Shown: positions 1-64,000 of the stretch, one piece after another
Layout: every line of letters begins with the position of its first letter
How positions within the stretch are numbered: position 1 is the stretch's first letter
Assembly: GCA_043801935.1 (NCBI GenBank)
Contig: JAZDLO010000058.1
Span: 7,075 to 71,074 of the forward strand
Length of the DNA stretch: 64,000 nucleotides
Source: a bacterium
Lineage (GTDB): Bacteria > Actinomycetota > Thermoleophilia > RBG-16-64-13
Direction: 5' to 3'
Translations under genes and position numbers: made by a program
Notes under the pieces: model-generated
What the model saw: the letters and a program-made list of their open reading frames with translations, nothing else
The model's database searches: none
What the model was told of the DNA's origin: nothing

Positions 1-1173
1 GTGCCTGTCACGGGACCACTGGCACCGTTCTCAGCCGCGGGCAAGTGGGCGGAGGACCATTTCATGACGGCAATCGGCGATGGAGTAGTGCTCGGCGACG
101 GCAAGAAGCATCCCTTTGAGGTCCTCTTGAGGGACACCCAATCCGACAGCAACCGGGCGGCACAGGTGACCGGCGACTTGATCCAGAACGACAAGGCCGA
201 TCTCATCTTGGCAGCGGTCACCCCGGACACCGTCAATCCCGCGGCCGATGTCGCCGAAGCGATGGGATGTCCCTTGATCTCCAACTGGACCGAGGGCCAC
301 GCGTTCACCCTGGGCAGAAAGGCGCCACCTGAAGGTTTCAAGTGGACCTACACGTTCGCCTTCGACGACGTGCTCACCACGGTCAACTACACCGGGCTTC
401 TCCCGCAGATCCCGAGCAACAAGATCGTGGGCCTCGTGCTTGCCAACGACGTGGACGGTAACAACTGGGCCCAATGGGGGCCGCCCATACTCCAGGACGC
501 CGGGTACCAAGTGGTCATGACGGATCTCTACACCCCGGGTGCTGAGGACTACACGGCCCAGATCACGAAGATCAAGAACGCCGGCTGCGAACTCATGCTC
601 GCAGTAATGCTCACGCCCGATTTCACCAATTTCTGGACGCAATCCCATCAGCAGGCGTTTCAACCCAAAGTGGCCATCGGTCACAAGGGCCTGATCTTCC
701 CGGAAGGAGTGCTCTCCATGGGCGAGATCGGCTACAACCTCTCGAGCGCCGGTACCTGGACCCCGCGCAGCAAGTTCATCGACTCTCTGACGGGGATGAA
801 CTGCATGGAATTGGCCGAGGAGTACGAAGCGTTCAGTGGCAGCCAGTGGAGCGAGGCCGTGATAATCCTCTCGCTGTTCGAATGGGCCGCCGACGTGTTC
901 AAGCGCGCGGCAAGCGCCGACGACAGGGAAGGGATAGTCTCCGCGATCAAGGCGACAAAACTGGACACTTGTATCGGCCAGATCGACTTCACGGCTCCCG
1001 TGCAGGAAATGAGCCATCATCCGTTCGTCAATGCTTGTACTCCGCCACAGGCGTGCGGCCAGTGGGTGAAGGCGACGGAGGGCAAATGGCCTATTGACAA
1101 GCACCTGGTATTCACGACAGACCCCGACATCATCGAGCTCGATGGGTCCCTTCAACCGATCGTGTACAACTAA
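1..1173 (+). CDS. LivJ/Peripla_BP_6-type ABC substrate-binding protein, 5' end cut by the window edge
   Basis: The frame is open from nt 1. The sequence PVTGPLAPF...GDGKKHPFEVLLRDTQSDSNRAAQVTGDLIQNDKADLIL aligns colinearly with the full-length paralogs at 11882, 44402 and 59070. The signal peptide and linker must lie upstream of the window. Confidence 0.85.
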   Translation: MPVTGPLAPFSAAGKWAEDHFMTAIGDGVVLGDGKKHPFEVLLRDTQSDSNRAAQVTGDLIQNDKADLILAAVTPDTVNPAADVAEAMGCPLISNWTEGHAFTLGRKAPPEGFKWTYTFAFDDVLTTVNYTGLLPQIPSNKIVGLVLANDVDGNNWAQWGPPILQDAGYQVVMTDLYTPGAEDYTAQITKIKNAGCELMLAVMLTPDFTNFWTQSHQQAFQPKVAIGHKGLIFPEGVLSMGEIGYNLSSAGTWTPRSKFIDSLTGMNCMELAEEYEAFSGSQWSEAVIILSLFEWAADVFKRAASADDREGIVSAIKATKLDTCIGQIDFTAPVQEMSHHPFVNACTPPQACGQWVKATEGKWPIDKHLVFTTDPDIIELDGSLQPIVYN

Positions 1174-1391
1174 GGACCTGAGGTCTTCCGCTCTTTCGAA
1201 TAAATGGTGGCCGTTACGTCCGCGTAGAGGGAGGATGCCAAGGAAAGCTGCTGGCACTCGCCTGCGGTTTGCACCATCGTGCTACGCACTTGGGTGTCCT
1301 TCGAGCCCATCGCGGAGTGCGGGTCCTGTGGGGCTGTCACGGCCATCACCCCATGAATCTCAGGTCAATAAGCTCGAGAAGAGGTGCAAGT

Positions 1392-2855
1392 ATGGCGATG
1401 GAGGCGACACTGAAGGACATTGCCGGGGCGGGCAATGTCAGCGACGAGGCGGCCGTACTGGAGGCCTATGGCGGTGACCTGAGCTTCGTAGGAAGAGTCC
1501 GCCCTCGATTTGTGGTCAGGGCCACTTCTGCGGGAGCGATCCAGAAGCTGGTGGACCTGGCCAGAGAGACGGTCACCCCTCTCGTTCCAGTCAGTTCCGG
1601 TGCTCCCCATTTCTATGGCGACACCGTTCCGGCTACCGGTGATGCCGTCGTCCTCGATCTGAGCGGGATGAAGAAGATAGACCTCGTCCAACGAATCGGC
1701 CGGGTAGCCGTCTTCGAGCCGGGAGTCACCTTCGGGGAACTCATCCCGGCCGTGGCCGAAGAGGGACTGCGCCTGAACATGCCCCTGCAGCCTCGCGCGA
1801 CCAAGTCTGTGGTCGGGAGCATGCTCTCCCGAGAGCCGGTGATCATGCCCCACTATCACTGGGACATATCAGACCCAATAGGATCTACCGAGGTCGTCTT
1901 TGGCACCGGAGAGATGTTCCGCACCGGATCCGCGTCCAACCCCGGCACCATCGAGGAACAGCGCAAGGCGGGAGGGGTGCAGAAGGAGGCCGCCGGTCCT
2001 TCTGCCAACTCGTGGCACAGGATACTCCAGGGTGCCCAGGGGACGATGGGCATCGTCACCTGGGCGTCGGCCCGGTGTGAGTTGCTGCCGGAGTTGGAAC
2101 AGCCCTACTTCATCGGCTCCGCCGATCTGGCGAAGCTCCTGGAGACGATCCATTGGCTGGTCCGCCTGAGACTGGGCAACGAGTGCCTCATCCTCAACAG
2201 TATCGATGTGGCAGCCCTCGTGGCCAGTGACGATCCCGGCTATGCCCAGTCGGTGGCCGAGCTACCGCCCTGGATACTCTTCTTCAACCTGGCTGCCTAC
2301 GACTACCTCCCCGAACAAAGGATGGCGGGACAACTCCAGGATACGAAGGAACTTCTCGAGAGGATCGGAGTCGACGCCGTCCAGAGCCTCGGTGGAATAG
2401 CCTCGGGCGAGTTCATGGAGGCCATCCGTCGTCCCTCGGCCGAGCCGTATTGGAAGCTGCGCCAACATGGGGGCTGCCAGGACATCTTCTTCCTGACCAC
2501 CTACGCCAAGATCCCCGGTCAGGTCCGAGTCATGACGGAGGCCGCGGAGGCGGTCGGTCTCGCCCCCACGAAGATCGGGGTCTACCTCCAGCCGATCGTG
2601 CAGGGTAGCAACTGTCACTGCGAGTTCAACCTATTCTACGACCCCGAGGATCAGACCGAATCGCAGGTCGTCAGGGGGCTTGCCACCAGCGTCGTCCAGC
2701 CGCTCATGGCCGCCGGCGCATTCTTCTCCCGACCGTTCGGGGAAGCGGCGAGAGAGATCATGAACCGAGATGCAGCCAACGTCGAAGCCCTCAGGAAAGT
2801 GAAGGCGATCGTCGACCCGGCCGGCATCCTCAATCCCGGGAAACTCTGCTTCTAA
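1392..2855 (+). CDS. FAD-binding (PCMH-type, GlcD-like) oxidoreductase
   Basis: ATG 1392 follows GAGAAGAGGTG. The N-terminus ...GNVSDEAAVLEAYGGDLSF..., the PLVPVSSGAPHF segment and the C-terminal KAIVDPAGILNPGKL are typical of GlcD/D-lactate dehydrogenase-type flavoproteins. The ORF-track start at 1269 looks like an upstream extension. Confidence 0.85.
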   Translation: MAMEATLKDIAGAGNVSDEAAVLEAYGGDLSFVGRVRPRFVVRATSAGAIQKLVDLARETVTPLVPVSSGAPHFYGDTVPATGDAVVLDLSGMKKIDLVQRIGRVAVFEPGVTFGELIPAVAEEGLRLNMPLQPRATKSVVGSMLSREPVIMPHYHWDISDPIGSTEVVFGTGEMFRTGSASNPGTIEEQRKAGGVQKEAAGPSANSWHRILQGAQGTMGIVTWASARCELLPELEQPYFIGSADLAKLLETIHWLVRLRLGNECLILNSIDVAALVASDDPGYAQSVAELPPWILFFNLAAYDYLPEQRMAGQLQDTKELLERIGVDAVQSLGGIASGEFMEAIRRPSAEPYWKLRQHGGCQDIFFLTTYAKIPGQVRVMTEAAEAVGLAPTKIGVYLQPIVQGSNCHCEFNLFYDPEDQTESQVVRGLATSVVQPLMAAGAFFSRPFGEAAREIMNRDAANVEALRKVKAIVDPAGILNPGKLCF

Positions 2856-2868
2856 GGGAAGGGACGAG

Positions 2869-4134
2869 ATGGCACTGAAGGATTACCAGAGCGAGATGCA
2901 GACCTGCTGCCGCTGCTCGGCCTGTAAGTTCGTTCCCCTGGAAAAAGTGACCGGCTACGAGCATGCGAATGTCTGCCCGAGCATCAGCCGTTACGACTTC
3001 CACACGTACTCCGGAGGAGGACGCATGGGGTTCGGCCTGGCCCTGCTTCAAGGGAGAGTGGACTACACGCCAAACGTCGCGGAGATCGTCTACAACTGCC
3101 AGCTGTGCGGCGCCTGCGACGTCTCCTGCAAGTATGCGATGGACATGGACGTGCTCGAGCCGCTGTATGCAGTCCGCCGGGAGTGTGTGAAGAACGGCCA
3201 GACCATGCCGGTGCTGGACAAGCTTGTGGCTACCATGGAGAAACAGGGCCCCATGGTATTGGGCGCCACGGGCAAGCGGGGGCAGTGGCATCAGGGACTC
3301 GATATCAAAGACTACACGCAGGAGAAAGTCCCGGTCATCTACCATGCCGGTTGCCTGGCCGGATACGACAAGAACAGCGGGCAGGTGGCCCGGGCTGCCT
3401 TCTCCCTGCTCCAGAAGGCAGGGGTCGAGGTGGGTATCGCCAAGGACCAGGAGCTCTGCTGTGGGGGCCGGGCCTACGAGATGGGCTACCATGACCAAGC
3501 CCTCAAACAGGCCGAACTGAACGTGGCCCGCTTCAGGGAGTCGGGGGCCACCGAACTGGTCACCGGTTGCGCCTACTGCTATCAGTACTGCAAAGTGCTC
3601 TATGCCAAGCTGGGGCTGGAGACAGGAATCAAGGTCTGGCACATCACCGAGTATCTGGCCGAACTGATCCAGAAGGGCAAGCTCAAACCTCGCAAGAAGC
3701 TGGACCTGACCGTGACCTATCACGATCCATGCCATCTGGGCCGTTTGAGCGAGCCCTGGATCGCCTGGCAAGGCGAACAGCGGCAAAGGCACATGCGCGT
3801 GTACGATCCGCCCCGTACGTTCCGCCGAGGCACGGACGGAGTCTATGAGCCGCCGCGCGAGGTGCTCGGAAGCATCCCCGGCTTGAAGCTGGTGGAGATG
3901 GATCGCATCCGAGAATACGCCTGGTGCTGCGGGGCCGGAGGCGGGGTGAAAGAGGCCAACCCCGAGTTCGCTCGATGGACCGCGGCCGAAAGGCTGCGAG
4001 AGGCCGAGTCAACTGGAGCTGAGGCTCTGGTCACCGCCTGTCCTCATTGCGTCCAGAACCTCCAGGCTGCCGGAGGAGACGGCGGTCATCTAAAGGTCTA
4101 CGATGTTGTCGAGCTCTTGGACAAGGCGATTTAG
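2869..4134 (+). CDS. (Fe-S)-binding protein with CCG domains (GlcF/HdrD-like)
   Basis: Two ferredoxin-like Cys motifs (CCRCSACKFVP and CQLCGACDVSCK) and two CCG-type motifs (ELCCGG and WCCGAGGG). AAGGGAAGGGACGAG lies ahead of the ATG. Confidence 0.85.
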   Translation: MALKDYQSEMQTCCRCSACKFVPLEKVTGYEHANVCPSISRYDFHTYSGGGRMGFGLALLQGRVDYTPNVAEIVYNCQLCGACDVSCKYAMDMDVLEPLYAVRRECVKNGQTMPVLDKLVATMEKQGPMVLGATGKRGQWHQGLDIKDYTQEKVPVIYHAGCLAGYDKNSGQVARAAFSLLQKAGVEVGIAKDQELCCGGRAYEMGYHDQALKQAELNVARFRESGATELVTGCAYCYQYCKVLYAKLGLETGIKVWHITEYLAELIQKGKLKPRKKLDLTVTYHDPCHLGRLSEPWIAWQGEQRQRHMRVYDPPRTFRRGTDGVYEPPREVLGSIPGLKLVEMDRIREYAWCCGAGGGVKEANPEFARWTAAERLREAESTGAEALVTACPHCVQNLQAAGGDGGHLKVYDVVELLDKAI

Positions 4135-4147
4135 GGGGCTTCAGCAC

Positions 4148-5695
4148 ATGGCTATGAACAAAGGGCAGTACCGCGCTCTTGAGTCGGTGGTGGGGCCAGA
4201 GAATATCTCGGATGACCCCGTTCACCTGGATGCATGGGCCTGGCGGTCCGGTCAAGCCGCCATGGCGCAGGAATTCAGTCCCCGTTTCGAGGCGATCGTC
4301 ATGCCGGGGAGCACGGAAGAAGTCCAAGCGATCGTGAGACTGTGCAATAGGTTCAAGATCCAGTTCAAAGCTTCCAGCACCGGGTGGGGGGTCTACTGCG
4401 ATCCAACCGGGCCTGGGTGTCTGAAGCTGGACCTGCGTCGCATGAACCGGATCCTGGAGATCAACGAAGAGAACATGTACGCGGTGGTGGAGCCGTACGT
4501 GATCACCGCCCAGCTTCAGGGCGAGCTGATGAAGAAAGGGCTTCACTGCAACATCAATGGGGCCGGAGCCGTCACCTCCGCGCTGCCCCTGGCGGCCCAC
4601 GAGGGGATCGGGCACCTGAGCCAGACATGCAGCATAGGCGAGAGAAACCAGTTGGCACTGGAGTGGGTCACTCCCGAGGGGGAGATCGTCCGGACGGGCT
4701 CCCTCGGCTCTGTGGGAGAGTGGTTCTGCGGGGATGGTCCAGGACCCTCGTTGCGGGGGATCGTCCGCGGGAACGTTATGCCGTTGGGCGGGCTGGGAGT
4801 GTACACAAAGGCCGCCACCAAGATCTACCACTGGCCCGGTCCTCCCACCATGGTACTGAAGGGATCGTCGCCCAGCTATGCTCCCGTCGAGGCACCGGCC
4901 AATTTCTTGCTGCGGTTCCTCTCTTTTCCCACCGAGGAAGGGCGCGCGTCGGCCATTCGGAAGATCGGAGAGAGCGAGATCGGTTTCGTCCTCATGGGAT
5001 TCAACGGCAATATGGTGGCGGCCAACGTGGCGACGAGCAACGAGGAGGAACTCGCGCTCGCCGCGGAGTACCTGAAAGACATCCAGGGGCCGGGCTTCTG
5101 TCTGGTCATAGCCGGGAATTCGGCTCGAGATTTCGAGTACAGAAAGCAGGTCCTGGAGCTGATCATCGAGGAGACCCAGGGACGGTCCCTGAGGGCGGTC
5201 GAAGATGGCGACGTGCAGAACGCCTTCATATGGCGATGCATCCGCGTCACCGCGTCGATACGGGAGACCATGCGGGCTACCGGCGTCTTCGGGGGAGAGG
5301 TCTTCGGGACGGATAGCTACCAGGTCCAATCGAACTTCATCCAGCATTCGGTGAGAGACAAGGCCGATTTGATCGAGCGGGGGCTGGTCTATCCCGACAG
5401 CACCATCCCCTTCATCACTTCGCTCGAGCACGGTCAGCAGGCTCACTCGGAGGTGCTGCTGCGCTGGACACCGAGCCCCGAGGTCGCGGAAGCGACGATG
5501 GAGTACGTGGGCAAGGCCAACTCCAACGCGGTGAGCGGGCACTATGGTCTCCCGCACCATGTCTTCAACGACGCGCAACACGACTTCTTCGGACCGCATA
5601 TGTGGAACTACCACACCTGGCTGAGACGGGTGAAGAAGAGCTTCGATCCTAATGCGACGTCTGAGTCCAGCAACCATATATCTGCCAAGGACTAG
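4148..5695 (+). CDS. Second FAD-binding (PCMH-type) oxidoreductase subunit
   Basis: ATG 4148 lies 14 nt after the previous stop. The N-terminus reads LESVVGPENISDDPVHLDAW...AIVMPGSTEEVQAIVRLCN. Together with 1392 and 2869 it forms a D/F/E-like trio. Confidence 0.8.
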   Translation: MAMNKGQYRALESVVGPENISDDPVHLDAWAWRSGQAAMAQEFSPRFEAIVMPGSTEEVQAIVRLCNRFKIQFKASSTGWGVYCDPTGPGCLKLDLRRMNRILEINEENMYAVVEPYVITAQLQGELMKKGLHCNINGAGAVTSALPLAAHEGIGHLSQTCSIGERNQLALEWVTPEGEIVRTGSLGSVGEWFCGDGPGPSLRGIVRGNVMPLGGLGVYTKAATKIYHWPGPPTMVLKGSSPSYAPVEAPANFLLRFLSFPTEEGRASAIRKIGESEIGFVLMGFNGNMVAANVATSNEEELALAAEYLKDIQGPGFCLVIAGNSARDFEYRKQVLELIIEETQGRSLRAVEDGDVQNAFIWRCIRVTASIRETMRATGVFGGEVFGTDSYQVQSNFIQHSVRDKADLIERGLVYPDSTIPFITSLEHGQQAHSEVLLRWTPSPEVAEATMEYVGKANSNAVSGHYGLPHHVFNDAQHDFFGPHMWNYHTWLRRVKKSFDPNATSESSNHISAKD

Positions 5696-5833
5696 GGCTC
5701 TCGGGCTTCGCCCAGACGATTGCCGACGCCGGGGAGTTTCTCGACCCCCCAGCGGCTCCTCCCACGCCCAACCGCGAGAAATGTCGGCACCCGTTCGGCC
5801 GAACCCCAGGGTCACCCACTGAGCGAGGTCGGT

Positions 5834-6586
5834 ATGTTCCAGGTGAAAGCAACGCTGGTCGAGTTCTTGGGGGACGAACAGAAGTACCCGTGCCACTTCA
5901 GCCACAAGATCGGGGACGAGTTCGTCTTTGACGGCGAGGAGTTCCATGGCAGGCTGTGCCCACACGTGATCACCGTGCTCATGCCCAAAGTAGAAGCTCT
6001 GTACGATGCCGGGCCCAAGTACATACAACCTCCCTACTACTCTCCCTTCTGGTACGCGCCGTTGAGTGCGAGAGACGCGAGCATGAAAGCCTACGACGGG
6101 ATCGGGTGGAGGGCGCTCTCTGAGGATATCCCCGAGCCGCCGCATAGCCTCAAAGCCTTGCTTCCCAGAGGGGCGTTCGAGTATCCGTCGAGCGCTGAGC
6201 GAACTGTCATGAGGGATGTGATGGTCCTCTGTCCGGACGTCCGCACCTCGGCCTTGTTCAGGCTCGAGGCGTTCGATCTAGCTGAAGGGGGCGAGGCCTC
6301 ACCCTACTTCCGGAAGCAGATGGCCATACTGCAGGTCGTCGGGAAGAACGACGGGCTCCTCGTGGAGGACGTGCGTGGCAAGCTCTCACGAGCGCACCGA
6401 GAGGAGATATACCCTCTTGCTGCTCCGGTGCTTGTAGCGGCGCTCACCGAAGAGCTGCAGGCCCTGGACTACGTGCGGCTCGAGAGCGGCCGGTTGCATA
6501 TCACACCCGCCGGCGAAACGAAGCTCGAAGGGTTCAGGAAAAGTGCGACTGAAACGCTGAAGAAGGCCCTCGAGCCCGAGCCCTAG
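5834..6586 (+). CDS. Hypothetical protein: TIGR04076-like N-terminal region fused to a winged-helix-like C-terminus
   Basis: ATG 5834. KYPCHFSHKIGDEFVFDGEEFHGRLCPHV and VMVLCPDVRTSALFRLEAF resemble my recollection of the small TIGR04076 family. The last ~70 aa (MAILQVVGKNDGLLVEDVRGKL...LDYVRLESGRLHITPAGE) look like a MarR-type wHTH. The family assignment is from memory only. Confidence 0.55.
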   Translation: MFQVKATLVEFLGDEQKYPCHFSHKIGDEFVFDGEEFHGRLCPHVITVLMPKVEALYDAGPKYIQPPYYSPFWYAPLSARDASMKAYDGIGWRALSEDIPEPPHSLKALLPRGAFEYPSSAERTVMRDVMVLCPDVRTSALFRLEAFDLAEGGEASPYFRKQMAILQVVGKNDGLLVEDVRGKLSRAHREEIYPLAAPVLVAALTEELQALDYVRLESGRLHITPAGETKLEGFRKSATETLKKALEPEP

Positions 6587-6609
6587 GAGACCGCAGGGAG
6601 GTGCCCAGC

Positions 6610-8382
6610 ATGCAGGGGATGATCACGGATTATGACGTCCCGATCCTCATGCGGGACGGTGTCAAGCTCGTTGTGGACGTGTACCGCCCCGATGCCCCGG
6701 GCAGGTACCCGGTCCTCTACGCCTCCGGTCCCCACAACAAGGACCTGCAGCGCCCGGAGATCGGCGAGAATCTGAAAGCCGCGCAGCCGGCCTGGTCGAC
6801 CGTGTGGTTCGGTGTGCTCGAAGCAGGCGACAGCAAGCGTTTCGTGTCGAACGGATACGTCCACGTGATAGGGCAGATCCGGGGGGGACACAAGTCGGAG
6901 GGTGTCCCCGGCCAGGGTGACTGGTGGGACGAATACGACACCATCGACTGGATAACGGCTCAGCCGTGGTGTGACGGCAACGTCGGCATGGTGGGCCTTT
7001 CCGGCTTCGCCGGGCAGCAGTGGAAGGCGGCGACTCAGCAGCACCCGGCCCTCAAGGCCATCTTTCCCTTCGATGCAACCGGCGTCTATGGGGGACCGCG
7101 GGGCTTTCGTGAAGCCAATCCCGGGGGTGTCATCGGGACCATGTTCTACCACCTCGGGCTCTTCAACAGCATGCATATGGAGTTGGGCACGCCGCCGGAA
7201 CTGCCACCGGAGGCGGAAGCCGCCTGGCAAGCGGCGATGTCCGACCCCGACTATATGATGTACGTCAACCTGTACAACATCCTGACGATGAGGGGTCAGC
7301 GGGACCCCGGCGTGTTCTACGACCTAATCTTTCCCTACGAAGGTCCGGACGTGGTGGCGCAGAGCGAGCAGCGGCTCGGGAAGATCGAGGTGCCTTTCTA
7401 CACCGGCGCGTTCGAAGGCGCCTACACCTACAAGATGCATTGGCAGGGCGCTCAACACTATTTCCAGGACATCGACACCCCCCATAAGAAGCTGCTCTTC
7501 ACGCCGCCGGCTCATGCCGAGCGGCCCTTCCACGAGTGGCACGACGAGATCCTGCGCTGGTACGACTACTGGCTCAAAGGCATCGACACCGGCATCATGG
7601 ACGAGCCGCCGGTGAAGTACTGGGTCATGGGAGCCAACACCTGGCGCACGGGCGACGATTGGCCTTTGCCAGAAACGGACTGGATCAAGTATTACCTGCA
7701 CAGTTGGGAGAAGCTCGGTCCCCAGCCCCACCTGTCGGAGAGCCGCACTTTCGTCAACGAGCCTCCCGACGCCTTTGTGCAGATGCCGCCCACTCAGACC
7801 AACAAGATCGAACGCCTGCGCTACATGACCGACCCCTTACCGGAAGACCTGCTCGTGGTCGGGCCGATCTCGCTCACGCTCTACGGGTCCATCGATGAAA
7901 CCGACACCAACTGGATAGTGATCCTCAAAGACGTGGGCCCGGATGTGTCCGTGCAGACCGCCCGCCAGGGCGAGCGCTCGGTGCCGGATGATCTGCCCGA
8001 ACGCGAGCTGACTCGAGGGTGGCTCAAGGCGTCCCGCCGGGCGATCGATCCGGAACGTTCCCGGCCATGGAAGCCGTGGCACTATCTGACCGCAGATAGG
8101 ATCCAGCCGGTCGTCCCCGGAGAGATCAACGAGTACCGAATCGAGATCCTCTCCACGTGCAACCTGTTCAAGGCCGGGCACCGGATCTGTCTGGATATCA
8201 GCAGCCTCGACTTGGCCGAGGGTGTGGCTGGGGAGACCACCGTGGAGTACATCGCGGCCCACGTGTGCAGCAGCAAGACGGTGCTCCACAAGGTCTACCA
8301 CAACGCCCAATACCCATCGCACCTGTTGTTACCGGTAATCCCAAAGAACACAGCAAAAGGGGGGGCTCAGCAATGGCGGTAG
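6610..8382 (+). CDS. CocE/NonD family (S15 X-Pro dipeptidyl-peptidase-like) hydrolase
   Basis: ATG 6610 lies 9 nt after GGGAGG. Supporting motifs: ITDYDVPILMRDGVKLVVDVYRPDAPGRYPVLY, the nucleophile-elbow region MVGLSGFAGQQW, and a C-terminal jelly-roll-like region. Confidence 0.85.
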   Translation: MQGMITDYDVPILMRDGVKLVVDVYRPDAPGRYPVLYASGPHNKDLQRPEIGENLKAAQPAWSTVWFGVLEAGDSKRFVSNGYVHVIGQIRGGHKSEGVPGQGDWWDEYDTIDWITAQPWCDGNVGMVGLSGFAGQQWKAATQQHPALKAIFPFDATGVYGGPRGFREANPGGVIGTMFYHLGLFNSMHMELGTPPELPPEAEAAWQAAMSDPDYMMYVNLYNILTMRGQRDPGVFYDLIFPYEGPDVVAQSEQRLGKIEVPFYTGAFEGAYTYKMHWQGAQHYFQDIDTPHKKLLFTPPAHAERPFHEWHDEILRWYDYWLKGIDTGIMDEPPVKYWVMGANTWRTGDDWPLPETDWIKYYLHSWEKLGPQPHLSESRTFVNEPPDAFVQMPPTQTNKIERLRYMTDPLPEDLLVVGPISLTLYGSIDETDTNWIVILKDVGPDVSVQTARQGERSVPDDLPERELTRGWLKASRRAIDPERSRPWKPWHYLTADRIQPVVPGEINEYRIEILSTCNLFKAGHRICLDISSLDLAEGVAGETTVEYIAAHVCSSKTVLHKVYHNAQYPSHLLLPVIPKNTAKGGAQQWR

Positions 8383-11018
8383 ATCGCACCGACGCGCATT
8401 TGCGGATCAAAGACAAAACGGTGCTAAAGACGCTCAACCAGCACTCTTTCGCTCAGGGTGGCGAAATAGCAGACGTGGACGTCAAGGACGGGAAGATCGT
8501 CAGGATACGGCCCCATCATCACGATGAGAGATACACAAAGAAAGAGTTGGGGCAATACACGCTGGAGAAAGATGGAATCACGTACCAGACGCCTCTCAAA
8601 GGTCTGGTCGCTCCATATCAGGTCGCCTACAAGAAGCGGGTCTACTCTCCCAACCGTATCAAGTACCCCCTCAAGCGGGTGGACTGGGACCCCAAAGGTG
8701 AACGAAATCCCCAAAACCGGGGCAAGAGCAAGTACGTCAGGATCTCTTGGGATGAAGCCGTCACCATGATCGCCGACGAGATCAGGCGCATCCACAAGGA
8801 ATATGGACCCCTCGGCCTGCTGGCGCACGGTGATGGGCACGGGGAGACCAAGACCATCCACGGGACTCACGCTGTGCAGATGGATTTGCTGAGCATGATG
8901 GGTGGCTACACTCAGGCGCTCAGGAACCCCGACAGCTGGGAAGGTTGGTACTGGGGAACCAAGCATGTTTGGGGCAATGGGGAGAACGGCCTCTGTCTAC
9001 CCGCCGACAACATGATGAACGACGTCACCCAGCACACGGAGATGATCGTGCACATCGGCGCCGACTTGGAGACGACCCCTTGGGGGTTCGCCGGGCAGTT
9101 CGCCAGCGGTGTCCTGTACTACTGGTCCAAGCTCGGTAAACAGCAGGTCTTCGTGTCTCCCGATCTCAACTACTCCGGTGCGGTCCACGCCGACAAGTGG
9201 ATACCGGTGCTGCCCAATACCGACGCGGCTCTGCATCTCGCCATCGCCTATGTGTGGATGACCGAGGGCACCTACGACAAGGAATACGTCGCCACCCACG
9301 TGGTGGGCTTCGACAAGTTCGAAGACTACGTCCTTGGGCGAGAAGACGGGGTGGCAAAGACCCCTGCGTGGGCTTCCGAAAAATGTGGCATCCCTGAATG
9401 GACGATCAAGGCGCTGGCCCGAGAATGGGCGGCCAAGCCCACCTGCACCATGCACTTCTACGGTGGGTCGTACATCCGGGGTCCCTACTCCCACGAACCC
9501 GCCCGGCTGGAGGCTTGTCTCCTGGGCATGCAAGGACTGGGCAAACCGGGCGTCCACCAGTACTACAAGATGGGGGGCGACGACCGCTGGATGAACGACA
9601 CCCCTCGTACCTTGCGAAGGATCGACGACCTGAAGTTTCAGATGGCCATCTGGCCGGGGGCCAGGCAGACCTTCATCTCGTCCAAACAGGTCATTCCCAA
9701 GACCCAGTTGAGCCAGGCTATCTTGGGCCCTCCGCTGAGTTGGTGGGGCAGCACCCAACAGTTCTCGGGCATCCATGAACAGTTCGAGAAATACACTTAT
9801 CCCATACCGGAGGAAGAGGGCGGCACCGAGATCCACATGATATGGATGGACAACCCTTGTCGCACGACCTGCTGGAACGACGGTTTCATGACGGTGGAGG
9901 CCTTCCGGAGCCCTAAGATCGAGACTATCGTGGTGCAGCACCCCTGGTTGGAGAACGACACGATCCTCGCCGACATCATCTTGCCCATCAACACCAAGTT
10001 GGAAGAAGAAGACATCGGCAGGCTGTCCGCCGGCGGCAGATCGGTCCACGGTTGCCTGCTTGAGAGACAAGCCATAGAACCGATCGGGGAGTCGCTGAGC
10101 GACTACGAAGCTGTGGCCGAAGTGGCCAAGAAATTCGGTCTCTACGATGAGTTCACGGGCGGCATGACGGTCGAAGAAAAGATCGAGCTTGGCTATGACA
10201 AGCTGGAAATAAGTGATCTGATCAGCTGGGAGGACTTCCAGGACAAGCAGTACTACATCGTCCCCACCCACCCGGAATGGGAAAAGGTCCCGCCCGGCTT
10301 GAGGGAGTTTTACGAAGACCCGGAGAAGCACCCCCTCGAGACTCCGACGGGCAAGCTCGAGTTCTATTCGCAGAGGCTCGCTGATCACTTCCCGGACGAC
10401 AACGTGAGAGGACCCCTTCCCAAGTGGATCGAAAAGGACGACTTCCACGACGAGAGACTCTCCAGCACCCGGGCCAAGAAGTATCCGCTTCTCCTGATGA
10501 GCAACCACGGCCGTTGGAGAACCCACGCCCAGAACGAAGACATCACCTGGACCCGGGAGATCATGACCCACAAGGTCAAGGGCTGGGACGGCTACATGTA
10601 CGAACCGGTCTGGATCAACCCGAAGGATGCGGAAGCGCGAGGCATCAAGGACGGGGACATCGTCAAGATGTTCAACGAGAGAGGGACCGTTCTCGGCGGG
10701 GCCCTGGTTTGGGAGAGGATCATCCCCGGCGCCGTATCCAGCGATCACGGGGCCCGGGTGGACATGATCTGTATTGACGGGCCCGACGGATACCTCGATC
10801 GAGGCGGGGCTAACAACCTCATCTCCCCGCTGAACGGCATCTCTAAGAACTGCTGGGGCATGGCTACAAGTGGCTTCCTGGTGGACGTACAGAAAGTGAG
10901 CATGGCCGAGATGGAAGCGTGGCGGGAGAAGTATCCAGAGGCTTTCGCCCGTAAGTACGATCCGGCTTCAGGTCTTCCGCTTGAGGCTTGGGTCTTAGAA
11001 GAGGGAGAGAGCGCATGA
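8373..11018 (+). CDS. Molybdopterin (bis-MGD) oxidoreductase large subunit, AthL-like, clade A (copy A1)
   Basis: 881 aa from ATG 8373, after AAAGGGGGGG; it overlaps the hydrolase stop by 10 nt. No Tat motif and no N-terminal Cys cluster. Motifs: DWDPKGERNPQNRG, ISWDEA, NPDSWEGWYWG, DAEARGIKDGDIVKMFNERG. The layout matches the P. acidigallici transhydroxylase large subunit as I recall it. Confidence 0.9.
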   Translation: MAVDRTDAHLRIKDKTVLKTLNQHSFAQGGEIADVDVKDGKIVRIRPHHHDERYTKKELGQYTLEKDGITYQTPLKGLVAPYQVAYKKRVYSPNRIKYPLKRVDWDPKGERNPQNRGKSKYVRISWDEAVTMIADEIRRIHKEYGPLGLLAHGDGHGETKTIHGTHAVQMDLLSMMGGYTQALRNPDSWEGWYWGTKHVWGNGENGLCLPADNMMNDVTQHTEMIVHIGADLETTPWGFAGQFASGVLYYWSKLGKQQVFVSPDLNYSGAVHADKWIPVLPNTDAALHLAIAYVWMTEGTYDKEYVATHVVGFDKFEDYVLGREDGVAKTPAWASEKCGIPEWTIKALAREWAAKPTCTMHFYGGSYIRGPYSHEPARLEACLLGMQGLGKPGVHQYYKMGGDDRWMNDTPRTLRRIDDLKFQMAIWPGARQTFISSKQVIPKTQLSQAILGPPLSWWGSTQQFSGIHEQFEKYTYPIPEEEGGTEIHMIWMDNPCRTTCWNDGFMTVEAFRSPKIETIVVQHPWLENDTILADIILPINTKLEEEDIGRLSAGGRSVHGCLLERQAIEPIGESLSDYEAVAEVAKKFGLYDEFTGGMTVEEKIELGYDKLEISDLISWEDFQDKQYYIVPTHPEWEKVPPGLREFYEDPEKHPLETPTGKLEFYSQRLADHFPDDNVRGPLPKWIEKDDFHDERLSSTRAKKYPLLLMSNHGRWRTHAQNEDITWTREIMTHKVKGWDGYMYEPVWINPKDAEARGIKDGDIVKMFNERGTVLGGALVWERIIPGAVSSDHGARVDMICIDGPDGYLDRGGANNLISPLNGISKNCWGMATSGFLVDVQKVSMAEMEAWREKYPEAFARKYDPASGLPLEAWVLEEGESA

Positions 11019-11845
11019 AGGTCTTCGTCTTCGACACCTCGATCTGCAACGGCTGCTACTGCTGCCAGATTGCCTGCAAGGATGAGCATTGCGCCAACGA
11101 TTGGACCCCGTACGCAAGACCCCAGCCCGACACTGGTCAGTTCTGGCTCAAGCTGACCGAGCATGTCCGGGGCACAGTGCCCAAGGTAAAAATGCACTAC
11201 CTCCCCTCTCTCTGCAACCACTGCGACGACGCGGCGTGCCTGGCCGCTTGCCCGGTGGAAGGGGCCATCTACAAGCGTGATGACGGCCTCGTCATCATCG
11301 ACCCGGAGAAATGCACGGGCTGCACCCTGTGCGTGAGTGCATGCCCCTACCAAGCCATATACATGAACGAGGGGCTGAACCTCGCCCAGAAGTGCACCGG
11401 ATGTGCCCATCTCCTGGACGCCGGTTGGAAAGAGCCCCGTTGTGTGGATGTCTGTCCCACCCTGGCCCTCAGGTTCATGGAAGAGTCCGAGGCCCAGGAA
11501 CTGATCGCCGACGCTGAGGTACTCCATCCTGAGTATGAGCAGAAGCCTCGGGTCTACTATCTGAACGTTCCCAAGAGGTTCATCGGAGGTACAGTCTATG
11601 ACCCGGTCGAGAAGGAAGTGGTCATCGGGGCGACTTGCACCCTGACCGGAGCCGGAGTCAATCGAACGGAGATCACCAACGGCTTTGGGGACTTCTGGTT
11701 CGAGGACCTGGATGTGGGCACTTATTCAGTGGAGATAGAGGCCGACCGATTCTCCAGCAAGACCTTTCTGGACGTGAGCACCGAGAAGGACGTGAACTTG
11801 GGGGATATCCCTCTTGAGGACGGCTGCCATACCGCGAAGGTATAG
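11015..11845 (+). CDS. 3x[4Fe-4S] ferredoxin-type small subunit with C-terminal Ig/beta-barrel domain, BthL-like (copy B1)
   Basis: ATGA start/stop overlap with A1. Cys motifs: CNGCYCCQIACKDEHC, CNHCDDAACLAACP, CTGCTLCVSACP, CTGCAHLLD...PRCVDVCP. The tail GFGDFWFEDLDVGTYSVEIEAD is a carboxypeptidase-regulatory-like fold. Confidence 0.9.
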   Translation: MKVFVFDTSICNGCYCCQIACKDEHCANDWTPYARPQPDTGQFWLKLTEHVRGTVPKVKMHYLPSLCNHCDDAACLAACPVEGAIYKRDDGLVIIDPEKCTGCTLCVSACPYQAIYMNEGLNLAQKCTGCAHLLDAGWKEPRCVDVCPTLALRFMEESEAQELIADAEVLHPEYEQKPRVYYLNVPKRFIGGTVYDPVEKEVVIGATCTLTGAGVNRTEITNGFGDFWFEDLDVGTYSVEIEADRFSSKTFLDVSTEKDVNLGDIPLEDGCHTAKV

Positions 11846-11881
11846 GACGGTAAAGTGCTTTCGAGGACGAAGGGGGGAACG

Positions 11882-13309
11882 ATGTTCAAGAAAGAAGCCA
11901 AGACCTACAGCCGGCGCGAGTTCCTGAAGATCGCAGGTATCGCCGGCGCGGCGGCGAGCGTGGGTGCCGGTTTGGGCGGGCTGGTCGCCGCTTGTGGCGA
12001 GGAAACCGGGACCGCCACCACCGCCGGAGCCACGACTACCACCGCTGGTGCCACCACTACCGCAACAGCGGGGAGCACCACTACGGTCAGCACCGGCCCG
12101 GAGGCCGGGCGCGACCTCAAGATCGGCGTGATCTCCCCGGAGACGGGGGCCCTCGCGCCATTCGCCGTCGGAGTCAACTGGACCATAGGACGAGTCGATG
12201 AGTACCTCAAAGATGGGATCGTCTGCAGCGACGGGAAGCAGCGCAAGCTCCAGCTCATCAAGAGAGACACCCAGTCCGACTCCAACCGGTCGGCTCAGGT
12301 CACTGCCGATCTCATCCAATTGGATAGTGTAGACATCGTACTGAGCTCCGGCGCCCCCGACACCACCAGCCCGTCGGCCGACACGTGCGAGGCTCTGGGC
12401 TGTCCCAGCCTGAGTAGCGCCGGCCCCTGGCAGGCGTTCTTTTTCGACCGCAAGCCGCCGGCAGAGGGGTTCAAATGGACCTACGGCGTGCTGCTCGGCT
12501 CCGAACAGACCATCCTCTGTTTTTCCGAGATGTTCGATCAGATCCCCAACAACAAAGTGGTCGCCATGCTGTTCGCCAACGACGCAGATGCGGCCGGGTG
12601 GATGGCGGAGAACGCAGCCCCCGCTGTGTTCGAGGCCAAGGGATACACTCTGGTGGTGCCCACCTGGTACACGCCCGGCGCTGAAGACTTTACCGCTCAG
12701 ATCTCCGAGTTCAAGAAGGCGGGATGCGAGATCCTCTGCGGCACCAACACTCCGCCGGATTTCACCAACTTCTGGAAGCAGAGCATCCAGCAAGGTTTCC
12801 ACCCCAAGCTGGCCAGCAGCGGCAAGGCACTCCTGTTCCCCGAGACCTTGAATGCCATCGGGGAAGTCGGCCAGGGTCTCCTAGGCGAGGTCGGGTGGCA
12901 CCGCACCTTCCCCTACCTTGACACCCTCACTGGCCAGACCGCGGAAGAACTGGCCCAGGACTTCGAGACCAAGACGGGCATGGTGGCGTGTACGAACAGC
13001 ACCGGCATGTATCAGCTGGCCGAGTGGGCGGTCGATGTGTTAAAGCGGGCCGCCAGCCCGGAAGACAAAGAGAGCGTCGTCGAGGCCATTAGGACCACCA
13101 ACATGACCACCACCAATGGTCCCCTCGACTTCACCCAGCCGATGGACATGATGGGCTGGCATCCGGTGCCCAACTGTGTCAAGTCGGTCTTGTGCGGAGG
13201 CCAGTGGGTCAAGGGCGAGAAGTACCCCTTCGAAGTGGCCATCTGCAGCAACGCCCAGGCTCCAGACGTCAAGGTGCAGGACAAGGTGCAGCCGATGGCC
13301 TACTCGTAG
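11882..13309 (+). CDS. LivJ-type substrate-binding lipoprotein with Tat-like signal (SBP2)
   Basis: ATG 11882 follows AAGGGGGGAAC. SRREFLK twin-arginine motif, lipobox LVAAC, then a Thr/Gly/Ala linker (GEETGTATTAGATTTTAGATTTATAGSTTT). The body is paralogous to the other three SBPs. Confidence 0.9.
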   Translation: MFKKEAKTYSRREFLKIAGIAGAAASVGAGLGGLVAACGEETGTATTAGATTTTAGATTTATAGSTTTVSTGPEAGRDLKIGVISPETGALAPFAVGVNWTIGRVDEYLKDGIVCSDGKQRKLQLIKRDTQSDSNRSAQVTADLIQLDSVDIVLSSGAPDTTSPSADTCEALGCPSLSSAGPWQAFFFDRKPPAEGFKWTYGVLLGSEQTILCFSEMFDQIPNNKVVAMLFANDADAAGWMAENAAPAVFEAKGYTLVVPTWYTPGAEDFTAQISEFKKAGCEILCGTNTPPDFTNFWKQSIQQGFHPKLASSGKALLFPETLNAIGEVGQGLLGEVGWHRTFPYLDTLTGQTAEELAQDFETKTGMVACTNSTGMYQLAEWAVDVLKRAASPEDKESVVEAIRTTNMTTTNGPLDFTQPMDMMGWHPVPNCVKSVLCGGQWVKGEKYPFEVAICSNAQAPDVKVQDKVQPMAYS

Positions 13310-13327
13310 TCATCGAGCCAGATGTAG

Positions 13328-13427
13328 GTTCGTCGCCCGGGCTCTGCCCCGGGCTACGAACTGAGACGGAGGACCGTGCGAGCCGGCACGGGTAACGGTG
13401 GACAGGCCGCCGCCCGGCGGCCACCGT
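13328..13427 (+). terminator. Two GC-rich stem-loops after SBP2 (possible terminator or processing site)
   Basis: GTTCGTCGCCCGGG (13328-13341) pairs with CCCGGGCTACGAAC (13348-13361) with one mismatch. A second hairpin, ACGGTGG...CCACCGT, spans 13395-13427. Neither has a U-tract, so the function is uncertain. Confidence 0.35.
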
Positions 13428-13501
13428 GAAGCATGCAGAAACACTGCTATTCGGCGTTGGCGGCCATCATCATGCGACTTTCGTAACAAGGGAGCCGACT
13501 C

Positions 13502-16015
13502 ATGACAGAGCAAGTCTTTATGAACGCGACGATCGCCGGTCCCGTGTCAGTGTATGTCGAGGATGGCAGGATAGTCAGAATCAGGCCGTTGCAGGTCGAC
13601 GATGAAGATTTGAAACCTTGGATGATCACAGATCCCAAGGGCACTGAGTACTCGCCACCCAAGAAGTTGAAAGTCGGGCCTTACGTGATGGCCGCTCGAA
13701 CGCAGATCTACTCTGAAGACCGGCTTCTATATCCCATGAAGAGGGTGGACTTCGATCCGAATGGCGAAAGACACCCCGAAAACCGCGGTAAGTCCGGCTA
13801 CGAACGCATAAGCTGGGAAGAAGCCTTGGAAGTCGTGGCCGGCGAGATGAAGCGTCTGAGGACCGCCCACGGCCCGGCGGCGATCGGCGCCCTTGATCAG
13901 GACCATCACAATTGGGGGATCGTGGGATACAGATTCGGGCCCTATTTCAGGTTCTTCAACACGATCGGATTCACCGAAGTACTGCACAACCCCGATAGTT
14001 GGGAAGGCTGGCATTGGGGTGCCCCCCATGTGTATGGATACTGGTGGCAGCTGGGCGTACCAGAGCAGTTCGATCTCCTGGAAGACACGATGAGACACGC
14101 AGAGAACATCGTGTATTGGTCCATAGACCCGGATTTTGTGCGAGCTGCTTACAACGGCATGGAATCCGCCATTTGGTTCGAGTGGATGAGGGACGCCGGA
14201 AAGCAACAGATATTCATCGACCCGTTCTGCAACTACAGTGCTTCGAAGATCGCAGACAAATGGATAGCGCCGAGACCGGGTACCGATGCGGCTCTGGCGC
14301 TCGCAATCGCGAGTGTATGGATCAGGGAAGGCACCTACGATGAGGGTTACCTCGCCGACCGGACGGTGGGTTTCGGGGAGTTCGAAAGGTATGTCATCGG
14401 TGAGGAGGACGGGGTGGCAAAGACCCCCGCGTGGGCTGCAGAGATCACCGGAATCCCGGCCAGAACGATCGAGGCTCTGGCCCGAGAATGGGCCGCGAAG
14501 AAGACGACAGTGATGGGATGCGGCATGGGTGGTGCGTGCCGCACGGCCTACGGCCACGAATACGCCCGCATAGTAGTGCTGTTGCAGGCGATGCAGGGAC
14601 TGGGAAAGCCGGGGGTCAATCTGTGGGGCAATGCCACCGGAGCACCGGCGGACTATGATGTCTTCTTTCCGGGTTACGCCGACCTAGACGCCATGATGAG
14701 CTTTTCCCGGGCCGCCAGAAAGAAGGCGATCAATCCGGTGGAACAGCGCCTGTATCGTCTTCTTTTGGCTGATTCCATTCTGAGTCCTCCGGTCGAATGG
14801 ACGGGAGAGGGCTTCTGCGGCCAGAAACTGGAGCAGCAATTTGCCAAGTTCGTCTATCCGATGCCGGGGTACCCGGAGATCAAGATGCTTTACCGTTACG
14901 GTGCTGCCTCGCTGGGGACCATGACCGAGGGAAACAAACTGGTGCAGATGTTCCAGAGCCCCAAACTGGAGACGGTGGTGGTGCAGGACTGCTGGTGGCA
15001 CACCGAGACAAGATTCGCCGATGTGATCCTGCCGGCATGCACCAACTTCGAACGCAACGATATCGCTGAGTGGGGAGAAGCGGGTGGATACCTCAAGTGG
15101 GGAACCACAGGGTCCAACTATCGCGTTATCACCTTCCAGCAGAAATGCATCGAGCCGCTCGGCGAATCGAGATCGGACTACTGGATATTCTCCCAACTCG
15201 CGAAGCGATTGGGAGTCTGGGAGGATTTCTCGGATGGTGGTAGGTCTGAAGAAGATTGGATCAAGGCGTACTTCGATATCAGCGACCTGCCGAAGCACAT
15301 CTCATGGGAAGAGTTCACGCAGAAGGGCTACTACGTCGTGCCTGCTCCGGATCCGTACAAATCCACGCCTGCCTTTCGCTGGTTCTATGAAGGCAGGGAG
15401 TGCGACACGCCGGACCTGATGAATCCCAACAAGGGCACCGACAGAGCCCACGAGCTGGCCACCCCCAGCGGAAAGATTGAGTTCGTATCCGGGAGCCTCA
15501 CCAGATTCACGCCGCACGACCGGGAAAGGCCGCCGGTGCCTCACTACATTCCTAGCTGGGAAGGCCACGGATCGGAACTGGCGACACGGTATCCGCTGCA
15601 GATGATATCGCCGCATCCCCGATACTCTTTCCACAGCCATTTCGACAAGAAGGGCTCTTGGATCAGTGACATTCCCGACCATCGCAAGCTCATCAACGGC
15701 TACTACTACTGGACGGCGAGGATCAGTCCGGCGGACGCCGCCGCACGCGGCATACGAGACGGTGACGTGGTTCGACTCTACAACGATCGCGGCTCAGTCC
15801 TCTGTGCTGCGACGATCACAGAACGGATCAAACCCGGGGTGATACACAGTTTCTGCTCCAGCGGAAGATACGACCCCGTGGAGCCGGGAAAACCCTATTC
15901 ACTGGACCGGGGAGGGTGCGTCAACCTGCTCACCTCCGATAGGCTGATGTCTCTGAATGCGCCCGGGATGGCGCCGAATTCCTGTCTTGTCGAGATCGAA
16001 AGATGGGAGGTGTGA
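13502..16015 (+). CDS. Molybdopterin oxidoreductase large subunit, AthL-like, clade B (copy A2)
   Basis: 837 aa; AAGGGAG SD. Motifs: NATIAGPVSVYVEDGRIVRIRPL, FDPNGERHPENRG, DQDHHNWGIVGYR, NPDSWEGWHWG, FFPGYAD, ILPACTNFERNDI. No Tat signal and no FeS motif. Confidence 0.9.
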   Translation: MTEQVFMNATIAGPVSVYVEDGRIVRIRPLQVDDEDLKPWMITDPKGTEYSPPKKLKVGPYVMAARTQIYSEDRLLYPMKRVDFDPNGERHPENRGKSGYERISWEEALEVVAGEMKRLRTAHGPAAIGALDQDHHNWGIVGYRFGPYFRFFNTIGFTEVLHNPDSWEGWHWGAPHVYGYWWQLGVPEQFDLLEDTMRHAENIVYWSIDPDFVRAAYNGMESAIWFEWMRDAGKQQIFIDPFCNYSASKIADKWIAPRPGTDAALALAIASVWIREGTYDEGYLADRTVGFGEFERYVIGEEDGVAKTPAWAAEITGIPARTIEALAREWAAKKTTVMGCGMGGACRTAYGHEYARIVVLLQAMQGLGKPGVNLWGNATGAPADYDVFFPGYADLDAMMSFSRAARKKAINPVEQRLYRLLLADSILSPPVEWTGEGFCGQKLEQQFAKFVYPMPGYPEIKMLYRYGAASLGTMTEGNKLVQMFQSPKLETVVVQDCWWHTETRFADVILPACTNFERNDIAEWGEAGGYLKWGTTGSNYRVITFQQKCIEPLGESRSDYWIFSQLAKRLGVWEDFSDGGRSEEDWIKAYFDISDLPKHISWEEFTQKGYYVVPAPDPYKSTPAFRWFYEGRECDTPDLMNPNKGTDRAHELATPSGKIEFVSGSLTRFTPHDRERPPVPHYIPSWEGHGSELATRYPLQMISPHPRYSFHSHFDKKGSWISDIPDHRKLINGYYYWTARISPADAAARGIRDGDVVRLYNDRGSVLCAATITERIKPGVIHSFCSSGRYDPVEPGKPYSLDRGGCVNLLTSDRLMSLNAPGMAPNSCLVEIERWEV

Positions 16016-16018
16016 CCG

Positions 16019-16849
16019 ATGCCGCGCTTCGGCCTGTTGATAGACATGAGTAGGTGCAACGGCTGCTACGGTTGCTTCATGGCGTGCCGGGACGAGTTCT
16101 GCGGCAACGATCACCTACCGTACTCCGCGGCCCAGCCGTATTCCGGGCACTTCTGGATGCGCGTCATCGAACGCGAGCGCGGTTCCTACCCGAAGGTGAA
16201 GACGTCCTATCTCAAAGTCCCATGTATGCATTGTGATGATGCTCCGTGTGTCACACAGCACCCGGACAAGGTCTACAGCCGACCTGACGGCATCGTCATC
16301 ATCGATCCGGTGAAAGCCACAGGGAGCAAGGAGATCTTGGATTCCTGCCCCTACAGGGCGATCTTCTGGAACGAGGAGAGGAGTCTGCCCCAGAAGTGCA
16401 CCCTGTGCGCACACTTGCTCGATCGGGGGTGGAAAGAACCGAGGTGCGTGGAAGTGTGTCCCACGAAGGCCCTGCTCTTCGGTGATCTAGATGACCCGGA
16501 GAGTGAAGTGTCCAAGCGTCTGGCCGAGGAAAATGCTGAAGTGCTCCACCCCGAATATGGCCTGAAGGAGAAGGTTTGGTACCTTAACATGCCCAAACGG
16601 TTCATCGCCGGCAGTTTGGTTTTTGGTGATACAGATGAATGCGCGCGCGATGTTGTTGTAACCCTCTTGGGCGAAGGTAGGAAGAAACAAGTCAAGAGCA
16701 GTGGGTTTGGAGATTTCGAATTCGAAGGCTTGGATAAGGACAAGAAATACTCTATTGAGATTAGGCACCCGGGTTATAGAGACAAAGAACTAATAATATA
16801 CACACCGATTGACAAGTATCTTGGCGACATAGTGCTAGAAAAGGTTTGA
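16019..16849 (+). CDS. BthL-like 3x[4Fe-4S] small subunit (copy B2)
   Basis: Starts 3 nt after the A2 stop. Motifs: CNGCYGCFMACRDEFC, CMHCDDAPCV, CTLCAHLLDRGWKEPRCVEVCP. The C-terminal barrel carries GFGDFEFEGLDKDKKYSIEI. The 3' ~250 nt are markedly AT-rich. Confidence 0.9.
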   Translation: MPRFGLLIDMSRCNGCYGCFMACRDEFCGNDHLPYSAAQPYSGHFWMRVIERERGSYPKVKTSYLKVPCMHCDDAPCVTQHPDKVYSRPDGIVIIDPVKATGSKEILDSCPYRAIFWNEERSLPQKCTLCAHLLDRGWKEPRCVEVCPTKALLFGDLDDPESEVSKRLAEENAEVLHPEYGLKEKVWYLNMPKRFIAGSLVFGDTDECARDVVVTLLGEGRKKQVKSSGFGDFEFEGLDKDKKYSIEIRHPGYRDKELIIYTPIDKYLGDIVLEKV

Positions 16850-16881
16850 GGCTGGTTGTTTAGATACTGGAGGCGCAATCA

Positions 16882-17886
16882 GTGAGTGAGTCGAAGTTTC
16901 TCGCTTGGATGCTCAGCAAGGGTGATGGGAAGCCGACCTTGCAGCTGGAGGAGCTCCAGCTGGAGGACCTGCCCGGGGGTGACGTCCTCGTCGAGGTCCA
17001 TTGGTCGTCCCTCAACTACAAGGATGCATTAGCCCTCACGGGCCGGGGCAAGATAGCGCGCCGCTTTCCACTCGTGCCCGGGATCGACCTCGCGGGGCTG
17101 GTGCGGGAGTCCTCCTCGCCCGACTTCAAGCCCGGGGACGAGGTGCTGGTCTGTTCCACGGGGGGGATCGGAGCGACGTACTGGGGCGGCTACGCCGGCT
17201 TCGCTCGGGTGCCGGCCGCGTCGCTCGTCCCCGTGCCACCTGCCCTCGGGATGCGGAGGACCATGGCCATAGGCACCGCGGGATACACGGCCGCTCTTGC
17301 TGTGAATGCACTCGTGCTGGCGGGAATGACATGTGAACCGGACAAGCCGGTGGTGGTCACGGGCGCGAGCGGAGGGCTCGGCGGGGTCGCCATCATGCTG
17401 CTTGCGAGGGCAGGCTACACGGTGGCCGCGTCGACGGGTCGTCCGGAGAACGATGTGTACCTCCGTCGTCTAGGTGCGGCCGAGATCATTCCTCGCTCGG
17501 AGCTGGAAAGGCAATCTCGGCCGCTGGAAACGCAACGCTGGGCCGGGGCGGTGGACGCCGTCGGCGGCAACACCCTCGCCACGATCCTGGCGGAGACGTG
17601 GTATGGAGGCAGCGTCGCCTCGTGTGGGCTTGCTGCAGGCAGTGAGCTCAACACGACGGTGATGCCCTTCATTCTGAGGGCGGTGAGCCTGCTCGGCATA
17701 GATGCCGTCTACGCCCCCGAAACCCCCCGTCGAAGGGCATGGGACCTGCTGGCCGGGCTGCCCGGCGACCTGCTTGACGAGATGACAAGTGAGGCTGCAC
17801 TTCGCGAGCTCCCCGGGCTGGCCGACAAGTTGCTGGCCGGGCAAATCAGAGGACGGATCGTCATCGACGTACGCCGATCCGCATAG
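16882..17886 (+). CDS. YhdH/AcuI-type zinc-independent MDR quinone oxidoreductase (acrylyl-CoA reductase-like)
   Basis: GTG start after GGAGG. Motifs: DVLVEVHWSSLNYKDALALTGRGKIARRFPLVPGIDLAG and VVVTGASGGLGGVA, characteristic of the YhdH/YhfP subgroup. Confidence 0.8.
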   Translation: MSESKFLAWMLSKGDGKPTLQLEELQLEDLPGGDVLVEVHWSSLNYKDALALTGRGKIARRFPLVPGIDLAGLVRESSSPDFKPGDEVLVCSTGGIGATYWGGYAGFARVPAASLVPVPPALGMRRTMAIGTAGYTAALAVNALVLAGMTCEPDKPVVVTGASGGLGGVAIMLLARAGYTVAASTGRPENDVYLRRLGAAEIIPRSELERQSRPLETQRWAGAVDAVGGNTLATILAETWYGGSVASCGLAAGSELNTTVMPFILRAVSLLGIDAVYAPETPRRRAWDLLAGLPGDLLDEMTSEAALRELPGLADKLLAGQIRGRIVIDVRRSA

Positions 17887-17888
17887 GC

Positions 17889-18317
17889 CTAAACGTTGTA
17901 GACTTCGCGCCCTAGGGTTCTTACCCAGTTCTGCGCCAACACCTTCTGAGCCTCTTCCGTCCGATCCACACCAAGGATGACGATGGCGTTGTCGTTGACC
18001 CTTCCCAGGTGAGGATAGAGGTAATGGACGTTGATACCGGCGGCCTTGAGTGGCTTCAGCACAGCGTTCACCCCGCCCGGATGGTCCGGAGTCTCCACGG
18101 CAAGCACGTCGGTCTCTTTGAGAGTATGGCCGCCGGCCGTGAGGATGTTCTTCGCTTTCTCGGGGTCGTCAACGACAAAGCGGACCGTACTGATGTCGGA
18201 AGTATCGGCTACAGAGATGGCCCGTATGTTAACTCCTTCTCGCCCCAGGGCCTCACTGATAGTGGAGAAACTCCCTGGAACGTTGTCCAGACTCACAGAA
18301 AGCTGCTTGATGACCAC
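17889..18317 (-). CDS. Tandem ACT-domain protein
   Basis: 142 aa with two ACT-like repeats (LSVSLDNVPGSFSTISEALGREGVNIRAISV... and LAVETPDHPGGVNAVLKPLKAAGINVHYLY). It is the last gene of the oxidoreductase operon. Confidence 0.75.
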   Translation of the reverse strand: MVIKQLSVSLDNVPGSFSTISEALGREGVNIRAISVADTSDISTVRFVVDDPEKAKNILTAGGHTLKETDVLAVETPDHPGGVNAVLKPLKAAGINVHYLYPHLGRVNDNAIVILGVDRTEEAQKVLAQNWVRTLGREVYNV

Positions 18318-18321
18318 GCGC

Positions 18322-18861
18322 TTACTCCTGAATGTAGTTGTAGCCTAAACTGAGAGCTTCCCTGTTGACTTTGATGAGCTTCGATTTGCCTTCACCGAGT
18401 ATCTCGTTGAGGTTCTCGAGCATCATGTCGTAGGAGATCATGTTGCTCGCCCTGACGAGGGCTCCGAGCATGACCATGTTGGCGACCCTGATGGTGCCCA
18501 GTCTTTCCGCCAGTTCGCTTGTGGGGATCGCCAGGATCTCTATGTCGCTCCTCGCCGATTCGGTATTTACGATGGACGAGTTGACACAGAGAAGGCCCCC
18601 GGCCTGGAGAATACTCTGGAACCTGGCGAAGGACGGCTGGTTCATGGCAACGACGAATTCCGGATCAGAGGCAACAGGAGAAGCGATCTCCTCGTCGGAG
18701 ACAACGACCGTGCAGTTAGCCGTGCCGCCCCGCACCTCGACGCCGTAGGCGGGAAAGTAGGTCACGTATTTCCCTTCGAGCATGGCCGCGCTGGCTAGTG
18801 TCGTGCCCATGGAGAGGACACCCTGCCCTCCGAACCCTGAGAATAAGGTCTTTACGAGCAT
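18322..18861 (-). CDS. 2-oxoacid:ferredoxin oxidoreductase, gamma subunit
   Basis: FSGFGGQGVLSMGTTLA motif; 179 aa; overlaps the beta subunit gene. Confidence 0.85.
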   Translation of the reverse strand: MLVKTLFSGFGGQGVLSMGTTLASAAMLEGKYVTYFPAYGVEVRGGTANCTVVVSDEEIASPVASDPEFVVAMNQPSFARFQSILQAGGLLCVNSSIVNTESARSDIEILAIPTSELAERLGTIRVANMVMLGALVRASNMISYDMMLENLNEILGEGKSKLIKVNREALSLGYNYIQE

Positions 18862-19595
18862 GGCACCTCCTTGATGACTCCCAACGGGAACTGCTTGCTC
18901 ATCACGTCATCGATCCATGCGCAGGATTCAAGAGGGCCCATCTTCCAGTTGGTCGGACAGGGGGAAAGTATCTCGACAAGGGAAAAGCCGCACCCGTCAA
19001 GCTGCCGCTGGAACGCCTTGGCGATGGCTCTCTTCGTCTTTGCCACCGCTGCGGGCTTGTTGACAGCGACGCGCTCAAGATAGGACGTGCCGTCGAGCAT
19101 GGAATACACTTCGCAGATCCTCACGGGATGCCCGGCGAGAACTGCGTTCCGTCCCGCCGGGGTTGTGGTAGTCACCTGATCGAGGAGCGACGTCGGCGCC
19201 ATCTGGCCGCCCGTCATACCGTATACGCCGTTGTTCACGAAGATCACGGTGATGTTTTCGCCCCTGTTGGCGGCGTGGAACCCCTCGGCCGTGCCGATGG
19301 CGGCAAGATCGCCGTCGCCCTGATAGGAGAAGACCAGGTTCTCAGGTCTTACCCGTTTGATGCCGGTAGCCACGGCGGCACCGCGGCCATGGGCCGACTC
19401 GAGGACGTCGATCTCGAAGTAATTGTAGAGAAGCATGCCGCACCCGGCAGGAGCGACGCAGATGGCGCTCTCCTGAAGGTCCATCTCTTCGATCACTTCC
19501 ATCAGCAGGCGGTTGATGATCCCGTGGCCGCATCCGGGACAGTAGTGAAAATGCGCTTCTTTCAGAAGCTTTGGCCTCATATAGACTGCCTTCAT
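18852..19595 (-). CDS. 2-oxoacid:ferredoxin oxidoreductase, beta (TPP-binding) subunit
   Basis: HYCPGCGHGI Cys motif and the TPP region GDGDLAAIG...NITVIFVNNGVYGMTGGQ. Confidence 0.9.
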   Translation of the reverse strand: MKAVYMRPKLLKEAHFHYCPGCGHGIINRLLMEVIEEMDLQESAICVAPAGCGMLLYNYFEIDVLESAHGRGAAVATGIKRVRPENLVFSYQGDGDLAAIGTAEGFHAANRGENITVIFVNNGVYGMTGGQMAPTSLLDQVTTTTPAGRNAVLAGHPVRICEVYSMLDGTSYLERVAVNKPAAVAKTKRAIAKAFQRQLDGCGFSLVEILSPCPTNWKMGPLESCAWIDDVMSKQFPLGVIKEVPCS

Positions 19596-20671
19596 CGTTT
19601 CTTCCTCTTGCCGCCGGAGTGCGCCTGGTAGTAGTGACGGGAAATGATCCTGTAGAGCTCGACCGGCATCGGGACAACGCCTCCGGGCCTTCCATAGAAA
19701 TGGACGTTGCCCTTTCCTTCCAGCGAAAGCCTCACGTCTTCCACCATCTGACCGGCACTCATCTCAAAGACGAAGAAATCGTTCACCGTCTTTGCCATCT
19801 CCCGAAGGGCCTCCCCGGGGAATGGCCAGAGCGTGATGGGCCGGATCATGCCGACCTTCAGGTTCTCCTCGCGGAGCCTCTTGATAGCGCCCTTGGCGAT
19901 CCGCGCACCGATGCCATAAGCAACGACGACCATGTCGGCGTCTTCCGTCAAGTACGTCTCATATCGGACTTCGTTCTGTTCCATGAGTTGGAACTTGCGG
20001 AAGAGCTTCCAGTTGTGTTCTTCATGGAGCTTGGGGTCGAAGATCAGGGAGTAGACATTCCGAGCCGGCCTGTCTTTTGCTCCCGTGAGAATGTAGTCCT
20101 TCTCGTAGTCCGGGGGACGTTTCAGGTTGTCGAAGTCGACAGGTTCCATCATCTGCCCCAGCATGCCGTCGCCGAGGATGATCACGGGATTGCGGTATCT
20201 ATCGGCGAGGTCGAAAGCCAGGGGCACGACCTCCGTCAGTTCCTGAACGGACCCGGGAGCAAGGACGATGACCCTGTAATCACCGTGGCCGCCCCCACGT
20301 GTCGCCTGAAAGTAGTCCGACTGCGCCGGCGAGATGTTCCCCATGCCGGGGCCACCCCTCACCATGTTGACGATGACGGCGGGAAGCTCGTCGGCCACGA
20401 GATAGGAGATGCCTTCTTGCTTGAGACTGATGCCAGGCCCGCTCGACGAGGTCATGGCCCGTGCTCCTGCCACAGACGCGCCCAGGACCATGTTAATGGC
20501 GCCGATCTCGCTTTCGGACTGGATGAAGACTCCGCCCGCCTCGACCATGCGCTTTGCCATGTATTCGGTGAGCTCGTTCTGAGGCGTTATGGGATACCCA
20601 AAGTAGCTGGTGCAACCGGAAAGGACCGCTGCTTCAGCCAGGGCCGCGTTCCCGCTCATCAGACGCTTCAT
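19592..20671 (-). CDS. 2-oxoacid:ferredoxin oxidoreductase, alpha subunit
   Basis: I place the start at ATG 20671 (MKRLMSGNAALAEAAVLSGC...YPITPQNE), which gives an ATGA overlap with the delta gene stop. The ORF-track start at 20734 would run into the delta subunit. Confidence 0.88.
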   Translation of the reverse strand: MKRLMSGNAALAEAAVLSGCTSYFGYPITPQNELTEYMAKRMVEAGGVFIQSESEIGAINMVLGASVAGARAMTSSSGPGISLKQEGISYLVADELPAVIVNMVRGGPGMGNISPAQSDYFQATRGGGHGDYRVIVLAPGSVQELTEVVPLAFDLADRYRNPVIILGDGMLGQMMEPVDFDNLKRPPDYEKDYILTGAKDRPARNVYSLIFDPKLHEEHNWKLFRKFQLMEQNEVRYETYLTEDADMVVVAYGIGARIAKGAIKRLREENLKVGMIRPITLWPFPGEALREMAKTVNDFFVFEMSAGQMVEDVRLSLEGKGNVHFYGRPGGVVPMPVELYRIISRHYYQAHSGGKRKKR

Positions 20672-20877
20672 CTTCTCTCCACCTCGATGGCGACTTCGGG
20701 GCACATGAGAGCGCAGGTGCCGCAACCGTTGCATTCCTTGCCCGAGTCAAAGGCGGCGACGAAGTACCCTTTGAGATTCAGCTCCTCGGAAAGGGAAATG
20801 CCTTCTTTCAGACAGAATTCAACACAAAAGGTGCAGCCTTTGCAGCGCTCCTTGTCTATACGGATATGACCCTCCAA
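20668..20877 (-). CDS. 2-oxoacid:ferredoxin oxidoreductase, delta (2x[4Fe-4S] ferredoxin) subunit
   Basis: 69 aa with CKGCTFCVEFC and CNGCGTCALMCP. TTG start lies 9 nt after GGAGG. Confidence 0.8.
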   Translation of the reverse strand: MEGHIRIDKERCKGCTFCVEFCLKEGISLSEELNLKGYFVAAFDSGKECNGCGTCALMCPEVAIEVERR

Positions 20878-21250
20878 TGATGATTACCTCCGCGCGCTTC
20901 CGTGCACGCCTCAAGCACGTTGACCACGTCACTGGTGATGCGGGCGTGAACAAAGGCATCGATCCGCGTCTGAGCAATAGCGGCCGCAGTCCTAGAGGCC
21001 GACCCCGCGCCCGCCACCCCACCGCCGATTCCGGAGCCCTTGGCGGCCTCCAAAGCCCCGGAGATTTGCAGACTGTACATGCACTAGGCTCATCTGTCCA
21101 CCGGGCCCCTTACTCTGTGGCCGCCCTTTGGCTCAACGGGTGCGAGCATATCCACTCATGCGGCGAAGGCGGCGCGACGCTAATGGAGGCGTCAGGTTCT
21201 CCTGGTAACATGGACTTGCGGAGATTCACGGGATAGCAGAGGGGAGTCCA

Positions 21251-22144
21251 ATGGCACTGAACTACCGAATGTTCCTGCACAGCCACCCCGGCTTTAACAG
21301 CACGTCCGTCCTCTTCTACGGAGAGCGGGACGCCGTGCTGATCGATGCCTGTCAGCTACTGAGCGATGCCCATAAGATGGCTGCCGAGCTCTTGCTCATG
21401 GGCAAGAACATCACTCATATCTATGTCTCTCATTTCCATCCGGATCATCATTTCGGTCTGGGCGTCCTGCAGCCTGCGTTTCCCCAGGCCCGGATAGTGG
21501 CACTACCCAGCGTGGTCAGCGATATCGTTTTCACTTCCAATGACAAGATGGACCTCTGGGGCGGTCCCTTCGGCGACAACATACCGAAGAAAGTGGTCTT
21601 CCCCATGCCCCTCCCCGACGCCCGCTTAGAGGTCGAGGGCTACGGGCTCGAGTTCTCCGACGATTGGGACGGCGACAGCGCAAACAACAGCGTGGTCTGG
21701 GTCCCGTCCCTAGGCCTGGCTTGCGCGACCGATGTCGCCTTCCTCGACGTGCACCTCTGGACATCTGAGAGCGACCCCGCCCGCCGCAACAAGTGGAGGG
21801 CTTCGATCAAGAAACTGCGGGAGTTCGATCCCCGGGTGGTCGTCCCCGGCCATGTCAGCGAGGAGAAGCTCCACCTTGAGGGCACGTCCTGCATCGACTT
21901 CTCGCTCCAGTACCTCGACAGGTACGAAGAGGTCCTTGCCGGAGCCAAGAGCGGGCTGGACCTATGGGAGAGAATGGAACGCTACTATCCGGGGATGAAG
22001 GCTGAGGACTTCGGGCTGCAGTGGCAGTGCCGGCTCTTGTTCCCCAAGAGCTGTCCGGACTGGTTCGCCCAGCTTCCGGGTGAGCCCGGGAAGATCTTCA
22101 TCGATCCCCATGGCAAGTACATCGGGGAGCCTCCGCGAGAGTGA
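21251..22144 (+). CDS. MBL-fold metallo-hydrolase
   Basis: HFHPDHHFG (HxHxDH) motif; GAGGGGAG SD; 297 aa. Confidence 0.8.
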   Translation: MALNYRMFLHSHPGFNSTSVLFYGERDAVLIDACQLLSDAHKMAAELLLMGKNITHIYVSHFHPDHHFGLGVLQPAFPQARIVALPSVVSDIVFTSNDKMDLWGGPFGDNIPKKVVFPMPLPDARLEVEGYGLEFSDDWDGDSANNSVVWVPSLGLACATDVAFLDVHLWTSESDPARRNKWRASIKKLREFDPRVVVPGHVSEEKLHLEGTSCIDFSLQYLDRYEEVLAGAKSGLDLWERMERYYPGMKAEDFGLQWQCRLLFPKSCPDWFAQLPGEPGKIFIDPHGKYIGEPPRE

Positions 22145-22163
22145 ACGATGCCCGAATCCTCGT

Positions 22164-22490
22164 ATGAAATGCGGCCGCCGACAGGCTAGACTGATCATCG
22201 ATCAATCCATCGATGGCAGGACGCCCAGGGACCCCCAGGTGGTCGTGATGGGACTGCCGGAGTACGAACGTGTGCTGACGAAGAGCACGGGCGGAGGGTG
22301 GCGTGAGTCGGTGCCGGCCGCGCGCGAGCGCGTGCAGGGCGAATTACGGGGCAAGACGATCCCCTTTCCAGAGGAAGTGCTCCGACAGGTAAGGGACGAG
22401 CGCGATGGGCAGAACGGCGGTCCGGCTGCTCAGATGACCGCGAACGAAGTGCCGCACGGCGAGGGTAGATCCCCAGGGAGGGTCTGCTAG
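22164..22490 (+). CDS. Possible orphan Phd/YefM-like antitoxin (weak call)
   Basis: ARLIIDQSIDG...PQVVVMGLPEYERVL resembles the Phd/YefM core. IPFPEEVLRQVRDERD resembles C-terminal tails seen in antitoxins paired with PIN toxins. There is no toxin ORF downstream, because a convergent ADH gene overlaps the end by 4 nt. Confidence 0.3.
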   Translation: MKCGRRQARLIIDQSIDGRTPRDPQVVVMGLPEYERVLTKSTGGGWRESVPAARERVQGELRGKTIPFPEEVLRQVRDERDGQNGGPAAQMTANEVPHGEGRSPGRVC

Positions 22491-23662
22491 AGCGCCTTCA
22501 GGAAGATCTCCGCAGCCTCCTTGGGCCCTACCTCGCGAGGGTTCATGAAAGCCATAGGAACGGCCTGGAAAGTCATCAGCTCGTCAACGAAGCCGGGGAT
22601 GTCGGCCTCGGTTATCCCGACTTCGCTCAGGCGTTGGGGCACGCCCAGGTCGGAGAGCAACCGGCGTACCGCGGCCACCGACTTCAGGGCGGCGTCCATG
22701 GTGGAAAGGCCGCGGGTGTTCTCTCCCATAAGTCGGGCCACCTCTGCGAACTTGTCCGGGCCGGAGATCAGGTTGTACTCCATGACGTAGGGGAGCAGAA
22801 GACCGACCTTGGCCCCATGAGAGAGGTGGACCTTTTTGTGGTGCAGGGCGTGATTCATGAAGTGGGCGATCCCCACACCGCCCACCGATCCGGCCAGCAT
22901 GGCCACGGCGGCGGCTATCGACAGTCGGTAGCGGTCTTCCAGGCGCACGGATCCCTTGGCATAGGCGGGCCTGAGACTGGTCGTGACCAGCTTGATGGCT
23001 GTGGAGGCATACATGTCGGTGACCAGGTTGGCCCGGGAGCTGGTGTAGGCCTCGATGGCATGGGTGAGGGCGTCTATGCCGCCGTCGGCCGTGATCCTGG
23101 CCGGCAGGTCGCGGGTGAGCTCCGGATCGATGATCACTGCGTCTGGGAGGTTCCCACCGGTGATGTACGCGTAGTTGCGGTCATCGCTGGTGTCGGTGGT
23201 GAACACCGCGACCGTGCTCCACTCCGAGCCGGTGCCCGCGGTGGTGGGGATGAGGATCCTGCTGAGACTCTTCGCGGGCGATCCCCCGTCGATGAGGTCC
23301 TGGATGCCTATGTCGGGATTGGCGGCCAGCAGGCCGGCAGTCTTGGTCGCGTCCATGACGCTGCCCCCACCGACCCCGATGAGCAGGTCGTAGCCGCCCT
23401 CGCTCGCCATCCGGCTCAGCGCCTCTACGGTGCTGACCGGTGCTTCCGGCCCGCACTGGTCGAACACCTCCGCCTTCAGGCCGCCCGAGCCAAGGGCCGC
23501 CCGCACGGAAGCGATTATGCCCGCCTCCACCAACCCCTGATCGGTGACGATGAGGAGTTTCCTCGCGCCGAGGCTCCGCACCAGATCCCCGATGCCGTTC
23601 AGAGCGCCTACGCCGATCAGGGTCCGCGGGACCCTGATCTCGATCACCTCGGTAAGATCCAT
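22487..23662 (-). CDS. Iron-containing (group III) alcohol dehydrogenase, copy 1
   Basis: GVGGGSVMDATK, TTAGTGSEW, and His-rich metal site motifs (DALTHAIEAY, HFMNHALHH). AAGAGGAGG SD. Last gene of the acd-A3-B3 operon. Confidence 0.9.
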   Translation of the reverse strand: MDLTEVIEIRVPRTLIGVGALNGIGDLVRSLGARKLLIVTDQGLVEAGIIASVRAALGSGGLKAEVFDQCGPEAPVSTVEALSRMASEGGYDLLIGVGGGSVMDATKTAGLLAANPDIGIQDLIDGGSPAKSLSRILIPTTAGTGSEWSTVAVFTTDTSDDRNYAYITGGNLPDAVIIDPELTRDLPARITADGGIDALTHAIEAYTSSRANLVTDMYASTAIKLVTTSLRPAYAKGSVRLEDRYRLSIAAAVAMLAGSVGGVGIAHFMNHALHHKKVHLSHGAKVGLLLPYVMEYNLISGPDKFAEVARLMGENTRGLSTMDAALKSVAAVRRLLSDLGVPQRLSEVGITEADIPGFVDELMTFQAVPMAFMNPREVGPKEAAEIFLKAL

Positions 23663-23738
23663 CTCGACGACCTCCTCTTAGTGTGAGTCCTGCGGTATGC
23701 GCCCAAGGATGCCGGAGCAAGACCGGCGTATTGCCGGC

Positions 23739-24575
23739 CTAGGCGGTTCTGGAGAGGACGATGTCTCCCAGATAACGGTCGACATTGGTTCTGACAACCA
23801 GCCTCTCGCTCTCGTAGCCCGTAGCCGAGACTGTCACTGCATAGGTCATACCCGCCGGCAGATCCTCGAACTCGAAGTCCCCGAAGTTGTCGGTCAGCAC
23901 CGTCTTCTTTGCTCCCTCCCCCTCAAGGGAGACGCTGACCCCCTCCGCACATTCATCGGTATCGCCGAATACCACGGCACCGGCCACGAATCTCTTCGGA
24001 AGGCCGATATAGCGCACCTTTTCCTCTAGCCCATACTCGGGCTGCAACGCCTCAGTCCGCCCCGAAGCCACCACCCTGGAGATTTCACTTCCGGGATCCT
24101 CCAGGTCGCCGAACACCAGGGCACCGGTGGGACAGGCCTCCACACATCTGGGCTCTTTCCAGCCGTTGTCGAGGAGATGGGCACACAGAGTGCATTTCTG
24201 CGGGACTTGTCGTTCCTCGTTCCAGTAGATCACTCGGTAGGGGCAACTGGAGACCAGGTCCTTCTGCCCGATCGCTTTCCCGGGATCGATGATGACGATG
24301 CCGTCGTCTCTTCGATAAACAGCATCCCCCCGGGACGTCTCCACGCAGGTGGGGCTATCGCAGTGCATACAGGGAACGGCCGTATAGGCAACCTTGACCT
24401 TGGGGTAGGCGCCCCGTTCCTTTTCCCGGATCCGCATCCAGAACTGACCGGTCATCGGCTGGGACACGGAATAGGGCGGACGGTCGTTCCCGCAGTACTC
24501 GTCCTTGCAGGCCAAGAAGCAGTTATAGCATCCGTTACATTTGCTGACGTCCACTACCATCCCATAGCGAGCCAT
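23739..24575 (-). CDS. BthL-like 3x[4Fe-4S] small subunit (copy B3)
   Basis: CNGCYNCFLACKDEYC, CMHCDSPTCV, CTLCAHLLDNGWKEPRCVEACP. The C-terminal barrel carries NFGDFEFEDLPAGMTYAVTV. Confidence 0.9.
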   Translation of the reverse strand: MARYGMVVDVSKCNGCYNCFLACKDEYCGNDRPPYSVSQPMTGQFWMRIREKERGAYPKVKVAYTAVPCMHCDSPTCVETSRGDAVYRRDDGIVIIDPGKAIGQKDLVSSCPYRVIYWNEERQVPQKCTLCAHLLDNGWKEPRCVEACPTGALVFGDLEDPGSEISRVVASGRTEALQPEYGLEEKVRYIGLPKRFVAGAVVFGDTDECAEGVSVSLEGEGAKKTVLTDNFGDFEFEDLPAGMTYAVTVSATGYESERLVVRTNVDRYLGDIVLSRTA

Positions 24576-24616
24576 AGAGATCAGACCTCCCGATCTGCTA
24601 TCCGGTGATCAGCCGG

Positions 24617-27124
24617 CTACTCTGCTTCCCATTTCGCCATTTCTATCAGGCAGGAGTTGGGCGCCATGCCTGCGACATTCTTCGACACCATGCGCGAAGG
24701 AGTCAGTAGGTTTATGCAGCCGCCCCTGTCCGTACTGCCGGCCTTACCGGGCTCCAACGGATCGTATTTGGACGATCCCTCGCAGGAATGGACCACGCCG
24801 GGTCTCACTCGTTCGGTGACCTGGGCTATGCCCAAGACGGAGGCGCGATCGTTGTAGAGCTTGACGATATCCCCGTGCTTGATGCCTCTGGCTTCCGCGT
24901 CCACGGGGTGGAGGCGGACTACCTGCCAGGCGTACCCGTTCTTGATCACCCGGTGACCGGGGATCTCCGACAGCCATGGCACGTGAGTGTCGTGCTGCGT
25001 GTGGAAGGAGAACCGGGGATGAGGCGAGATCAGCTGGAGCGGATACTTGTCCGCCAGTTCCGAGGTGTGCCCTTCCCAGCTGGGGATGTAGTGCGGCAGC
25101 GGGGGCCGCTCCTCATCGTCCGGGAGATGAGCCAGCAGGCTTTGGGAAACGAACTCTATCTTGCCGCTGTAGGTCGCCAGCTCCGTGCTCTTCTCCGTGT
25201 CTCTCTTGGGATTGCTCGTGTCGGGAGTGTCGCACGGCCGTCCTTCGTAGAACCAGCGCAAAGCGGGGGTCGATTTGTAGTCTTCGACCTGTGGGACCAC
25301 GTAGTAACCCTTCTCTTTGAACTCCTCGAAGGAAACGTACTTCGGCAGGTCGGAAGCGTAGAACATCTTCTCGACCCAGCCCTCGAAGGTGTTGCCTTCG
25401 GTGAACTCCTCCTCCACTCCCAGCCTCCTGGCCAGCTCGCAGAAGATGTCGTAGTCAGGCTTCGATTCACCCACCGGCTCCACGCATTTCTGCTGATAGA
25501 CGATGACCCGGTGATTGCAACTGCCGGAAGCGTGCAGAGAGTAGCCCCCGGAACTCGCCCATTCCCCGATGTCATAGCGCTCGAGATTGGTGCAGGCCGG
25601 GAGGATGATGTCGGCAAGTTTGGTCTCGGTGCACCACCAGCAGTCCTGGTTGACCACGAACTCGAGCTTGGGGCTTTGGTACATCCTCACCCAACGGTTG
25701 GTGTCGGTCATGGTGGCCAGGAAGGCGCCGCCGTACCGGTAGAACATCTTGATCTCGGAGCAGCCGGGCAGAGGGTAGGTGTACGGTACGAACTGCTGTT
25801 CCAGAGAGTTGCCGCAGAAGCCTTCGCCGATCCAGCTGATGGGTGGGCTCAAGATGGCTTCCGGGAGAGTCAATCGATAGAGCCGCTGCTTCACGGGGTT
25901 CACGGCCGGTTTCTCGGCGATCAGGTTGAACCCTCCGGATGCGTACCCCGGGAACTCCAGGGTGGCATTGTACGGGGGGCCGTTGGCGGTGCCCCAGATA
26001 CTCACGCCGGGCTTCCCCAATCCCTGCATGGCTTGAAGCAAGACCAGCATCCTCGCGGTCTCGGTGGCATATGCTTGCCTGCAGTGGCCGCCCTCTCCCC
26101 CCTTGACTCCACCGGCCAAGGCGGTTCGTTTCGCGGCCCACTCTCGGGCCAAAGCGACTATGGTGCGCGAGGGGACGCCGGTTATCTCCGCCGCCCACCC
26201 GGGCGTCTTGGGAGCGCTGTCGTCCTCGCCGAGGACGTACTTCCGGAATTCCTCGAAGCCGACCGTGCGACCGGCTACATAGTCCTTGTCGTACGTGCCT
26301 TCGGTCAGCCAGACATAGGCGATAGCCAGGGCCGGGGCGGCGCTTGTACCGGGTCTATTGGCTATCCATTTGTCCCCTACGGCCGCGCCGGTATAGTTGT
26401 AGAAGGGGTCGATAATGATCTGCCTCTTACCCTGCTGTTTGAGCCAGAGGCGCCAGAGAGCAGACTCGTTCCCCCCGTAGATCCCATGGGTGGAATCGGG
26501 GTCGTTACCCCAGTGGATCACGAGCTCGGTGTGCCTGAGGGCATCCTCGAGCATGTCGTAGTGCTCAGGATTGCCGAGTCTCCAGTAGAAGCCCCAGGAA
26601 TGGGTCGCCCCCCAGTGCCAGCCTTCCCAACTATCGGGGTTGTCGAAGATGTCCGAGAATCCGATGACGTTGAAGAACCGCGCCCACGCTGCAGAGCGAT
26701 AGCCCAGGTTCCCCCAGTTATGGTGAGAAGAGGCCCTGGACATGATGGCTTCCGGCCCGTGTTCGGCGCGGATACGCTTCATCTCGCCGGAGACGATCTC
26801 AAGCGCTTCGTCCCAGCTGATCCTCACGTATGGGGACTTGCCTCTGTTTTGGGGGTTCCTCTCCCCCTCAGGGTCGAAATCGACCCGCTTCATGGGAAAG
26901 AGGATCCTCTCGTCGGAGTAGACCCTGGCCCTCTCGGTCAAGGCGAAGGCGGCTACACACGCTTTTCTGAGAGGGGTGTACTCCTCGCCGTCCACCTCGA
27001 GCTTCCAGGAGGCGGCGTCCGAGTCGTCGAAGACCAGGGGACGTACACGGGTGATCTTCCCGTCCTCCACGTGCACCCGGATCGGGCCACCGTTCGTACA
27101 GTTCACAAAGATCTGCTCTGGCAT
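24617..27124 (-). CDS. Molybdopterin oxidoreductase large subunit, AthL-like, clade B (copy A3)
   Basis: 835 aa. Motifs: NCTNGGPIRVHVEDGKITRVRPL, FDPEGERNPQNRG, ASSHHNWGNLGYR, NPDSWEGWHWG, EFPGYASGG, ILPACTNLERYDI. Confidence 0.9.
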   Translation of the reverse strand: MPEQIFVNCTNGGPIRVHVEDGKITRVRPLVFDDSDAASWKLEVDGEEYTPLRKACVAAFALTERARVYSDERILFPMKRVDFDPEGERNPQNRGKSPYVRISWDEALEIVSGEMKRIRAEHGPEAIMSRASSHHNWGNLGYRSAAWARFFNVIGFSDIFDNPDSWEGWHWGATHSWGFYWRLGNPEHYDMLEDALRHTELVIHWGNDPDSTHGIYGGNESALWRLWLKQQGKRQIIIDPFYNYTGAAVGDKWIANRPGTSAAPALAIAYVWLTEGTYDKDYVAGRTVGFEEFRKYVLGEDDSAPKTPGWAAEITGVPSRTIVALAREWAAKRTALAGGVKGGEGGHCRQAYATETARMLVLLQAMQGLGKPGVSIWGTANGPPYNATLEFPGYASGGFNLIAEKPAVNPVKQRLYRLTLPEAILSPPISWIGEGFCGNSLEQQFVPYTYPLPGCSEIKMFYRYGGAFLATMTDTNRWVRMYQSPKLEFVVNQDCWWCTETKLADIILPACTNLERYDIGEWASSGGYSLHASGSCNHRVIVYQQKCVEPVGESKPDYDIFCELARRLGVEEEFTEGNTFEGWVEKMFYASDLPKYVSFEEFKEKGYYVVPQVEDYKSTPALRWFYEGRPCDTPDTSNPKRDTEKSTELATYSGKIEFVSQSLLAHLPDDEERPPLPHYIPSWEGHTSELADKYPLQLISPHPRFSFHTQHDTHVPWLSEIPGHRVIKNGYAWQVVRLHPVDAEARGIKHGDIVKLYNDRASVLGIAQVTERVRPGVVHSCEGSSKYDPLEPGKAGSTDRGGCINLLTPSRMVSKNVAGMAPNSCLIEMAKWEAE

Positions 27125-27203
27125 CCAATCATCCCTTCGCCAAATGGGTAGTGGGAGGCATCCGTCAGAGGGAATACCACAGGCCGCCTGTCGGCGCTAG
27201 GCT

Positions 27204-28427
27204 CTAGGCATCAGGCGCACCGATCATGAGGGCCACGTCTGTAGTGGCAAACCCGTGGAGGAACGTATAGACGTCCCGCAGATACTTCTGGATGGGGACA
27301 TCGTCGTCCGCGGTACCCAGGCCCCCGAAGATACCCACTGCGTGGTTGGCCACACTCAGACCCATCTCGTCGACGTACGCTTTGATCAAGATGCCCATCT
27401 TGGGATCATAGTCATACCTGGTCTCCCAGGACCAGGCGGATTTCCAGAGGAGAGCCCTGGCCGCCTCGATCTGCACCTTCATCTGGGCTAGTTTGATGGC
27501 CACATGCTGGTGCTCGATTATCTTCCTGCCACCCTGGATCCGGTTCCTCGAGTAGTTGAGGGCCTCCTCGTAGCAGGCTCGGACCGTTCCCAGGTTCACG
27601 GCGGCGCCGAGGAGCCCGAAGGGCGGGGGCGCCCCGGCCCCGGTCTTGGTCCAGTCCTTCCGTGGGCCCCCTCCGCCTTCACCCTCGGATCCCCAGGCGT
27701 CGCCCTCCTCGCCCACCAGGTAGCGGGCGGGAATACGCGCGTCTTCGAACACCAATTCCGCGTTCGGGAGCAGTCTTCTTCCCAGCTTGTTGTGGAATCT
27801 GCCTATGGAGAACCCGGGTGCGTCGTCAGGCATCAGGAACAGGCTCAGGCTCGTGGATATCGGCCCTTTCTTGTCCGTTCTTGCGTAGAGAAAATACAGC
27901 TTGGCGATCCCGCCGCTGGAGATGAAGTGCTTGGTCCCGTTGATGACGTATTCATCGCCTCTTCGCTCGGCGAAAGTCTGAATCGAAGCCCCGGGCTCGT
28001 CGTAGAGGTAATGGGAGTCGGTGCCCGCATCGGGCTCTGTTCTGGCAAGCGCCATGAGATAGGTGTCGTCCTCGAGGAACTTGGGCAGGAACTCATCCCT
28101 TTGCTCGTCGCTCAGCTCCGCCACGATCCTGGGCGATTCCGTGTAGCAGCCTCGTATGATGCTGGCAAAGCCCTGGTCGGCGGCCCCGAGCTCTTCCAAT
28201 ATGATCGCCAGCGTCAGATAGTCGGCCCCTTCGCCCCCCCATTTCTCAGGGATCGCCGCCGTCCTCAGGCCCAGCTGGGAGGCTTTCTTGATCAGATCCC
28301 AGGGGATGCAGTCTTTCGGGTCGCTCTTGCGATCGAGTTCCAGCGCAGCAGGCTTCACTTCCTCCTGCGCGAACTCGCGAACCATGTCGCGCGTCATTTC
28401 CTGTTCGTCGGTCAATCTGAAGTCCAT
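27204..28427 (-). CDS. Acyl-CoA dehydrogenase
   Basis: 407 aa. N-terminus DFRLTDEQEMTRDMVREFAQEEV, a typical ACAD middle region, and a C-terminal helical domain (ARALLWKSAW..., YTFLHGFATTD). Confidence 0.85.
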   Translation of the reverse strand: MDFRLTDEQEMTRDMVREFAQEEVKPAALELDRKSDPKDCIPWDLIKKASQLGLRTAAIPEKWGGEGADYLTLAIILEELGAADQGFASIIRGCYTESPRIVAELSDEQRDEFLPKFLEDDTYLMALARTEPDAGTDSHYLYDEPGASIQTFAERRGDEYVINGTKHFISSGGIAKLYFLYARTDKKGPISTSLSLFLMPDDAPGFSIGRFHNKLGRRLLPNAELVFEDARIPARYLVGEEGDAWGSEGEGGGGPRKDWTKTGAGAPPPFGLLGAAVNLGTVRACYEEALNYSRNRIQGGRKIIEHQHVAIKLAQMKVQIEAARALLWKSAWSWETRYDYDPKMGILIKAYVDEMGLSVANHAVGIFGGLGTADDDVPIQKYLRDVYTFLHGFATTDVALMIGAPDA

Positions 28428-28547
28428 ACGTGCACCTCCTGCTCACGTTCATTCGCCTGCTGCTTGCGCCAACTCCCACGGTCACAGCGGAAATGCTGGC
28501 TTTTCGGGATATTCTCTCGAGGCTTCCCCCCATCTTGGTCGCGGCTA

Positions 28548-28629
28548 CATGATAATGCGCGCGGAAAGTGGGGGGAGCACTTCGACGTAACTTTTCATGG
28601 CGGGGGCGAAGTATGACGGCGACGTATAG
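28548..28629 (-). promoter_or_regulatory. Conserved 82-nt operator/promoter element, copy a (faces the acyl-CoA dehydrogenase operon)
   Basis: The minus strand reads CTATACGTCGCCGTCATACTTCGCCCCCGCCATGAAAAGTTACGTCGAAGTGCTCCCCCCACTTTCCGCGCGCATTATCATG. It aligns without gaps to copies b and c and ends in a TATCAT -10-like hexamer. Confidence 0.6.
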
Positions 28630-28675
28630 ATAGACGGGATAAGCGAGGCTTGCCAGCGTCGCAGTCCCTGCTGAT

Positions 28676-29575
28676 CTATGATGGACCCGCGTCGCCGCGA
28701 TTGGAAACGCCTGCCCGGACGTGGACCATGAGTGCCCGCGCCGCCGCGGTCAGGGGGCGGTCCCGGGGGTAGACGAGGTTAAGATCTCGGGCCAACGGGC
28801 TCTCGAAGGGGATGGCGATCAGTCCCTCAAGAGTCTCGGGAGCGACCAGCATCTTGGGCATCGGCGCCACGCCCAGACCCCTTCTCACCAGAGCCTTGGT
28901 CAGCTCGGGGTAGTTCGCTCGATAGGAGAACTTGGGCTCGAAGCCAGCCCGGCGCAAGGCATCTGCCACTATGTTGCCGGCGTTCATGGTCGCCCGGGGA
29001 AGCAGTATCGACTCGCGCGCGAGCATGCTCAAAGCGACCGCCGAGTGGTTCGCAAGCCTATGTCCATGAGGGACCACCAGCAGGATCTCCTCTGTGAGCA
29101 GATACTGAGTCGCGGCTCGAGTAGACCCCCACGGCGTCATGACGGCGCAATCGAGCTCTCCGCTGATGACCGCTTCCTCGAGCTGCGCGTCGTCCTTCTC
29201 GATGAGATCGACGCTCACTTTCGGATAAGCCTCGAGAAAAGAGACGAGAATGGGAGTCAGGAGGAGGGCAAAGACGTTTCCGACGGCACCGAACCGCACC
29301 GTGCTCGGACCGGCCCCTGCCTGCTCGCGCAGAAGACTGACCGCCTCATCGGCGCGGGTGACGATCGCCTGAGCCAGGGGAAGTAGCAGCTGCCCGCTGA
29401 CGGTGCATTCGACATGTCTTCCGTATCGCTCAAACAGCTGAGTCCCAAACTCGCTCTCCAAACGGGCGATCTGACGGCTGAGCGTGGGCTGCGTGGAATG
29501 CATGGCCCGCGCGGCTCGGCTGAAGCTGCGAGCCTCCGCTACAGCCAGGAATGATTTGAGGAGATCCAGTTCCAT
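28676..29575 (-). CDS. LysR-family transcriptional regulator
   Basis: The wHTH region reads LDLLKSFLAVAEARSFSRAARAMHSTQPTLSRQIARLESEFGTQLFER. 299 aa. There is no SD, and the ATG abuts element copy b. Confidence 0.9.
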   Translation of the reverse strand: MELDLLKSFLAVAEARSFSRAARAMHSTQPTLSRQIARLESEFGTQLFERYGRHVECTVSGQLLLPLAQAIVTRADEAVSLLREQAGAGPSTVRFGAVGNVFALLLTPILVSFLEAYPKVSVDLIEKDDAQLEEAVISGELDCAVMTPWGSTRAATQYLLTEEILLVVPHGHRLANHSAVALSMLARESILLPRATMNAGNIVADALRRAGFEPKFSYRANYPELTKALVRRGLGVAPMPKMLVAPETLEGLIAIPFESPLARDLNLVYPRDRPLTAAARALMVHVRAGVSNRGDAGPS

Positions 29576-29657
29576 CTATACATCATCGTAATACTTTGCG
29601 CCGGCCATGAAAAGTTGCGTCGAAGTGCTTCCCCAGTTGCTGAGTCGGACTATGATG
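29576..29657 (+). promoter_or_regulatory. Conserved 82-nt operator/promoter element, copy b (lysR/etfB divergent region)
   Basis: CTATACATCATCGTAATACTTTGCGCCGGCCATGAAAAGTTGCGTCGAAGTGCTTCCCCAGTTGCTGAGTCGGACTATGATG. It contains the dyad ACTTT-N13-AAAGT (29593-29615) and a TATGAT hexamer (29651-29656) about 70 nt upstream of the etfB GTG. Confidence 0.6.
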
Positions 29658-29723
29658 TAGCAGCCGGCCCAGCCTAAGGGTGCGGCGCGGTCGAAGGTCG
29701 CCTTGCGAAGGAAGGGAAGACCA

Positions 29724-30500
29724 GTGAACATCGCGGTTTGTGTGAAGCAGGTGGTCGACACAGAGGCGGAGAAGAGGCTCGACCCCGGCTCTTGGCGTCT
29801 GGACCGTAGCGTGGACAACATCCTCAATCCGTACGACGAATACGCGGTGGAGGAAGCGCTGCGATTGCGTGAGTCTCAGGGTGGCGAGGTCATAGTGCTG
29901 TGTATGGGCCCCGAGACGGCAGCGGACGCCGTGCGCAAGGCGCTGGCCATGGGGGCAGACCGTGCGCTGATGGTCAGCGATCCCGTTCTGGCCGGTTCCG
30001 ACTCGCAAGGGACGGCATACGTCCTTGCGGAAGCACTGAAAAGTCTCGAACACGACCTCGTGCTCTTCGGGATCCGGTCCACTGATGCGGAGACCGGCTG
30101 CGTGCCGGCTGCCGTGGCCGAGCGACTCGGTCTGCCTTTGCTCTCTTCCCTCTCGAAAGTCGAAGTACAGGGCTCCGCCCTTGTGGTCCACCGGGAGACA
30201 GAGCAGGGCTATGTCGCCTACGAATGCCCCCTGCCGGCCGTTCTCTCCGTCGTCAAGGGCATCAACGAGCCCCGATACCCATCGATGAAGGGCATCATGG
30301 GTGCAAAGAAGAAGCCGCTGGAGTCAAGAGACGCGGCCGCCCTGGATCTCGACGCGAGCCAGATCGGCGTTTCCGGCGCCAAGACCCGCGTGCTGTCCGC
30401 TCGTTTTCCCGAGCCCCGCAAAGCGGGGGTCAAGATCGAAGACGACGGTGAGGGTGCTCAGCGGATCGCCGATTTCTTGGCGGCCGAAAAGCTCGTCTAG
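29724..30500 (+). CDS. etfB: Electron transfer flavoprotein, beta subunit
   Basis: GTG 29724 follows GGAAGGGAAG. Motifs: NIAVCVKQVVDTE...RLD, LNPYDEYAVEEALRL, PRYPSMKGIMGAKKKP. Confidence 0.9.
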   Translation: MNIAVCVKQVVDTEAEKRLDPGSWRLDRSVDNILNPYDEYAVEEALRLRESQGGEVIVLCMGPETAADAVRKALAMGADRALMVSDPVLAGSDSQGTAYVLAEALKSLEHDLVLFGIRSTDAETGCVPAAVAERLGLPLLSSLSKVEVQGSALVVHRETEQGYVAYECPLPAVLSVVKGINEPRYPSMKGIMGAKKKPLESRDAAALDLDASQIGVSGAKTRVLSARFPEPRKAGVKIEDDGEGAQRIADFLAAEKLV

Positions 30501-30570
30501 CGGCGCCTCAGCGCTGGTGGTATCTGCTTTCGTGGCCGACTGAAGACCGAAGGGTAGGGGAGATAGATCA

Positions 30571-31560
30571 GTGAATGACAAGAGTGGCATCCTTGTTGTA
30601 GCCGAGTCCAAGGATGGGAAACTTGCCAACGTCTCCTTGGAGAGCATCACGCGGGCTCGCGCGCTTGCCGCCGCGATCGGCGGACCCGTGAGTGTGGTCG
30701 CAATGGCCGCGGAGGCCGGGCCTTTGGCGGCGCAGGCCGCCCGCTACGGCGCCGAACGAGTCTACGTGGTCGAGAGCTCCGACCTCGCCGTGTTTCGACC
30801 GGGTCCGTTCGTCGACGCGGCGTCGGCCGGGATCGAGGCTGCCGGCCCGGCGTTGGTCGTCTTCGCGGGCTCGCCCGACGGCCGAGACGTCGCGGCCGGT
30901 TGCGCCACCCGGTTTGGCGTAGGTCTCCTCGCGGACATCACAGGTCTGGAGGCCCAAGACGGCCGCCTCATCGCCACCCATCCCTGCTTCGGGGGCAGCG
31001 TGATCGTGGAGAAGGAGGCGACCACCAGCCCGGCGATGGCTACGGTGCGGCCGAACGTCTTTGCCCGTGAGGAAGCGCCTGGTGACGCGGAGGTCATACC
31101 GCTCCCGGTGGAATTCAACCCGGGCGGCCTTCTGATCAAGGTGCTCGACGTCGTCTGCGAGATGGCGGGCATCGTCAGTCTCGAGGAAGCATCGGTCATA
31201 GTCGCCGGCGGTCGTGGCCTTGGCAAGGCCGAGGGCTTCGGCATCATCCATGCGCTGGCTGAGGAGCTCGGCGCTGCCGTGGGCGCCAGCCGGGCCGCGG
31301 TGGACGCTGGTTGGAAGCCCCACCAATACCAGGTGGGTCAGACCGGAAAGACCGTCTCGCCCAAGCTCTATATCGCCTGTGGCATCTCTGGCTCGATCCA
31401 GCACCGCGCTGGGATGCAAACCGCCGACTACATCGTGGCGATCAACAAGGACGCGGACGCACCCATCTTCTCTTTTGCGGACTTCGGCGTGGTGGGGGAT
31501 CTCTTCAGCGTGGTGCCCGCTCTGACGGAGGAGATCCACCGACGTAAGACCGCGTCCTAG
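30571..31560 (+). CDS. etfA: Electron transfer flavoprotein, alpha subunit
   Basis: The FAD-binding C-terminus reads VAGGRGLG...GASRAAVDAGW...QVGQTGKTVSPKLYIACGISGSIQHRAGM. Confidence 0.9.
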   Translation: MNDKSGILVVAESKDGKLANVSLESITRARALAAAIGGPVSVVAMAAEAGPLAAQAARYGAERVYVVESSDLAVFRPGPFVDAASAGIEAAGPALVVFAGSPDGRDVAAGCATRFGVGLLADITGLEAQDGRLIATHPCFGGSVIVEKEATTSPAMATVRPNVFAREEAPGDAEVIPLPVEFNPGGLLIKVLDVVCEMAGIVSLEEASVIVAGGRGLGKAEGFGIIHALAEELGAAVGASRAAVDAGWKPHQYQVGQTGKTVSPKLYIACGISGSIQHRAGMQTADYIVAINKDADAPIFSFADFGVVGDLFSVVPALTEEIHRRKTAS

Positions 31561-31570
31561 GACCGACGCC

Positions 31571-33643
31571 GTGGAGACCCGGGAACTTCTGTGGAACATC
31601 CCCTTGTGGGCGGAAGTGGTCATGTACGCCGGGGCGGCGATCACCATCCTGCTGCTCATCGCATACGCCGTTCGCCGAGTGATGGTGTACCGGCGGGGAC
31701 GCGCGGCGTCCACCCGGCACGCCGATCACCTGCCGGGCCGAGTATGGGATCTCGTCCTCAACGGTCTTCTGCAGAGGGCGATCGTCGACAATCGCTACGC
31801 GGGGATCATGCACCTCTCGATCTTCTGGGGATTCACGGTCTTGCTGATCGGCACCATCATCCTGATCTTCGTCATCGACTTCGGCCTGCACTTCTTCACC
31901 GGCCGTTTCTATCTCGGGTTCAGTTTCATCATGGAGCTGGGAGGGCTGGCCCTTCTCCTTGGCGTGGTGCTGGCGGTTTTGCGACGGTACGTGAGAAGGC
32001 CGGCCCAGCTCGAGCGTCGCTGGTACGACCACTACCCTTTGATCACGCTGTTCGTGCTCGGGATCACCGGTTTTCTGATGGAGGGGGCCCGCATCTATGC
32101 GGCCGGGCTCCCCGACTACGAGCAGGTAGCGAGTTTCGTGGGCTACGGCCTGGCCAGGGGATATGCCGACATCGGCAGCGCCGAGGGCTTCACCACGTTC
32201 TACCGGTACATGTGGATCTTCCACATGTTGCTCACGCTGGGCTTCATCGGGCTTCTCGGCTTCACCAAGTTCCTACACGTCTTCACCGCCCCGGCCAATG
32301 TCTTTCTGCGGGACCGGCGGTCCAAGGGCGCTATGCCCTTCGTTCCCGATGTGGAGGAGACCGACGAGCTGGGCGTGGGTACCATCACGGCCTACTCCTG
32401 GCCCGACCTCAAGGATCTCGACGCCTGCACGCGCTGTGGACGGTGCGAGGAAGTCTGCCCGGCCACCGCCTCCGGCAAGCCTTTGAACCCCAAGACCATC
32501 GTCCTCAAGAGCCGCCAGATCCTGCAGCAAAGAGAGGCCGAAGCGATGCGCACCTGGCTCCGGCGGGGCTCCGGCTCGTCCCCGGACATCCCCGATCTCT
32601 TCGACGTCATCGAGGACGACGAGGTGTGGAGCTGCACCACCTGCAGAAGTTGCGTGGAGCACTGCCCGGTGGCGATCGACCAGCTGAGCAAGGTGCTCGA
32701 GCTGCGTCGCTACCTGACCAACGAAGGGCGCCTCGCCGGGAGTGCGGCCAAGGCCCTGGAGTCCATGGGCATGCGGGGGAACCCCTGGCAGCTCAAGCAG
32801 AGCGATCGCATGGCCTGGGCCGAGGGGCTGGACGTAGAGGTGCCGGTGCTGGCCGAGATCCAGGACTCCGACCGGCCGTCCGACAGCGCCGAACCGGAAC
32901 CCGTCGACTACCTCTTCTTCGTCGGCTGCGCCGGCAGCTACGACCCCCGCGCGCAGAAGGTGACGCAGGCACTCGTGCGCCTGCTTACGCGGGCCGGGGT
33001 GTCTTTCGCCGTATTGGGAGAGGAAGAGACCTGCAGCTGCGAAGCCGGTCGCCGCATGGGGGAGGAGATGCTCTTCCAGGTGGGCGCTGAGACTCTGAAG
33101 GAGACCATAGACCAGTACCGCTTCCGTGCGATCCTCACCCAGTGCCCGCACTGCTACAACACCTTCCGCAACGAGTATCCGCAGATCGGCGCCGATTGGA
33201 AAGTGGTGCATCATTCCGAGCTGCTGCAGGAGCTGGTCTCCAGTGGGCGGCTGCCGGCCACGCCCTCCTCGGGTCTGCAGGTGACCTATCAATATTCATG
33301 CTATCTGGGGCGCTACAACGATATCTATCAGGCGCCACGAGAGGTGCTGGGTGCGGCGGGGCTCTCCCTGAAAGAGCCTCGGCGCCACGGCCGTGAAGGG
33401 TTTTGCTGCGGTGGAGGCGGAGGACGGATGTGGAGCGAGATCAAGATCGGAGAGCCCATCGAGTTCCTGCGCACTCGGGAACTTCTCGAGACCGGAGCTC
33501 CCGTGATCGCCACCGCCTGTCCTTTCTGCAAGATAATGCTCGATGACGGGGTGAAACACGAGGGCTTCGAGGAGCGGCTAAGCGTCCGAGATATCGCGGA
33601 AATACTCGACGAGGCGTGCACTTACGGATACAGCGAGGAGTGA
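31571..33643 (+). CDS. Membrane-anchored FeS oxidoreductase (NarI/DsrM-like TM domain fused to HdrD/GlpC-like 2x[4Fe-4S] and CCG domains); candidate ETF:quinone oxidoreductase
   Basis: The N-terminal ~250 aa hold about 5-6 hydrophobic helices. Then CTRCGRCEEVCP and CTTCRSCVEHCP, followed by FFVGCAGSYDPR and FCCGGGGG CCG motifs. Its position right after etfBA matches the syntroph-type EtfAB-associated oxidoreductases. Confidence 0.8.
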   Translation: METRELLWNIPLWAEVVMYAGAAITILLLIAYAVRRVMVYRRGRAASTRHADHLPGRVWDLVLNGLLQRAIVDNRYAGIMHLSIFWGFTVLLIGTIILIFVIDFGLHFFTGRFYLGFSFIMELGGLALLLGVVLAVLRRYVRRPAQLERRWYDHYPLITLFVLGITGFLMEGARIYAAGLPDYEQVASFVGYGLARGYADIGSAEGFTTFYRYMWIFHMLLTLGFIGLLGFTKFLHVFTAPANVFLRDRRSKGAMPFVPDVEETDELGVGTITAYSWPDLKDLDACTRCGRCEEVCPATASGKPLNPKTIVLKSRQILQQREAEAMRTWLRRGSGSSPDIPDLFDVIEDDEVWSCTTCRSCVEHCPVAIDQLSKVLELRRYLTNEGRLAGSAAKALESMGMRGNPWQLKQSDRMAWAEGLDVEVPVLAEIQDSDRPSDSAEPEPVDYLFFVGCAGSYDPRAQKVTQALVRLLTRAGVSFAVLGEEETCSCEAGRRMGEEMLFQVGAETLKETIDQYRFRAILTQCPHCYNTFRNEYPQIGADWKVVHHSELLQELVSSGRLPATPSSGLQVTYQYSCYLGRYNDIYQAPREVLGAAGLSLKEPRRHGREGFCCGGGGGRMWSEIKIGEPIEFLRTRELLETGAPVIATACPFCKIMLDDGVKHEGFEERLSVRDIAEILDEACTYGYSEE

Positions 33644-33647
33644 ACGT

Positions 33648-35501
33648 ATGGCTCGCGGTTACATGGGAAAGATACTGTGGGCGGATCTCTCCAAGCAACA
33701 ACTCTGGGATGAGGTCCTCGACGAAGAACTGGGCCGTCGGTATCTTGGGGGTTACGGTTTGGGCGCCAAGATACTTTTCGACCGGCAGCCCGCCGGTGTC
33801 GACCCGCTGGGCCCGGAGAACATACTCGGCTTCCTTACCGGTCCCTTTACGGGAACCGGCGCGCTCGGCGGGTCAAGGTTCGCGGTCGTGGGGAAATCTC
33901 CCCTGACCGGTACGTGGGGCGATGCCAATTCGGGGGGGAATTTCGGTCCCTACTTGAGATTTGCCGGCTATGACGCGGTGTTCTTCACCGGGGTGTCTTC
34001 GAAGCCGGTGTACCTGTTGGTCGCCGATGGTGTGGCTGAGATCAGAGACGCCGCCCATTTGTGGGGGAAGGACACTCACGATACTGAAGACATACTCAGG
34101 GACGAACTCGGCAAGGATGTCGAGGTCGCTTCCATCGGCCCCTCAGGCGAGAAGCTTTCCCTTATCTCAGGGGTCATGACCGACAAAGGCAGGGCCGCTG
34201 CGCGCTCGGGACTCGGAGCTGTGATGGGCTCCAAAATGCTGAAGGCGATCGTGGCAAAGGGTAGGGCGCAGGTCCCGGTCTTCGACGCCGACAGGGTCGC
34301 CACCCTGCGGCAGACGTACGCGAGAAAGCTCGCCGGGCTGGTCGATGAGTTCAGGAACTTCGGTACCGCCTCCGTCATCGTGCCATTTGCCAAGATAGGA
34401 GATGCGCCGGTAAAGAACTGGTCCGGGGTCTGCGAGATCGACTTTCCCGGGATCGAGAAGATCGGCGTCGACCCGGTAATGGAGAGGGTGCAGAGGAAAT
34501 ACGCCTGCCACCGTTGTGTCATCGCCTGCGGCGGTCTCATGAAGGAAAGCGCCGGAGAGTACGGATACCCCTACGGCGTCCACAAGCCCGAATATGAGAC
34601 CGTCAGCATGTTCGGCACCAATTGCCTGAATGACAACCTCGAGTCGATCATCAAGGCAAACGACGTGTGTAACCGTCTCGGGGTGGACACGATATCGGCC
34701 GGCGCATGTATCGCCTTTGCCATCGAATGCTACGAAAACGGGGTCATCACCAAAGAAGACACCGACGGCATCGAAATGACCTGGGGGAACCATCGATCGA
34801 TCGTCTCCATGCTCGAGAACCTGTGCGAGAGAAAAGGATTTGGCGACGTTCTCGCTGATGGAGTCAAGATCGCCGCGGAAAGGATCGGCGGAGGCGCCGA
34901 TCAATATGCCATACATATCAACGGACAGGAGCTCCCGGCCCATAATCCCAAATTCGAGTATGGGTTCGCGTCCTGCTACAGGATGGACGCTACTCCCGCT
35001 CGGCATATGCGCTGGCACGGCGGGTTCGTGCCGCCAGGGGTTCCCGTGCCCAAGTACGAGCCCGGGGCATGGAGCGGCAGAGGCGAGGCCCAGAAGATCA
35101 ATGTCATCTTCAATCACGCCCTCGAGAGTCTTGGTGCCTGCGTATTCGTCATCGCCACCTATCCCCACGTCGATGTCCTGATCGAGTTCCTCACTGCCAT
35201 CACCGGCTGGGATACGACCCTGGACGAAGTACTGGCGACCGGCGAGAGGATCGCCAATCTGCGTCAAGCATTCAACACACGCGAGGGGCTGAATCCGCTG
35301 GACTACGTCGTCTCCGGAAGGCTGGTGGGAGAACCACCTTTGGAGGCCGGTCCGCTTGCCGGGGTGACCATCGATCAGGACGCGATAAACCGCGAGTTCC
35401 TGGAGGCCATGGATTGGGACCTCACGACGACTAAGCCCAGCAAGAAGAAACTGCGGGACCTGGGTCTGGACGACGTGGCGAAGTCACTCTGGCCATCGTG
35501 A
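33648..35501 (+). CDS. Aldehyde:ferredoxin oxidoreductase (tungstopterin AOR family)
   Basis: N-terminus GYMGKILWADLSKQQLWDEVLDEELGRRYLGGYGLGAKILFD. Further motifs: GTWGDANSGG, and the FeS region KYACHRCVIACGG. 617 aa; GAGGAG SD. Confidence 0.9.
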   Translation: MARGYMGKILWADLSKQQLWDEVLDEELGRRYLGGYGLGAKILFDRQPAGVDPLGPENILGFLTGPFTGTGALGGSRFAVVGKSPLTGTWGDANSGGNFGPYLRFAGYDAVFFTGVSSKPVYLLVADGVAEIRDAAHLWGKDTHDTEDILRDELGKDVEVASIGPSGEKLSLISGVMTDKGRAAARSGLGAVMGSKMLKAIVAKGRAQVPVFDADRVATLRQTYARKLAGLVDEFRNFGTASVIVPFAKIGDAPVKNWSGVCEIDFPGIEKIGVDPVMERVQRKYACHRCVIACGGLMKESAGEYGYPYGVHKPEYETVSMFGTNCLNDNLESIIKANDVCNRLGVDTISAGACIAFAIECYENGVITKEDTDGIEMTWGNHRSIVSMLENLCERKGFGDVLADGVKIAAERIGGGADQYAIHINGQELPAHNPKFEYGFASCYRMDATPARHMRWHGGFVPPGVPVPKYEPGAWSGRGEAQKINVIFNHALESLGACVFVIATYPHVDVLIEFLTAITGWDTTLDEVLATGERIANLRQAFNTREGLNPLDYVVSGRLVGEPPLEAGPLAGVTIDQDAINREFLEAMDWDLTTTKPSKKKLRDLGLDDVAKSLWPS

Positions 35502-35776
35502 AATACAACGTAGAGTTCTTCGGAATGACCAATGACGCAGCCGGCGTTCGTACTGTCGAGCTGGAACTGGACGATGGGGCAAGCCTCAAGGATCTTGTAG
35601 GCGCCCTTAGACGTAAAATGCCGGCTTTAGAGGGAAGCGTCATCCGTCCCGGAGAGGATAGATTGACGGCCCATTACGCCTTCAATGTGAACGGCCGTTT
35701 CTATGTCGATGATTACGACGTCGTGGTCGAAGGCGATGATCACATTCTGCTGCTGACTTTTGCCCTAGGCGGGTGA
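35498..35776 (+). CDS. MoaD/ThiS-family beta-grasp protein (C-terminal Gly-Gly)
   Basis: 92 aa ending ...LLTFALGG. GTGA overlap with the AOR stop. AOR-linked MoaD-like genes are known from other AOR operons. Confidence 0.75.
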   Translation: MKYNVEFFGMTNDAAGVRTVELELDDGASLKDLVGALRRKMPALEGSVIRPGEDRLTAHYAFNVNGRFYVDDYDVVVEGDDHILLLTFALGG

Positions 35777-35829
35777 GCGGAGGCCCGGGTGACGGGGCCG
35801 GCCCAGACGATCGGCGGCACCAGAGCCGT

Positions 35830-35911
35830 CTATACGTCATCGTAATACTTTGCCGCACCCATGAAAAGTTCTGACGAACTGCGTCCCCCGCTGCCGGCCC
35901 GGACTATCATG
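35830..35911 (+). promoter_or_regulatory. Conserved 82-nt operator/promoter element, copy c (upstream of the CMD-family gene)
   Basis: CTATACGTCATCGTAATACTTTGCCGCACCCATGAAAAGTTCTGACGAACTGCGTCCCCCGCTGCCGGCCCGGACTATCATG. By hand alignment 65 of 82 positions match copy b, with no indels. Confidence 0.6.
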
Positions 35912-36014
35912 GGGCCGGTACGAATACCGGGCGCTGACCGTCGGGAAACATTCCACATGGCTTGTGCCTACCGCTTGATCAGTCGGTCGAGGCGCACTAC
36001 ACAAGGAGCGAACG

Positions 36015-36464
36015 ATGCCCAGACCTGAAGAAGTCGAAGTAGTCGAAGCGATGAAGGCGGCTAAGACGGCCGAGGAGATCCTCGAGTCGTGGACCAAGCA
36101 GAGGCCCGGTTACGGCAAACCGCCGGATGATCCCACGCTTGATTTCTACAAAGACAACAAGCCGGAGATGCTGTCCACTTTCGCTCACAACCAGCTCACG
36201 CAGCTGCTCGACCGCGGCATCCTGGACCCCAAGACCCGCTATCTCATCCTGATCGCGTGCTACATGATGGAGAACCATTGGGAAGGTGTGCTGCCGCAGG
36301 CCTGCAATGCCAAAGCGGCCGGGGCGACCGACGAAGAGATCATGGAAGTGGCGTTCTGCGCCTGTTACGCCGTGGGCAAGGCCAAGATGCAGGAGAGCGG
36401 CGCCTGCCTCAACAAGGTATTCGCCAGCAACACCTTCCAGAGCATCGAGAGGCTGGAGAAGTAA
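36015..36464 (+). CDS. Carboxymuconolactone decarboxylase (AhpD-like) family protein
   Basis: 149 aa, all-helical. LDPKTRYLILIACYMMENHWEGV...AGATDEEIMEV is typical of the CMD fold. AAGGAG SD. Confidence 0.6.
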   Translation: MPRPEEVEVVEAMKAAKTAEEILESWTKQRPGYGKPPDDPTLDFYKDNKPEMLSTFAHNQLTQLLDRGILDPKTRYLILIACYMMENHWEGVLPQACNAKAAGATDEEIMEVAFCACYAVGKAKMQESGACLNKVFASNTFQSIERLEK

Positions 36465-36553
36465 CTCAGGGGAATCGGCCCTCGACACGTGGGTCGATGG
36501 ACCCGCAAGGGCCCGGTTAGCGGTCGACCATGAGAGCCGATGAGGCTTTGCGG

Positions 36554-36581
36554 AAAAAGCTCCGTAACGCGGGGCTTTTTC
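36554..36581 (+). terminator. Rho-independent terminator after the CMD gene
   Basis: AAAAAGCTCCG-TAACG-CGGGGCTTTTT: a 6-bp GC stem with one G-U pair, flanked by an A-run and a T-run. Confidence 0.7.
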
Positions 36582-36765
36582 TATCCCAATATCCAGCTTT
36601 GGCACGCCAGGGATCCCCCCAGGGCCTCTCCACCAGAACGCGCCCTTCTCTGGTAGGCTTTGTTCAAGCCGTCAGGACGGTGTTCCAGGCTATTGAAGAG
36701 GGGTATGACCCACCGCTGAACATATGAGACGGGGCGACGGCCTGTTTCCAGGGAGGGATACGTTC

Positions 36766-38712
36766 ATGCAGACCAAGTTTCCCAAGTTGTTCGAGCCGGG
36801 ATGCGTAAGGACCGTCAGGCTCAAGAACCGGGTGATCAAGGCCCCTCAGCACACGGGTCTTGCCAACCCGGACGGTTCCATCACCGAAAGGATGCTCCGC
36901 TACTACAAAGAGGTGGCTTTGGGTGGAGTCGGCATGGTGATCGTCGAGTACGCCTGGGTCGATGACGATGCGAGCAGAGCATCGCCCTGTCAACTCGGCA
37001 TCGCCCGCATGGATCACATCCCCGGGCTCTCGTTGCTCGCACAGACCATCCAAGCCAACGGGGCGAAGGCGGCGATCCAGATATCGCACGCGGGCCGGCA
37101 GAGGTTCACGCTTGAAAGGCCGAAGGCCCCGTCGACCGTTCCTTGGGAGGAACTCTATGCCGCCGGTTGCCCGGCCCCAGAGGCGTTGACCTTCGATGAG
37201 ATACTGCAGATCGTCAAGTCGTTTGGACAGGCGGCGAAGAGGGCACAGATCGCGGATTTCGACATGGTCGAGATACACGCTTGTCACGGCTATCTCATCT
37301 CGAATTTCCTCTCGCCCCGGACGAACAAACGGACCGACTGGTACGGCGGCCCGCTGGAAAACCGCATGCGTTTCTTGCTGAAAGTCATCGTTGAGATCAG
37401 GGACCAAGTCGGACCTGAATACCCCGTATGTGTGAGGCTGAGCGGCACCGATTACGAGCCGGACGGTACAACGATCGAAGAGACGGCGGAGTTGTGCGGG
37501 CGGCTCGAAGCGATGGGGGTCGCCGCCATCCACATGTCGGGAGGGAACCACCACCAGACCATCCATGAAGTCAGTCCGATGGGCATGTCCCTAGCGCACA
37601 ATGTCTGGGCGGCGGAGGCGGTGAAGAAGAAGGTCAAGATACCGGTCGTCGCTTCGGGGTCCATCAACCTTCCCGAGCTGGCAGAACATATCCTGGCCGA
37701 AGGCAAAGGGGACTTCATCGGATTGGGGAGACCTCTTTGGGCCGACGCGGAATGGCCTCTCAAGGCGAGGGAAGGCAGACCGGAAGACATCAGACCTTGT
37801 ATCCGTTGTAACGACGGTTGCCTGGCGAGAGGCGACCACCAGGCTAAGACCGTCTCCTGCTCGGTCAATGTCGCGGTCTGCCGGGAAGACGAGTTCAAGA
37901 TCACCAAAGCAGAACGCTCCAGGAATGTCGCCGTGATCGGCGGAGGGCCGGCGGGCATGGAGGCGGCGAGAGTATGTGCGCTGAAAGGTCATCAGGTGAC
38001 CCTGTACGAGAAGCGGGAACTGGGAGGCGCGCTGCTCGAAGCCGCGATCCCGGATTTCAAAGCCCCCGACCTGCGGCCTCTCATCGACTACTTGAGGACA
38101 CAGATAGAGAAGCTCCAGATCAAGATCGTCGGGGAAGAAGCCACGTCGAAGGCCATCAAGAATGGCGGATACGACGCGGTGATCGTCGCTACGGGCGCCA
38201 CCCCCTTGGCCTTGGAAGACGTCCAAGGGATCGCCCACGAGAAAGTGACCAGCGCTTCGCAAGTGCTTCATGGTGAAGCAACGCTAGGGACCAAGATCGC
38301 CGTCATCGGCGGCGGGATCGTGGGGACAGAGGTCGGTCTCTTTTTGGCCGAACGGGGCAAAGAAGTCGTGTTCGTCGAGATGCTCGACACCTTCATGAAC
38401 AACATCACCTTTGACGAGCAGTTGGTCTACGAAGAACGCTTCAAGGATCTCAACGTCTCGATCCATACCGGCAAGCGCCTGGAAAGCGTGTCGGATGACG
38501 GCGTCACAGTGGTCGACCGATTCGGGGCGAAGACCACGATCACCGTTGATTCTGTGGTGCTGGCTGCCGGTTACACGCCTAATCGAGAGCTCATCGACGC
38601 TTTGAGCAATGATCCTGACCTCCAGGTGTTTGAAGCGGGCGACTGTGTCAGACCGCGAAAGATCTTCGATGCGATCCGCGACGGACATCTTGCCGCCAAG
38701 CTGCTGAATTAG
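36766..38712 (+). CDS. FadH/enoate-reductase-type flavoenzyme (OYE-like FMN domain, [4Fe-4S], FAD/NAD(P) domain), copy 1
   Basis: ATG 36766 follows GGGAGGGA. Motifs: HACHGYLISNFLSPRTNKRTDWYGG, CIRCNDGC...C, VAVIGGGPAGMEAA, IAVIGGGIVGTEV. Confidence 0.88.
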   Translation: MQTKFPKLFEPGCVRTVRLKNRVIKAPQHTGLANPDGSITERMLRYYKEVALGGVGMVIVEYAWVDDDASRASPCQLGIARMDHIPGLSLLAQTIQANGAKAAIQISHAGRQRFTLERPKAPSTVPWEELYAAGCPAPEALTFDEILQIVKSFGQAAKRAQIADFDMVEIHACHGYLISNFLSPRTNKRTDWYGGPLENRMRFLLKVIVEIRDQVGPEYPVCVRLSGTDYEPDGTTIEETAELCGRLEAMGVAAIHMSGGNHHQTIHEVSPMGMSLAHNVWAAEAVKKKVKIPVVASGSINLPELAEHILAEGKGDFIGLGRPLWADAEWPLKAREGRPEDIRPCIRCNDGCLARGDHQAKTVSCSVNVAVCREDEFKITKAERSRNVAVIGGGPAGMEAARVCALKGHQVTLYEKRELGGALLEAAIPDFKAPDLRPLIDYLRTQIEKLQIKIVGEEATSKAIKNGGYDAVIVATGATPLALEDVQGIAHEKVTSASQVLHGEATLGTKIAVIGGGIVGTEVGLFLAERGKEVVFVEMLDTFMNNITFDEQLVYEERFKDLNVSIHTGKRLESVSDDGVTVVDRFGAKTTITVDSVVLAAGYTPNRELIDALSNDPDLQVFEAGDCVRPRKIFDAIRDGHLAAKLLN

Positions 38713-38790
38713 TGTCGGGGGACGATCCACAGCTGTCTGCGAGAGCTCACTTTTCTCTGATACGCTGTGCCCGAACTCGGGCGGCGCTCG

Positions 38791-38823
38791 CGGGGCCCTT
38801 GTTGGTCACGGGGCCCTTGTTGG
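38791..38823. repeat. Tandem direct repeat CGGGGCCCTTGTTGG x2 (3-nt spacer) upstream of the second flavoenzyme gene
   Basis: 38791-38805 and 38809-38823 are identical 15-mers. AGCTCACTT also occurs on both sides of them, at about 38745 and 38843. Confidence 0.7.
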
Positions 38824-38872
38824 CCGCCGGGCGTTGTGTGGAAGCTCACTTCGACGAGCATGAGAGGCGCTG

Positions 38873-40948
38873 ATGGCACCTTCCCAGTACGAACACCTTT
38901 TTTCGCCGCTCAGCATCGGCAAGGTGCAGCTGAGGAACCGGATCGTCAAGAGCGCGGCGCAGACCTATTTCTTTGAGCTAGGCGAGCATCGCGTCGGCGG
39001 CATAGCCAAGGCTTTCTACGGAGCGGTGGCACGAGGTGGGGTGGGCCTGATCATCGTCGAGACTCCCGCCATGGAGTGGCCCCTGGCAGAGACAGGCGAC
39101 CGGCGCTTTCGGGTCGACGACGACAAATACATCAAAGAGATCGGCGAGCTTGCCGCCGAGATCCACCGGCACCGCTGCCCAGCCTTCGTCCAGTTCTACC
39201 ATCGCGGCCCGTGGGGGGGTCCCTATCACACCGTGGCCAAGAGAGTGGCCGCGTCGCCTGTGACCTTCCCTTCGATGTTCGACGTCCACGAGGAGGAGCC
39301 GCCGCACGCTTTGACCATCGCCGAGATCGAGGAGCTGGTCGAGCGGTACGCCGGCGGGGCCCTCCGGATAGCCGAGGCCGGATTCGACGGCATCGAGGTC
39401 CACGCCGGCGCCGATCATCTCTTCGATACCTTCTTGTCCCGCTTCTGGAACAGGCGAGACGACATCTACGGCCCTCAGAGCATGGAGAACCGGACTCGCT
39501 TCGTGCTCGCAGTCATCAAGGAGATCAAGAAGCGGGTGGGGCAGGATTTCCCCGTACAGGTGTTCATGAACGGCGTCGAGGCCGGCGTGGGTGAGCTGGG
39601 GCTCAGCGTGGAGGAAAACAAGACACTGGCCCGGATATACGAGGAAGCCGGAGCCGACTCCTTGCACGTGAGATCTCATTGGGTCGGCCAGCACCAGGGA
39701 TCGTATCTGAGCGATACCCTCTTCTATCCCGAGCCGCTCATTCCCCTGAGTGAGTTTCCCAAGGAGATGGACTGGAGCCACCATGGATTTCTGTGCAACG
39801 TGCCGCTGGCGGCGGCCATCAAGCGGGTGGTCTCCATCCCCGTGATGACAGTGTGCGGGTTCGACGCCGATTCGGGAGAAAAGGTCTTGCGGGAGGGCCA
39901 AGCCGATCTGATCGGCTTCAACCGGCGCATCTTCGCCGATCCTGAGTACCCCAACAAGGTCCGCGCGGGCCGGTTTGACGACATTCAGCCCTGCACCCAC
40001 TGCGGCCACTGCAGCAGCACCTACAACGAGGTGAGGAAGTGCCGCGTCAACGCCTGCTTCGGCACCGACCAATACGATGTGGCGCCGCTAGGCACGAAGA
40101 AGCGGGTCCTGGTGGTGGGCGGCGGCCCGGCCGGCATGCAGGCTGCCCGGGTAGCTGCGCTCCGGGGGCATGAGGTCACCCTGTGGGAGAAGGGCCGGTA
40201 CCTGGGCGGTTCGGTGCCCCTGGCGGCCATGGTCAAGGGGGTTCAACTGGAAGAGCTCCCCGATCTCCTTCGCTTCTTCAGAAAGCAGATGGAGAAACTG
40301 GGCGTCGATGTCAGGCTGGGCAAGGAGTTCGATGCGTCCATCATCGCCCAAGCCAAGCCTGACGTGGTGATCCTGGCTGCCGGGGGTAATCCGCTGGTAC
40401 CGGACGTCCCGGGGATCGATGGGCGAAACGTCATCAAGAGCAGCGACTTGTACGGAAGGCTGCGGTTCTATCTGGGGATCTTCGGACCCAAGAGGCTCCG
40501 GGGCCTGACCAGATTCTGGATGCCGGTGGGCCAGAAGGTGGTGATCATCGGCGGCGCTATCCACGGGTGCCAGTTGGGGGAATTCCTGGTCAAGCGGGGC
40601 AGGCAGGTGACGATCGTCGACACCGAGGGAGAGCTCGGCAAAGGAATGTACCCGGAGAGAAGGACCCGCCTCTTCTACTGGTTCGACAAGAAGGGCGTCA
40701 CCCGAATAGAGAGCGCGAAGCTCGTGGAGATCACGGAGAAAGGACTGTCTATCGTCACCAAAGAGGGAGTGGCGCGATTCCTCGAGGCGGACAGCATCAT
40801 ATGTGCCCTACCTTTCGTGCCGAACTCGGAACTGCTCGAGAGCTTGAAGGGCAAAGTGCCGGAGGTCTACCCTATTGGAGACTGCGAGGACCCCGGTCTC
40901 ATACGGGACGCCACCGCGGCCGGCTGGCGGGTGGCCAATGCGATCTAG
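38873..40948 (+). CDS. FadH/enoate-reductase-type flavoenzyme, copy 2
   Basis: Motifs: HAGADHLFDTFLSRFWNRRDDIYGP, CTHCGHC...C, VLVVGGGPAGMQAA, VVIIGGAIHGCQ. 691 aa. Confidence 0.88.
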   Translation: MAPSQYEHLFSPLSIGKVQLRNRIVKSAAQTYFFELGEHRVGGIAKAFYGAVARGGVGLIIVETPAMEWPLAETGDRRFRVDDDKYIKEIGELAAEIHRHRCPAFVQFYHRGPWGGPYHTVAKRVAASPVTFPSMFDVHEEEPPHALTIAEIEELVERYAGGALRIAEAGFDGIEVHAGADHLFDTFLSRFWNRRDDIYGPQSMENRTRFVLAVIKEIKKRVGQDFPVQVFMNGVEAGVGELGLSVEENKTLARIYEEAGADSLHVRSHWVGQHQGSYLSDTLFYPEPLIPLSEFPKEMDWSHHGFLCNVPLAAAIKRVVSIPVMTVCGFDADSGEKVLREGQADLIGFNRRIFADPEYPNKVRAGRFDDIQPCTHCGHCSSTYNEVRKCRVNACFGTDQYDVAPLGTKKRVLVVGGGPAGMQAARVAALRGHEVTLWEKGRYLGGSVPLAAMVKGVQLEELPDLLRFFRKQMEKLGVDVRLGKEFDASIIAQAKPDVVILAAGGNPLVPDVPGIDGRNVIKSSDLYGRLRFYLGIFGPKRLRGLTRFWMPVGQKVVIIGGAIHGCQLGEFLVKRGRQVTIVDTEGELGKGMYPERRTRLFYWFDKKGVTRIESAKLVEITEKGLSIVTKEGVARFLEADSIICALPFVPNSELLESLKGKVPEVYPIGDCEDPGLIRDATAAGWRVANAI

Positions 40949-41021
40949 GAGTTAGGCTCGGCCTACGGGCAAGACACGTTGGGACTGAAACCAGGTTGGA
41001 TTCTAAAGAAGGGGCGATCAA

Positions 41022-43637
41022 GTGGCAGCTGACAAAGGCAACGAAAAGACGGTCATCAAAGCCCTCGGCCTGAGCGGGGGTATCTTTGGGGCCGCGCCCT
41101 GTGCCGTGGACGTGAAAGACGGACGGATAATCAGGGTCAGGCCGCTGCATTATGACTCCAAGTACGATTCCAGCGAATTCAATGCCTGGAAGATCGAAAA
41201 GGACGGAAAGACTCTGAAACCGCTGATGAAGGCGGTCCCTTCTCCGTTCAGCCTGGCTTACAAGAAGAGAGCCTATTCCCCCAACCGGGTGAAGTATCCG
41301 CTGAAGAGGGTCGATTGGGACCCCAACGGCGAGCGCAACCCGCAGAACCGGGGCAAGAGCAAGTTCGTCAGGATCTCCTGGGACGAAGCTACCGATCTCA
41401 TCGCCGGCGAGATCAGAAGAGTGCATAAAGAATATGGACCGCTGGGCATCCTGGTCCAGGGCGACGGGCACGGGGAATGCAAGATGGTCCATGCGCCGCA
41501 CGGCTGCCCGACACTGCTCCTCGACAAGATGGGGGGGTTCACCCAGCAGGTCAGGAACCCGGACAGCTGGGAAGGGTGGTACTGGGGGGCCAAACACGTG
41601 TGGGGATCTGGTCTGATCGGCATGATGGCCCCCGCGGACAACATCGTGAAGGACATCTGCGAGAACAGCGACATGGTGGTGGTCTGGGGAGGCGACCCGG
41701 AGACGACACCCTGGGGATTCAGGGGGCAGTTCGCCAGTCGCCTCTGTTTTTTCTGGTCGGAGATCGGGATCAAACAAGTCTATATCTGTCCCGACCTGAA
41801 TTACGCCGCAGCCATTCACGCCGACAAATGGATCCCGATCCTCCCCAACACCGATGCTGCCCTTCAGCTGGCCATCATCTACATGTGGATCAAGGAGGGG
41901 ACGTACGACAAAGAGTATGTCGAGACCCATACCGTCGGTTTTGACAAAGTCAGAGCCTATGTCATGGGGGATGAGGATGGAGTTCCCAAGACGCCGGAGT
42001 GGGCTTCCGAGAAGTGCGGGGTTCCGGAGTGGACCATCAAGGCCCTGGCACGGGATTGGGCGAAGAAGATCGTCACGATAGGTCACTACTTCGGAGGGGG
42101 CATGGCCCGGGGGCCCTGGTCCCACGAGCCGGCGCGCTTGGAAGTGATCCTGCTGGGGATGCAGGGATTGGGCAAACCGGGTGTCCACCAGGCCCAGATC
42201 GCGTACCAAGGGATGCCCAGAAACATCATGGCCCGCGGCACCGGCCATATGGGGATGTTCCAGAATCTCGTGAACTCGCCTGCGGGGGACCGGTTGCTAA
42301 AGCCCCACAAGACCACGCCCACCGCCTGGGGCAAGCAGCTCCTCCCCAAGACCCTGATCGAGGAAGGCATCAAGAAGCCGCCGGTCCATTTCTGGGGGAC
42401 CGGAGGTCACGAGGTGCCGACGACGGATCAGTTCGTCAAGTACACCTATCCGATCCCGAAGGAAGACGGCGGGACGGAGATACACATGATCTGGACCGAC
42501 ACTCCTTGCCGCACCACCTGCTGGAACTGCGGCAACGATGTCGCCGATACCATGAGGCATCCGAAGATCGAGTGCATCGTGGCCCAGCACCCCTGGCTGG
42601 AGAACGACGCGCTGTTCTCCGACATCATCCTGCCGACCAACACCACTCTGGAGGTGGACGACATCTCCCCCTGCATCAGGGATGGAGATAGCTTCCAGAG
42701 CGTGTTGCTCATGAACCGGGCGATCAACCCCATCGGCGAATCCAAGAGCGACTACGAGGCGGTCTTGGAGGTCGCCAAAAAGCTCGGCAAGTACGACGAT
42801 GTCACCGAGGGCATGACGAATGAGGAACTGGTCAGGGCGGTCTTCGACGGTCTGGGGTTCGATGAACACATCAGCTGGGAGGAATTCCAGGAAAAGGGCT
42901 ACTGGGTGATCCCCGTGGATCCGGAATGGGAGAAGATCCCGGCAGGCCTCTACGGATTCTACGAGGATCCCGAAGCCAACCCGTTGCCCACGCCTACCGG
43001 AAAGCTCGAGTTCTATTCCGAGAGCCTTGCCCAGAACTTCCCCACCGACAACGAGAGACCGCCTATCCCCAAATGGATCGAGAAGAGCATCACCCATGAC
43101 GAGAGGATCACGAGCAAGCGGGCGGCCGTCTATCCTCTGCTCCTCATGTCCAACCACGGGAGATGGAGGGTCCACGCCCAATGTGACGACATCCCCTGGA
43201 CCCGAGAGGCTCCGACCTGCAAGGTCAAAGGCTTCGACGGCTACATGTACGAGCCTTGCTGGATGAACCCGAAGGACGCTGAGGCGAGGGGCATCAAGCA
43301 CGGCGACATCGTCAAGGTGTTCAACGAGAGGGGCGGCGTTCTCTGCGGCGCGCTGGTGTTCGAAAGGATCCGGCCCGGCGTGATCTCCATCGACCACGGA
43401 GCCAGGGCGGACTTCATCATTCCCGCCAAGCTGGACCGCGGGGGCGCGATCAACACCATCACTCCAGAGGGGCTGACTTCCAAGCATTGTGGCGGGCAGG
43501 CGACCAGCGGGTTCTTGGCTGAAGTGGAGCGAGTCTCCCTGAAGCAGATGGACGAATGGATGACAGATCATCCGGAGGCGTTCGAGAGGGAGTACGATCC
43601 GGCCTCGGGACTACGCTTCAACGCCTGGGTCGAGTGA
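41022..43637 (+). CDS. Molybdopterin oxidoreductase large subunit, AthL-like, clade A (copy A4), no adjacent small subunit
   Basis: 871 aa; GTG start after GAAGGGG. Closest to A1 (DWDPNGERNPQNRGKSKFVRISWDEA, QGDGHGECK, NPDSWEGWYWG, DAEARGIKHGDIVKVFNERG). The next gene, 43 nt on, is a TetR regulator. Confidence 0.9.
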   Translation: MAADKGNEKTVIKALGLSGGIFGAAPCAVDVKDGRIIRVRPLHYDSKYDSSEFNAWKIEKDGKTLKPLMKAVPSPFSLAYKKRAYSPNRVKYPLKRVDWDPNGERNPQNRGKSKFVRISWDEATDLIAGEIRRVHKEYGPLGILVQGDGHGECKMVHAPHGCPTLLLDKMGGFTQQVRNPDSWEGWYWGAKHVWGSGLIGMMAPADNIVKDICENSDMVVVWGGDPETTPWGFRGQFASRLCFFWSEIGIKQVYICPDLNYAAAIHADKWIPILPNTDAALQLAIIYMWIKEGTYDKEYVETHTVGFDKVRAYVMGDEDGVPKTPEWASEKCGVPEWTIKALARDWAKKIVTIGHYFGGGMARGPWSHEPARLEVILLGMQGLGKPGVHQAQIAYQGMPRNIMARGTGHMGMFQNLVNSPAGDRLLKPHKTTPTAWGKQLLPKTLIEEGIKKPPVHFWGTGGHEVPTTDQFVKYTYPIPKEDGGTEIHMIWTDTPCRTTCWNCGNDVADTMRHPKIECIVAQHPWLENDALFSDIILPTNTTLEVDDISPCIRDGDSFQSVLLMNRAINPIGESKSDYEAVLEVAKKLGKYDDVTEGMTNEELVRAVFDGLGFDEHISWEEFQEKGYWVIPVDPEWEKIPAGLYGFYEDPEANPLPTPTGKLEFYSESLAQNFPTDNERPPIPKWIEKSITHDERITSKRAAVYPLLLMSNHGRWRVHAQCDDIPWTREAPTCKVKGFDGYMYEPCWMNPKDAEARGIKHGDIVKVFNERGGVLCGALVFERIRPGVISIDHGARADFIIPAKLDRGGAINTITPEGLTSKHCGGQATSGFLAEVERVSLKQMDEWMTDHPEAFEREYDPASGLRFNAWVE

Positions 43638-43686
43638 GATAGGCGACCGCTAGGGACACTCGGCCTCGCGGAGAAGGAGGGTGCCG

Positions 43687-44274
43687 ATGGCGCGGATGAC
43701 GGCGGCGGAGCGTAAGGCTCAGATAATCGAAGTGGTGCTGGGCCTCGTGAACAAGCACGGAGTGCAGGGCACCACGACTGCTCGTATCGCGGCCGCGGCC
43801 GGAGTGACCGAGCCGACCCTCTATAAGTACTTCGACAATCGGCGGGAGATGCTCCTCGCCGCCCTCGACGTGGTTTTCGACCGAGCCGAGGAAGTGGTCA
43901 GGTCTTCCGACGAAAGCGATGCCGTCGAACGCCTCCGCAGGATCGGCCAATATCACACCCGAGAGACCAATGCGAAAAGGCTCGGGTTCGTCAATCCCCT
44001 CTTCGAGTTCATGGTGGCTCCTCCCGAGACAGGCCTGCGCGACAGGGTCAGGAGCCGAAATCTGGTCGTCATAAACGAGCTTGCTGCCATCGTCCAAGAG
44101 GGTAAGGCCCAGGGGCGCATCCGCCCGGACGTGGATGCCAAGCGCGTAGCCTGGCGGATAATGGGTTTCTACTGGTTCGAGGATGTCTCGTCCCTCATGG
44201 ATCTCTCCGAAGTCGTGACAGAGGGTATGTCGGAAGAGATGTTCGAGCGCATCATCGCCGATATCCGAGCCTAG
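43687..44274 (+). CDS. TetR/AcrR-family transcriptional regulator
   Basis: The HTH reads GVQGTTTARIAAAAGVTEPTLYKYFDNRREML. ATG 43687 lies 6 nt after GAAGGAGG; GTG 43681 is too close to the SD. Confidence 0.88.
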   Translation: MARMTAAERKAQIIEVVLGLVNKHGVQGTTTARIAAAAGVTEPTLYKYFDNRREMLLAALDVVFDRAEEVVRSSDESDAVERLRRIGQYHTRETNAKRLGFVNPLFEFMVAPPETGLRDRVRSRNLVVINELAAIVQEGKAQGRIRPDVDAKRVAWRIMGFYWFEDVSSLMDLSEVVTEGMSEEMFERIIADIRA

Positions 44275-44401
44275 GACCGAGACTATCGTGATCCTGGGCT
44301 GATGCGGCCCTGATTGACACGTAGTCCCCATCATGTTACAAGGATAGTCTGCGCTAACTTGGAGCGCTCGTCAGATCGGGAATCGTGAAAGGGGAGGGGC
44401 A

Positions 44402-45886
44402 GTGCAAGAAGAGGAACGGGAATCCCAGGTTGAGGGTCTCGCTTCGCTCGCCGGCAAGTCTGTTTCACGGCGTGATTTCCTGAAGATGGCCGGCGTGGCC
44501 GGGGCGGCTGTCGGCGTGGGTGGCGGGCTGGCCGCCTTCATCGCCGGTTGCGGCGAGGAGACGACCACGACCACGGGCGGGGTCACGACAACCGGCGCTA
44601 CCACGGCCACGACCGCCGGCTCGACGACCACCGTTGCCGCCGGGCCCGAGATGGGCAGGGAGATCAAGTTCGGTTGCGTCTCTCCCCTCACCGGCCCCGC
44701 GTCGGCCTTTGGCATCCCCGACAAATGGATCCTGGACGAGTGGTTGGCTGCCGCCGGTGACGGGCTGGTCTTCGGCGACGGCATGAAGCACCCGATCAAG
44801 ATCGAGATGCGGGATAGCCAGTCGGATACCAACCGTGCAGCGCAGGTGGCTGGCGACCTCATCCAGAACGACAAGATCGACATGATGATGGTGTCTTCCA
44901 GCCCAGACACGGTCAACCCGGTGGCCGACCAGTGCGAGGCCCTGAGTATGCCGTGTCTGTCGAGCGACTGCCCCATGGAGCCGTACTACTTCGGCCGCGG
45001 TGCCACTCCCGACAAGCCGTTCAAGTGGACCTATCTGCTCTTCTGGGGGAACTACGAGCTCATGGAGGCCGCCAAGGTAGTCCTACCGCAGCTGCCTAAC
45101 AATAAGGTGGTCGGCGGCGTATGGTCCAACGAGGTCGACGGCGAGGCTCGGCGGCAGGCCCTCACGCCGTTCTTCGAGGAGAACGGCTACACAGTGGTAG
45201 ACGGCGGGCCATACCAGCCTGGTCAAGAGGACTACTCCTCCATGATCAACAACTTCAAGAAGGGCGGCGTGGAGATCGTCAGCTTCCTCGGTGTCCCGCC
45301 TGACATGGCCAACTTCTGGAAGCAGTGCCTCCAGCAAGGGTTCAATCCGGTTATTGCGGATATGGCCAAAGCCACGTTGTTCCCAACGGCGATGGAAGCC
45401 CTCGGAAACACAGGTTTCGGCATGATCGCCTGGTCATGGTGGCATCCGACCCTCCCGTGGAAGTCCTCCCTCACCGGCGAGGATTGCGCGACTATCGCCA
45501 CCCGCTTCGAAAAGGACACCGGCCAGCAGTGGACGCAACCGCTGTTGCACTACGTCACCTTCGAGTGGGCCGTGGACGTGTACAAGCGGGTCACCAACAT
45601 CGACGACAAAGAAGAGATCATGAAGGTCGTGGCCTCGAGCAAGATGGCGGACTCGATGGCCGGGGCGTTCGACTTCACCTCCCCGGTGGCGCCTAACAGC
45701 CGGCATATCGTGCCGAACGTCTACGGTACTCCGTGTTACTACGGGCAGTGGCTGGCGGCGACCAAGCAGTACCCATGGGACGTCCAGCAGTGGACGTACG
45801 ACTTGGTCCCCGTCGACAACACCATGTGCCCGGAACTCGCCATACAGAGCAAGCTGCAGCCCATCGACTACGCCTCCATGACTTAA
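44402..45886 (+). CDS. LivJ-type substrate-binding lipoprotein with Tat-like signal (SBP3)
   Basis: SRRDFLK, lipobox IAGC, and the linker GEETTTTTGGVTTTGATTATTAGSTTT. The body is paralogous to SBP4. AAAGGGGAGGGG SD. Confidence 0.9.
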   Translation: MQEEERESQVEGLASLAGKSVSRRDFLKMAGVAGAAVGVGGGLAAFIAGCGEETTTTTGGVTTTGATTATTAGSTTTVAAGPEMGREIKFGCVSPLTGPASAFGIPDKWILDEWLAAAGDGLVFGDGMKHPIKIEMRDSQSDTNRAAQVAGDLIQNDKIDMMMVSSSPDTVNPVADQCEALSMPCLSSDCPMEPYYFGRGATPDKPFKWTYLLFWGNYELMEAAKVVLPQLPNNKVVGGVWSNEVDGEARRQALTPFFEENGYTVVDGGPYQPGQEDYSSMINNFKKGGVEIVSFLGVPPDMANFWKQCLQQGFNPVIADMAKATLFPTAMEALGNTGFGMIAWSWWHPTLPWKSSLTGEDCATIATRFEKDTGQQWTQPLLHYVTFEWAVDVYKRVTNIDDKEEIMKVVASSKMADSMAGAFDFTSPVAPNSRHIVPNVYGTPCYYGQWLAATKQYPWDVQQWTYDLVPVDNTMCPELAIQSKLQPIDYASMT

Positions 45887-45974
45887 CTCAACTCGACTAC
45901 GACGTGAAGGTCATCGCCAACACTACGGCTTCCCCGATCGAAATGCAGGGCTCGCTGGAGCCGCAGGCCCAAGG

Positions 45975-46286
45975 TTGTGGCAGGCTGTGCAACCGGTCGT
46001 GGTGAACGTCGAGCTGTACGGGATCGTACGGGATCTGGTCAAGGATAGGAACGTGGAGGTCTGCCTTCCTGACCGGGAAGGCGCCTCGTACGGAGACGTG
46101 TTGGAGAACCTGGCGGAGCGGTACGGCCCTGCTTTTCGGGACCGGCTGTTCGGTAGCCAGGGCCTCCTGAGTTATGTGAAGGTCTATGCCGGTGGGAAGC
46201 CGGTCGAGGAGCTGGACCAGGCTCTGCCGGTCGGAGACGACCCGGCGGTGCGGATCATCGTCTTTGCGGCCGCGGGCGGCGGCTAG
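45975..46286 (+). CDS. MoaD/ThiS-like beta-grasp protein (C-terminal GGG); start uncertain
   Basis: VNVELYGIVRDLV...VKVYAGGKPV...IIVFAAAGGG has the MoaD-like length and terminus. Candidate starts are TTG 45975 or GTG 45999/46002. Confidence 0.55.
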   Translation: MWQAVQPVVVNVELYGIVRDLVKDRNVEVCLPDREGASYGDVLENLAERYGPAFRDRLFGSQGLLSYVKVYAGGKPVEELDQALPVGDDPAVRIIVFAAAGGG

Positions 46287-46374
46287 AGTCGGTCCCGGAG
46301 TTCTGGGTCGTTTCGGCCCGGAGCTCCGGGACCGGCGTCATTAGTCAGCGACTTGGCGACACGGAGTGAATCAT

Positions 46375-48960
46375 ATGAAAGATACGAAAACCGAGCGCGC
46401 TCACGAAGATGTGTGGATCCCCACTGTCTGTGCAAATTGCTTCTCGTTCTGCCCGATCAAGGCCCATCGCGTCGACGGAGTGATCACCAAGATCGAGGGT
46501 AACCCCGATGACCCCCTCACCCAGGGACGCATCTGTGCGCGGGGCTTGAGTGGGATCAACATCCTCTACGATCCCAACCGGCTCGATTATCCGATGAAGC
46601 GGACCAACCCGGAGAAGGGTCGAGGGATCGATCCCAAGTGGGAGCGTATCAGTTGGGACGAGGCGCTCGAGACGATCGCCGAGAAGCTGAAAGAAGTCCA
46701 CGAAGACGATCCTCGCAAGCTGGTCGCGAGCTTCGGAGTGAACGGCGGGCCGCAGTCTTACACGCTGGAGGCCTTCGCGGTGGCGTACGGCACCCCCAAC
46801 ATCTTTGTGGGCGGCGCTGGGAACCACTGCGCGAGCGGTAAGCACTTTATCGGAGGTCTGACACACGCAGCTTGGGTGTCGCAGCCCGACTACAACTACT
46901 GCAACTACTTCCTCAACTTCGGCGTGCCGGTCGGTACCGGCGCCTACTATGGGGTGAACACGACCGTCCGCAAGATGGCGGAAGCCCGGGCCCGGGGCAT
47001 GAAGCACGTGGTCCTCGACCCGTGGATGGGCATGCCGGCGCAGAGCGCGGACGAATGGATCCCGATCATCCCGGGCACGGATGCGGCCGTGGCTCTGGCC
47101 ATGGTCAACCTGCTTCTGAACGAGTACGGGGTCTTTGACCACGAGTATCTGGAGCATGAGACCAACGGTCCCTACCTTGTCGGCGACGACGGCCACTACG
47201 TGCGCGATGCCGATGGTAAGCCGCAGATGTGGGACTCGGTCGAGCGCCTGCCCAAAGCCTACGACGCCGACTTTCAACGGGTGGCGCTGGAGGTGGACGA
47301 GGTCGTCGAGGGACGGCGCGTCCGCAGCGCTTTCGGCGTCATCAAAGACCACGTCAAGAAGTACACCCCGGAGATGGCCGCCGACATCAGCGACGTGTCG
47401 GTAAAGACCATACGCCGGGTGGCACGCGAGTTTGGCGAGGCCGCCCGCATCGGCGACACGATCGTCCTAGAAGGGCACGAGCTTCCCTTCCGTCCGGTGG
47501 CCCTGGCCTACTTCAAAGGCCCACAGGCGCACCGGCATTCAGCCCTCATCTCCACTGCCCTGGAACTGCTCAGCGCAGTGGTCGGGGTCCGCGCGGTCCC
47601 GGGGAGCTACGTCGGGATCAACGCCCGCTCGGTCGGTCACCCCGAGACCGGCTTTCCCAAATGGTCGCCCACGGATGGCCCAGACGGGCTGCTCGTCACC
47701 GGCAGATGGGTGGTGCCGCCCTCGCAGCCATGGCCGCCCGTCTATCCCAAGAAGCCCATGGACCTGGGCCTTGCTCAGCTCATCCCGCCCTCCCACGGGA
47801 ATACGCCTATGCTCCCGCTGGTCGCCCAGGATCCGGAGAAGTACGGGATCGACTACAAGCCCGCCGTCCACCTGATGCTGTCCACCAACTTCGCCATGAG
47901 CCTGTCCGACCCGGAGAAGGTGGAGGGGTTCTTCAAGGAGGTGTTCACGGTCAACTTCAACATCTTCATGGACGAATCGGCGGAGTTGTCCGACATCGTC
48001 CTCCCCGACGCCAGCTACCTGGAGCGGCTGGACATCAACGCCGACTGGATGGCCAACGGGTGCGCCACCGACTCCTGGTCGTATCCGCTACGCCAACCGG
48101 CCATCGAGCCCGTAGCCGAGCGGCGGCCTGCGACCAAAGTCCTCCTCGAACTGGCGGAACGGATCGGACTGACCCCGGACATGAACGCAGTCATGAACGT
48201 CTCTCTCGGGTTCCGGGGACCACACCTGCTCGAATCGGACAAGAGCTACACGGCCGAAGAGCTGGTCGACCGGCGCTACAAGTCCTGGTTCGGGGACAAG
48301 TTCGACCTGGAGTGGATGAAGGCCAACGGCATCCTCGTCTGGCCCAAGAAGGCCGAGGAGGTCTATTGGCACCCCTTCGTGAAGACGCGCATCCCTATCT
48401 ACTTCGAGCACTTCCTCACGTTCAAGGAGATGCTCCAGGATATCCAGAAGGAGACCGGTCTGTTCCCGGATCTCGATCTGGAGGACTACCAGCCGTTCCC
48501 GGACTGGCGCCCTTGCACGTCTCACACCGAGTCCCGGCCCGAGTTCGATCTGACGGCCATCTACTTCCGGGTGCCCTTCCAGTCCTTCACCATGACGGGC
48601 AACAACGCCTGGCTCGATGAAGTGTCGGCCATCGACACCTACGCAAACACGCTTAACATCAACGCCGCCACGGCCGCCAAGAAAGGTATCAAGGACGGTG
48701 ACTGGATCGAGCTCGAGTCTGCCGCCAACGGTAATACCGTACGGGGACGGGCCCGGCTGACTCAGGGGGTGCACCCGGCGGTGATCGCCATGTCCGGTCA
48801 CGGGGGGCACTGGGCCAAAGGGCTGCCCCTGGCGAGCAAGCCGGGTAAGGGCATAAACTTCAATCGTCTTCTCAAGCAGGACTTCGAGCACATGGACACC
48901 CTCTCCTTGAACCTCGACCTCTGTGTGAAGGTCAAGGCGACAAAGGTGGCGGGGCCTTAG
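46375..48960 (+). CDS. Molybdopterin oxidoreductase catalytic subunit, Psr/Phs/Ttr-like, with N-terminal [4Fe-4S] motif and no Tat signal
   Basis: ATG 46375 lies 8 nt after GGAG. CANCFSFC...GRICARG (CxxCxxxC...C) begins at residue ~19. An in-frame stop at 46342 leaves no room for a signal peptide. Confidence 0.88.
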   Translation: MKDTKTERAHEDVWIPTVCANCFSFCPIKAHRVDGVITKIEGNPDDPLTQGRICARGLSGINILYDPNRLDYPMKRTNPEKGRGIDPKWERISWDEALETIAEKLKEVHEDDPRKLVASFGVNGGPQSYTLEAFAVAYGTPNIFVGGAGNHCASGKHFIGGLTHAAWVSQPDYNYCNYFLNFGVPVGTGAYYGVNTTVRKMAEARARGMKHVVLDPWMGMPAQSADEWIPIIPGTDAAVALAMVNLLLNEYGVFDHEYLEHETNGPYLVGDDGHYVRDADGKPQMWDSVERLPKAYDADFQRVALEVDEVVEGRRVRSAFGVIKDHVKKYTPEMAADISDVSVKTIRRVAREFGEAARIGDTIVLEGHELPFRPVALAYFKGPQAHRHSALISTALELLSAVVGVRAVPGSYVGINARSVGHPETGFPKWSPTDGPDGLLVTGRWVVPPSQPWPPVYPKKPMDLGLAQLIPPSHGNTPMLPLVAQDPEKYGIDYKPAVHLMLSTNFAMSLSDPEKVEGFFKEVFTVNFNIFMDESAELSDIVLPDASYLERLDINADWMANGCATDSWSYPLRQPAIEPVAERRPATKVLLELAERIGLTPDMNAVMNVSLGFRGPHLLESDKSYTAEELVDRRYKSWFGDKFDLEWMKANGILVWPKKAEEVYWHPFVKTRIPIYFEHFLTFKEMLQDIQKETGLFPDLDLEDYQPFPDWRPCTSHTESRPEFDLTAIYFRVPFQSFTMTGNNAWLDEVSAIDTYANTLNINAATAAKKGIKDGDWIELESAANGNTVRGRARLTQGVHPAVIAMSGHGGHWAKGLPLASKPGKGINFNRLLKQDFEHMDTLSLNLDLCVKVKATKVAGP

Positions 48961-49009
48961 GGGAACGGCTCGACCGCGCCGGCCTCGTGGAAAGGAGACA
49001 AGGGCTCTC

Positions 49010-49642
49010 ATGCGTTATGGAATGGTGATAGATCTCAAACGGTGCATCAGCTGCTATGCGTGTCAGGTAGCCTGCAAATCGGAGAACGCCACTCCGCCGG
49101 GTGTGCTCTACGCCTGGGCGTTCAGGATGGAAGAGGGCGAATACCCGAATACCCGGCAGGTCTACTTGCCCATGCTCTGCAATCACTGCGACGAGCCCAG
49201 CTGCGTCGACGTCTGCCCCACTGGGGCCACCTACAAGCGGGATGAGGACGGCATCGTCGTGATCGATGCGGGCAAATGTGTGGGCTGCCGAGCCTGTATG
49301 ACCGCCTGTCCGTATCATGCCCGCTACTATCTGGACCAGATCCGGAATTATTACCCCGGCCAAGGTCTCACCCCCTATGAAGAGGTGGGATACGAGAGGC
49401 ACAACGCGGGCACCGTCGAGAAGTGTAACTTCTGCGTCGAGCGGTTGGAGCGGGGGGAGGAGCCGGCCTGCGTGGCCAACTGCCCTGCCGTCGCCCGCAT
49501 ATTCGGTGACTTTGACGATCCCGACAGCGAAGTGAGCATACTGGTGAGCCGGGACGCCGGGTTCCAACTGCTGCCCGACTTGGGCAACGATCCTTCGGTC
49601 TACTATCTACCTGCCGAGAGGCCGGCCAAGGAGTCGCGATGA
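49010..49642 (+). CDS. 4x[4Fe-4S] ferredoxin subunit (PsrB/NrfC/DmsB-like)
   Basis: CISCYACQVACK, CNHCDEPSCVDVCP, CVGCRACMTACP, CNFCVERLERGEEPACVANCP. Confidence 0.9.
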   Translation: MRYGMVIDLKRCISCYACQVACKSENATPPGVLYAWAFRMEEGEYPNTRQVYLPMLCNHCDEPSCVDVCPTGATYKRDEDGIVVIDAGKCVGCRACMTACPYHARYYLDQIRNYYPGQGLTPYEEVGYERHNAGTVEKCNFCVERLERGEEPACVANCPAVARIFGDFDDPDSEVSILVSRDAGFQLLPDLGNDPSVYYLPAERPAKESR

Positions 49643-50535
49643 ACCGTTCGACAGTGACTCTCTATTCCGATCTAGGGGCCGTATACCGGCCGGAGCGGGT
49701 CTGGGCGGAAGGCCGGGCGGTCGCCTTGGTCCTCGCGCACTTCCTATCAGGGGCAGGCGCGGGGGCATGGCTGCTAGGACTGGTGCTCGACTTGCGGCTC
49801 GCTTTGGTACTCGGGCTTGGCGCCGTCGTCCTCGGCGGGATAGTACATCTCGGCTTTCTGGGGCATCCGGAACGAGCCTGGAAGATGATGATGCGTCCCC
49901 AGAGCTCCTGGATCAGCCGGGGTCTCTGGTCGATGATCGTGTTCGTCCCGACCGCGGCTCTGTACGTCGCTGCTGCCTACGGAGCCTGGAGCACGAGTTC
50001 GGCCTTCGCCATAGTCATGCTGGTGCTGTCCCTACTGGGTATGGCGGGCATATTCCTGTACAAAGGGTTCGTCTATGCCGTGTCGCGGGCCGTGCCGCTG
50101 TGGCACTCGCCGTTGCTACCTGTTTCGTACATCGCGATCGGGCTTCGGGGAGGCGCCGCCCTGGCCTTCGTGGGCCTGGCGTTCGTCGCCCCCGATTCTG
50201 AGATCCACTCCGCTCAGACATGGTGGCTGGCGGCTACGGTGGTGACCATCTTCCTGTTCGTGCTCGAGCTGGCGATGGGCCGGAGCGACTCGACCATATC
50301 CCGCTCGCTCGCGGTGCTCGCGCGGGGCTCGATCGCCTGGATCTTCTTCGTCGGAGCAGTGCTGCTGGGGGTTGTCATCCCGGCCGCGCTGGTGATCGCC
50401 AGCTACCCGGCCTCGATCGGCGTCGCCGGCTTCCTGATCGCCGGGGTCGCTTCGCTGGTGGGGGATCTGGCCTACAAGTACTGCATGAACACGGCGGGTA
50501 CCTACGTGCCTCTCGTCCCTGCTCGAGGCAAATAG
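49639..50535 (+). CDS. NrfD/PsrC-like polytopic membrane anchor
   Basis: 298 aa and strongly hydrophobic, with about 8 predicted helices. ATGA overlap with the ferredoxin gene. Confidence 0.8.
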   Translation: MNRSTVTLYSDLGAVYRPERVWAEGRAVALVLAHFLSGAGAGAWLLGLVLDLRLALVLGLGAVVLGGIVHLGFLGHPERAWKMMMRPQSSWISRGLWSMIVFVPTAALYVAAAYGAWSTSSAFAIVMLVLSLLGMAGIFLYKGFVYAVSRAVPLWHSPLLPVSYIAIGLRGGAALAFVGLAFVAPDSEIHSAQTWWLAATVVTIFLFVLELAMGRSDSTISRSLAVLARGSIAWIFFVGAVLLGVVIPAALVIASYPASIGVAGFLIAGVASLVGDLAYKYCMNTAGTYVPLVPARGK

Positions 50536-50565
50536 TGGTCCGCCGGTCGCGGTAGGGAGTCAAGT

Positions 50566-51144
50566 GTGGAATTGATCTTGGACGCGAAGAAGATGGCCCT
50601 GGTGGTCATCGACCTGCAGAAGGGGATCCTCGCTCTCCCCGCCGCCCCGTACTCTGCTGCCGAGGTGGTGGAGCGCGCGGCCGCGCTGTGCCGGGCCGCG
50701 CGCGAGGCTGAGGGTACCGTGGTCCTGGTGAGGGTCACGCCCTCGGCAGACGGCGGGGATGCGTTGCGGCCTCATGTCGATCAAGGCCCGTTGTCCGGTT
50801 CTCAGCCGCCTGCCGACTGGGCGGAGTTGTCTCCCGAGCTGGACATGCAGCCGGGAGATATCGTCATCACCAAGCGCCAATGGGGAGCCTTCTACGGAAC
50901 GGAGCTCGACTTACAGCTGCGTCGGCGCGGGGTGGACACCATCGTCCTGTGCGGCATCTCCGCGAACATAGGCGTCGAGTCCACGGCCCGTGACGCATAT
51001 GAGCGGGCCTACAATCTGATCATTGTCGAGGACGCCATCGCCGCCCGCACTGCAGAAGAGTACGCGTTTGTCATGCGGACGTTGTTTCCGCGGATCGGAC
51101 GGGTCCGTAAGACGGCAGAGCTTCTGGCAGCGCTGGAGGCTTGA
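50566..51144 (+). CDS. Isochorismatase-family hydrolase
   Basis: ALVVIDLQKG, ITKRQWGAFYGT, VLCGISANIGVESTARDA (Asp-Lys-Cys triad context). GTG start after GGGAG. Confidence 0.85.
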   Translation: MELILDAKKMALVVIDLQKGILALPAAPYSAAEVVERAAALCRAAREAEGTVVLVRVTPSADGGDALRPHVDQGPLSGSQPPADWAELSPELDMQPGDIVITKRQWGAFYGTELDLQLRRRGVDTIVLCGISANIGVESTARDAYERAYNLIIVEDAIAARTAEEYAFVMRTLFPRIGRVRKTAELLAALEA

Positions 51145-51308
51145 CCGGCGGCGACAGGATCGAGTCGTGACCGGCCAAGAGTCGCCGCGACCGAGTCGTC
51201 GCCTGGATCCGAACGCGGCGCCCGGGCGTCGGTGGGTTGTGCGGGTAGACTGTTCCTGACGGCAACCGGGGCAGCACGTTTTTCCCAAGCGAGTTGAGGA
51301 GGAGATCA

Positions 51309-52208
51309 GTGAAAACCATAGGTTTTCTTGGCATGGGTGTAATGGGCTCGCGGATGTCAGCTCGTCTGTTGGCCGCCGGCCACGAAGTCACGGTGTGGAA
51401 CCGCACCGCGGAAAAAACGGTCCCGTTGGCGGAGAAGGGCGCGGCAGTCGCGGTTTCCCCGGCCGAGGCGGCGGCGGGCAAGGACATGGTTCTCAGCAAT
51501 CTGACCGACGGACCGGCGCTGAAGAGCGTGATCCTGGGGCCGGGAGGCGTTCTGGAGGCCGTTCCCCTACCCGGGCTGTTCGTCGACTTCGCCACGATCG
51601 CGCCTTCGGAATCCGCTGAGATCGCCGCGATGCTCGAGCCGCGCGGCGTCGACTTCCTTCGGGCGCCGGTCAGCGGGACCATGGCTGTGGCCGAAGCGGG
51701 CAAGCTGACCATCATCACCTCCGGCGACCGGGCGGTGTTCGACGCAGCCGACCCGGTTCTGGCCGTATTGGGCGAGACCCGCTACTACGTCGGTCCCGGG
51801 GAGAACTCCCGCTACTTGAAGCTCATCCACCAGATCATGATCGCAGCCACCATGCAGGTGTGGGCCGAGGGTCTGGTGATGGGTGAAAAGGCCGGGCTCG
51901 ACTGGGAGATCATGCTGGAAGTACTGCGCAACAGCGCGGTGGGTTCTGGCGCGGTGAAGGGCAAGATCCCTTCCCTGGCTATCCGGGACTACGACCACCC
52001 GGCGATGAGTATGCACAACATCGTCAAGGACGTCGACCTGGCCCTCATGGCGGCGGACGAGGTGGGGGTCGAGTTGCCGGCGACCAGATGGGTGCGCGAG
52101 CTCTACGATCGGGGCCTCGCGGCCGGGTTCGAGTGGAAGGACTACTCGGCGATCATACTGGAACTAGAGAAGCGCGCCGGGCTGGAGCCTCTGGAGATGG
52201 CGACGTGA
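51309..52208 (+). CDS. NAD(P)-dependent beta-hydroxyacid dehydrogenase (3-hydroxyisobutyrate dehydrogenase family)
   Basis: IGFLGMGVMGSRMSARLLAAGHEVTVWNRT Rossmann motif. GTG 51309 follows GAGGAGGAG. Confidence 0.85.
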   Translation: MKTIGFLGMGVMGSRMSARLLAAGHEVTVWNRTAEKTVPLAEKGAAVAVSPAEAAAGKDMVLSNLTDGPALKSVILGPGGVLEAVPLPGLFVDFATIAPSESAEIAAMLEPRGVDFLRAPVSGTMAVAEAGKLTIITSGDRAVFDAADPVLAVLGETRYYVGPGENSRYLKLIHQIMIAATMQVWAEGLVMGEKAGLDWEIMLEVLRNSAVGSGAVKGKIPSLAIRDYDHPAMSMHNIVKDVDLALMAADEVGVELPATRWVRELYDRGLAAGFEWKDYSAIILELEKRAGLEPLEMAT

Positions 52209-52236
52209 CGGCGGCGAGCGGGGGGGTCAAGCAGTG

Positions 52237-54825
52237 ATGGCGGATGTGGAGAGACTGACCAACAGCACAACGGGAGGCCCCGTCTTCGTGGACGTGAAAG
52301 ACGGCGAGATCTTGCGCATCATACCCATCGATCTGGACGAGACGGACGCCCCCTCGTGGAAGATCGAGGCGCGGGGCCGGACGTTCTCGCCCTCGCGAAG
52401 GACGACCTTGTCCCCATGGACGGTGGCGCACAAATCCACCATCTACTCTCCCAAACGCATTCTCACCCCGCTCAAGCGGGTCGACTTCGATCCCAACGGC
52501 GCCCGTAATTGCCAGAACCGGGGCGTCTCCGGGTACGAACCGATCAGCTGGGACGAGGCTCTCGATCTGGTAGCGGACGAGATGATGCGGGTGAAGAGAG
52601 AACTGGGCCCGGGGGGCATCTTGACCACGCCGGGCTCGCACCACATGTGGGGGAATGTCGGCTATCGCTTCAGCGCCTACTACCGGTTCATGGATCTCGT
52701 GGGCATGACCTACGCCGAGCACAATCCCGACAGCTGGGAAGGCTGGCACTGGGGCGCCATGCACATGTGGGGCTTCAGTCACCGTCTGGGTATCCCGGAG
52801 CAGTACGATCTGCTTGAAGACGCTCTCCAGAACACGGAGATGGTGGTGTTTTGGTCGGCCGATCCCGAGTCGACCTCGGGCTGCTACGCGGCCTTCGAGA
52901 GCACGGCTCGCCGGTTCTGGCTCAAGGAGCTAGGGGTCAAGATGGTCTTCATCGATCCCTACTTCAACCACACCGCCGGGCTCTTCTCCGACAAATGGTT
53001 CGCCCCTCGCCTGGGCACTGATGTGGCTATGGCGCTCGCGGTCGCCCACGTTTGGCTCAGTGAGGGAACGTATGACAAGGACTACGTCGCCGGCCGCACC
53101 ACCGGATTCGACCAGTGGAGGGACTACGTGCTGGGCGCGTCCGACGGCCGGCCGAAGACCCCCGAATGGGCTGAGGGCGAGAGCGGTGTGCCGGCCCGGG
53201 AGATAAGGGCTCTGGCCCGTGAGTGGGCGGCGAAGAAGACCATGTTGGCGGCCGGCGGTTTTGGCGGCATGGGCGGGGCCTGTCGCTCGGCGACCGGTAA
53301 CGAGTGGGCGCGCGCCATGGTGGCGCTCGCCGCCATGCAGGGCCTCGGTAAGCCCGGCAGCAACATATGGGGTACCACCTTGGGCGCGCCCGTCGACGCC
53401 TCCTTCATGTTCCCGGGCTATTCTGAGGGTGGCATCTCCTGCAACCTTGACAACACAGCCGCCGGCTTCCGCTGGGCCTACCGGATGTTCCCCCGCGGAG
53501 GAGTATCCGGCAGCGTCCACCATTCCGTCGAGGGGCAGACCGTTCCCCGTCTGCGGATCCCGGAAGCGATGCTCCATGAGTCTTTGGAGTGGAGGGGCAA
53601 GGGCTTCTGCGGGGGGTCGATCCCGTCCCAGCTCAAGAAATACGAATACCCCGCTCCAGGTTATCCCCATGTGGGCATGTACTACCGCTACGGGGGTTCT
53701 TTCTTCGGCACCATGACCGAGACCAACCGCTACGTGAAGGCATACCAGGCGGATACGGTGCCCTTCGTGGTGAACCAATCGATCTGGATGGAAGGGGAAG
53801 CCAAGTTCGCCGACGTCATCCTGCCCGCGTGCACCAATTTCGAGCGCTGCGACATCAGCGAGGTCGCCTGGGCGGCCGGTTACGGGTGCGACGGCAACAC
53901 TCAACCCAACCACCGGATGATCGTCCTGCAGAAGAAGTGCATCGAGCCTTTGGGGGAGTCGAAGTCCGACTACGAGATATTCGCGGAGCTCTCCAAGCGG
54001 CTGGGCGTCTACGACATGTTCACCATGGGTGGCAAGACCGATCTGGACTGGGTGAAACAGGTCTTCCACGCCACCGACCTTCCGGAGCGCGTCACCTGGG
54101 AGGAGTTCGAGAAGAAGGGCTACTACGTCGTCCCGGTCCCCGATGACCGCGCGCCGACGCCGGCTCTGCGTTGGTTCGCCGAGGGCCGCGCGAAAGACAC
54201 TCCCGACTGGGGTCCGCGTCCTTCGGATACCGTTCAGCTGGCCGGGCTTCAGACCACCTCGGGTAAGATCGAGTTCGTCGCGTCCAGTCTCACCTGGTTG
54301 GAGGAGTCCGGCACGGTCGACTCCGAGCGACCGGCGCTGGGTCCCCAGTACATCGAGTCCTGGGAAGGTCACCACACGACCGAGCTGTACGGCACATACC
54401 CTCTGCAGCTGGTTTCCCCTCACCCGCGTTTCAGCTTCCACACGATGGGAGACGCCAAGGATTCGTGGACGAACGACATCAAGGACCACCGGATCCTGAA
54501 GGAGGACGGTCATCACTACTGGATCATCAGGCTTAGCCCGAGGGATGCCGAAGCACGGGGCATCGCCGACGGCGACCTCGTGAGGGCGTTCAACGACCGG
54601 GGTGCGGTCATCCTTGCCGCTCAGGTCACGGAGCGGCTGCCTCCAGGCACCGTGCATTCGTACGAATCGTGTGGCGATTACGACCCGATCGGGGCGCCGG
54701 GCGAGTCACCCGACCGAGCCGGGTGCGTGAACATCCTCACGCCTAAGCGGTTCATCACTCCGACCTCGACCGCCATGGCCAACAACTCCTGCCTGATCCA
54801 GGTGGAGAAGTGGCCAAGCTCTTAG
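52237..54825 (+). CDS. Molybdopterin oxidoreductase large subunit, the paralog closest to my recollection of AthL (clade B, copy A5), no adjacent small subunit
   Basis: ADVERLTNSTTGGPVFVDVKDGEILRIIPIDLDETDAPSWKIEARGRTF closely tracks the P. acidigallici AthL N-terminus as I recall it. Also PGSHHMWGNVGYR, NPDSWEGWHWG, FPGYSEGGIS, ILPACTNFERCDIS, YESCGDYDP. Confidence 0.9.
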   Translation: MADVERLTNSTTGGPVFVDVKDGEILRIIPIDLDETDAPSWKIEARGRTFSPSRRTTLSPWTVAHKSTIYSPKRILTPLKRVDFDPNGARNCQNRGVSGYEPISWDEALDLVADEMMRVKRELGPGGILTTPGSHHMWGNVGYRFSAYYRFMDLVGMTYAEHNPDSWEGWHWGAMHMWGFSHRLGIPEQYDLLEDALQNTEMVVFWSADPESTSGCYAAFESTARRFWLKELGVKMVFIDPYFNHTAGLFSDKWFAPRLGTDVAMALAVAHVWLSEGTYDKDYVAGRTTGFDQWRDYVLGASDGRPKTPEWAEGESGVPAREIRALAREWAAKKTMLAAGGFGGMGGACRSATGNEWARAMVALAAMQGLGKPGSNIWGTTLGAPVDASFMFPGYSEGGISCNLDNTAAGFRWAYRMFPRGGVSGSVHHSVEGQTVPRLRIPEAMLHESLEWRGKGFCGGSIPSQLKKYEYPAPGYPHVGMYYRYGGSFFGTMTETNRYVKAYQADTVPFVVNQSIWMEGEAKFADVILPACTNFERCDISEVAWAAGYGCDGNTQPNHRMIVLQKKCIEPLGESKSDYEIFAELSKRLGVYDMFTMGGKTDLDWVKQVFHATDLPERVTWEEFEKKGYYVVPVPDDRAPTPALRWFAEGRAKDTPDWGPRPSDTVQLAGLQTTSGKIEFVASSLTWLEESGTVDSERPALGPQYIESWEGHHTTELYGTYPLQLVSPHPRFSFHTMGDAKDSWTNDIKDHRILKEDGHHYWIIRLSPRDAEARGIADGDLVRAFNDRGAVILAAQVTERLPPGTVHSYESCGDYDPIGAPGESPDRAGCVNILTPKRFITPTSTAMANNSCLIQVEKWPSS

Positions 54826-54911
54826 AGCATCAAGGTCTACAGGAGGAACGTCCGGGGGCACGGTAGGACCTCCGGCTGCGAAGGCCTCGGAACCTGTGCT
54901 ACATTCGGCCG

Positions 54912-55172
54912 ATGAAGATCATCGATAGTCCCGTTCCGCTGGGGGAACTTGCCCTCCACTCCGACGAAGAGGCGCTTCTTCTCGAACGCGGCTCCGAGCA
55001 ACATCAGCTTTGGGGGATCAACATCTATCCCGATCTGGTAGGTCCGGAGCGGGTCGAGTTCGATTCCATGATCGACATCCGTCCCTCGCAGGGCAATCGC
55101 TCGCGGGGTGTGGACGATCTTGAGATCCGCGCCAGGATGCTTCGCATCGTGGACGCCCCGGTCACGTCGTGA
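54912..55172 (+). CDS. Small conserved hypothetical protein (I believe DUF5674-like)
   Basis: LHSDEEALLLERGSEQHQLWGINIYPD...VEFDSMIDIRPSQGNRSRGVDD matches a recalled family pattern (HADxEA.LLE.GS.Q..LWG...IRP.QGN). The N-terminus seems shorter than the family norm. Confidence 0.5.
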   Translation: MKIIDSPVPLGELALHSDEEALLLERGSEQHQLWGINIYPDLVGPERVEFDSMIDIRPSQGNRSRGVDDLEIRARMLRIVDAPVTS

Positions 55173-55513
55173 ACCCTCAGCATCCAGACCTGGCGGCTGG
55201 CCGGTGGTGCACCATGGCGCTCGTCGAGCAATTGGCGAACGTGGGCAGCGAGGTGGAGCGCGCGCTTGGCTGGGCCTCCAAGGGCAACCGCGAGTACGGC
55301 CGTCAGGCGCTCGAACGCGGATTGGAGCTGTTGGATCTGACGATCGCCGACCCCAAGCATCGACATCGGCTTAAGGAACTGACCCGGTTGCGCGAGGTCC
55401 TCTTGGATTATTTTCTCGGAGAGAACCAATTTGGCTCGACTGAGAGCAGTTGGAGAAGCTATTTCGACGCGTATGGCCTCGCGGCTGCGATCAAGAGGGA
55501 AGCGGCGAGGTGA
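55169..55513 (+). CDS. Small helical hypothetical protein; start uncertain
   Basis: LANVGSEVERALGW...KGN..Y...ALERGLELLDLTIAD...RLKELTRLREVLLDYFLGEN resembles a recurrent uncharacterised family. GTG 55169 gives a GTGA overlap; ATG 55214 is an alternative start. Confidence 0.5.
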   Translation: MNPQHPDLAAGRWCTMALVEQLANVGSEVERALGWASKGNREYGRQALERGLELLDLTIADPKHRHRLKELTRLREVLLDYFLGENQFGSTESSWRSYFDAYGLAAAIKREAAR

Positions 55514-56130
55514 CCCGCTGCGCCTGGGTGGGGGAGAACCCCCTCTATGTCGCCTACCATGACGAGGAGTGGGGCGTGCCGGTGCACGATGACCGGCTTC
55601 TCTTTGAGTTCCTGGTTCTGGAGGGCGCACAGGCGGGGCTTAGTTGGCTGACCATCCTCAGGAAACGCGACGGCTACCGCGAGGCGTTCGCCGGCTTCGA
55701 CCCTGTGCGCGTGGCCGCTTTCGACGCCTCGGATGTCCAGCGGCTGCTGGCCGACCCGGGGATCGTGCGGAACCGGCTCAAGGTGGAGTCGGCTATCTCC
55801 AACGCCCGCGCTTTCCTGAAGGTCCAAGAGGAGTTCGGCAGCTTCGACGCGTACGTTTGGGGATTCGCTGGTGGTGAGACCATCCATAATAGGTGGCATT
55901 CTGTGGCGGAAATCCCCACCCAGACGCCACAGGCCGGGCACATGAGCGCGGACCTCAAGCGGCGGGGATTCCGCTTTATCGGACCCACCATCTGCTACGC
56001 ACACATGCAGGCTACCGGCATGGTGAACGATCACACCGTGGACTGCTTCCGTTGGGCGGAGCTGAAAGGCGGAGGTTCGCGCGTCTCTACACCTGCCGCG
56101 TCCCGCACCCCCGAAGGAGGACTGCCGTGA
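55510..56130 (+). CDS. tag: DNA-3-methyladenine glycosylase I
   Basis: [48 protein letters not shown] and the C-terminal Zn-site context [17 protein letters not shown] 55510 overlaps the previous stop. Confidence 0.9.
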
Positions 56131-58538
56131 GCATCGCACTCCCGCTAGAGGAAGGGGTACCACTCGAGGAGCAGACGCCGCTCGACGCCGTCGAGGTGGA
56201 CCGGATGAACGCCTATTGGCGAGCGGCCAACTACCTTTCCGTCGGCCAGATCTATCTCGAGGACAACCCGCTGCTGCGCCGCCCCCTGCGTCGCGACGAC
56301 ATCAAGAGCAGGCTCCTCGGCCACTGGGGCACCTGCCCGGGCCTGAACTTCGTCTACGTGCACCTCAACCGGGCGATCAAGGCCCGCGACCTGAACATGA
56401 TCTACGTTTGCGGCCCGGGTCACGGTGGACCGGCGATGGTGGCGAACGTGTACCTGGAGGGAACCTACTCCGAGTACTACTCCCGTATCGCGCAGAACGA
56501 AACCGGGATCCAACGGCTGTTCAAGCAGTTCTCGTTCCCCGGGGGCATCCCCAGCCATGTAGCCCCGGAGACACCCGGCTCGATCAACGAGGGCGGGGAG
56601 CTGGGCTACTCGCTCTCGCACGCCTACGGCGCCGTGTTCGACAATCCCGATCTCATCGCCTGTTGCGTGATCGGTGACGGCGAAGCCGAGACCGGGGCCC
56701 TGGCCGCCTCCTGGCAGTCGAACAAATTCCTCAATCCAGCCCAAGACGGCGCCGTACTCCCGATCCTCCATCTCAATGGCTACAAGATCGCCAACCCCAC
56801 GATCCTCGCGCGGATCGGCCGGGAGGAACTGGCCGAGTACCTACGGGGCTGCGGCCACGCTCCGTATTTCGTCGAGGGGGACGATCCGGCCCGCATGCAT
56901 CAGCTGATGGCGGCCACTCTCGACCGGGCGCTCGCCGATATTCAGCGATTCCAGCATAGAGGCCGGGTGGAGGGCATCAGCGAGCGCCCCACCTGGCCGA
57001 TGATCGTGCTGGTCACGCCCAAAGGCTGGACCGGGCCCAAGACCGTGGACGGACTGCAGACCGAGGGCACGTTCCGTTCGCACCAGGTCCCCTTTTCGGA
57101 GATGAACGAGGAGCATATCAAGCTTCTCGAGGAATGGATGCGCAGCTACAAGCCCGAGGAGCTCTTCGATGAAGGGGGCGCTTTCCGTCCCGAGTTGGCG
57201 GAGTTGGCTCCCCAGGGCACTCGGCGCATGGGAGCAAATCCTCACGCCAATGGAGGGCTTCTCCTCCGGGACCTCGAGCTGCCCGACTTCCGCGATTTCG
57301 CGGTGGAGGTGCCGGCGCCTGGGAGCGTGATGGGCCAATCCACCAAAGTGATGGCTGGGTTCCTAGCCGAAGCCATGCGTCTGAATCTCGACACTATGAA
57401 CTTCCGCGTCTTCGGTCCTGACGAGACAGTGTCGAACCGACTCGGCGCGATCCTGGAGGTGACTCCTCGCACCTGGAACGCCGTCATCATACCCGGGGAC
57501 GATCGCCTCTCCCCGACCGGCCGGGTGATGGAGATCTTGAGCGAGCACACTATCCAGGGGTGGCTGGAGGGATATCTTCTAACCGGGCGTCACGGCTTCT
57601 TCTCCTGCTATGAGGCCTTCATCCACATCGTGGCCTCGATGTTCAACCAGCACGCGAAGTGGCTGGACGTGAGCCAGGAGATCCCCTGGCGGCGCCCTAT
57701 CGCCTCGCTCAACTATCTGCTCACCTCTCACGTCTGGCGCCAGGACCACAACGGTTTCTCCCATCAGGACCCGGGCTTCATCGACCACGTGCTCACGAAG
57801 AAAGCCTCCGTGGTGCGGGTCTATCTTCCTCCCGACGCCAATTGCCTGCTGTATGTCACCGACATGTGCGTCCGCAGCCGGGATCTCGTGAACGTGATCG
57901 TCTCGGGGAAACAGCCGGAGCCCCAGTGGCTGGATATGCCCTCGGCCATCCGGCACTGCACGGCCGGCGTGGGGATCTGGAGCTGGGCCAGCAACGATGA
58001 AGGCTCAGACCCCGACGTGGTCATGGCCTGCGCAGGAGACGTCCCCACGATGGAGACCCTGGCCGCCGTCGATTTTCTTCACACGAATCTGCCCGACCTC
58101 AAGATCAGAGTGGTCAACGTGGTGGATCTCATGACCCTGCAGCCCCGGGAGGAACACCCAAACGGCCTCTCCGACCGAGAGTTCGACAGCTTGTTCACCG
58201 TCGACCGGCCCGTCATATTCGCGTATCACGGCTACCCCTGGCTTATCCACCGGCTCACGTACCGGCGCACCAACCACGACAACATCCACGTCCGCGGATA
58301 CAAGGAGGAGGGGAGTACCACCACCCCCTTCGACATGACCGTGCGGAACGAGATGGATCGTTTCAGCCTGGCGCGCGACGTCATCGATCGGGTGCCGGGG
58401 CTGGGGCAGCGCGCGGCGCACGTGCGGCAGTCGGTGCGGGACATCCATGTGGATCACGGGGAGTACATCCGGGAGCACGGCGACGATATGCCCTTCGTAA
58501 AGGATTGGACCTGGGGTTCGTACAGCCAGGGAGGGTAG
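56127..58538 (+). CDS. xfp: Xylulose-5-phosphate/fructose-6-phosphate phosphoketolase
   Basis: [66 protein letters not shown] 56127 overlaps the tag stop. Confidence 0.92.
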
Positions 58539-58796
58539 CCATGCGATACACCCGGATCTACGGCGGCCGTTCTTCCTGTAGCTCACTGGCGCGATCGAGG
58601 TAGAGGTCGGCGACGGCCGGACGGCGGCACCGGCCCGGGGAGCATCACCCTCATCGAGGATACGGCCGGGAGCGGACACGTCACGCGGGTCATCGGGGAC
58701 ATCCCGGTGACCGGGGCGTTCGTGCAGCTGCCCGACTGACGAGGGACGCGCGGACCCGTAAGTCGAGAGGGCCGAGTTCCGAGGGCCCGTCAGATA

Positions 58797-58826
58797 TTGA
58801 CAGGTCATCGCCCAAAAGCTTAATAT
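58797..58826 (+). promoter_or_regulatory. Near-consensus sigma70-type promoter (TTGACA-N17/18-TTAATA/TAATAT)
   Basis: TTGACA at 58797-58802 and TAATAT at 58821-58826, an AT-rich island in GC-rich DNA. It lies about 240 nt upstream of the SBP4 start codon. Confidence 0.6.
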
Positions 58827-59069
58827 CAGTACCGACTGACCCTGAGGAATTGGGGCGGTCAGCCGCTTGACTGCCCATCGATCGGGCGCGTGGAGACCGG
58901 TTTGCCGGCAGCGACGAGTCGATTTGAGCCCGGCCGTGGTCTTACCGGAAGCGCCGGAAGGAGTGTGAGGCGTATCGGTCACACCAGGGGATAGGCCCCA
59001 GGAGAACCGCTCTTAACCACAAGCCAGTGATCAAAGCTTCATCGCTCATGATCGGAGGGGGTCAACACT

Positions 59070-60554
59070 ATGGATAGCTCAAGAGAGAAACCTGACCAAT
59101 CGGCCGACCCTGGTCTCTTGAAGGATAAGTCCGTCAGCCGTCGCGAGTTCTTGAAGATCGCCGGGATCGCCGGAGCCACCGTGGGTGTGGGAGCCGGTCT
59201 TGGCGGACTACTGGCCGCCTGCGGCGAGGAGACCACCACTACCAGCGCCGGAGCCACCACTACCGGCGGTGCCACCACTACCAGCGCCGGAGCTACCACG
59301 ACGGTTGCCTCTGAACCGGAGATGGGCCGGGAGATCAAGCTGGGATTCGTGGCGCCACTCACGGGTCCCTTGGCTTCATTCGGCGTGCCCGACACCTACT
59401 GCGCCGATCGCTGGAAAGAAGCCATCGGTGACGGCCTGGTTCTGGGCGACGGCATGAAGCACCCCATCTCTATCAGCATCCAAGACAGCCAGTCGGACTC
59501 CAACCGGGCGGCGCAGGTGGCCGGCGACCTCATCAACAACACCGGGATCGACATGATGATGGTGGCCTCCACTCCGGACACGGTTAAGCCGACGGTCGAC
59601 CAGTGCGAAGCCAACTCCACCCCCTGCGTGTCCACAGACTGCCCCTGGCAGACCTACCTGGGGCCTGCCTTCGACAGCGGGGGCTATAAGTGGTCCTACC
59701 ACGTCTTCTTCGGTGGGGAAGACTGGATGGAAGTGACCGTCAGGTGCTACGACCAGGTCGCCACCAACAAGACGGTCGGCTATATGCTGCCCAACGATGC
59801 CGACGGCAACTACTATCGCGAGGTTCTGCCGGGCTTCTTGGAGAAAAACGGCTACAAGGCGGTGGACGGCGGCGCCTACCAGAACGGAACTGAAGACTAC
59901 TCGACCATCATCGGCATGTTCAAGACCCAAGGCGTCGAAATAATCACCGGGGTCATGATCCCGCCCGACTTCACCAACTTCTGGGTCCAGTCGGGACAGC
60001 AAGGATTCACGCCCAAGGTGTCTTTTGTTGGCAAGGCCTTGCTCTTTCCGCAGTCGCTCGACGCTCTGGGCCCCGTCGGCAATGGGCAGCTGACCGAGTT
60101 GTGGTGGCATCCCAGCTATCCATTCAAGTCCTCACTCTCAGGGGAGACCTGCGCAGAGCTGGCGGATCACTTCGAGGCCAACACCGGCCAACAGCAGACC
60201 GCGCCGCTACTGCACTACGTGGTGGGAGAGATGGCCATCTACTCCTTGAAGAACGCCACCGACCCCACGGATAAGGAGTCCATCTTGGCGGCCGTGGAGA
60301 AGATGAAGCTCGACACCATCGTCGGTCCTATCGACTTCACTTCCCCGGTCATGACCCCCCTCGGCCCCGGGAACTCCGACTTCCCGCCTGGCCCCGGCCA
60401 CAAGACGAAGAACGTCTACGACCACGGCCTGGGCGGGGCCCAGTGGCTCATGATGGGCGGTAAGTATATGTTCGGGCAGGCGGTGGTCAGCGACGCCGCC
60501 GCTCCCTACATAACGGAGATGGTGTCCGTGAAACCGCTACCCATCACCTCATAG
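59070..60554 (+). CDS. LivJ-type substrate-binding lipoprotein with Tat-like signal (SBP4)
   Basis: SRREFLK, lipobox LAAC, and the linker GEETTTTSAGATTTGGATTTSAGATTT. GGAGGGGG SD lies 9 nt upstream. Confidence 0.9.
   Translation: MDSSREKPDQSADPGLLKDKSVSRREFLKIAGIAGATVGVGAGLGGLLAACGEETTTTSAGATTTGGATTTSAGATTTVASEPEMGREIKLGFVAPLTGPLASFGVPDTYCADRWKEAIGDGLVLGDGMKHPISISIQDSQSDSNRAAQVAGDLINNTGIDMMMVASTPDTVKPTVDQCEANSTPCVSTDCPWQTYLGPAFDSGGYKWSYHVFFGGEDWMEVTVRCYDQVATNKTVGYMLPNDADGNYYREVLPGFLEKNGYKAVDGGAYQNGTEDYSTIIGMFKTQGVEIITGVMIPPDFTNFWVQSGQQGFTPKVSFVGKALLFPQSLDALGPVGNGQLTELWWHPSYPFKSSLSGETCAELADHFEANTGQQQTAPLLHYVVGEMAIYSLKNATDPTDKESILAAVEKMKLDTIVGPIDFTSPVMTPLGPGNSDFPPGPGHKTKNVYDHGLGGAQWLMMGGKYMFGQAVVSDAAAPYITEMVSVKPLPITS
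59232..59303 (+). repeat. Imperfect in-frame 18-24-nt tandem repeats encoding the Thr-rich linker of SBP4
   Basis: ACCACCACTACCAGCGCCGGAGCC / ACCACTACCGGCGGTGCC / ACCACTACCAGCGCCGGAGCT / ACCACGACG. Analogous ACC/ACG-rich tracts occur at about 12001-12090 and 44560-44640. Confidence 0.7.
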
Positions 60555-60579
60555 AGCCTGATCTTCCAGGCGCGCACCC

Positions 60580-60623
60580 AGAGGGAGCTCCCCGGCGAGA
60601 CCGCCGGGGAGCTCCCTCTTTTC
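60580..60623 (+). terminator. Rho-independent terminator after SBP4
   Basis: Perfect 18-bp stem: AGAGGGAGCTCCCCGGCG (60580-60597) pairs with CGCCGGGGAGCTCCCTCT (60602-60619), with a 4-nt loop, followed by TTT. Confidence 0.8.
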
Positions 60624-60680
60624 GGCGTGCGGCCACGGCGCCCCCGCCGGACCGGCTCGTCCGCCGCGATGACTCTGAGG

Positions 60681-61853
60681 CTAGAGCGCCTTCAGATAGA
60701 TCTCCGTAGCCTCCTTCGCCCCCACCTCGCGGGGATTCATGAAGGCGAGGGGAAAGGCCTGTAGGGTCATGAGTTCGTCCACCAGGTCGGGGACGTCGGC
60801 CGCTGTGAGCCCCACTTCGGCCAGGCGCTGGGGCATGTCCAGGTCGGAAAGAAACCTGCGCACCGCCGCCACCGACTTGAGGGCCGCGTCGACGGTGGAA
60901 AGGCCGCTGGTTTTCTCTCCCAGAAGCCGGGCCACCTCCGCGAACTTCTCCGGGTCGGAGATCAGGTTGTACTCCATGACGTAGGGGAGCATCAGGCCGA
61001 CCGTGGCCCCATGGGAGATGTGGGCCTTCTTGCCCAAGGCGTGGTTCATGAAGTGGGCCATGCCTACCCCGGCCAGCGATCCGGCCAGCATGGCCATGGC
61101 GGCGGCGATCGACAGTCGGTAGCGGTCGTCCAGGCGCAGAGATCCCTTGGCATAGGCGGGCCTGAGGCTGGTCGAGATCAGCTTCATGGCGGTGGAGGCG
61201 TACATGTCCGAGAGTAGGTTGGCCCGGGAGCAGGTGTAGGCCTCTATGGCATGGGTAAGGGCATCCATGCCGGTCTCAGCCGTGGTCCTGGCCGGCAGGT
61301 CTTTGGTCAGCGCCGGGTCGATTATCACGGCGTCCGGGTAGTTCTTAGGCGTGAAATAGGGATACGTCCGGTCATCGGCTGTGTCGGTGGTCACCACGGC
61401 GGTCCAGCTCCACTCAGATCCGGTACCGGCGGTGGTGGGGATGAGTATCTTGGTGAGGGCCTTTTCCACCGGTTTGCCCTCTATGAGGTCCTGGACGGTC
61501 GTGCTGGGGTTGGCCGCCAGCAGACTCGCGGCCTTGGTCGTGTCCAACACGCTGCCCCCGCCTACTCCGATAAGAAGATCGTAGCCCTCATCCTTCGCCT
61601 TCCGGCTCAGCTCTTCGATGGCGCTGACCGGCGCTTCCAACCCGCACCGATCGAACAAATCGGCCTTGAGGCCGGCCGAGCCCAGTGCGGCTTGCACCGT
61701 GTCGACGATCCCCGCCTTGACCAGACCTTGGTCGGTGACGATGAGGATTTTGGTCGGCCCGAGACTCCGTACCACGTCTCCGAGTTCGTTCACGGCGCCG
61801 ATACCGAACAGTGTCTGGGGTACGACGACCTTCAAGACTTCCGAACTCATCAT
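60681..61853 (-). CDS. Iron-containing alcohol dehydrogenase, copy 2
   Basis: Colinear with copy 1 (GVGGGSVLDTTK, TTAGTGSEW, HFMNHALGKK). I place the start at ATG 61853, 8 nt after AAGGAG; the ORF-track GTG sits inside the SD. Confidence 0.9.
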   Translation of the reverse strand: MMSSEVLKVVVPQTLFGIGAVNELGDVVRSLGPTKILIVTDQGLVKAGIVDTVQAALGSAGLKADLFDRCGLEAPVSAIEELSRKAKDEGYDLLIGVGGGSVLDTTKAASLLAANPSTTVQDLIEGKPVEKALTKILIPTTAGTGSEWSWTAVVTTDTADDRTYPYFTPKNYPDAVIIDPALTKDLPARTTAETGMDALTHAIEAYTCSRANLLSDMYASTAMKLISTSLRPAYAKGSLRLDDRYRLSIAAAMAMLAGSLAGVGMAHFMNHALGKKAHISHGATVGLMLPYVMEYNLISDPEKFAEVARLLGEKTSGLSTVDAALKSVAAVRRFLSDLDMPQRLAEVGLTAADVPDLVDELMTLQAFPLAFMNPREVGAKEATEIYLKAL

Positions 61854-62025
61854 GTCGGGCACTCCTTAAGTCGTGGCGAAAACCGCCTTTGTCCTGTTCG
61901 GGGATCGATTGCCGGTCCATCCGATTTCGCGTCGGTGCGTGCCACACGGTATCTTAGTCGCAGGATTCGGCGTGTCAATCGGCGACAAGCATATCCTTGT
62001 TGCGGGCAAAGGAGAGTGGACCATC

Positions 62026-62892
62026 ATGGGAGGGTACTCCATTTTCGACGGCACCATCGCCGACATGACCTGGCCGGCGGTGCAGGAAGCCGCCGGCAGG
62101 AACGCGGTCTTGCTCGTGCCCATCGCTGTGATAGAGCAACATGGGCCGCATTTGCCGCTGGCCACGGATACCTATGGAGCTTTTCTCCTCTGCTCAAAGG
62201 TGCGGACGGAACTGATCAGAGCCAACGTCGCGACCGTCATGGCTCCGCCCTACTACTTCGGGATGAATCCGACTACCGGGATGTTCCCGGGGTCGCTGCA
62301 CATCAGTCGCCCGACTATGCTCGCCGTGCTTACCGAACTCTTCCTCAACTACGGCCAATGGGGTTTCAAACGGCAGTTCATTCTTAACCACCACGGTGAC
62401 CCCACCCATAATGACACCATCATGGAGGCCATCCGTATCGTTAGGGACGAGGGCATCGACGCGGTCTACACGATGGGTGGTTTCGCCCGCCAATTCATCG
62501 AAGAAGCGTACACCGCCGCCTTTCACAAACCGCTTCCTCTGCCCAGGTCTGCGCTTGTTCAAGCGGACGAGTCAGAAGCCACTGCCCGAGTCAGGGAGCG
62601 CGTCACGAAGTCCGACCTTCATGTACATGCCGAGGAGTTCGAGACGAGCATGATCATGAGATGGTATCCGGAGGTGCTCGACCGCAGCGTGGACCTGTCC
62701 GGCCTGAGGCCGGTCTTGCCCACGCCCGAGCAATTCGGGGAAGCCATCCAGCAAGGCAAGTGGAGGGAGCTTTCTCCCCTCGGCTACATCGGAGATCCCT
62801 CGGTGTCGACGCGAGAGAACGGTGAGTTGTACGCGCTGGCGGCGGCCGATATCGCGAGCGCCATCGTGGAGTTCCTTGGACGGAAAGCATAG
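62026..62892 (+). CDS. Creatininase-family metal-dependent hydrolase
   Basis: AVLLVPIAVIEQHGPHLPLATD and NHHGDPTHN are typical of the creatinine amidohydrolase fold. ATG 62026 follows AAAGGAGAG. Confidence 0.8.
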   Translation: MGGYSIFDGTIADMTWPAVQEAAGRNAVLLVPIAVIEQHGPHLPLATDTYGAFLLCSKVRTELIRANVATVMAPPYYFGMNPTTGMFPGSLHISRPTMLAVLTELFLNYGQWGFKRQFILNHHGDPTHNDTIMEAIRIVRDEGIDAVYTMGGFARQFIEEAYTAAFHKPLPLPRSALVQADESEATARVRERVTKSDLHVHAEEFETSMIMRWYPEVLDRSVDLSGLRPVLPTPEQFGEAIQQGKWRELSPLGYIGDPSVSTRENGELYALAAADIASAIVEFLGRKA

Positions 62893-62943
62893 AAGAAGGG
62901 GCTCAGCCCCGCTCGGCGTGCGACTCCCCGGGTCCCGCCGCCG

Positions 62944-63714
62944 CTATTCAGCGGTCCATCCCCCATCGATCACCAGCGTCTGTCCGGTCATGTAACTCGA
63001 GGCGTCAGAAGCCAGGAACACCAGGGGCCCTATCAGTTCCCCGACTTCGCCCAACCGCCGCATGGGCATCTTGCCGATGATGTGGCTATAGATCCTCTCG
63101 TTCCCCATGATGTCGGCTTCGTTCATGGGCGTCTTCACGTACCCAGGGCACAGGGCGTTCACTTGGATGTTGTACTTGGCCCATTCCAGTGCGTGCGCTC
63201 GCGTCATCTGCACCACTCCGCCCTTGGCCACACAGTAGGGCAGGATCTGCTTGTCCGCCACCAGGCCGAGCATGGAGGCGATGTTGATTATCTTCCCCGC
63301 CCTCTGAGCGATCATGTGTCTGCCGAAGATGGTCGAACACAGGAAGACCCCCTTGAGGTCTACATCGATGACCCGGTCCCAGTCCTCTTCGGTCAGATCC
63401 TCAGCGGGTTTGGTGAGAGCCGTCCCCGCGTTGTTGACGAGGATATCGATCCTGCCGAACTCGCCCAGCACAGCAGTCGCCAGATCCTGGACGCTTTGCC
63501 GATCGGTCACGTCGCACGATCTCGCCAAGACCACACGTCCGAGAGCCCGGATCTCTTCGGCGGTGAGCTCACAGTCCTTCTGGTTCCTGCTGGTGACGAT
63601 CAGGTCCGCGCCTTGCCGGGCGAGTCCCAGCGCAAGACCACGGCCGATGCCCCTGGTCGAACCGGTCACGAGGGCCGTCTTGCCGCTGAGATCGAATGCG
63701 GTCACTGCCCCCAT
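62944..63714 (-). CDS. SDR-family oxidoreductase (classical, FabG/gluconate-5-dehydrogenase-like)
   Basis: TGSTRGIGRGLA (TGxxxGIG), NNAG, and the YCVAKGG (YxxxK) catalytic motif. Confidence 0.88.
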   Translation of the reverse strand: MGAVTAFDLSGKTALVTGSTRGIGRGLALGLARQGADLIVTSRNQKDCELTAEEIRALGRVVLARSCDVTDRQSVQDLATAVLGEFGRIDILVNNAGTALTKPAEDLTEEDWDRVIDVDLKGVFLCSTIFGRHMIAQRAGKIINIASMLGLVADKQILPYCVAKGGVVQMTRAHALEWAKYNIQVNALCPGYVKTPMNEADIMGNERIYSHIIGKMPMRRLGEVGELIGPLVFLASDASSYMTGQTLVIDGGWTAE

Positions 63715-63740
63715 CCCTGGCGAGTCCTCCCCGGTAGGAA

Positions 63741-64000
63741 TCAGTTCGCGGCCTTGGCTGCCGCCGTTTCCTCGGACTCCGTGATCCCTGCCAGATCCGT
63801 GGCCAGGCGCATCTTCCGCTCCAGGTTCACCTGGCGCTGGATCATAACCTTCATCGCCTGAGGCGACCCCGCACCGTGCATCGACTCCACCAAGGCCGTG
63901 CCGCTGCTCATGGCTTCGATGAGCCGGGCGATACGAATACGATCCCTGGTCGCTATGTCGGCGACGCCTTTGAAGTACTTCTCCACGTACTTGCCGATCT
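63741..64000 (-). CDS. C-terminal part of a 4-hydroxybutyryl-CoA dehydratase / 4-hydroxyphenylacetate 3-hydroxylase-family protein (continues past the window end)
   Basis: KYFKGV...RIRIARLIEAM...ESMHGAGSPQAMKVMI resembles the conserved C-terminus of AbfD/HpaB-family proteins. The frame is open to nt 64000. Confidence 0.6.
   Translation of the reverse strand, partial: IGKYVEKYFKGVADIATRDRIRIARLIEAMSSGTALVESMHGAGSPQAMKVMIQRQVNLERKMRLATDLAGITESEETAAAKAAN

Follow-up and report, generated by a model that had tools for sequence, protein, structure and literature searches.

Do the five AthL/PgtL-like large subunits encoded in a single 64,000-nt stretch of bacterial DNA (analyzed as a whole and called the window here) all do the work of the crystallized transhydroxylase of Pelobacter acidigallici (PDB 4v4c), or do some of them have a different job? 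The initial annotation of the window had recognized two clades of large subunit, and BLASTP and a neighbor-joining tree gave the same, well-separated division. Clade A comprises A1, a large (Mo-bisPGD) subunit of 881 aa (8373..11018, forward strand), and A2, of 871 aa (41022..43637, forward strand), which are each other's closest relatives with 58.7% identity; clade B comprises B1 (13502..16015, forward), B2 (24617..27124, reverse), and B3 (52234..54825, forward). In the tree, clade A had a bootstrap value of 100 and clade B one of 97. B1 and B2 are 59.2% identical, and B3, the paralog nearest the crystallized enzyme, shares 60.6% of its residues with it, whereas clade A showed 33.6-40.6% identity to clade B or the crystallized enzyme (33.6% for A1 and the latter). 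All five ORFs have the MopB and Molydop_binding architecture (in A1, PF00384 and PF01568) plus an AhtL-like N-terminal domain (PF21423), although in A1 this domain scored 23.1 bits and was thus below the Pfam cut-off of 27; A2 matched all three domains. The assignments of B2 and B3 drew on Pfam, MAFFT, and BLASTP. The nearest ortholog of A1 (P0121) is likewise 881 aa long and 94% identical, and homologs of A2 across phyla are 67-88% identical to it. An AF2 model of A2 had 4v4c_A as its top PDB match (TM 0.75, E 1e-60), followed by DorA, MtsZ, and TorA; in the model, the Mo-ligand segment had a pLDDT of less than 50.

Residues were numbered as in the P. acidigallici enzyme by counting on the alignment of B1 with 4v4c_A (E 3.2e-256), in which H144 and R153 lie within SSHHMWGNVGYR, D174 and S175 within NPDSWEGW, Y404 within FPGY, and Y560 within SGYIP. 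Because these residues can be counted directly in that alignment, the numbers that the initial annotation had given (H144, R153, D174, S175, Y404, and Y560) proved to be right. When the five paralogs and the crystallized enzyme were aligned by MAFFT, the motifs were distributed as first read: NPDSWEGW was kept in all five, and (S/D)HHxWGxxGYR and FPGY in B1, B2, and B3 only, along with the GY of the 560 loop (B1 reads DHHNWGIVGYR and NPDSWEGWHW). Where the crystallized enzyme has SSHHMWGNVGYRH (positions 141-154), A1 reads GDGHGETKTIHGTH (8829..8870, forward) and A2 reads GDGHGECKMVHAPH (41460..41501, forward); both lack FPGY, and 9 residues are deleted from each at Y560. The same register, with the H of GDGHGE aligned to His144, came out of an independent profile-profile alignment (hhalign). 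As a whole, clade A is without the H145, W147, Y152, R153, W354, Y404 (FPGY), and Y560 loop of the crystallized enzyme and keeps the bis-MGD fold, H144, D174, and S175. The equivalents of Asp174 and of the Mo ligand Ser175 lie in RNPDSWEGWYW of A1 (8922..8954, forward) and A2 (41553..41585, forward). Neither alignment showed equivalents of R153, Y404, or Y560 in clade A. R153 is itself variable in the family, being Tyr in resorcinol hydroxylase and Lys or Trp in clade-B partners elsewhere, and the FPGY-equivalent region varies in length within clade A. Both clade-A proteins also end in an extension of ~30 residues (A1, ...YPEAF.R.YDPASGL...W, 10896..10994, forward; A2, 43533..43634, forward) that MAFFT placed in neither clade B nor the crystallized enzyme, and that has several invariant positions in a 27-sequence clade-A alignment. 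The roles assigned to the active-site residues of the crystallized enzyme reportedly go back to Messerschmidt et al. in 2004.

Conservation was counted over 230 clade-A homologs. D142, G143, H144, H154, R171, D174, S175, W176, E177, G178, and W179 were each present in all 230, E146 in 229, G145 in 223, K148 in 218, and H151 in 201, while FPGY was found in none of the 230 and the 560 loop was deleted in 229. The expectation that clade A keeps Mo coordination was borne out by the invariance of the complete DSWEGW segment, S175 and D174 included. Of the substrate-binding set said to be missing from clade A, R153 and Y404 are indeed absent, but His144 is kept in every homolog. Nor could it be established that clade A "has lost" FPGY and the 560 loop: both are absent there, but S-/N-oxide reductase outgroups also lack them and one deeper-branching group has both, so that loss in clade A and gain in clade B would each be possible. 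The pocket does appear to be remodeled as annotated, its lining segments being replaced by a different, conserved and polar motif, (G/A)DGHGE(C/T)KxxHxxH. Because this motif and R171 are nearly invariant, clade A is not decaying, and a pocket lining that is remodeled yet conserved points to selection for a function of its own and not to relaxed constraint. In a scan of species-representative genomes, clade A was found at at least 590 loci in at least four phyla (Actinomycetota, Chloroflexota, Desulfobacterota, and Bacillota), with 62-80% identity to A2. Judged by sequence, it is a widespread, strongly conserved sister family of the pyrogallol transhydroxylase/resorcinol hydroxylase clade. To our knowledge, clade A has no characterized member. 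Some database records label clade-A homologs pyrogallol hydroxytransferase.

The constant partner of clade A is a clade-specific beta subunit. In the window it is encoded beside A1 (10988..11845, forward; Pfam Fer4_11 and CarboxypepD_reg), with 4v4c_B as its best PDB match (E 4.6e-51), and it has four complete [4Fe-4S] motifs, with all 16 cysteines kept, and a C-terminal CarboxypepD_reg-like barrel. The clade-B-type beta subunits beside B1 (16019..16849, forward) and B2 (23739..24575, reverse) have three such motifs, and A2 and B3 have no adjacent beta gene. The extra cysteines (88, 109, 112, and 115) were each present in 63-65 of the 65 beta subunits of clade-A type, whereas the 13 true clade-B ones lack them, as does 4v4c_B. 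Of 72 clade-A alpha genes flanked by enough sequence, 60 adjoined a beta gene; the other 12 had none adjacent, and at five of these loci a second clade-A gene that does have a beta subunit lies close by. The FS0 cluster motif is absent from the clade-A alpha subunit, as from the crystallized enzyme, so that it is not certain that electrons can pass from beta to Mo, and the fourth cluster may be an ancestral trait kept without function. Moreover, a count of clusters may be no guide to redox function, since three-cluster clade B may include a true redox enzyme, resorcinol hydroxylase, whose large subunit falls in clade B.

Gene neighborhoods were less constant. A CocE/NonD (S15) hydrolase gene (6601..8382, forward) overlaps the start of A1 with its stop, and two OYE/FadH-type Fe-S flavoenzymes (36724..40948, forward) are encoded upstream of A2, but the idea that clade A always sits beside such genes failed: the former was a neighbor at 3 and the latter at 4 of 78 clade-A loci (and also at loci L080 and L082). 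Their recurrence is confined to subsets of the A1 lineage, and that of the hydrolase to the closest A1 orthologs. A GlcDEF-like triad (FAD_binding_4, CCG Fe-S protein, FAD_binding_4; 1269..5695, forward) also adjoins A1-type alpha-beta pairs at loci L083 and L084, and a TetR regulator gene lies directly downstream of A2. Clade-B alpha-beta pairs, which keep SHHxWGxxGY, adjoined clade A at 11 of the 78 loci as well as in the window, at L080/L081, and at L083; this frequent co-location suggests that the two clades have non-redundant roles. Two clade-A paralogs were present at 10 of the 78 loci. Regulators and transporters of kinds that often go with inducible catabolism (PAS/GAF, sigma-54 activator, IclR, TRAP, and MFS) recur nearby; in Dehalococcoidia, unlike in a catabolic island, clade-A genes lie beside the housekeeping genes FtsH, MetRS, and polyprenyl synthase.

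With its own active-site motif, a retained metal core, and a four-cluster Fe-S subunit, clade A probably differs in function from the known enzyme. We favor, with moderate confidence, the reading that A1 with its beta subunit, and A2, belong to a distinct family in the serine-ligated branch of the DMSO-reductase (MopB) superfamily. They would probably be electron-transferring oxidoreductases whose substrate, hydroxylated or phenolic, is not that of the known enzyme. Mo would still bind this substrate through a hydroxyl or oxo oxygen, and Asp/His acid-base chemistry would be used. The substrate would be other than pyrogallol and probably more polar. We take Tyr404 to be the proposed base for the co-substrate in the crystallized enzyme, and a mechanism depending on it would not be usable by clade A. 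We infer that its chemistry differs: with a complete Fe-S wire, the reaction would most likely be a net two-electron one, candidates being water-dependent hydroxylation and reductive dehydroxylation or deoxygenation, with electrons exchanged with a soluble partner. Clade A would act beside clade-B enzymes in the anaerobic catabolism of hydroxylated aromatics.

It is unlikely that clade A is instead a redox-neutral transhydroxylase with a pocket re-tooled for another donor/acceptor pair, such as the hydroxyhydroquinone/tetrahydroxybenzene series found in the physiology of Pelobacter massiliensis. The retention of H144, D174, and S175, the shared alpha-beta architecture and cytoplasmic location without FS0, and the clade-B pairs often found next to clade A, as sequential transhydroxylations would predict, all agree with such an enzyme, but Tyr404 is missing with the entire FPGY segment, the equivalent region is of variable length, and the beta subunit keeps a fourth cluster no longer present in those of clade B. 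We consider it quite improbable that clade A is a cytoplasmic oxo-transfer reductase of S-oxides, N-oxides, or the like, retaining ancestral chemistry, fed through the four-cluster beta subunit, and not a phenol enzyme. The AhtL-like N-terminal domain, NPDSWEGW with its Asp next to Ser, and the beta C-terminal barrel are shared with the crystallized enzyme, and multiple clade-A paralogs and nearby aromatic-type regulators and transporters better fit substrate-diversified catabolism; a reductase would nevertheless suit the branching beside BisC, TorA, and DorA and DmsA-type enzymes, the DmsB-like beta subunit, the Dehalococcoidia neighborhoods, and the cross-phylum identity, which suggests a common, simple substrate. 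Redundant pyrogallol-phloroglucinol isoenzymes, in which other residues would build an identical pocket geometry, are very doubtful: the fold, the top structural match, and the pyrogallol hydroxytransferase labels agree with them, but identity to the crystallized enzyme is low, R153, Y404, and Y560 have no equivalents, the beta subunit is of a different type, and clade-B copies are present in the same operons. Decaying or non-catalytic paralogs deserve hardly any credence, for although A2 has no adjacent beta gene and the A1 N-terminal domain scores low, both ORFs are intact and full-length, the Mo ligand is invariant, as are many other positions, in the 230 homologs and several phyla, and beta-less alpha genes recur.

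Among known systems, the type III S-/N-oxide reductases (DorA, TorA, BisC, and MtsZ) are, by structure and by sequence, the next-best relatives of clade A. They share its Ser Mo ligand and its lack of FS0, FPGY, and the 560 loop, but consist of a single subunit and have no beta subunit, no AhtL-like N-terminal domain, and no Asp beside the Ser ligand in an NPDSWEGW segment; NCBIfam S-/N-oxide reductase models all scored far below their cut-offs. Resorcinol hydroxylase, the other sequenced and characterized relative, is a net hydroxylase, so that the family is capable of redox hydroxylation besides transhydroxylation. Its large subunit, RhL of Azoarcus/Aromatoleum anaerobius (A0N0U2), shares Tyr180 (NPDSWEGWYW) with clade A but groups with clade B, having a clade-B-like SHHQWGNIGYY with Tyr at the R153 position and, over its first 400 aa, 60% identity to B3, 58% to the crystallized enzyme, and 63% to P0278, in which FPGY and Y560 are retained. 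The crystallized pyrogallol-phloroglucinol transhydroxylase itself (AthL/PgtL with BthL) has the same domain architecture, fold, and cytoplasmic location as clade A, the same Ser175, Asp174, His144, and NPDSWEGW segment, and a homologous beta subunit with a C-terminal barrel. Clade A, only 33-37% identical to it, differs by the DGHGExKxxHxxH motif, Arg171, the C-terminal extension, and a beta subunit with four [4Fe-4S] motifs where 4v4c has three.

In the window (G+C content, 61.6%), five genes encode proteins that combine an AhtL-like N-terminal domain with molybdopterin oxidoreductase and molybdopterin-dinucleotide-binding domains (Pfam): the clade-A large subunits A1 (8373-11018, + strand) and A2 (41022-43637, +), and the clade-B large subunits B1 (13502-16015, +), B2 (24617-27124, -) and B3 (52234-54825, +). 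The initial annotation held that clade A preserves Mo coordination but has a remodelled pocket, citing residues of Pelobacter acidigallici's crystallised pyrogallol-phloroglucinol transhydroxylase. B1 matched the large subunit of that enzyme (PDB 4v4c, chain A; pyrogallol hydroxytransferase) with an E-value of 3.2e-256 and, since each residue was counted along 4v4c_A in the printed alignment, the cited numbering proved to be right. H144 and R153 lie within SSHHMWGNVGYR, D174 and S175 within NPDSWEGW, and Y404 and Y560 are the tyrosines of FPGY and SGYIP, respectively. The hand alignment of the five paralogs was reproduced by MAFFT with the crystallised enzyme included. NPDSWEGW was found in all five, and B1, B2 and B3 retained (S/D)HHxWGxxGYR, FPGY and the GY of the 560 loop. 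At the first of these blocks A1 reads GDGHGETKTIHGTH and A2 reads GDGHGECKMVHAPH; FPGY is missing from both, and each has a 9-residue deletion at Y560 and a C-terminal extension of ~30 residues. One element of the original proposal was wrong: His144 had been counted as lost, but it is kept in clade A, as the histidine of GDGHGE aligns at position 144. A profile-profile comparison of clade B with a 27-sequence clade-A profile (hhalign) gave the same register as MAFFT, with H144 opposite His, R153 opposite Pro/Thr, the FPGY segment gapped and the 560 loop deleted. Because this independent alignment agreed, the idea that Arg153 and Tyr404 equivalents occur in clade A at shifted positions fell away; neither method found any.

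Exact-sequence look-ups of A2 and B1 gave no match. Searches with A1 and A2 returned thousands of matches each. The best 120 per query (59-94% identity for A1, 67-88% for A2) originated from Chloroflexota, Dehalococcoidales, Deltaproteobacteria, Clostridiales, Thermoleophilia and others, and almost none carried an informative name. Conservation was assessed in an alignment of 230 of these best matches, using the numbering of the crystallised enzyme. D142, G143, H144, H154 and R171, as well as D174, S175, W176, E177, G178 and W179, were each present in 230/230 sequences, followed by E146 (229), G145 (223), K148 (218), Y180 (217) and H151 (201). Position 147 was Cys in 127 homologs (A2 type) and Thr in 86 (A1 type). 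At position 153, the Arg was replaced by Thr in A1, by Pro in A2, and by Pro (184), Ala (18) or Thr (15) among the 230 homologs. No Tyr404 equivalent was seen in the gapped and variable FPGY region by MAFFT or hhalign, FPGY itself occurred in 0/230 homologs, and the 560 loop was deleted in 229/230, consistent with both alignments. The equivalents of His144, Asp174 and Ser175 were present by MAFFT, by hhalign and among the 230 homologs. A strict analysis of clade-specific residues left only 10 scattered positions invariant in both clades. The Mo coordination core (S175, D174 and H144) is thus kept in clade A, as first proposed, and the remodelling of the pocket was borne out: other pocket residues of the crystallised enzyme are replaced or missing, and a new motif is conserved family-wide. 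Since this replacement signature, (G/A)DGHGE(C/T)KxxHxxH...RN(P/A)DSWEGWYW, is conserved across the 230 homologs and is under strong purifying selection, clade A is not simply shedding residues.

By architecture, ligand and structural match, A1 and A2 belong to the AthL/PgtL-RhL family, i.e., serine-ligated MopB proteins with a BthL-type beta subunit. Both matched PF00384 and PF01568; PF21423, the AhtL-like first domain, was matched by A2 with 37.1 bits (cut-off, 27) and scored just below that cut-off in A1 (23.1 bits). The serine Mo ligand within NPDSWEGW is present in clade A, with DSWEGW in 230/230 homologs. The clade-A N-termini carry neither an RR motif (no Tat signal) nor CxxCxxxC (no FS0, the N-terminal Fe-S cluster site), and none of the five paralogs passed an NCBIfam model. 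For A2, AlphaFold2 was run on a 27-sequence alignment; the resulting model (mean pLDDT, 72.9; pTM, 0.77) had 4v4c_A as its first-ranked PDB match (E 1.2e-60, TM 0.75, 32% identity), followed by DorA, MtsZ and TorA. The model confirms that the predicted fold of A2 is that of the crystallised enzyme and is too weak for a pocket comparison, since pLDDT falls under 50 in residues 180-189, the Mo-ligand segment, and is low in much of the C-terminal domain.

A1 and A2 were confirmed as mutually closest among the five paralogs, with 58.7% identity (BLASTP) vs. 36-41% to clade B. B1 and B2 share 59.2%, B3 is 60.6% identical to the crystallised enzyme, and the corresponding values are 46-49% for B1 and B2 and 33.6-35.4% for clade A. 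An exhaustive search of 50%-identity representatives gave 750 clusters at E up to 1e-30, and full-length representatives were placed in a bootstrapped neighbour-joining tree, with DmsA-type sequences, their identity checked against NCBIfam, serving as the root. Core clade A was recovered with 100% support, clade B (B1, B2, B3, the crystallised enzyme and the homolog P0278) with 97%, and the node uniting the two larger groups with 91%. In this tree, core clade A was nested within many deeper-branching lineages (P0233-P0260), whose proteins have 900-1000 residues. A Tat signal (SRRDFL) is present in most of these proteins, and several additionally carry a lipobox-like Cys and a linker rich in Thr/Val; active-site and Mo-ligand segments vary among them. 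The cytoplasmic clade A is surrounded by this large exported radiation. FPGY and the 560 loop are missing from the BisC, TorA and DmsA-type outgroups, and because the outgroups lack both, their gain in clade B would be favoured. In a group that branches outside A plus B (P0269, P0275 and P0309), a PGY motif is present, as is a long loop containing an aromatic residue, a state that would imply loss in clade A. With these signals opposed, and neighbour-joining at this depth too weak to choose between gain in B and loss in A, the initial statement that clade A has lost these residues stands as to their absence but not as to the direction of change.

Resorcinol hydroxylase (RhL) was compared through residues 1-400 of A0N0U2, as printed in the supplement of PMC7327174. 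This segment contains NPDSWEGWYW and SHHQWGNIGYY, the latter where clade A has GDGHGE. Its BLAST identities were 63% to P0278, 60% to B3, 58% to the crystallised enzyme, 51% to B2 and 48% to B1, and neither A1 nor A2 was among its 15 best matches. FPGY and the Y560 loop are kept in P0278, which of the full-length sequences in our set is the one closest to RhL. Based on these identities and on the motifs of P0278, both sequenced characterised enzymes, the crystallised enzyme and RhL, are assigned by sequence to clade B; no characterised member of clade A was found in the literature. Within clade B, position 153 looks like a specificity position: the crystallised enzyme and B1-B3 have Arg there, RhL has Tyr, and clade-B partners at other loci have Lys or Trp. 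Residues around 144-152, Y404 and Y560 appear to be common to the clade.

Small subunits of the transhydroxylase type (Fer4_11 plus a CarboxypepD_reg-like barrel) are encoded after A1 (10988-11845), B1 (16019-16849) and B2 (23739-24575, -), giving only three beta genes vs. five alpha genes in the window. A2 has no adjoining small subunit and is followed by a TetR gene, and none is annotated beside B3. When taken from its first start (10988), the beta ORF after A1 shares 31 nt with the end of that gene. The beta product was homologous to 4v4c chain B (BthL) over the full length (E 4.6e-51), and the alignment revealed four extra Cys, one being the fourth Cys of motif II (C..C....C...CP) and three the first three of motif III (C..C..C...CP). 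Among fetched loci, the four Cys were present in 65, 65, 63 and 65 of the 65 small subunits adjoining clade-A genes vs. 1 of 14 clade-B-type small subunits; the lone exception (locus L017) adjoins a Psr-like MopB and no clade-B alpha. BthL and the small subunits adjoining clade-B genes retain only three of the four motifs. These counts refer to aligned columns, which replaced simple regular expressions for Cys motifs that had given a misleadingly mixed picture, and spot checks of genes called in other contigs were concordant. From the ligand pattern usual in four-cluster ferredoxin subunits, such as those of formate dehydrogenase-N and polysulfide reductase, the extra Cys would presumably bind one more [4Fe-4S] cluster. 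Judging by related structures, we take the cluster missing in clade B to be the distal one that contacts the external redox partner, and for this reason clade A looks as if it retains a complete electron wire and clade B as if it is shedding one. In the small subunit beside P0278 (L085, 6121-6960), most Cys of motifs I, III and IV are gone; it seems able to bind about one cluster at most, which suggests that Fe-S loss may be progressive within clade B. The fourth cluster of clade A may, for its part, be an unused ancestral trait.

One genome per species was scanned, which gave at least 590 loci encoding a relative, and the 80 of them most similar to A2 were retained (62-80% identity to A2; none above 80% in the species-representative set). 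Represented among these 80 are Actinomycetota, Thermoleophilia and Gaiellales MAGs, Dehalococcoidia, Desulfobacterales, Peptococcaceae, Oscillospiraceae and one isolate, Geomobilimonas luticola; the nearest by identity of neighbouring genes (77-87%) were from uncultured Actinomycetes MAGs (L002 and L003), and the window probably comes from an anaerobic member of the Actinomycetota that has yet to be sampled. Context counts refer to 78 loci and under-sample A1-type contexts, which were sampled separately because of the ranking by similarity to A2. Where at least 900 nt of downstream flank was available (72 clade-A genes), the small subunit was directly downstream in 58, upstream in 2 and lacking in 12, as it is for A2, and 5 of these 12 loci (L030, L034, L039, L042 and L056) had a second clade-A gene with a small subunit nearby. 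Two clade-A genes occurred in 10/78 loci. A clade-B alpha gene was found in 11/78, each time with an adjoining beta gene, and SHHxWGxxGY was kept wherever the motif was recovered. Clade A therefore often adjoins clade B, and is accompanied by a four-motif small subunit of its own.

The initial annotation had asked whether CocE/NonD hydrolases and OYE/FadH-type flavoenzymes are conserved partners of clade A; they were rejected as a general rule, being present at 3/78 and 4/78 loci, respectively. In the nearest A1 orthologs (L080 and L081; 94% identical), an S15 hydrolase, A1, its beta, a B1-type alpha-beta pair and an OYE/FadH enzyme occur in this order, and the OYE/FadH enzyme is also found in L082 of the A1 lineage. 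In the window, the CocE/NonD hydrolase gene (6601-8382) ends 10 nt past the A1 start codon (8373), an overlap that suggests translational coupling. A GlcDEF-like triad (FAD_binding_4, CCG Fe-S protein, FAD_binding_4; window 1269-5695, L083 11692-16050, L084 12728-16061) recurs beside A1-type alpha-beta genes, not beside A2-type genes. Other recurrent neighbours of clade A were PAS/GAF sensors (14 loci), TRAP solute-binding proteins (10), IclR regulators (10), MFS transporters (9) and sigma-54 activators (7). Housekeeping genes also recurred, namely FtsH (13 loci), polyprenyl synthase (8) and Met-tRNA ligase (7), in representative loci (L037, L043, L054 and others) from Dehalococcoidales and Chloroflexi MAGs, and a catabolic role is not obvious in this neighbourhood.

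Several further features of the window were noted. Four paralogous Peripla_BP_6 solute-binding proteins are encoded among the molybdoenzyme genes (1-1173, 11855-13309, 44402-45886 and 59070-60554), one of them with a Tat signal. A Psr/Nrf-like operon (46366-50535) consists of a sixth MopB with an Fe4S4 domain (46366-48960), of a type unrelated to A1-B3 and with an 87% identical homolog in L002, and, after it, a four-cluster ferredoxin and a membrane subunit of the NrfD type. Beside B2 (27204-35501) are genes for an acyl-CoA dehydrogenase, LysR, EtfB, EtfA, a 690-aa HdrD-like CCG protein and a tungsten-type aldehyde:ferredoxin oxidoreductase; the stretch from the HdrD-like protein through the B2 beta is syntenic with Thermoleophilia MAG locus L007, in which an A2-type alpha-beta pair comes directly next. 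The canonical downstream genes for phloroglucinol encode a cyclase-family dihydrophloroglucinol cyclohydrolase and a beta-keto-acid cleavage lyase (PMC10470551), families that are absent from the Pfam annotation of the window.

In view of its seemingly complete Fe-S chain, clade A is more likely to catalyse a net two-electron reaction, as a hydroxylase or dehydroxylase/reductase, than to be a redox-neutral transferase, as far as can be judged from sequence. The lack of an FS0 cluster in the alpha subunit is a caveat to this reading. It would bind a substrate oxygen at Mo, with Asp and His assisting in acid-base catalysis, in a pocket made more polar by Asp, Glu, Lys, three His and Arg. The co-substrate mechanism that involves Tyr404 in the crystallised enzyme would be beyond the reach of clade A. 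We ranked lower the alternative of a transhydroxylase for other phenol pairs, which would share the kept Mo core and work without the net electron transfer to which the Fe-S chain points. An S- or N-oxide-type reductase was also ranked lower; DorA, MtsZ and TorA do appear among the structural matches of A2, behind 4v4c_A. A redundant isoenzyme was ranked lower as well, as clade A has a pocket signature of its own and occurs beside clade B. A decaying paralog, ranked lower too, would have to be set beside a signature held across 230 homologs.

Carried further, the reading of clade A as a net two-electron enzyme would make its alpha-beta pair a new anaerobic Mo hydroxylase or dehydroxylase operating in tandem with the clade-B enzyme next to it, electrons passing via the four-cluster beta; we consider this extension improbable and offer it as speculation. 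In one version, clade A would make or regenerate a tetrahydroxybenzene-type co-substrate, or add or remove a ring hydroxyl with water. If the tandem were real, the series of four clusters in clade A, three in the crystallised enzyme and clade B, and about one in the beta beside P0278 would represent stepwise loss of an electron wire on the way from a redox enzyme to a redox-neutral transferase.

Clade A is an uncharacterised variant inside a known enzyme family. A survey of the MopB superfamily handled 'RhL/PgtL' as one family (PMC10100899), and genes of the family, routinely annotated as 'pyrogallol hydroxytransferase', have been taken as evidence that Chloroflexi, Dehalococcoidia and other subsurface anaerobes ferment pyrogallol or tannins (PMC3971608, PMC4959651). 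Dehalococcoidia, other Chloroflexota, Desulfobacterota and Actinomycetota were all represented by clade-A proteins in our searches. Conclusions about metabolism that rest on clade-A genes with this annotation may be wrong, since clade A has neither the residues nor the beta-subunit type found in the characterised enzymes. Clade A is also a target for enzyme discovery, potentially of a new anaerobic reaction on hydroxylated aromatics. Finally, the crystallised beta subunit, BthL, has three clusters, whereas the clade-A beta has four complete Cys motifs with 16 Cys; clade A also offers a natural comparison for the old puzzle of why a redox-neutral transhydroxylase contains Fe-S clusters.

Follow-up and report, generated by a model that had tools for sequence, protein, structure and literature searches.

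The closest described relative of the molybdenum enzyme considered here is AthL/BthL of Pelobacter acidigallici, for which we know of no association with an acyl-CoA dehydrogenase (ACAD) or an ETF, and whose FeS clusters have, to our knowledge, no assigned role. Resorcinol hydroxylase of Aromatoleum (Azoarcus) anaerobium (RehLS, also RhLS) belongs to the same family, is water-dependent and uses an acceptor at the level of the respiratory chain (PMC10084136). Sigma54 enhancer-binding regulators control the oxidative hydroxyhydroquinone pathway of Aromatoleum, which proceeds through BtdLS, with its DoxX-type membrane subunit, and BqdLMS. The anaerobic phloroglucinol cluster of Clostridium scatologenes encodes PGR, DPGC, TfD and TAL (PMC10470551). 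Electron transfer chains of EMO (ETF:(methyl)menaquinone oxidoreductase), ETF and ACAD are established and reversible (PMC8805022). The author of a preliminary description of the present locus knew of no described pathway that couples an AthL-family enzyme to ADH, AOR, ACAD and ETF under one operator, and among the papers we searched there was likewise no report in which pyrogallol hydroxytransferase, acyl-CoA dehydrogenase and ETF occur together. The conserved coupling of an A3/B3-type enzyme to an ACAD-fold flavoprotein without a catalytic base, an ETF and an ETF:menaquinone oxidoreductase appears to be undescribed.

The locus lies in a stretch of 64,000 nt (the window) of assembly GCA_043801935.1 (contig JAZDLO010000058.1, positions 7,075-71,074 of the forward strand; Thermoleophilia RBG-16-64-13). 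Gene identities were assigned by Pfam/NCBIfam domain searches, and the elements were located by alignment and pattern searches:

22487-23662, minus strand: Fe-ADH, accessory, last gene of unit 1 (Pfam Fe-ADH and ADH_Fe_C)
23739-24575, minus strand: B3, BthL-type FeS subunit (Fer4_11 and C-terminal CarboxypepD_reg)
24617-27124, minus strand: A3, AthL/RhL-type bis-MGD Mo subunit (AhtL-like_1st, Molybdopterin and Molydop_binding)
27204-28427, minus strand: ACAD-fold flavoprotein, first gene of unit 1 (three ACAD Pfam domains)
28544-28630, minus strand: element copy 1, upstream of the ACAD-like gene
28676-29575, minus strand: LysR-type regulator (HTH_1 and LysR_substrate)
29575-29661, plus strand: element copy 2, in the lysR/etfB divergent region
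29703-30500, plus strand: EtfB (Pfam ETF; GTG at 29725 is the likelier start)
30571-31560, plus strand: EtfA (Pfam ETF_alpha)
31571-33643, plus strand: membrane FeS/CCG oxidoreductase, EMO candidate (weak NarI-like N-terminal match, Fer4, two CCG)
33648-35501, plus strand: AOR, accessory (AFOR_N and AFOR_C)
35498-35776, plus strand: MoaD/ThiS-like protein, accessory (ThiS)
35829-35915, plus strand: element copy 3, upstream of the CMD-family gene
36015-36464, plus strand: CMD-family (carboxymuconolactone-decarboxylase/AhpD-like) protein, all of unit 3 (Pfam CMD)
36551-36581, plus strand: terminator-like hairpin 3' of the CMD gene (stem-loop GAAAAAGCUCCG...CGGGGCUUUUUC)
38873-40948: OYE-type reductase
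41022-43637: A4, a paralogue of A3
52234-54825: A5, an AthL-family paralogue (61% identity to AthL)
60681-61862: second Fe-ADH copy (73% identical to the Fe-ADH at 22487-23662)

All genes named in the preliminary description were recovered at their positions; its list had omitted the conserved CMD gene, the recurrent OYE-type reductase and the A4 paralogue. For the terminator-like hairpin, the 146-nt region gave a folding z of -2.9.

Our leading explanation, which as a whole falls a little short of an even chance, is that an uncultured Thermoleophilia-like actinobacterium uses this regulon, under a LysR-type regulator, to break down a (poly)hydroxybenzene. A benzenetriol or -tetrol would be the substrate of A3/B3, in an AthL/RhL-type hydroxyl transfer or hydroxylation. 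The ACAD-fold flavoprotein, probably together with the CMD protein, would perform a two-electron redox step on a pathway intermediate that is not a CoA ester and would exchange these electrons with ETF, which the membrane FeS protein would couple to menaquinone, with oxidation the most likely direction. Fe-ADH and AOR-MoaD would be lineage-specific additions that feed in alcohol- or aldehyde-substituted substrates or remove aldehydes, rather than steps that must follow the Mo enzyme.

The shared element of about 87 bp occurs in exactly three copies in the window (about 0 expected by chance). A 22-nt box was matched three times (0.00 expected), and a 12-nt core gave three exact matches plus one elsewhere with a single mismatch (0.12 expected). 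All three copies have the layout CTATAC-N6-GTAATAC ... CATGAAAAGTT ... TATCAT; in copy 2 the CTATAC-N6-GTAATAC box abuts the lysR start codon and is followed by CATGAAAAGTT and a TATGAT -10-like hexamer. The element is conserved at orthologous positions across about a dozen related metagenome loci: copy 1 has orthologues in L001, L004, L009, L012, L014, L015, L026, L086, L089, L094 and L095, the 'TTCCAT|CTATAC...GTAATAC' of copy 2 is kept in 12 relatives, and copy 3 has a counterpart in L104 (12234-12330) and is missing in relatives in which CMD directly follows the ETF oxidoreductase. This conservation supports the view that the element is a real operator/promoter, predicted to be of the LysR type; the regulator itself is 66-96% identical in the relatives and unchanged in position. 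The cassettes define three units, (1) ACAD-like, A3, B3 and (ADH), (2) EtfB, EtfA, EMO and (AOR, MoaD), and (3) CMD, and since the conserved operator is common to them, co-regulation, as proposed earlier, is plausible. Neither ADH nor AOR has an element copy of its own, and both would be expressed by read-through only; the intergenic gaps are 76 nt between B3 and ADH and 4 nt between the FeS oxidoreductase and AOR. Scanning for promoter and terminator consensus sequences gave no useful information, the DNA being rich in GC, and we count this against our leading explanation.

Comparison of 13 actinobacterial loci revealed a conserved core of LysR and, in the order given, ACAD-like, A3 and B3, with a divergent operon EtfB-EtfA-ETF:quinone oxidoreductase-CMD beside it in 10/10 loci where the flank is visible. 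An OYE-type reductase recurs beside the locus. The neighbourhood is conserved for ACAD-like, A3/B3, EtfBA, quinone oxidoreductase and CMD, but not for ADH and AOR-MoaD, which are mostly absent: Fe-ADH follows B3 in 2 of about 12 loci with a visible flank (the window and L095), and AOR-MoaD occupies its position in 2 of about 11 (the window and its nearest relative R1, which is L104, 92%).

These counts bear on the oxidation ladder of the preliminary description, in which hydroxylation by A3/B3 is followed by Fe-ADH, AOR and ACAD (CoA ester) oxidations with electrons reaching the quinone via ETF/EMO. Every enzyme class does stand under one common operator in the window, ADH or AOR genes recur within operons of the closest relatives (L095, L086, R1/L104), and in R1 this operator also governs a thioesterase and a canonical ACAD of 601 aa. 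However, most syntenic loci lack both ADH and AOR, a linear ladder is not a conserved design, and the CoA-ester rung is unsupported, because the ACAD-like protein has no catalytic glutamate and the Pfam scan of window ORFs detected neither a CoA ligase nor a transferase (nor any CoA ligase, transferase, hydratase or thiolase in the window or the conserved core). Moreover, AthL/RhL-type enzymes act on aromatic ring carbons and yield phenols, not alcohols that an ADH could oxidize, and AOR normally reduces ferredoxin, not ETF. We consider the ladder very doubtful. Judged by their distribution, the alcohol and aldehyde enzymes are probably recent add-ons rather than rungs of a conserved ladder, and peripheral (upstream) or side activities are the more likely roles for them if A3/B3 acts on benzenepolyols as a (trans)hydroxylase. 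The best PDB matches of the Fe-ADH were 1,3-propanediol oxidoreductase and lactaldehyde reductase. For the AOR, the nearest PDB structures were true AORs (9mqx_D and 1aor) and not BamB. Three further contexts place AOR homologues (78-92% identity) close to AthL-like genes, so our leading explanation may understate how central AOR is.

The assignment of A3/B3 to the AthL/BthL family was confirmed by domains, PDB matches and active-site residues. A3 matched AthL (4v4c_A) with 893 bits and an identity of about 51-55%, and B3 matched BthL (4v4c_B, pyrogallol hydroxytransferase small subunit) with 209 bits (E=6e-61); B3 consists of 4Fe-4S domains and a C-terminal beta-barrel. The AthL residues H144, R153, D174, S175, Y404 and Y560 are conserved in A3, and W354 is replaced by E. 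A3 is cytoplasmic, with no signal peptide, and A3/B3 has no membrane anchor. Outside Actinomycetota, 23 of 73 loci with an A3 orthologue lie within phloroglucinol-pathway clusters, including that of the cultured Neomoorella sulfitireducens; these cluster-resident orthologues (61-75% identity) come from Dehalococcoidia, Desulfobacterota, SAR324, Proteobacteria and Neomoorella. This context favours a putative (trans)hydroxylase acting on benzenepolyols. Since no phloroglucinol-pathway genes are recognisable in the actinobacterial A3 loci, the product may differ in this clade.

The ACAD-like gene is directly upstream of A3 in 13/13 actinobacterial loci having both. Its AF2 model (pLDDT 83) has MCAD/BCAD as best Foldseek match (TM 0.84), but the catalytic Glu is absent at both known positions: LHGFAT replaces IYEGT, and the position used in IVD/LCAD does not hold a Glu either. 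We infer that the protein is unable to perform a normal acyl-CoA alpha,beta-dehydrogenation. An unlikely alternative to a redox step of its own is that it serves as a redox adaptor, A3/B3 being a net hydroxylase or making its tetrahydroxybenzene co-substrate oxidatively; B3, through its three [4Fe-4S] clusters, would then pass electrons via the ACAD-like protein and ETF to EMO or ETF-QO and menaquinone. The invariant gene order, the missing base, the position of the ACAD-like protein as sole ETF-type partner in the conserved regulon, and the cytoplasmic, anchorless nature of A3/B3 would all fit, and phenol hydroxylation couples (roughly -100 to 0 mV by our own estimate) would suit an acceptor at the ETF/quinone level rather than NAD+. 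In Neomoorella, a second, unrelated base-less ACAD directly follows the A3/B3 orthologue, which hints at a more direct partnership between A3/B3 and the flavoprotein than our model assumes. Against this, homologues of the ACAD-like protein (50-61% identity, same invariant residues) are found alongside CMD genes and carboxylate transporters at sites without an AthL-like gene or Mo/FeS partner, which argues for a small-molecule substrate of its own. Furthermore, A3 orthologues elsewhere reside in phloroglucinol clusters without ETF, as would fit a redox-neutral transhydroxylase. In a Desulfobacteraceae locus, the ACAD encoded upstream of the A3 orthologue is canonical and retains its Glu, and we are aware of no ACAD that functions purely as an electron adaptor.

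EtfB and EtfA are 67-89% identical in the relatives. The membrane FeS/CCG oxidoreductase has a hydrophobic N-terminus and, with EtfBA, matches the EMO system (PMC8805022), in line with the earlier suggestion that ETF electrons could reach menaquinone. In L002, L007, L014 and L015 the slot holds a canonical ETF-QO (PF05187) rather than EMO; two non-homologous oxidoreductases thus occupy one operon slot, and this replacement at four orthologous loci makes the predicted ETF-quinone link well founded. CMD is the last gene of the ETF operon in 10/10 relatives where it is visible, and in L083, L085 and L093 the next gene downstream of it encodes a distant homologue of the ACAD-like protein. The CMD protein lacks a CxxC motif, its invariant residues are mostly within the DRGILDxKTR and QxxNAxAAGxxEEExME stretches, and its single-sequence structure model was poor (pLDDT 60).

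The chain could also run in reverse, from menaquinol via EMO/ETF-QO and ETF to the ACAD-like protein, which would reduce an enone/phenol tautomer in the manner of resorcinol reductase; or A3/B3 would be fed as a dehydroxylase, so that polyphenols would be respired. We judge this joint alternative improbable. As a donor, menaquinol is more negative than ETF couples typically are, respiration in gut Actinobacteria is reportedly supported by Mo-dependent catechol dehydroxylases, and OYE-type reductases recur beside the locus; the EMO/ETF/ACAD chain also runs reductively in enoyl-CoA respiration (PMC8805022). However, the catalytic residues of transhydroxylases are retained in A3, which falls with AthL rather than with the dehydroxylases, the ETF-QO found in four loci is normally oxidative, and resorcinol reductase is reported to be ferredoxin-dependent (PMC10470551).

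Compared with known systems, A3/B3 resembles AthL/BthL (PDB 4V4C) in having two subunits, a cytoplasmic location, an AhtL-like N-terminal domain without FeS cluster, a Ser-Mo ligand, the His144/Asp174/Tyr404/Arg153 set, and a beta subunit with FeS domains and a C-terminal beta-barrel. It differs in the Glu for W354 (A5 is closer to AthL) and in being operonic with the base-less flavoprotein and, as predicted from the element, in sharing its regulation with ETF and an ETF:quinone oxidoreductase. If A3/B3 were a true hydroxylase, as RehLS is, the ETF chain would have a role. Unlike in the Aromatoleum pathway, regulation is by a LysR-type protein and the enzyme is accompanied by ACAD-like, ETF, EMO and CMD; BtdLS, BqdLMS and sigma54 enhancer-binding regulators were not among the window ORFs scanned. 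In contrast to the C. scatologenes cluster, the actinobacterial loci have no cyclase, BKACE or 3HCDH genes near A3 (all that the window offers is an SDR of 40% identity at a distance of 28 kb), and the ACAD-like/ETF/CMD set stands in their place beside A3/B3. EtfAB and a membrane FeS CCG/NarI-like EMO with an ACAD-fold flavoprotein recall the chain of Syntrophus aciditrophicus (PMC8805022), but here the flavoprotein lacks the catalytic glutamate and is in an operon with a Mo enzyme, beta-oxidation genes are absent, and EMO is interchangeable with ETF-QO in relatives. Finally, the AOR has AFOR_N and AFOR_C and a small MoaD/ThiS-like gene directly downstream, like tungsten AORs such as that of Aromatoleum aromaticum (PDB 8C0Z); unlike the latter, it is without AorA (FeS) or AorC (FAD) partner genes and lies inside an ETF operon, 4 nt after the ETF:quinone oxidoreductase gene.

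The window (G+C content ~61%) is an island rich in genes for AthL-like molybdoenzymes. Pfam and NCBIfam scans confirmed, at the same positions, every gene that the preliminary description had listed for the locus around the AthL/BthL-type pair A3/B3. The third of the units lying behind the shared operator/promoter element turned out to be a single gene, unnamed there, for a protein of the carboxymuconolactone-decarboxylase/AhpD-like family (CMD).

Genes and copies of the shared element in the locus. Genes were assigned with Pfam/NCBIfam, or with Pfam where indicated, and element copies by alignment.
22487-23662, minus strand: Fe-alcohol dehydrogenase (Fe-ADH)
23739-24575, minus strand: BthL-like FeS subunit B3
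24617-27124, minus strand: AthL-like Mo subunit A3
27204-28427, minus strand: protein with acyl-CoA dehydrogenase (ACAD) fold, here called ACAD-like
28544-28630, minus strand: shared element, copy 1
28676-29575, minus strand: LysR regulator (HTH_1 and LysR_substrate)
29575-29661, plus strand: shared element, copy 2
29703-31560, plus strand: EtfB/EtfA (Pfam ETF, ETF_alpha)
31571-33643, plus strand: membrane FeS/CCG oxidoreductase, 690 aa
33648-35501, plus strand: aldehyde:ferredoxin oxidoreductase, AOR (Pfam AFOR_N and AFOR_C)
35498-35776, plus strand: MoaD/ThiS-like protein
35829-35915, plus strand: shared element, copy 3
36015-36464, plus strand: CMD family protein, 149 aa, sole gene of the third unit (Pfam)

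EtfB and EtfA are followed by a membrane protein with Fer4_8/9/10 and two CCG domains and a weak Nitrate_red_gam match (Pfam). This order of NarI-like (the weak match), ferredoxin and CCG domains behind EtfBA is the layout of an ETF:(methyl)menaquinone oxidoreductase (EMO) module. The AOR (AFOR_N, 250 bits; AFOR_C, 333 bits) is much closer to characterised AORs (9mqx_D, 368 bits; 1aor, 334 bits) than to BamB (181 bits); a BamB-like ring reductase was thus rejected, and by domains and nearest characterised relatives the gene is a predicted AOR sensu stricto. The Fe-ADH is nearest to the DhaT/FucO type; maleylacetate reductases reached only 46–56 bits, and that identity was rejected as well. A strong terminator-like hairpin lies 3' of the CMD gene. 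The single-sequence model of the CMD protein was poor (pLDDT 60) and unsuited to structure search.

The assignment of A3/B3 to the AthL type was borne out by domains, matches to 4v4c and active-site residues. A3, a large subunit of the DMSO-reductase family, carries the AhtL-like first domain (PF21423, 62 bits) in place of an FeS-binding one, together with PF00384 and PF01568 (Pfam), matches AthL (4v4c_A) with 893 bits and is 51–55% identical to the crystallised P. acidigallici transhydroxylase; no signal peptide was found in A3. B3 contains Fer4_11 and CarboxypepD_reg domains, in line with the ferredoxin-like 4Fe-4S part and C-terminal beta-barrel of the small subunit, and matches BthL (4v4c_B) along its whole length, with 209 bits over residues 1–261. 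In a MAFFT alignment with the 4V4C sequence, A3 retains Ser175, His144, Asp174, Tyr404, Arg153 and Tyr560. The Ser ligand of Mo and the catalytic residues His144, Asp174 and Tyr404 (with Arg153) make up the active-site set of the transhydroxylase. All residues of this set are likewise conserved in the paralogues A2 and A5; A1 and A4 form a divergent subgroup without Arg153 and Tyr404. A5 is nearer to AthL (61%) than A3.

Besides A3, four AthL-like large subunits are encoded in the window (A1, 8157-11845; A2, 13502-16849; A4, 41022-43637; A5, 52234-54825), and besides B3 only two BthL-like subunits, B1 and B2. A5, the nearest to the crystallised transhydroxylase, has no adjacent B gene. A4 lies directly 3' of B3 in two related loci (L015, L026) and may share B3. 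Directly 3' of A2/B2 is a gene (16882-17886) for a YhdH/AcuI protein of the 'acrylyl-CoA reductase family' that scores above the TIGR02823 cut-off; in L001 and L095, the A3 locus has a homologue of 85–86% in its vicinity.

Homologues of A3 number in the thousands. Those nearest to it (93–73% identity) are in MAGs labelled Thermoleophilia, Gaiellales or 'Actinomycetes', and those of a next tier (75–60%) belong to Dehalococcoidia, Desulfobacterota, SAR324, Proteobacteria and a single cultured Neomoorella; the most likely source of the window is therefore a Thermoleophilia-like actinobacterium. Conservation of the neighbourhood was surveyed in the flanks of A3 orthologues, ACAD-like orthologues and AOR homologues, onto which the window proteins were mapped; a first tblastn survey compared these proteins with 82 loci of limited flank length. 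The gene order ACAD-like–A3–B3 was invariant in the 13 actinobacterial loci with both genes. Alongside this core lie lysR and, in divergent orientation, an operon EtfB–EtfA–ETF:quinone oxidoreductase–CMD, with CMD as the last gene in 10 of the 10 loci in which that flank was visible. The oxidoreductase slot is occupied by a CCG/NarI-type protein in the window, in the nearest relative R1 and in L086, by a divergent CCG type (35–36% identical) in L009, L026, L089 and L090, and by a canonical ETF-QO (PF05187) in L002, L007, L014 and L015, a non-orthologous displacement. Since unrelated oxidoreductases fill one operon slot, the conserved function is pinned to electron transfer between ETF and quinone. 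The electron path from ETF to quinone proposed earlier is thus supported, as a prediction, by the EMO layout and by the interchangeable ETF:quinone oxidoreductases of the relatives.

Conservation held for the core but not for the genes of alcohol and aldehyde oxidation. Among the surveyed loci, only the window and L095 (85% identical) have an Fe-ADH 3' of B3, and only the window and R1 have AOR–MoaD. R1 combines L001 and L104, whose overlap of 6990 nt matches at 99.96%, and has the order etfB–etfA–EMO–[extra AthL/BthL pair]–AOR–MoaD–[element]–CMD; in L086 the AOR slot holds a different Fe-ADH, without an extra element. ADH and AOR are therefore recent, variable recruits to a stable core, and the look of an 'oxidation ladder' that they give the window has to be taken with caution. 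Genes for an OYE/NCR-like flavoprotein (window 38873-40948) and for the A4 paralogue recur beside the locus as well. URO-D-family proteins (O-demethylase methyltransferase-like) are encoded 3' of B3 in L012 and near B3 in L086, in keeping with methoxylated or polyphenolic aromatic compounds as the context. In L105 and L106, AOR homologues (78–79%) with MoaD-like genes adjoin other AthL-like genes and are accompanied by HGD-D/BcrAD-type (2-hydroxyacyl-CoA dehydratase/benzoyl-CoA-reductase-like) components and MBL-fold hydrolases. There seems to be a repeated association of this AOR clade with AthL-like enzymes; the many AthL paralogues per genome could yield the same by chance.

Outside the Actinomycetota, genes of the phloroglucinol pathway (PGR/DPGC/TfD/TAL, as in PMC10470551) adjoin the A3 orthologue in 23 of 73 loci, in the form of PGR-like SDR, cyclase/DPGC, BKACE/TAL and 3HCDH/TfD genes. 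The Neomoorella sulfitireducens locus holds a complete set, with a second TH pair, a CoA transferase and a thiolase. This context suggests that the A3 family acts on benzenepolyols, usually feeding phloroglucinol degradation. No phloroglucinol-pathway genes were found near A3 in the actinobacterial syntenic loci, and in this clade the companions are, as far as gene content tells, exchanged for the ACAD-like/ETF/CMD set. The window likewise has no cyclase, BKACE or 3HCDH of a phloroglucinol cluster, only an SDR (62944-63714). This SDR shares 40% identity with the PGR-like gene in the Neomoorella cluster, and lies in the region 60681-63714 beside a creatininase-family protein with a weak match to the ring-cleaving 3-dehydro-scyllo-inosose hydrolase IolN and another Fe-ADH (73% identity with that 3' of B3); together they could be an alternative ring-reduction/ring-hydrolysis set. 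A role of the creatininase-family gene (61873-62892) as dihydrophloroglucinol cyclohydrolase was unsupported, the characterised enzyme belonging to the cyclase family.

The island contains further modules. Four Peripla_BP_6 solute-binding proteins (1-1173, 11855-13309, 44402-45886 and 59070-60554) look like uptake systems for its substrates; the three full-length ones have a twin-arginine-like signal, a lipobox (AACGEE) and a Thr-rich linker, and two of these three are encoded 3' of AthL-like genes. The region 46366-50535 encodes a separate Mo enzyme of 864 aa, with an N-terminal Fe4S4 domain and no obvious Tat signal; next to it come a 4Fe-4S protein (49010-49642) and, as membrane anchor, an NrfD-type protein (49639-50535), and the three form a predicted Psr/Dms-like complex. 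In L002 and L014, similar Fe4S4-type Mo enzymes adjoin the locus at its CMD end. Two redox modules indicate that the metabolism is anaerobic and uses ferredoxin: a 2-oxoacid:ferredoxin oxidoreductase (alpha, beta and gamma subunits) with an ACT-domain protein (17889-20734, minus strand), and a GlcD/GlcF-like module (1269-5695, plus strand) in which a CCG FeS protein accompanies two FAD_binding_4 proteins. The middle of the polyphenol island also holds a full-length gene for an XFP phosphoketolase (55893-58538).

The shared element of ~87 bp was found to be real, with exactly three occurrences in the window. Pattern searches gave 3 matches for its 22-nt box (0.00 expected) and 3 exact matches for its 12-nt core (0.12 expected). 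It comprises an imperfect dyad, CTATAC-N6-GTAATAC, which in copy 2 abuts the lysR start codon; the sequence CATGAAAAGTT, ~9 nt beyond the dyad; and a -10-like hexamer, TATCAT/TATGAT, ~38 nt past CATGAAAAGTT. The downstream genes start ~100 nt past the hexamer. Features of LysR-type regulation are the TAC-N6-GTA motif inside the dyad, the divergent lysR, the presence at three promoters and the retention in relatives, where the element is kept at both orthologous promoters of syntenic loci. Its conservation is a phylogenetic footprint of a putative LysR operator/promoter, and the proposed co-regulation of the three units, all of which carry the element, holds as a prediction from these comparisons. 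An Rfam scan of 21000-38000 gave no genuine family match, and scans with sigma70 promoter and terminator consensus sequences gave background levels only. In the nearest relative (L001 4885-7556 / L104 1-2150), the lysR-proximal element precedes a canonical ACAD of 601 aa with LYEGT, adjoined by a 4HBT thioesterase, and etfB has its own extra copy; that genome thus has four copies, so that the operator behaves as a portable cassette.

ACAD-like has the N, M and C domains of the ACAD family (Pfam) and the FAD-binding TEPxAG(S/T)D motif (as 'TEPDAGTD'). It is ~30% identical to MCAD/BCAD, and its AF2 model (pLDDT 83) gave a top Foldseek TM-score of 0.84 (MCAD/BCAD); the modelled fold is clearly MCAD/BCAD-like. 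The catalytic loop reads LHGFAT where ACADs have IYEGT (H391-G392-F393-A394 in the model), and the J-K loop Glu (MCAD E376 / BCAD E367) is missing; Glu is also absent from the helix-G position (IVD E254 / LCAD E261). Sixteen family members, with identities as low as 50%, share the replacement, and H391 is invariant among them. By its residues, then, the protein is not a canonical acyl-CoA dehydrogenase, the catalytic base being lost. AMP-binding, CoA_trans, ECH and thiolase domains were found neither among the window ORFs scanned (~50, Pfam) nor in the conserved core of the relatives, so that the lack of a CoA-ester step is a better explanation for the CoA ligase or transferase regarded earlier as missing. 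The preliminary description had read the locus as a complete linear ladder, in which the A3/B3 product is oxidised by ADH, AOR and a CoA-ester dehydrogenase in turn. All of these families are encoded here; given the variability of ADH and AOR, the lost base and the lack of CoA partners, we regard this reading as very improbable, and as the least probable of those considered.

Distant members of the ACAD-like family (50–61%) lie directly 3' of a CMD-family gene in L083 and L085, and none of the loci of these distant members has an AthL-like gene nearby. In L083 the pair lies between a glycyl-radical enzyme and its activase. There (6937-12396; Chloroflexota MAG GCA_042582865.1), the glycyl-radical enzyme, CMD, a base-less ACAD-like protein (61% to that of the window) and a radical-SAM activase are encoded one after another, and EtfBA and a CCG FeS oxidoreductase at a distance of 7 kb; the upstream enzymes that the pair serves are apparently quite diverse. 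A Gly-rich insertion of ACAD-like was considered as docking element for A3/B3 and was unsupported, a shorter version being present in the glycyl-radical-enzyme-linked homologue. Other distant members are encoded beside Tct/TRAP carboxylate transporters and DHDPS-, Lyase_1- or PrpD-type enzymes. CMD and ACAD-like are thus a cross-phylum pair, and this accounts for the presence of the operator at the CMD gene of the window. The occurrence of the pair without an AthL-like gene argues that ACAD-like has its own small-molecule, probably non-CoA, substrate. The main rival explanation is that the base-less ACAD is a pure redox adaptor, passing electrons from the FeS clusters of B3 to ETF, with A3/B3 acting as a quinone-linked hydroxylase. 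In Neomoorella a second, unrelated ACAD without Glu (IVGGGNE) is encoded 3' of the A3/B3 orthologue, and in a Desulfobacteraceae locus a normal ACAD (IVEGS) precedes the A3 orthologue, so that it is conceivable that proteins with an ACAD fold are tied directly in function to A3-type enzymes. With the pair occurring apart from AthL-like genes, we consider the adaptor quite unlikely.

The best model, which as a whole is quite possibly but not probably right, gives ACAD-like a substrate of its own and leaves ADH and AOR at the periphery; our functional statements on the whole locus are read from genomes. LysR would activate the three promoters on a phenolic effector, and A3/B3 would perform AthL/RhL-type hydroxyl transfer or hydroxylation. 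ACAD-like and CMD would carry out a two-electron step on a non-CoA intermediate, reducing ETF, which would be re-oxidised by the membrane FeS protein with menaquinone. ADH and AOR may admit compounds with alcohol or aldehyde substituents as further substrates, or may serve to detoxify aldehydes. Chains of the EMO type are established, and they are reversible (PMC8805022); operation of the locus in the reductive (respiratory) direction is very unlikely in our view. A bolder proposal, which we consider unlikely, is that in Thermoleophilia-type Actinomycetota a transhydroxylase-family enzyme has turned into a hydroxylase linked to the respiratory chain, a 'disarmed' ACAD docking on the FeS subunit and passing electrons via ETF to menaquinone; in a wider variant, the ACAD-like/CMD/ETF/OYE/MBL set would be a hitherto undescribed quinone-linked route of benzenetriol breakdown replacing PGR/DPGC/TfD/TAL. 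If true, the FeS clusters of the AthL family would gain a physiological function, and cytoplasmic Mo hydroxylases a new way of being wired to the quinone pool.

In peat, soils and sediments, the turnover of carbon is under the control of the anaerobic degradation of polyphenols that derive from tannin and lignin. Uncultured Chloroflexota, Desulfobacterota and Actinomycetota carry AthL-like genes in great abundance, and "pyrogallol transhydroxylase" is the routine annotation of these genes. Two questions in this family concern the physiological electron acceptor of its hydroxylase members and the purpose of the three FeS clusters in the redox-neutral transhydroxylase. Another outcome of the analysis is an ACAD subfamily, so far uncharacterised, that is paired with a CMD-family protein and spread across phyla.

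Surveys of the AthL family describe transhydroxylase and resorcinol hydroxylase functions only. The oxidative resorcinol pathway of A. anaerobium has other partners (BtdLS, BqdLMS) and sigma54 regulators, whereas the window has LysR and ACAD-like/ETF/CMD; neither an HHQ dehydrogenase with DoxX-type subunit nor a pyruvate-dehydrogenase-like HBQ-cleaving complex was found among the ~50 window ORFs (Pfam). Among the papers searched in full text, none combined pyrogallol hydroxytransferase, acyl-CoA dehydrogenase and ETF. The parts are all of known families (AthL/BthL, ETF/EMO or ETF-QO, AOR with MoaD, Fe-ADH, LTTR). The coupling in conserved operons of an AthL-family enzyme with a base-less ACAD-fold flavoprotein, CMD and an ETF:quinone module is apparently new, no description of it having been found, and it is a concrete, testable candidate for the electron path linking the AthL family to the respiratory chain.

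Follow-up and report, generated by a model that had tools for sequence, protein, structure and literature searches.

[quoted passage not shown] Copy a begins 46 nt past the lysR stop codon, with acd starting ~120 nt further on. Copy b occupies most of the 148-nt intergenic region between the divergent lysR and etfB genes, and copy c lies 53 nt past the stop codon of the ThiS/MoaD-like gene and ends 103 nt short of the ATG of the CMD-family gene (Table 1). The gene identities proposed in the first-pass annotation held under Pfam, which recognised an acyl-CoA dehydrogenase, an AhtL-like Mo subunit, a 4Fe-4S subunit, an Fe-ADH, LysR, EtfB, EtfA, a CCG/FeS oxidoreductase, AOR, a ThiS/MoaD-like protein and CMD. 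The start of etfB is most likely GTG 29724, not TTG 29703, which would give 258 residues as in all orthologues. A TetR regulator is also encoded in the window.

Table 1. Features of the window that relate to the 82-nt element.
Feature	Coordinates	Strand	Remarks
Unit downstream of copy a	22487-28427	minus	Pfam
Fe-ADH	22487-23662	minus	copy-a unit
4Fe-4S small subunit	23739-24575	minus	copy-a unit
AhtL-like Mo large subunit	24617-27124	minus	copy-a unit
acd	27204-28427	minus	copy-a unit
Predicted transcription start, copy a	near 28542	minus	
Copy a	28548-28629	minus	CTATACG 28623-28629; GTCATACTT 28609-28617; ATGAAAAGTT 28589-28598; GAA 28581-28583; -10-like TATCAT 28549-28554
lysR	28676-29575	minus	299 aa; Pfam HTH_1 and LysR_substrate
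Copy b	29576-29657	plus	CTATACA 29576-29582; GTAATACTT 29588-29596; ATGAAAAGTT 29607-29616; GAA 29622-29624; -10-like TATGAT 29651-29656
Predicted lysR transcription start	29576-29579	minus	
TACGAT (TANNNT), candidate lysR -10	29585-29590	minus	9 nt upstream of the lysR ATG
Predicted transcription start, copy b	near 29663	plus	
Unit downstream of copy b	29724-35776	plus	Pfam
etfB	29724-30500	plus	copy-b unit
etfA	30571-31560	plus	copy-b unit
Membrane CCG/FeS oxidoreductase	31571-33643	plus	copy-b unit
AOR	33648-35501	plus	copy-b unit
ThiS/MoaD-like	35498-35776	plus	copy-b unit
Copy c	35830-35911	plus	CTATACG 35830-35836; GTAATACTT 35842-35850; ATGAAAAGTT 35861-35870; GAA 35876-35878; -10-like TATCAT 35905-35910
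Predicted transcription start, copy c	near 35917	plus	
Probable unit downstream of copy c	36015-43637	plus	Pfam; extent inferred
CMD-family	36015-36464	plus	copy-c unit
OYE/Pyr_redox flavoenzyme	36724-38712	plus	copy-c unit
OYE/Pyr_redox flavoenzyme	38873-40948	plus	copy-c unit
AhtL-like Mo large subunit	41022-43637	plus	copy-c unit, last gene
TetR regulator	43681-44274		

Each copy had been described as facing one transcription unit. The unit behind copy c, given before as the CMD-family gene, probably continues beyond it. No terminators were predicted between the genes of the copy-a unit on the minus strand, nor was a plus-strand terminator in the copy-c unit. At two related loci (L033 and L035), the CMD, OYE, OYE and A genes form the tail of the etf operon.

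The copies themselves proved real, with the positions and strands first assigned to them. They align over 82 columns without gaps, 54 of which are invariant. The earlier count of 65 of 82 matches between copies b and c is exact, and the other pairs agree at 60/82 (a and b) and 62/82 (a and c) positions, whereas the chance expectation is no such copies at all; copy c is b-like and retains ATCGTA. All of the invariant blocks reported before are present (CTATAC, CGT, ATACTT, CCATGAAAAGTT, CGAA, TGC, CCCC and the terminal TAT(C/G)ATG), as is the dyad ACTT(T/C)-N13-AAAGT at element positions 18-40, centred ~50 nt upstream of the hexamer. With up to 3 mismatches allowed, the core pattern occurs at three places only in the window and had 0 occurrences in 100 dinucleotide-preserving shuffles. 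A profile scan found no fourth copy in the window.

The product of lysR is presumed to be the trans-acting factor. It has >500 close homologues, and identity is 77-96% among the 120 closest clusters listed, which come from environmental metagenomes. Among proteins of solved structure, BenM, CatM and CysB come closest to it, and no equivalog cut-off was reached against NCBIfam. Across eight orthologues the winged helix-turn-helix region HSTQPTLSRQIARLE, including the recognition helix, is invariant.

We compared the window with eight orthologous lysR loci from other metagenomes, where LysR is 77-96% identical, using an nhmmer profile. The element was found at all eight, and one copy (b-type) always starts at the base adjoining the lysR ATG. 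A second copy (a-type) lies 2-56 nt past the lysR stop codon and upstream of acd-A-B in 7/8 loci; in L032 the second copy is upstream of etfB instead. L026 and L027 carry an additional copy upstream of etfB, and one L026 copy, clearly a recent duplication, brings with it 37 nt of lysR coding sequence. L026-L031 and L033 share the gene order lysR-acd-A-B, and lysR is divergent from etfBA-CCG in L028, L029, L030, L031 and L033. TetR and IclR genes occur near some loci and are not conserved partners.

Further copies were found at other loci. In four of them (L001, L011, L024 and L025; L001-type below), an intact copy precedes the orthologue of the last copy-c unit gene by ~97 nt, and no LysR gene was found in the 0.5-3.5 kb downstream of the element. 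Another locus, L034, carries a degenerate copy among housekeeping genes (groES/EL, tsaBDE), with ATGAAAAGTT-N34-TANNNT kept and no LysR gene within 10 kb. Therefore, a distant or different regulator must act at these loci.

Taking 20 copies from ~10 genomes, we found the common blocks CTATACG, GTnATACTT, ATGAAAAGTT, GAA and GGa.TAT(C/G)ATG; the spacers between them vary in sequence but not in length. AAAAGTT and the hexamer are always 34 nt apart, even in the degenerate L034 copy. The conserved blocks cover element positions 1-52 and are followed by a variable 20 nt and then the -10 hexamer; similarity stops there, and the leaders downstream do not align. Between orthologues, identity is 82% over the first 41 nt of the element and 66% over the whole element, compared with 49% at lysR fourfold-degenerate sites and 46% in the next 40 nt. 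Conservation of the element far exceeds neutral divergence.

An extended LTTR operator runs for ~50-60 bp up to the promoter and comprises a distal high-affinity site and proximal activation sites. The length of the putative operator is consistent with this, positions relative to +1 being counted from the predicted start. Textbook LTTR sites lie at -65/-35, and on the same predicted start the conserved blocks sit 10-15 bp further upstream. The clearest dyad, ACTT-N15-AAGT (the same as ACTTT-N13-AAAGT), spans more than a single LTTR dimer would cover and is not the canonical T-N11-A LTTR box; in the L001-type copies its spacer has 1 nt more. An LTTR regulatory site is defined by a T-N11-A core with imperfect dyad symmetry (PMC11495319). 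The sole T-N11-A between conserved columns is T4-N11-A16, which has weak dyad symmetry (ATAC-N7-T(A/C)AT).

These observations suggest that the element is probably a DNA-level promoter-operator module of one LTTR, the product of lysR. The presence of the element at 8/8 lysR loci and block conservation that ends at the hexamer support the earlier proposal that the element is cis-regulatory, a promoter/operator that belongs with the LysR gene next to it. Other readings of the element have to be weighed against this one. Its placement 46-120 nt upstream of start codons is riboswitch-like, and a length of 82 nt with several copies upstream of related genes resembles a cis-regulatory RNA, so that a structured RNA (5' leader, riboswitch or sRNA) made from a promoter further upstream might be considered. 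However, RNAalifold on 17 copies gave only -0.36 kcal/mol with 3 pairs and 0 compensatory changes (-0.24 on the reverse strand), the variable stretches lack covariation, conservation is in ungapped blocks, no Rfam family reached the gathering threshold in the window, and copy b would need a promoter within the lysR coding sequence; we consider such an RNA highly unlikely. A 17-residue leader peptide, MKS..E........(I/T)(I/M)M, read from the ATG of CCATGAAAAGTT, is likewise very improbable. Its frame is open in 15/17 copies, and in several a stop (TAG/TAA) directly follows TATCATG (copies a and b end in ATG TAG), but the frame is open because the spacing is fixed. Against the peptide, a frameshift or early stop breaks the frame in 2/17 copies, and information in the variable stretch averages 0.99/0.74/0.75 over the three codon positions, so that third positions show no wobble. 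Second positions are often changed, and neither a Shine-Dalgarno sequence nor a promoter lies upstream. Several near-identical copies in one genome, and the recent duplicate in L026, could also point to a small MITE- or REP-like repeat, mobile or dispersed, whose intergenic location is accidental. Dispersal over many unrelated loci had been named in the first-pass annotation as the outcome that would speak against its reading; we found that, outside lysR neighbourhoods, intact copies occur only upstream of the orthologue of the last gene of the copy-c unit, a member of the same gene cluster in the window. Across ~250 kb of related loci, every intact copy sits at a lysR, etf, acd or Mo-enzyme promoter, and viral contigs and plasmids gave no true matches. 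Two public-collection scans yielded 25 loci, of which the four L001-type orthologous loci are true and the rest chance. These scans ran with a 9-nt spacer (N9) and the window element has an 8-nt spacer; therefore, absence from unrelated loci is shown for the ~250 kb and the viral and plasmid sets only. Since the element also lacks terminal inverted repeats and target duplications, holds orthologous positions in eight genomes with saturated synonymous divergence, and is always oriented toward a downstream operon of the same pathway, a mobile repeat is scarcely credible.

A further possibility keeps the conserved promoter module and changes its reader: another regulator, a nucleoid protein or an intrinsic upstream element would account for the upstream blocks, and lysR would be a mere member of the regulon. 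The L034 copy speaks for it, with ATGAAAAGTT-N34-TANNNT kept in a neighbourhood without LysR, as do the intact L001-type copies in L034-like neighbourhoods with no LysR found over the stretch searched, the lack of a canonical T-N11-A dyad in the blocks, and the TetR gene of the window. On the other hand, the element flanks lysR on both sides in 8/8 lysR loci (with the second L032 copy upstream of etfB), its junction to the ATG and the LysR recognition helix are invariant, and neither TetR nor IclR is a conserved partner. We regard a different reader as unlikely.

Under the preferred reading, a module read by the adjacent LysR, the TAT(C/G)AT at the 3' end would serve as the -10 hexamer, with RNA polymerase starting ~7 nt downstream, and an LTTR tetramer would occupy the fixed-spacing blocks upstream. 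The distal 21 bp, CTATACGTCATCGTAATACTT (~-87 to -67), holds the T-N11-A and may be the high-affinity regulatory site. ATGAAAAGTT (~-56 to -47) and GAA(G)TG (~-41 to -36) are one helical turn apart and could form two activation sub-sites, between which a dimer would slide upon inducer binding. LysR would then most likely activate the three catabolic operons around it and hold down its own production, and one signal would couple acd-Mo hydroxylase-ADH, etfBA-FeS oxidoreductase-AOR and CMD-OYE-OYE-Mo subunit. The repeat, its conservation and placement, its blocks and the strand-specific hexamers are observed directly; from these we infer which protein binds, how the sub-sites are assigned, where transcription starts and in which direction regulation works. 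The absence of a good -35 was previously read as a sign of an activator-dependent LysR promoter; a missing -35 is not diagnostic of activator dependence among high-GC Actinomycetota, whose usual promoter signal is TANNNT on its own (PMC3160421).

The lysR ATG adjoins copy b, and, as proposed before, it has no Shine-Dalgarno sequence in the 15 nt upstream (ACGATGATGTATAG), unlike acd, etfB and the CMD gene, where one is clear. The start codon is correct, because the Pfam HTH_1 domain begins at residue 3. A TACGAT hexamer on the lysR strand sits within the conserved 5' part of the element; this TANNNT is kept in 8/8 b-type and 0/7 a-type copies of the orthologous loci. Together with the absent Shine-Dalgarno sequence, this pattern lends support to the earlier idea of a leaderless, autoregulated lysR. 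At the level of sequence, the operator overlaps this candidate promoter, with the TANNNT inside the distal block. Because of this overlap in copy b, the lysR mRNA would be leaderless or carry a 1-4-nt leader, and bound regulator would repress its own gene.

In Actinobacteria, leaderless genes can be recognised by a TANNNT that precedes the start codon by ~12 nt, a pattern reported for >20% of actinobacterial genes (PMC3160421). Like these genes, lysR lacks a Shine-Dalgarno sequence and has TANNNT near its ATG, and a near-leaderless, autoregulated lysR would fit both features. Unlike the modal ~12 nt, the lysR hexamer begins 15 nt upstream of the ATG; therefore, a 1-4-nt leader is as likely as a truly leaderless start.

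LTTR genes are typically divergent from their targets, with a regulatory site that overlaps the regulator's own promoter (PMC11495319). Here lysR lies next to and divergent from etfB with a common intergenic region, as it does at five orthologous loci. The layout resembles that of BenM and CatM at the benA and catB promoters of Acinetobacter baylyi, where the LTTR gene is divergent from a catabolic operon and a long multi-sub-site operator lies upstream of the promoter, its regulatory site overlapping the regulator's promoter (PMC11495319). A sequence comparison with the PDB places BenM and CatM among the top matches to this LysR (E 1e-23 to 1e-20), although they are only distantly related. 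They use an ATAC-N7-GTAT palindrome in sites 1-3, whereas the distal block here has two ATAC as direct repeats 13 bp apart; in addition, the promoter here is -10-only, in an uncultured high-GC actinobacterium, and the whole 82-bp module is present threefold. Copy a resembles the second promoter just past the gene of VirR, an autoregulated actinobacterial LTTR of Rhodococcus equi that controls this promoter too (PMC11495319). However, the VirR gene heads the operon under its control and VirR has virulence targets, whereas lysR has an additional, divergent target behind copy b and its putative targets are anaerobic catabolic and electron-transfer genes; the likeness is one of layout.

The best reading is an ordinary LTTR divergent promoter-operator arrangement, copied as a cassette; since the arrangement is standard, the mechanism holds no surprise for a specialist. 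The copies arose through duplication of the whole promoter cassette, which is seen directly in L026, where one copy includes 37 nt of lysR coding sequence. We hold more tentatively that, in this lineage of uncultured Actinomycetota, duplication of this portable cassette, sometimes with a lysR stub, brings newly inserted or rearranged operons into the LysR regulon, and that the regulon serves an undescribed anaerobic catabolic pathway; the L026 stub and the b-like copy c of the window point in this direction.

The element provides a precise candidate operator/promoter for a LysR regulator with high conservation across environmental metagenomes. It marks a regulon of acd, the AhtL-like Mo hydroxylase, ETF with the membrane FeS oxidoreductase, AOR and the OYE reductases, and may link acd, the pyrogallol-hydroxytransferase-like Mo enzyme, the ETF/oxidoreductase, AOR and the OYE reductases as one co-regulated set. 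If this is true, the promoter could serve as a reporter for finding the pathway inducer. The module would be a clean example of regulon growth via promoter-cassette duplication and a useful handle on an uncharacterised anaerobic pathway of uncultured Actinomycetota.

We found three copies (a, b and c) of the 82-nt element in the window, at the coordinates and on the strands reported in the first-pass annotation. Their alignment needs no gaps and has 82 columns, of which 54 are invariant (n = 3). Pairwise comparison gave 60 identical positions of 82 for a and b, 62 for a and c, and 65 for b and c, the last figure agreeing with the earlier count. A core pattern allowing up to 3 mismatches matched only these three copies in the window and had no match in 100 dinucleotide-preserving shuffles; profile scans of the 64 kb revealed no further copy. 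The gene names used in the first-pass annotation agree with the Pfam assignments.

Element copies and neighbouring genes in the window
Feature	Position	Strand	Basis
Copy a	28548-28629	minus	
Copy b	29576-29657	plus	
Copy c	35830-35911	plus	
Fe-ADH	22487-23662	minus	Pfam
4Fe-4S subunit	23739-24575	minus	Pfam
Pyrogallol-hydroxytransferase-like (AhtL-like) Mo subunit	24617-27124	minus	Pfam
Acyl-CoA dehydrogenase (acd)	27204-28427	minus	Pfam
LysR	28676-29575	minus	Pfam
EtfB, EtfA, membrane CCG/FeS oxidoreductase, AOR, ThiS/MoaD-like protein		plus	Pfam
Past copy c: CMD-family protein, two OYE/Pyr_redox flavoenzymes, AhtL-like subunit	41022-43637 (AhtL-like subunit)	plus	Pfam
Other AhtL-like paralogues	8157-11018, 13502-16015, 46366-48960, 52234-54825		

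The window LysR had no exact protein record on look-up, and it falls below every equivalog cut-off in NCBIfam. More than 500 close metagenome homologues exist; the best 120 are 77-96% identical, and one of these is named 'Actinobacteria bacterium RBG_16_64_13'. We searched for the element with an nhmmer profile in eight orthologous lysR loci from other metagenomes (L026-L033), and its first base adjoins the lysR ATG, with a junction of 0 nt, in all eight. In 7/8 loci a second copy follows the lysR stop by 2-56 nt and precedes acd and the Mo-enzyme genes A and B. L032 has one copy upstream of etfB, and its copy at lysR is weak.

Across 20 copies from about ten genomes the consensus is CTATACGtc.tcGT.ATACTT.gc...c..ccATGAAAAGTT..g..GaA..g(20 variable)GGa.TAT(C/G)ATG. 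The conserved blocks are ungapped, and the spacers between them vary in sequence and are fixed in length, with 34 nt from AAAAGTT to the hexamer in every copy. The sole length change is a 1-nt insertion between GTAATACTT (the GTnATACTT block) and ATGAAAAGTT, found in the L001-type copies described below. Similarity stops abruptly past TAT(C/G)ATG; the leaders that follow run 46-120 nt to start codons, each with a good Shine-Dalgarno sequence, and cannot be aligned between copies or orthologues. Copies abutting the lysR ATG (b-type) are 82% identical among orthologues over their first 41 nt and 66% over the whole element, above the fourfold-degenerate sites of lysR (49%) and the 40 nt downstream (46%). 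By this comparison, the element is under strong purifying selection and is not merely young.

This is the pattern expected of a promoter joined to an operator that a protein binds, and we predict binding from it. The hexamer TAT(C/G)AT fits TANNNT, the -10 element of high-GC Actinobacteria (PMC3160421), and a conventional spacing would place the transcription starts near 28542 (minus), 29663 (plus) and 35917 (plus). A scan with the sigma-70 consensus, which is uninformative for this phylum, did not flag the element because it has no -35. The missing -35 had earlier been taken as a sign of activator dependence; in this phylum it is not evidence of that. Numbered from the putative starts, CTATACG...GTnATACTT would occupy roughly -87 to -67, ATGAAAAGTT roughly -56 to -47, and GAA(G)TG roughly -41 to -36.

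LysR-type transcriptional regulators (LTTRs) bind as tetramers to a regulatory site, which is distal and of high affinity, and to two activation sites, which are proximal. As a rule, an LTTR gene is divergent from a target, and its promoter overlaps with the regulatory site (PMC11495319). The dyad proposed earlier, ACTTT-N13-AAAGT, is the same feature as our ACTT-N15-AAGT. It belongs to larger blocks, spans more DNA than a single LTTR dimer could cover, and is not a T-N11-A box. Conserved columns frame just one T-N11-A, T4-A16, which reads ATAC-N7-T(A/C)AT. The spacing of the distal and proximal blocks tolerates a change of 1 nt, yet the proximal block keeps a strict 34-nt distance from the -10. 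This would fit two separately bound dimers, of which the proximal one alone would need a set position relative to RNA polymerase. Across all eight orthologues LysR has an unchanged recognition helix region, HSTQPTLSRQIARLE, in keeping with the invariant DNA blocks.

The genuine start of lysR is the ATG at 29575, since the Pfam HTH domain already starts at residue 3. The first-pass annotation had noted that this ATG abuts copy b without a Shine-Dalgarno sequence, and no orthologue has one upstream of lysR either. It had also suggested a leaderless, autoregulated transcript, an idea that gains support here. The lysR strand reads AAGTAT-TACGAT-GnCGTATAG-ATG, and TANNNT is kept on it in 8/8 copies abutting lysR; seven loci have TACGAT and one has TACAAT. 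The hexamer is destroyed in all seven copies downstream of lysR (GACGGC, GACGAC, TACGAC, GCCGTC, TACGGC, TACAGC). This retention and the invariant junction support a near-leaderless lysR mRNA, with a predicted leader of 0-4 nt and a putative -10 inside the distal operator block. Such an overlap would be the usual basis of LTTR negative autoregulation.

Other explanations of the element were weighed against its variation. A structured RNA would predict compensatory changes; RNAalifold on 17 copies detected no structure, with -0.36 kcal/mol, three pairs and none of these changes (-0.24 on the other strand), and the whole window has no Rfam family at the gathering threshold. A leader peptide could be read in a 17-codon frame from the ATG of CCATGAAAAGTT, which is open in 15/17 copies. 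It is broken in the other two and shows no third-position wobble, the information by codon position being 0.99/0.74/0.75. We rejected the leader peptide on these grounds; the open frame is a by-product of the fixed spacing. Against a mobile repeat, the element has no terminal repeats and its copies always face an operon of the same gene set. The correctly spaced pattern gave only 3 chance matches in viral contigs, and blastn of copy c against plasmids found none.

We also examined the genes that the copies face. Translation of etfB probably starts at GTG 29724. Copy c had been described as facing the CMD-family gene, which does follow it, but the unit is probably longer and reaches 43637, because the scan predicts no terminator on the plus strand and L033 and L035 carry these genes as a single operon. 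The terminator scan found no intrinsic terminator inside the copy-c unit, nor in the intervals that separate copy a from lysR and copy c from the MoaD-like gene. The ThiS/MoaD-like ORF (35498-35776) overlaps the AOR stop by 4 nt (AOR/MoaD region 33648-35776); in L029 and L033 an Fe-ADH gene holds its position in the etf operon.

Genomes and metagenome contigs were scanned with ATACTT-N9-CCATGAAAAGTT; the window spacing is N8, so these scans reach only copies with the 1-nt insertion. They found four true homologues, L001 (a Gaiellales MAG), L011 (an Actinomycetota MAG), L024 and L025, and the other 21 matches are chance ones in AT-rich genomes without flank similarity. All four belong to one orthologous site, with the element some 97 nt ahead of the gene for an AhtL-like large subunit, the orthologue of the window gene 41022-43637. 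In the L033 genome this orthologue ends a long operon, etfB-etfA-CCG-adh-CMD-OYE-OYE-A. Thus, it stands behind the element in three layouts: at the tail of that operon, behind copy c in the window, and behind its own copy at the L001-type sites. No LysR gene was found near the L001-type copies in the locus stretches examined; contig P0127 carries both the Mo paralogue and LysR. The L001 leader past the element (3445-3530; the same in L011, L024 and L025) holds several repeats containing ATCGAT/GATCG (tatcgatttccgtgatcgaagg, ttgatcggtgtcg, tatcgatctgactgatcggg), which are not in the window leaders.

A more diverged relative, L034, has a degenerate copy (9856-9935) upstream of a Mo-enzyme orthologue, among groES/EL and tsa genes and with no LysR within 10 kb. 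The remnant reads CCATAC...GATGAAAAGTT-N34-TAAGATG. Its distal blocks have decayed and ATGAAAAGTT-N34-TAAGAT is kept, so the proximal block may matter most.

Several further features of the cluster were observed. The window encodes at least 5-6 paralogous AhtL-like molybdopterin large subunits (28-59% mutual identity), several with neighbouring small subunits of the 4Fe-4S/CarboxypepD_reg kind. Of these large subunits only two follow an element copy, and the remaining ones must therefore be controlled differently. A TetR-family gene (43681-44274), a second, independent regulator, lies between the AhtL-like subunit gene 41022-43637, which it follows directly, and a gene for a solute-binding protein. 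Paralogous Peripla_BP_6 solute-binding proteins (11855-13309, 44402-45886, 59070-60554, also 1-1173) have TAT-type signals, after which degenerate 18-21-nt tandem repeats (families D5 and D11) encode Thr/Gly-rich linkers. The Fe-ADH genes at 22487-23662 and 60681-61862 share 73% protein identity and, in 300-nt stretches, 84-86% DNA identity, far more than other paralogue pairs in the window, which suggests recent duplication or gene conversion.

The copies downstream of the lysR stop (a-type) are closer to those of other genomes than to the b-type copy of the same genome, indicating that the a/b duplication is old and that both copies have been maintained. In L026 and L027 a third copy stands upstream of etfB, with a further acd (601 aa) and a 4HBT thioesterase gene inserted between lysR and etfB. 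The L026 copy, like that of L027, is preceded by about 37 nt (7371-7407 in L026) nearly identical to the first lysR codons. This stub is the remnant of a segmental duplication of the lysR-etfB intergenic region that accompanied the insertion of these two genes. It is direct evidence that the cassette spreads by segmental duplication. Copy c is b-like: it has kept ATCGTA, and the L028 copy of the b-type is a close sequence match. At the site of copy c, the etf...adh-CMD operon of other genomes runs without interruption. The flank of copy c shows only weak similarity to lysR, with matches at 8 of the last 15 positions.

The literature search on the motif and the gene set found nothing relevant. 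Of the characterised systems, the BenM/CatM promoters come closest, as does VirR of Rhodococcus equi for a promoter just past the regulator gene. Taken together, the sequence comparisons give good support to the element as a putative divergent LTTR promoter-operator duplicated as a cassette, previously undescribed and of a very well known kind.
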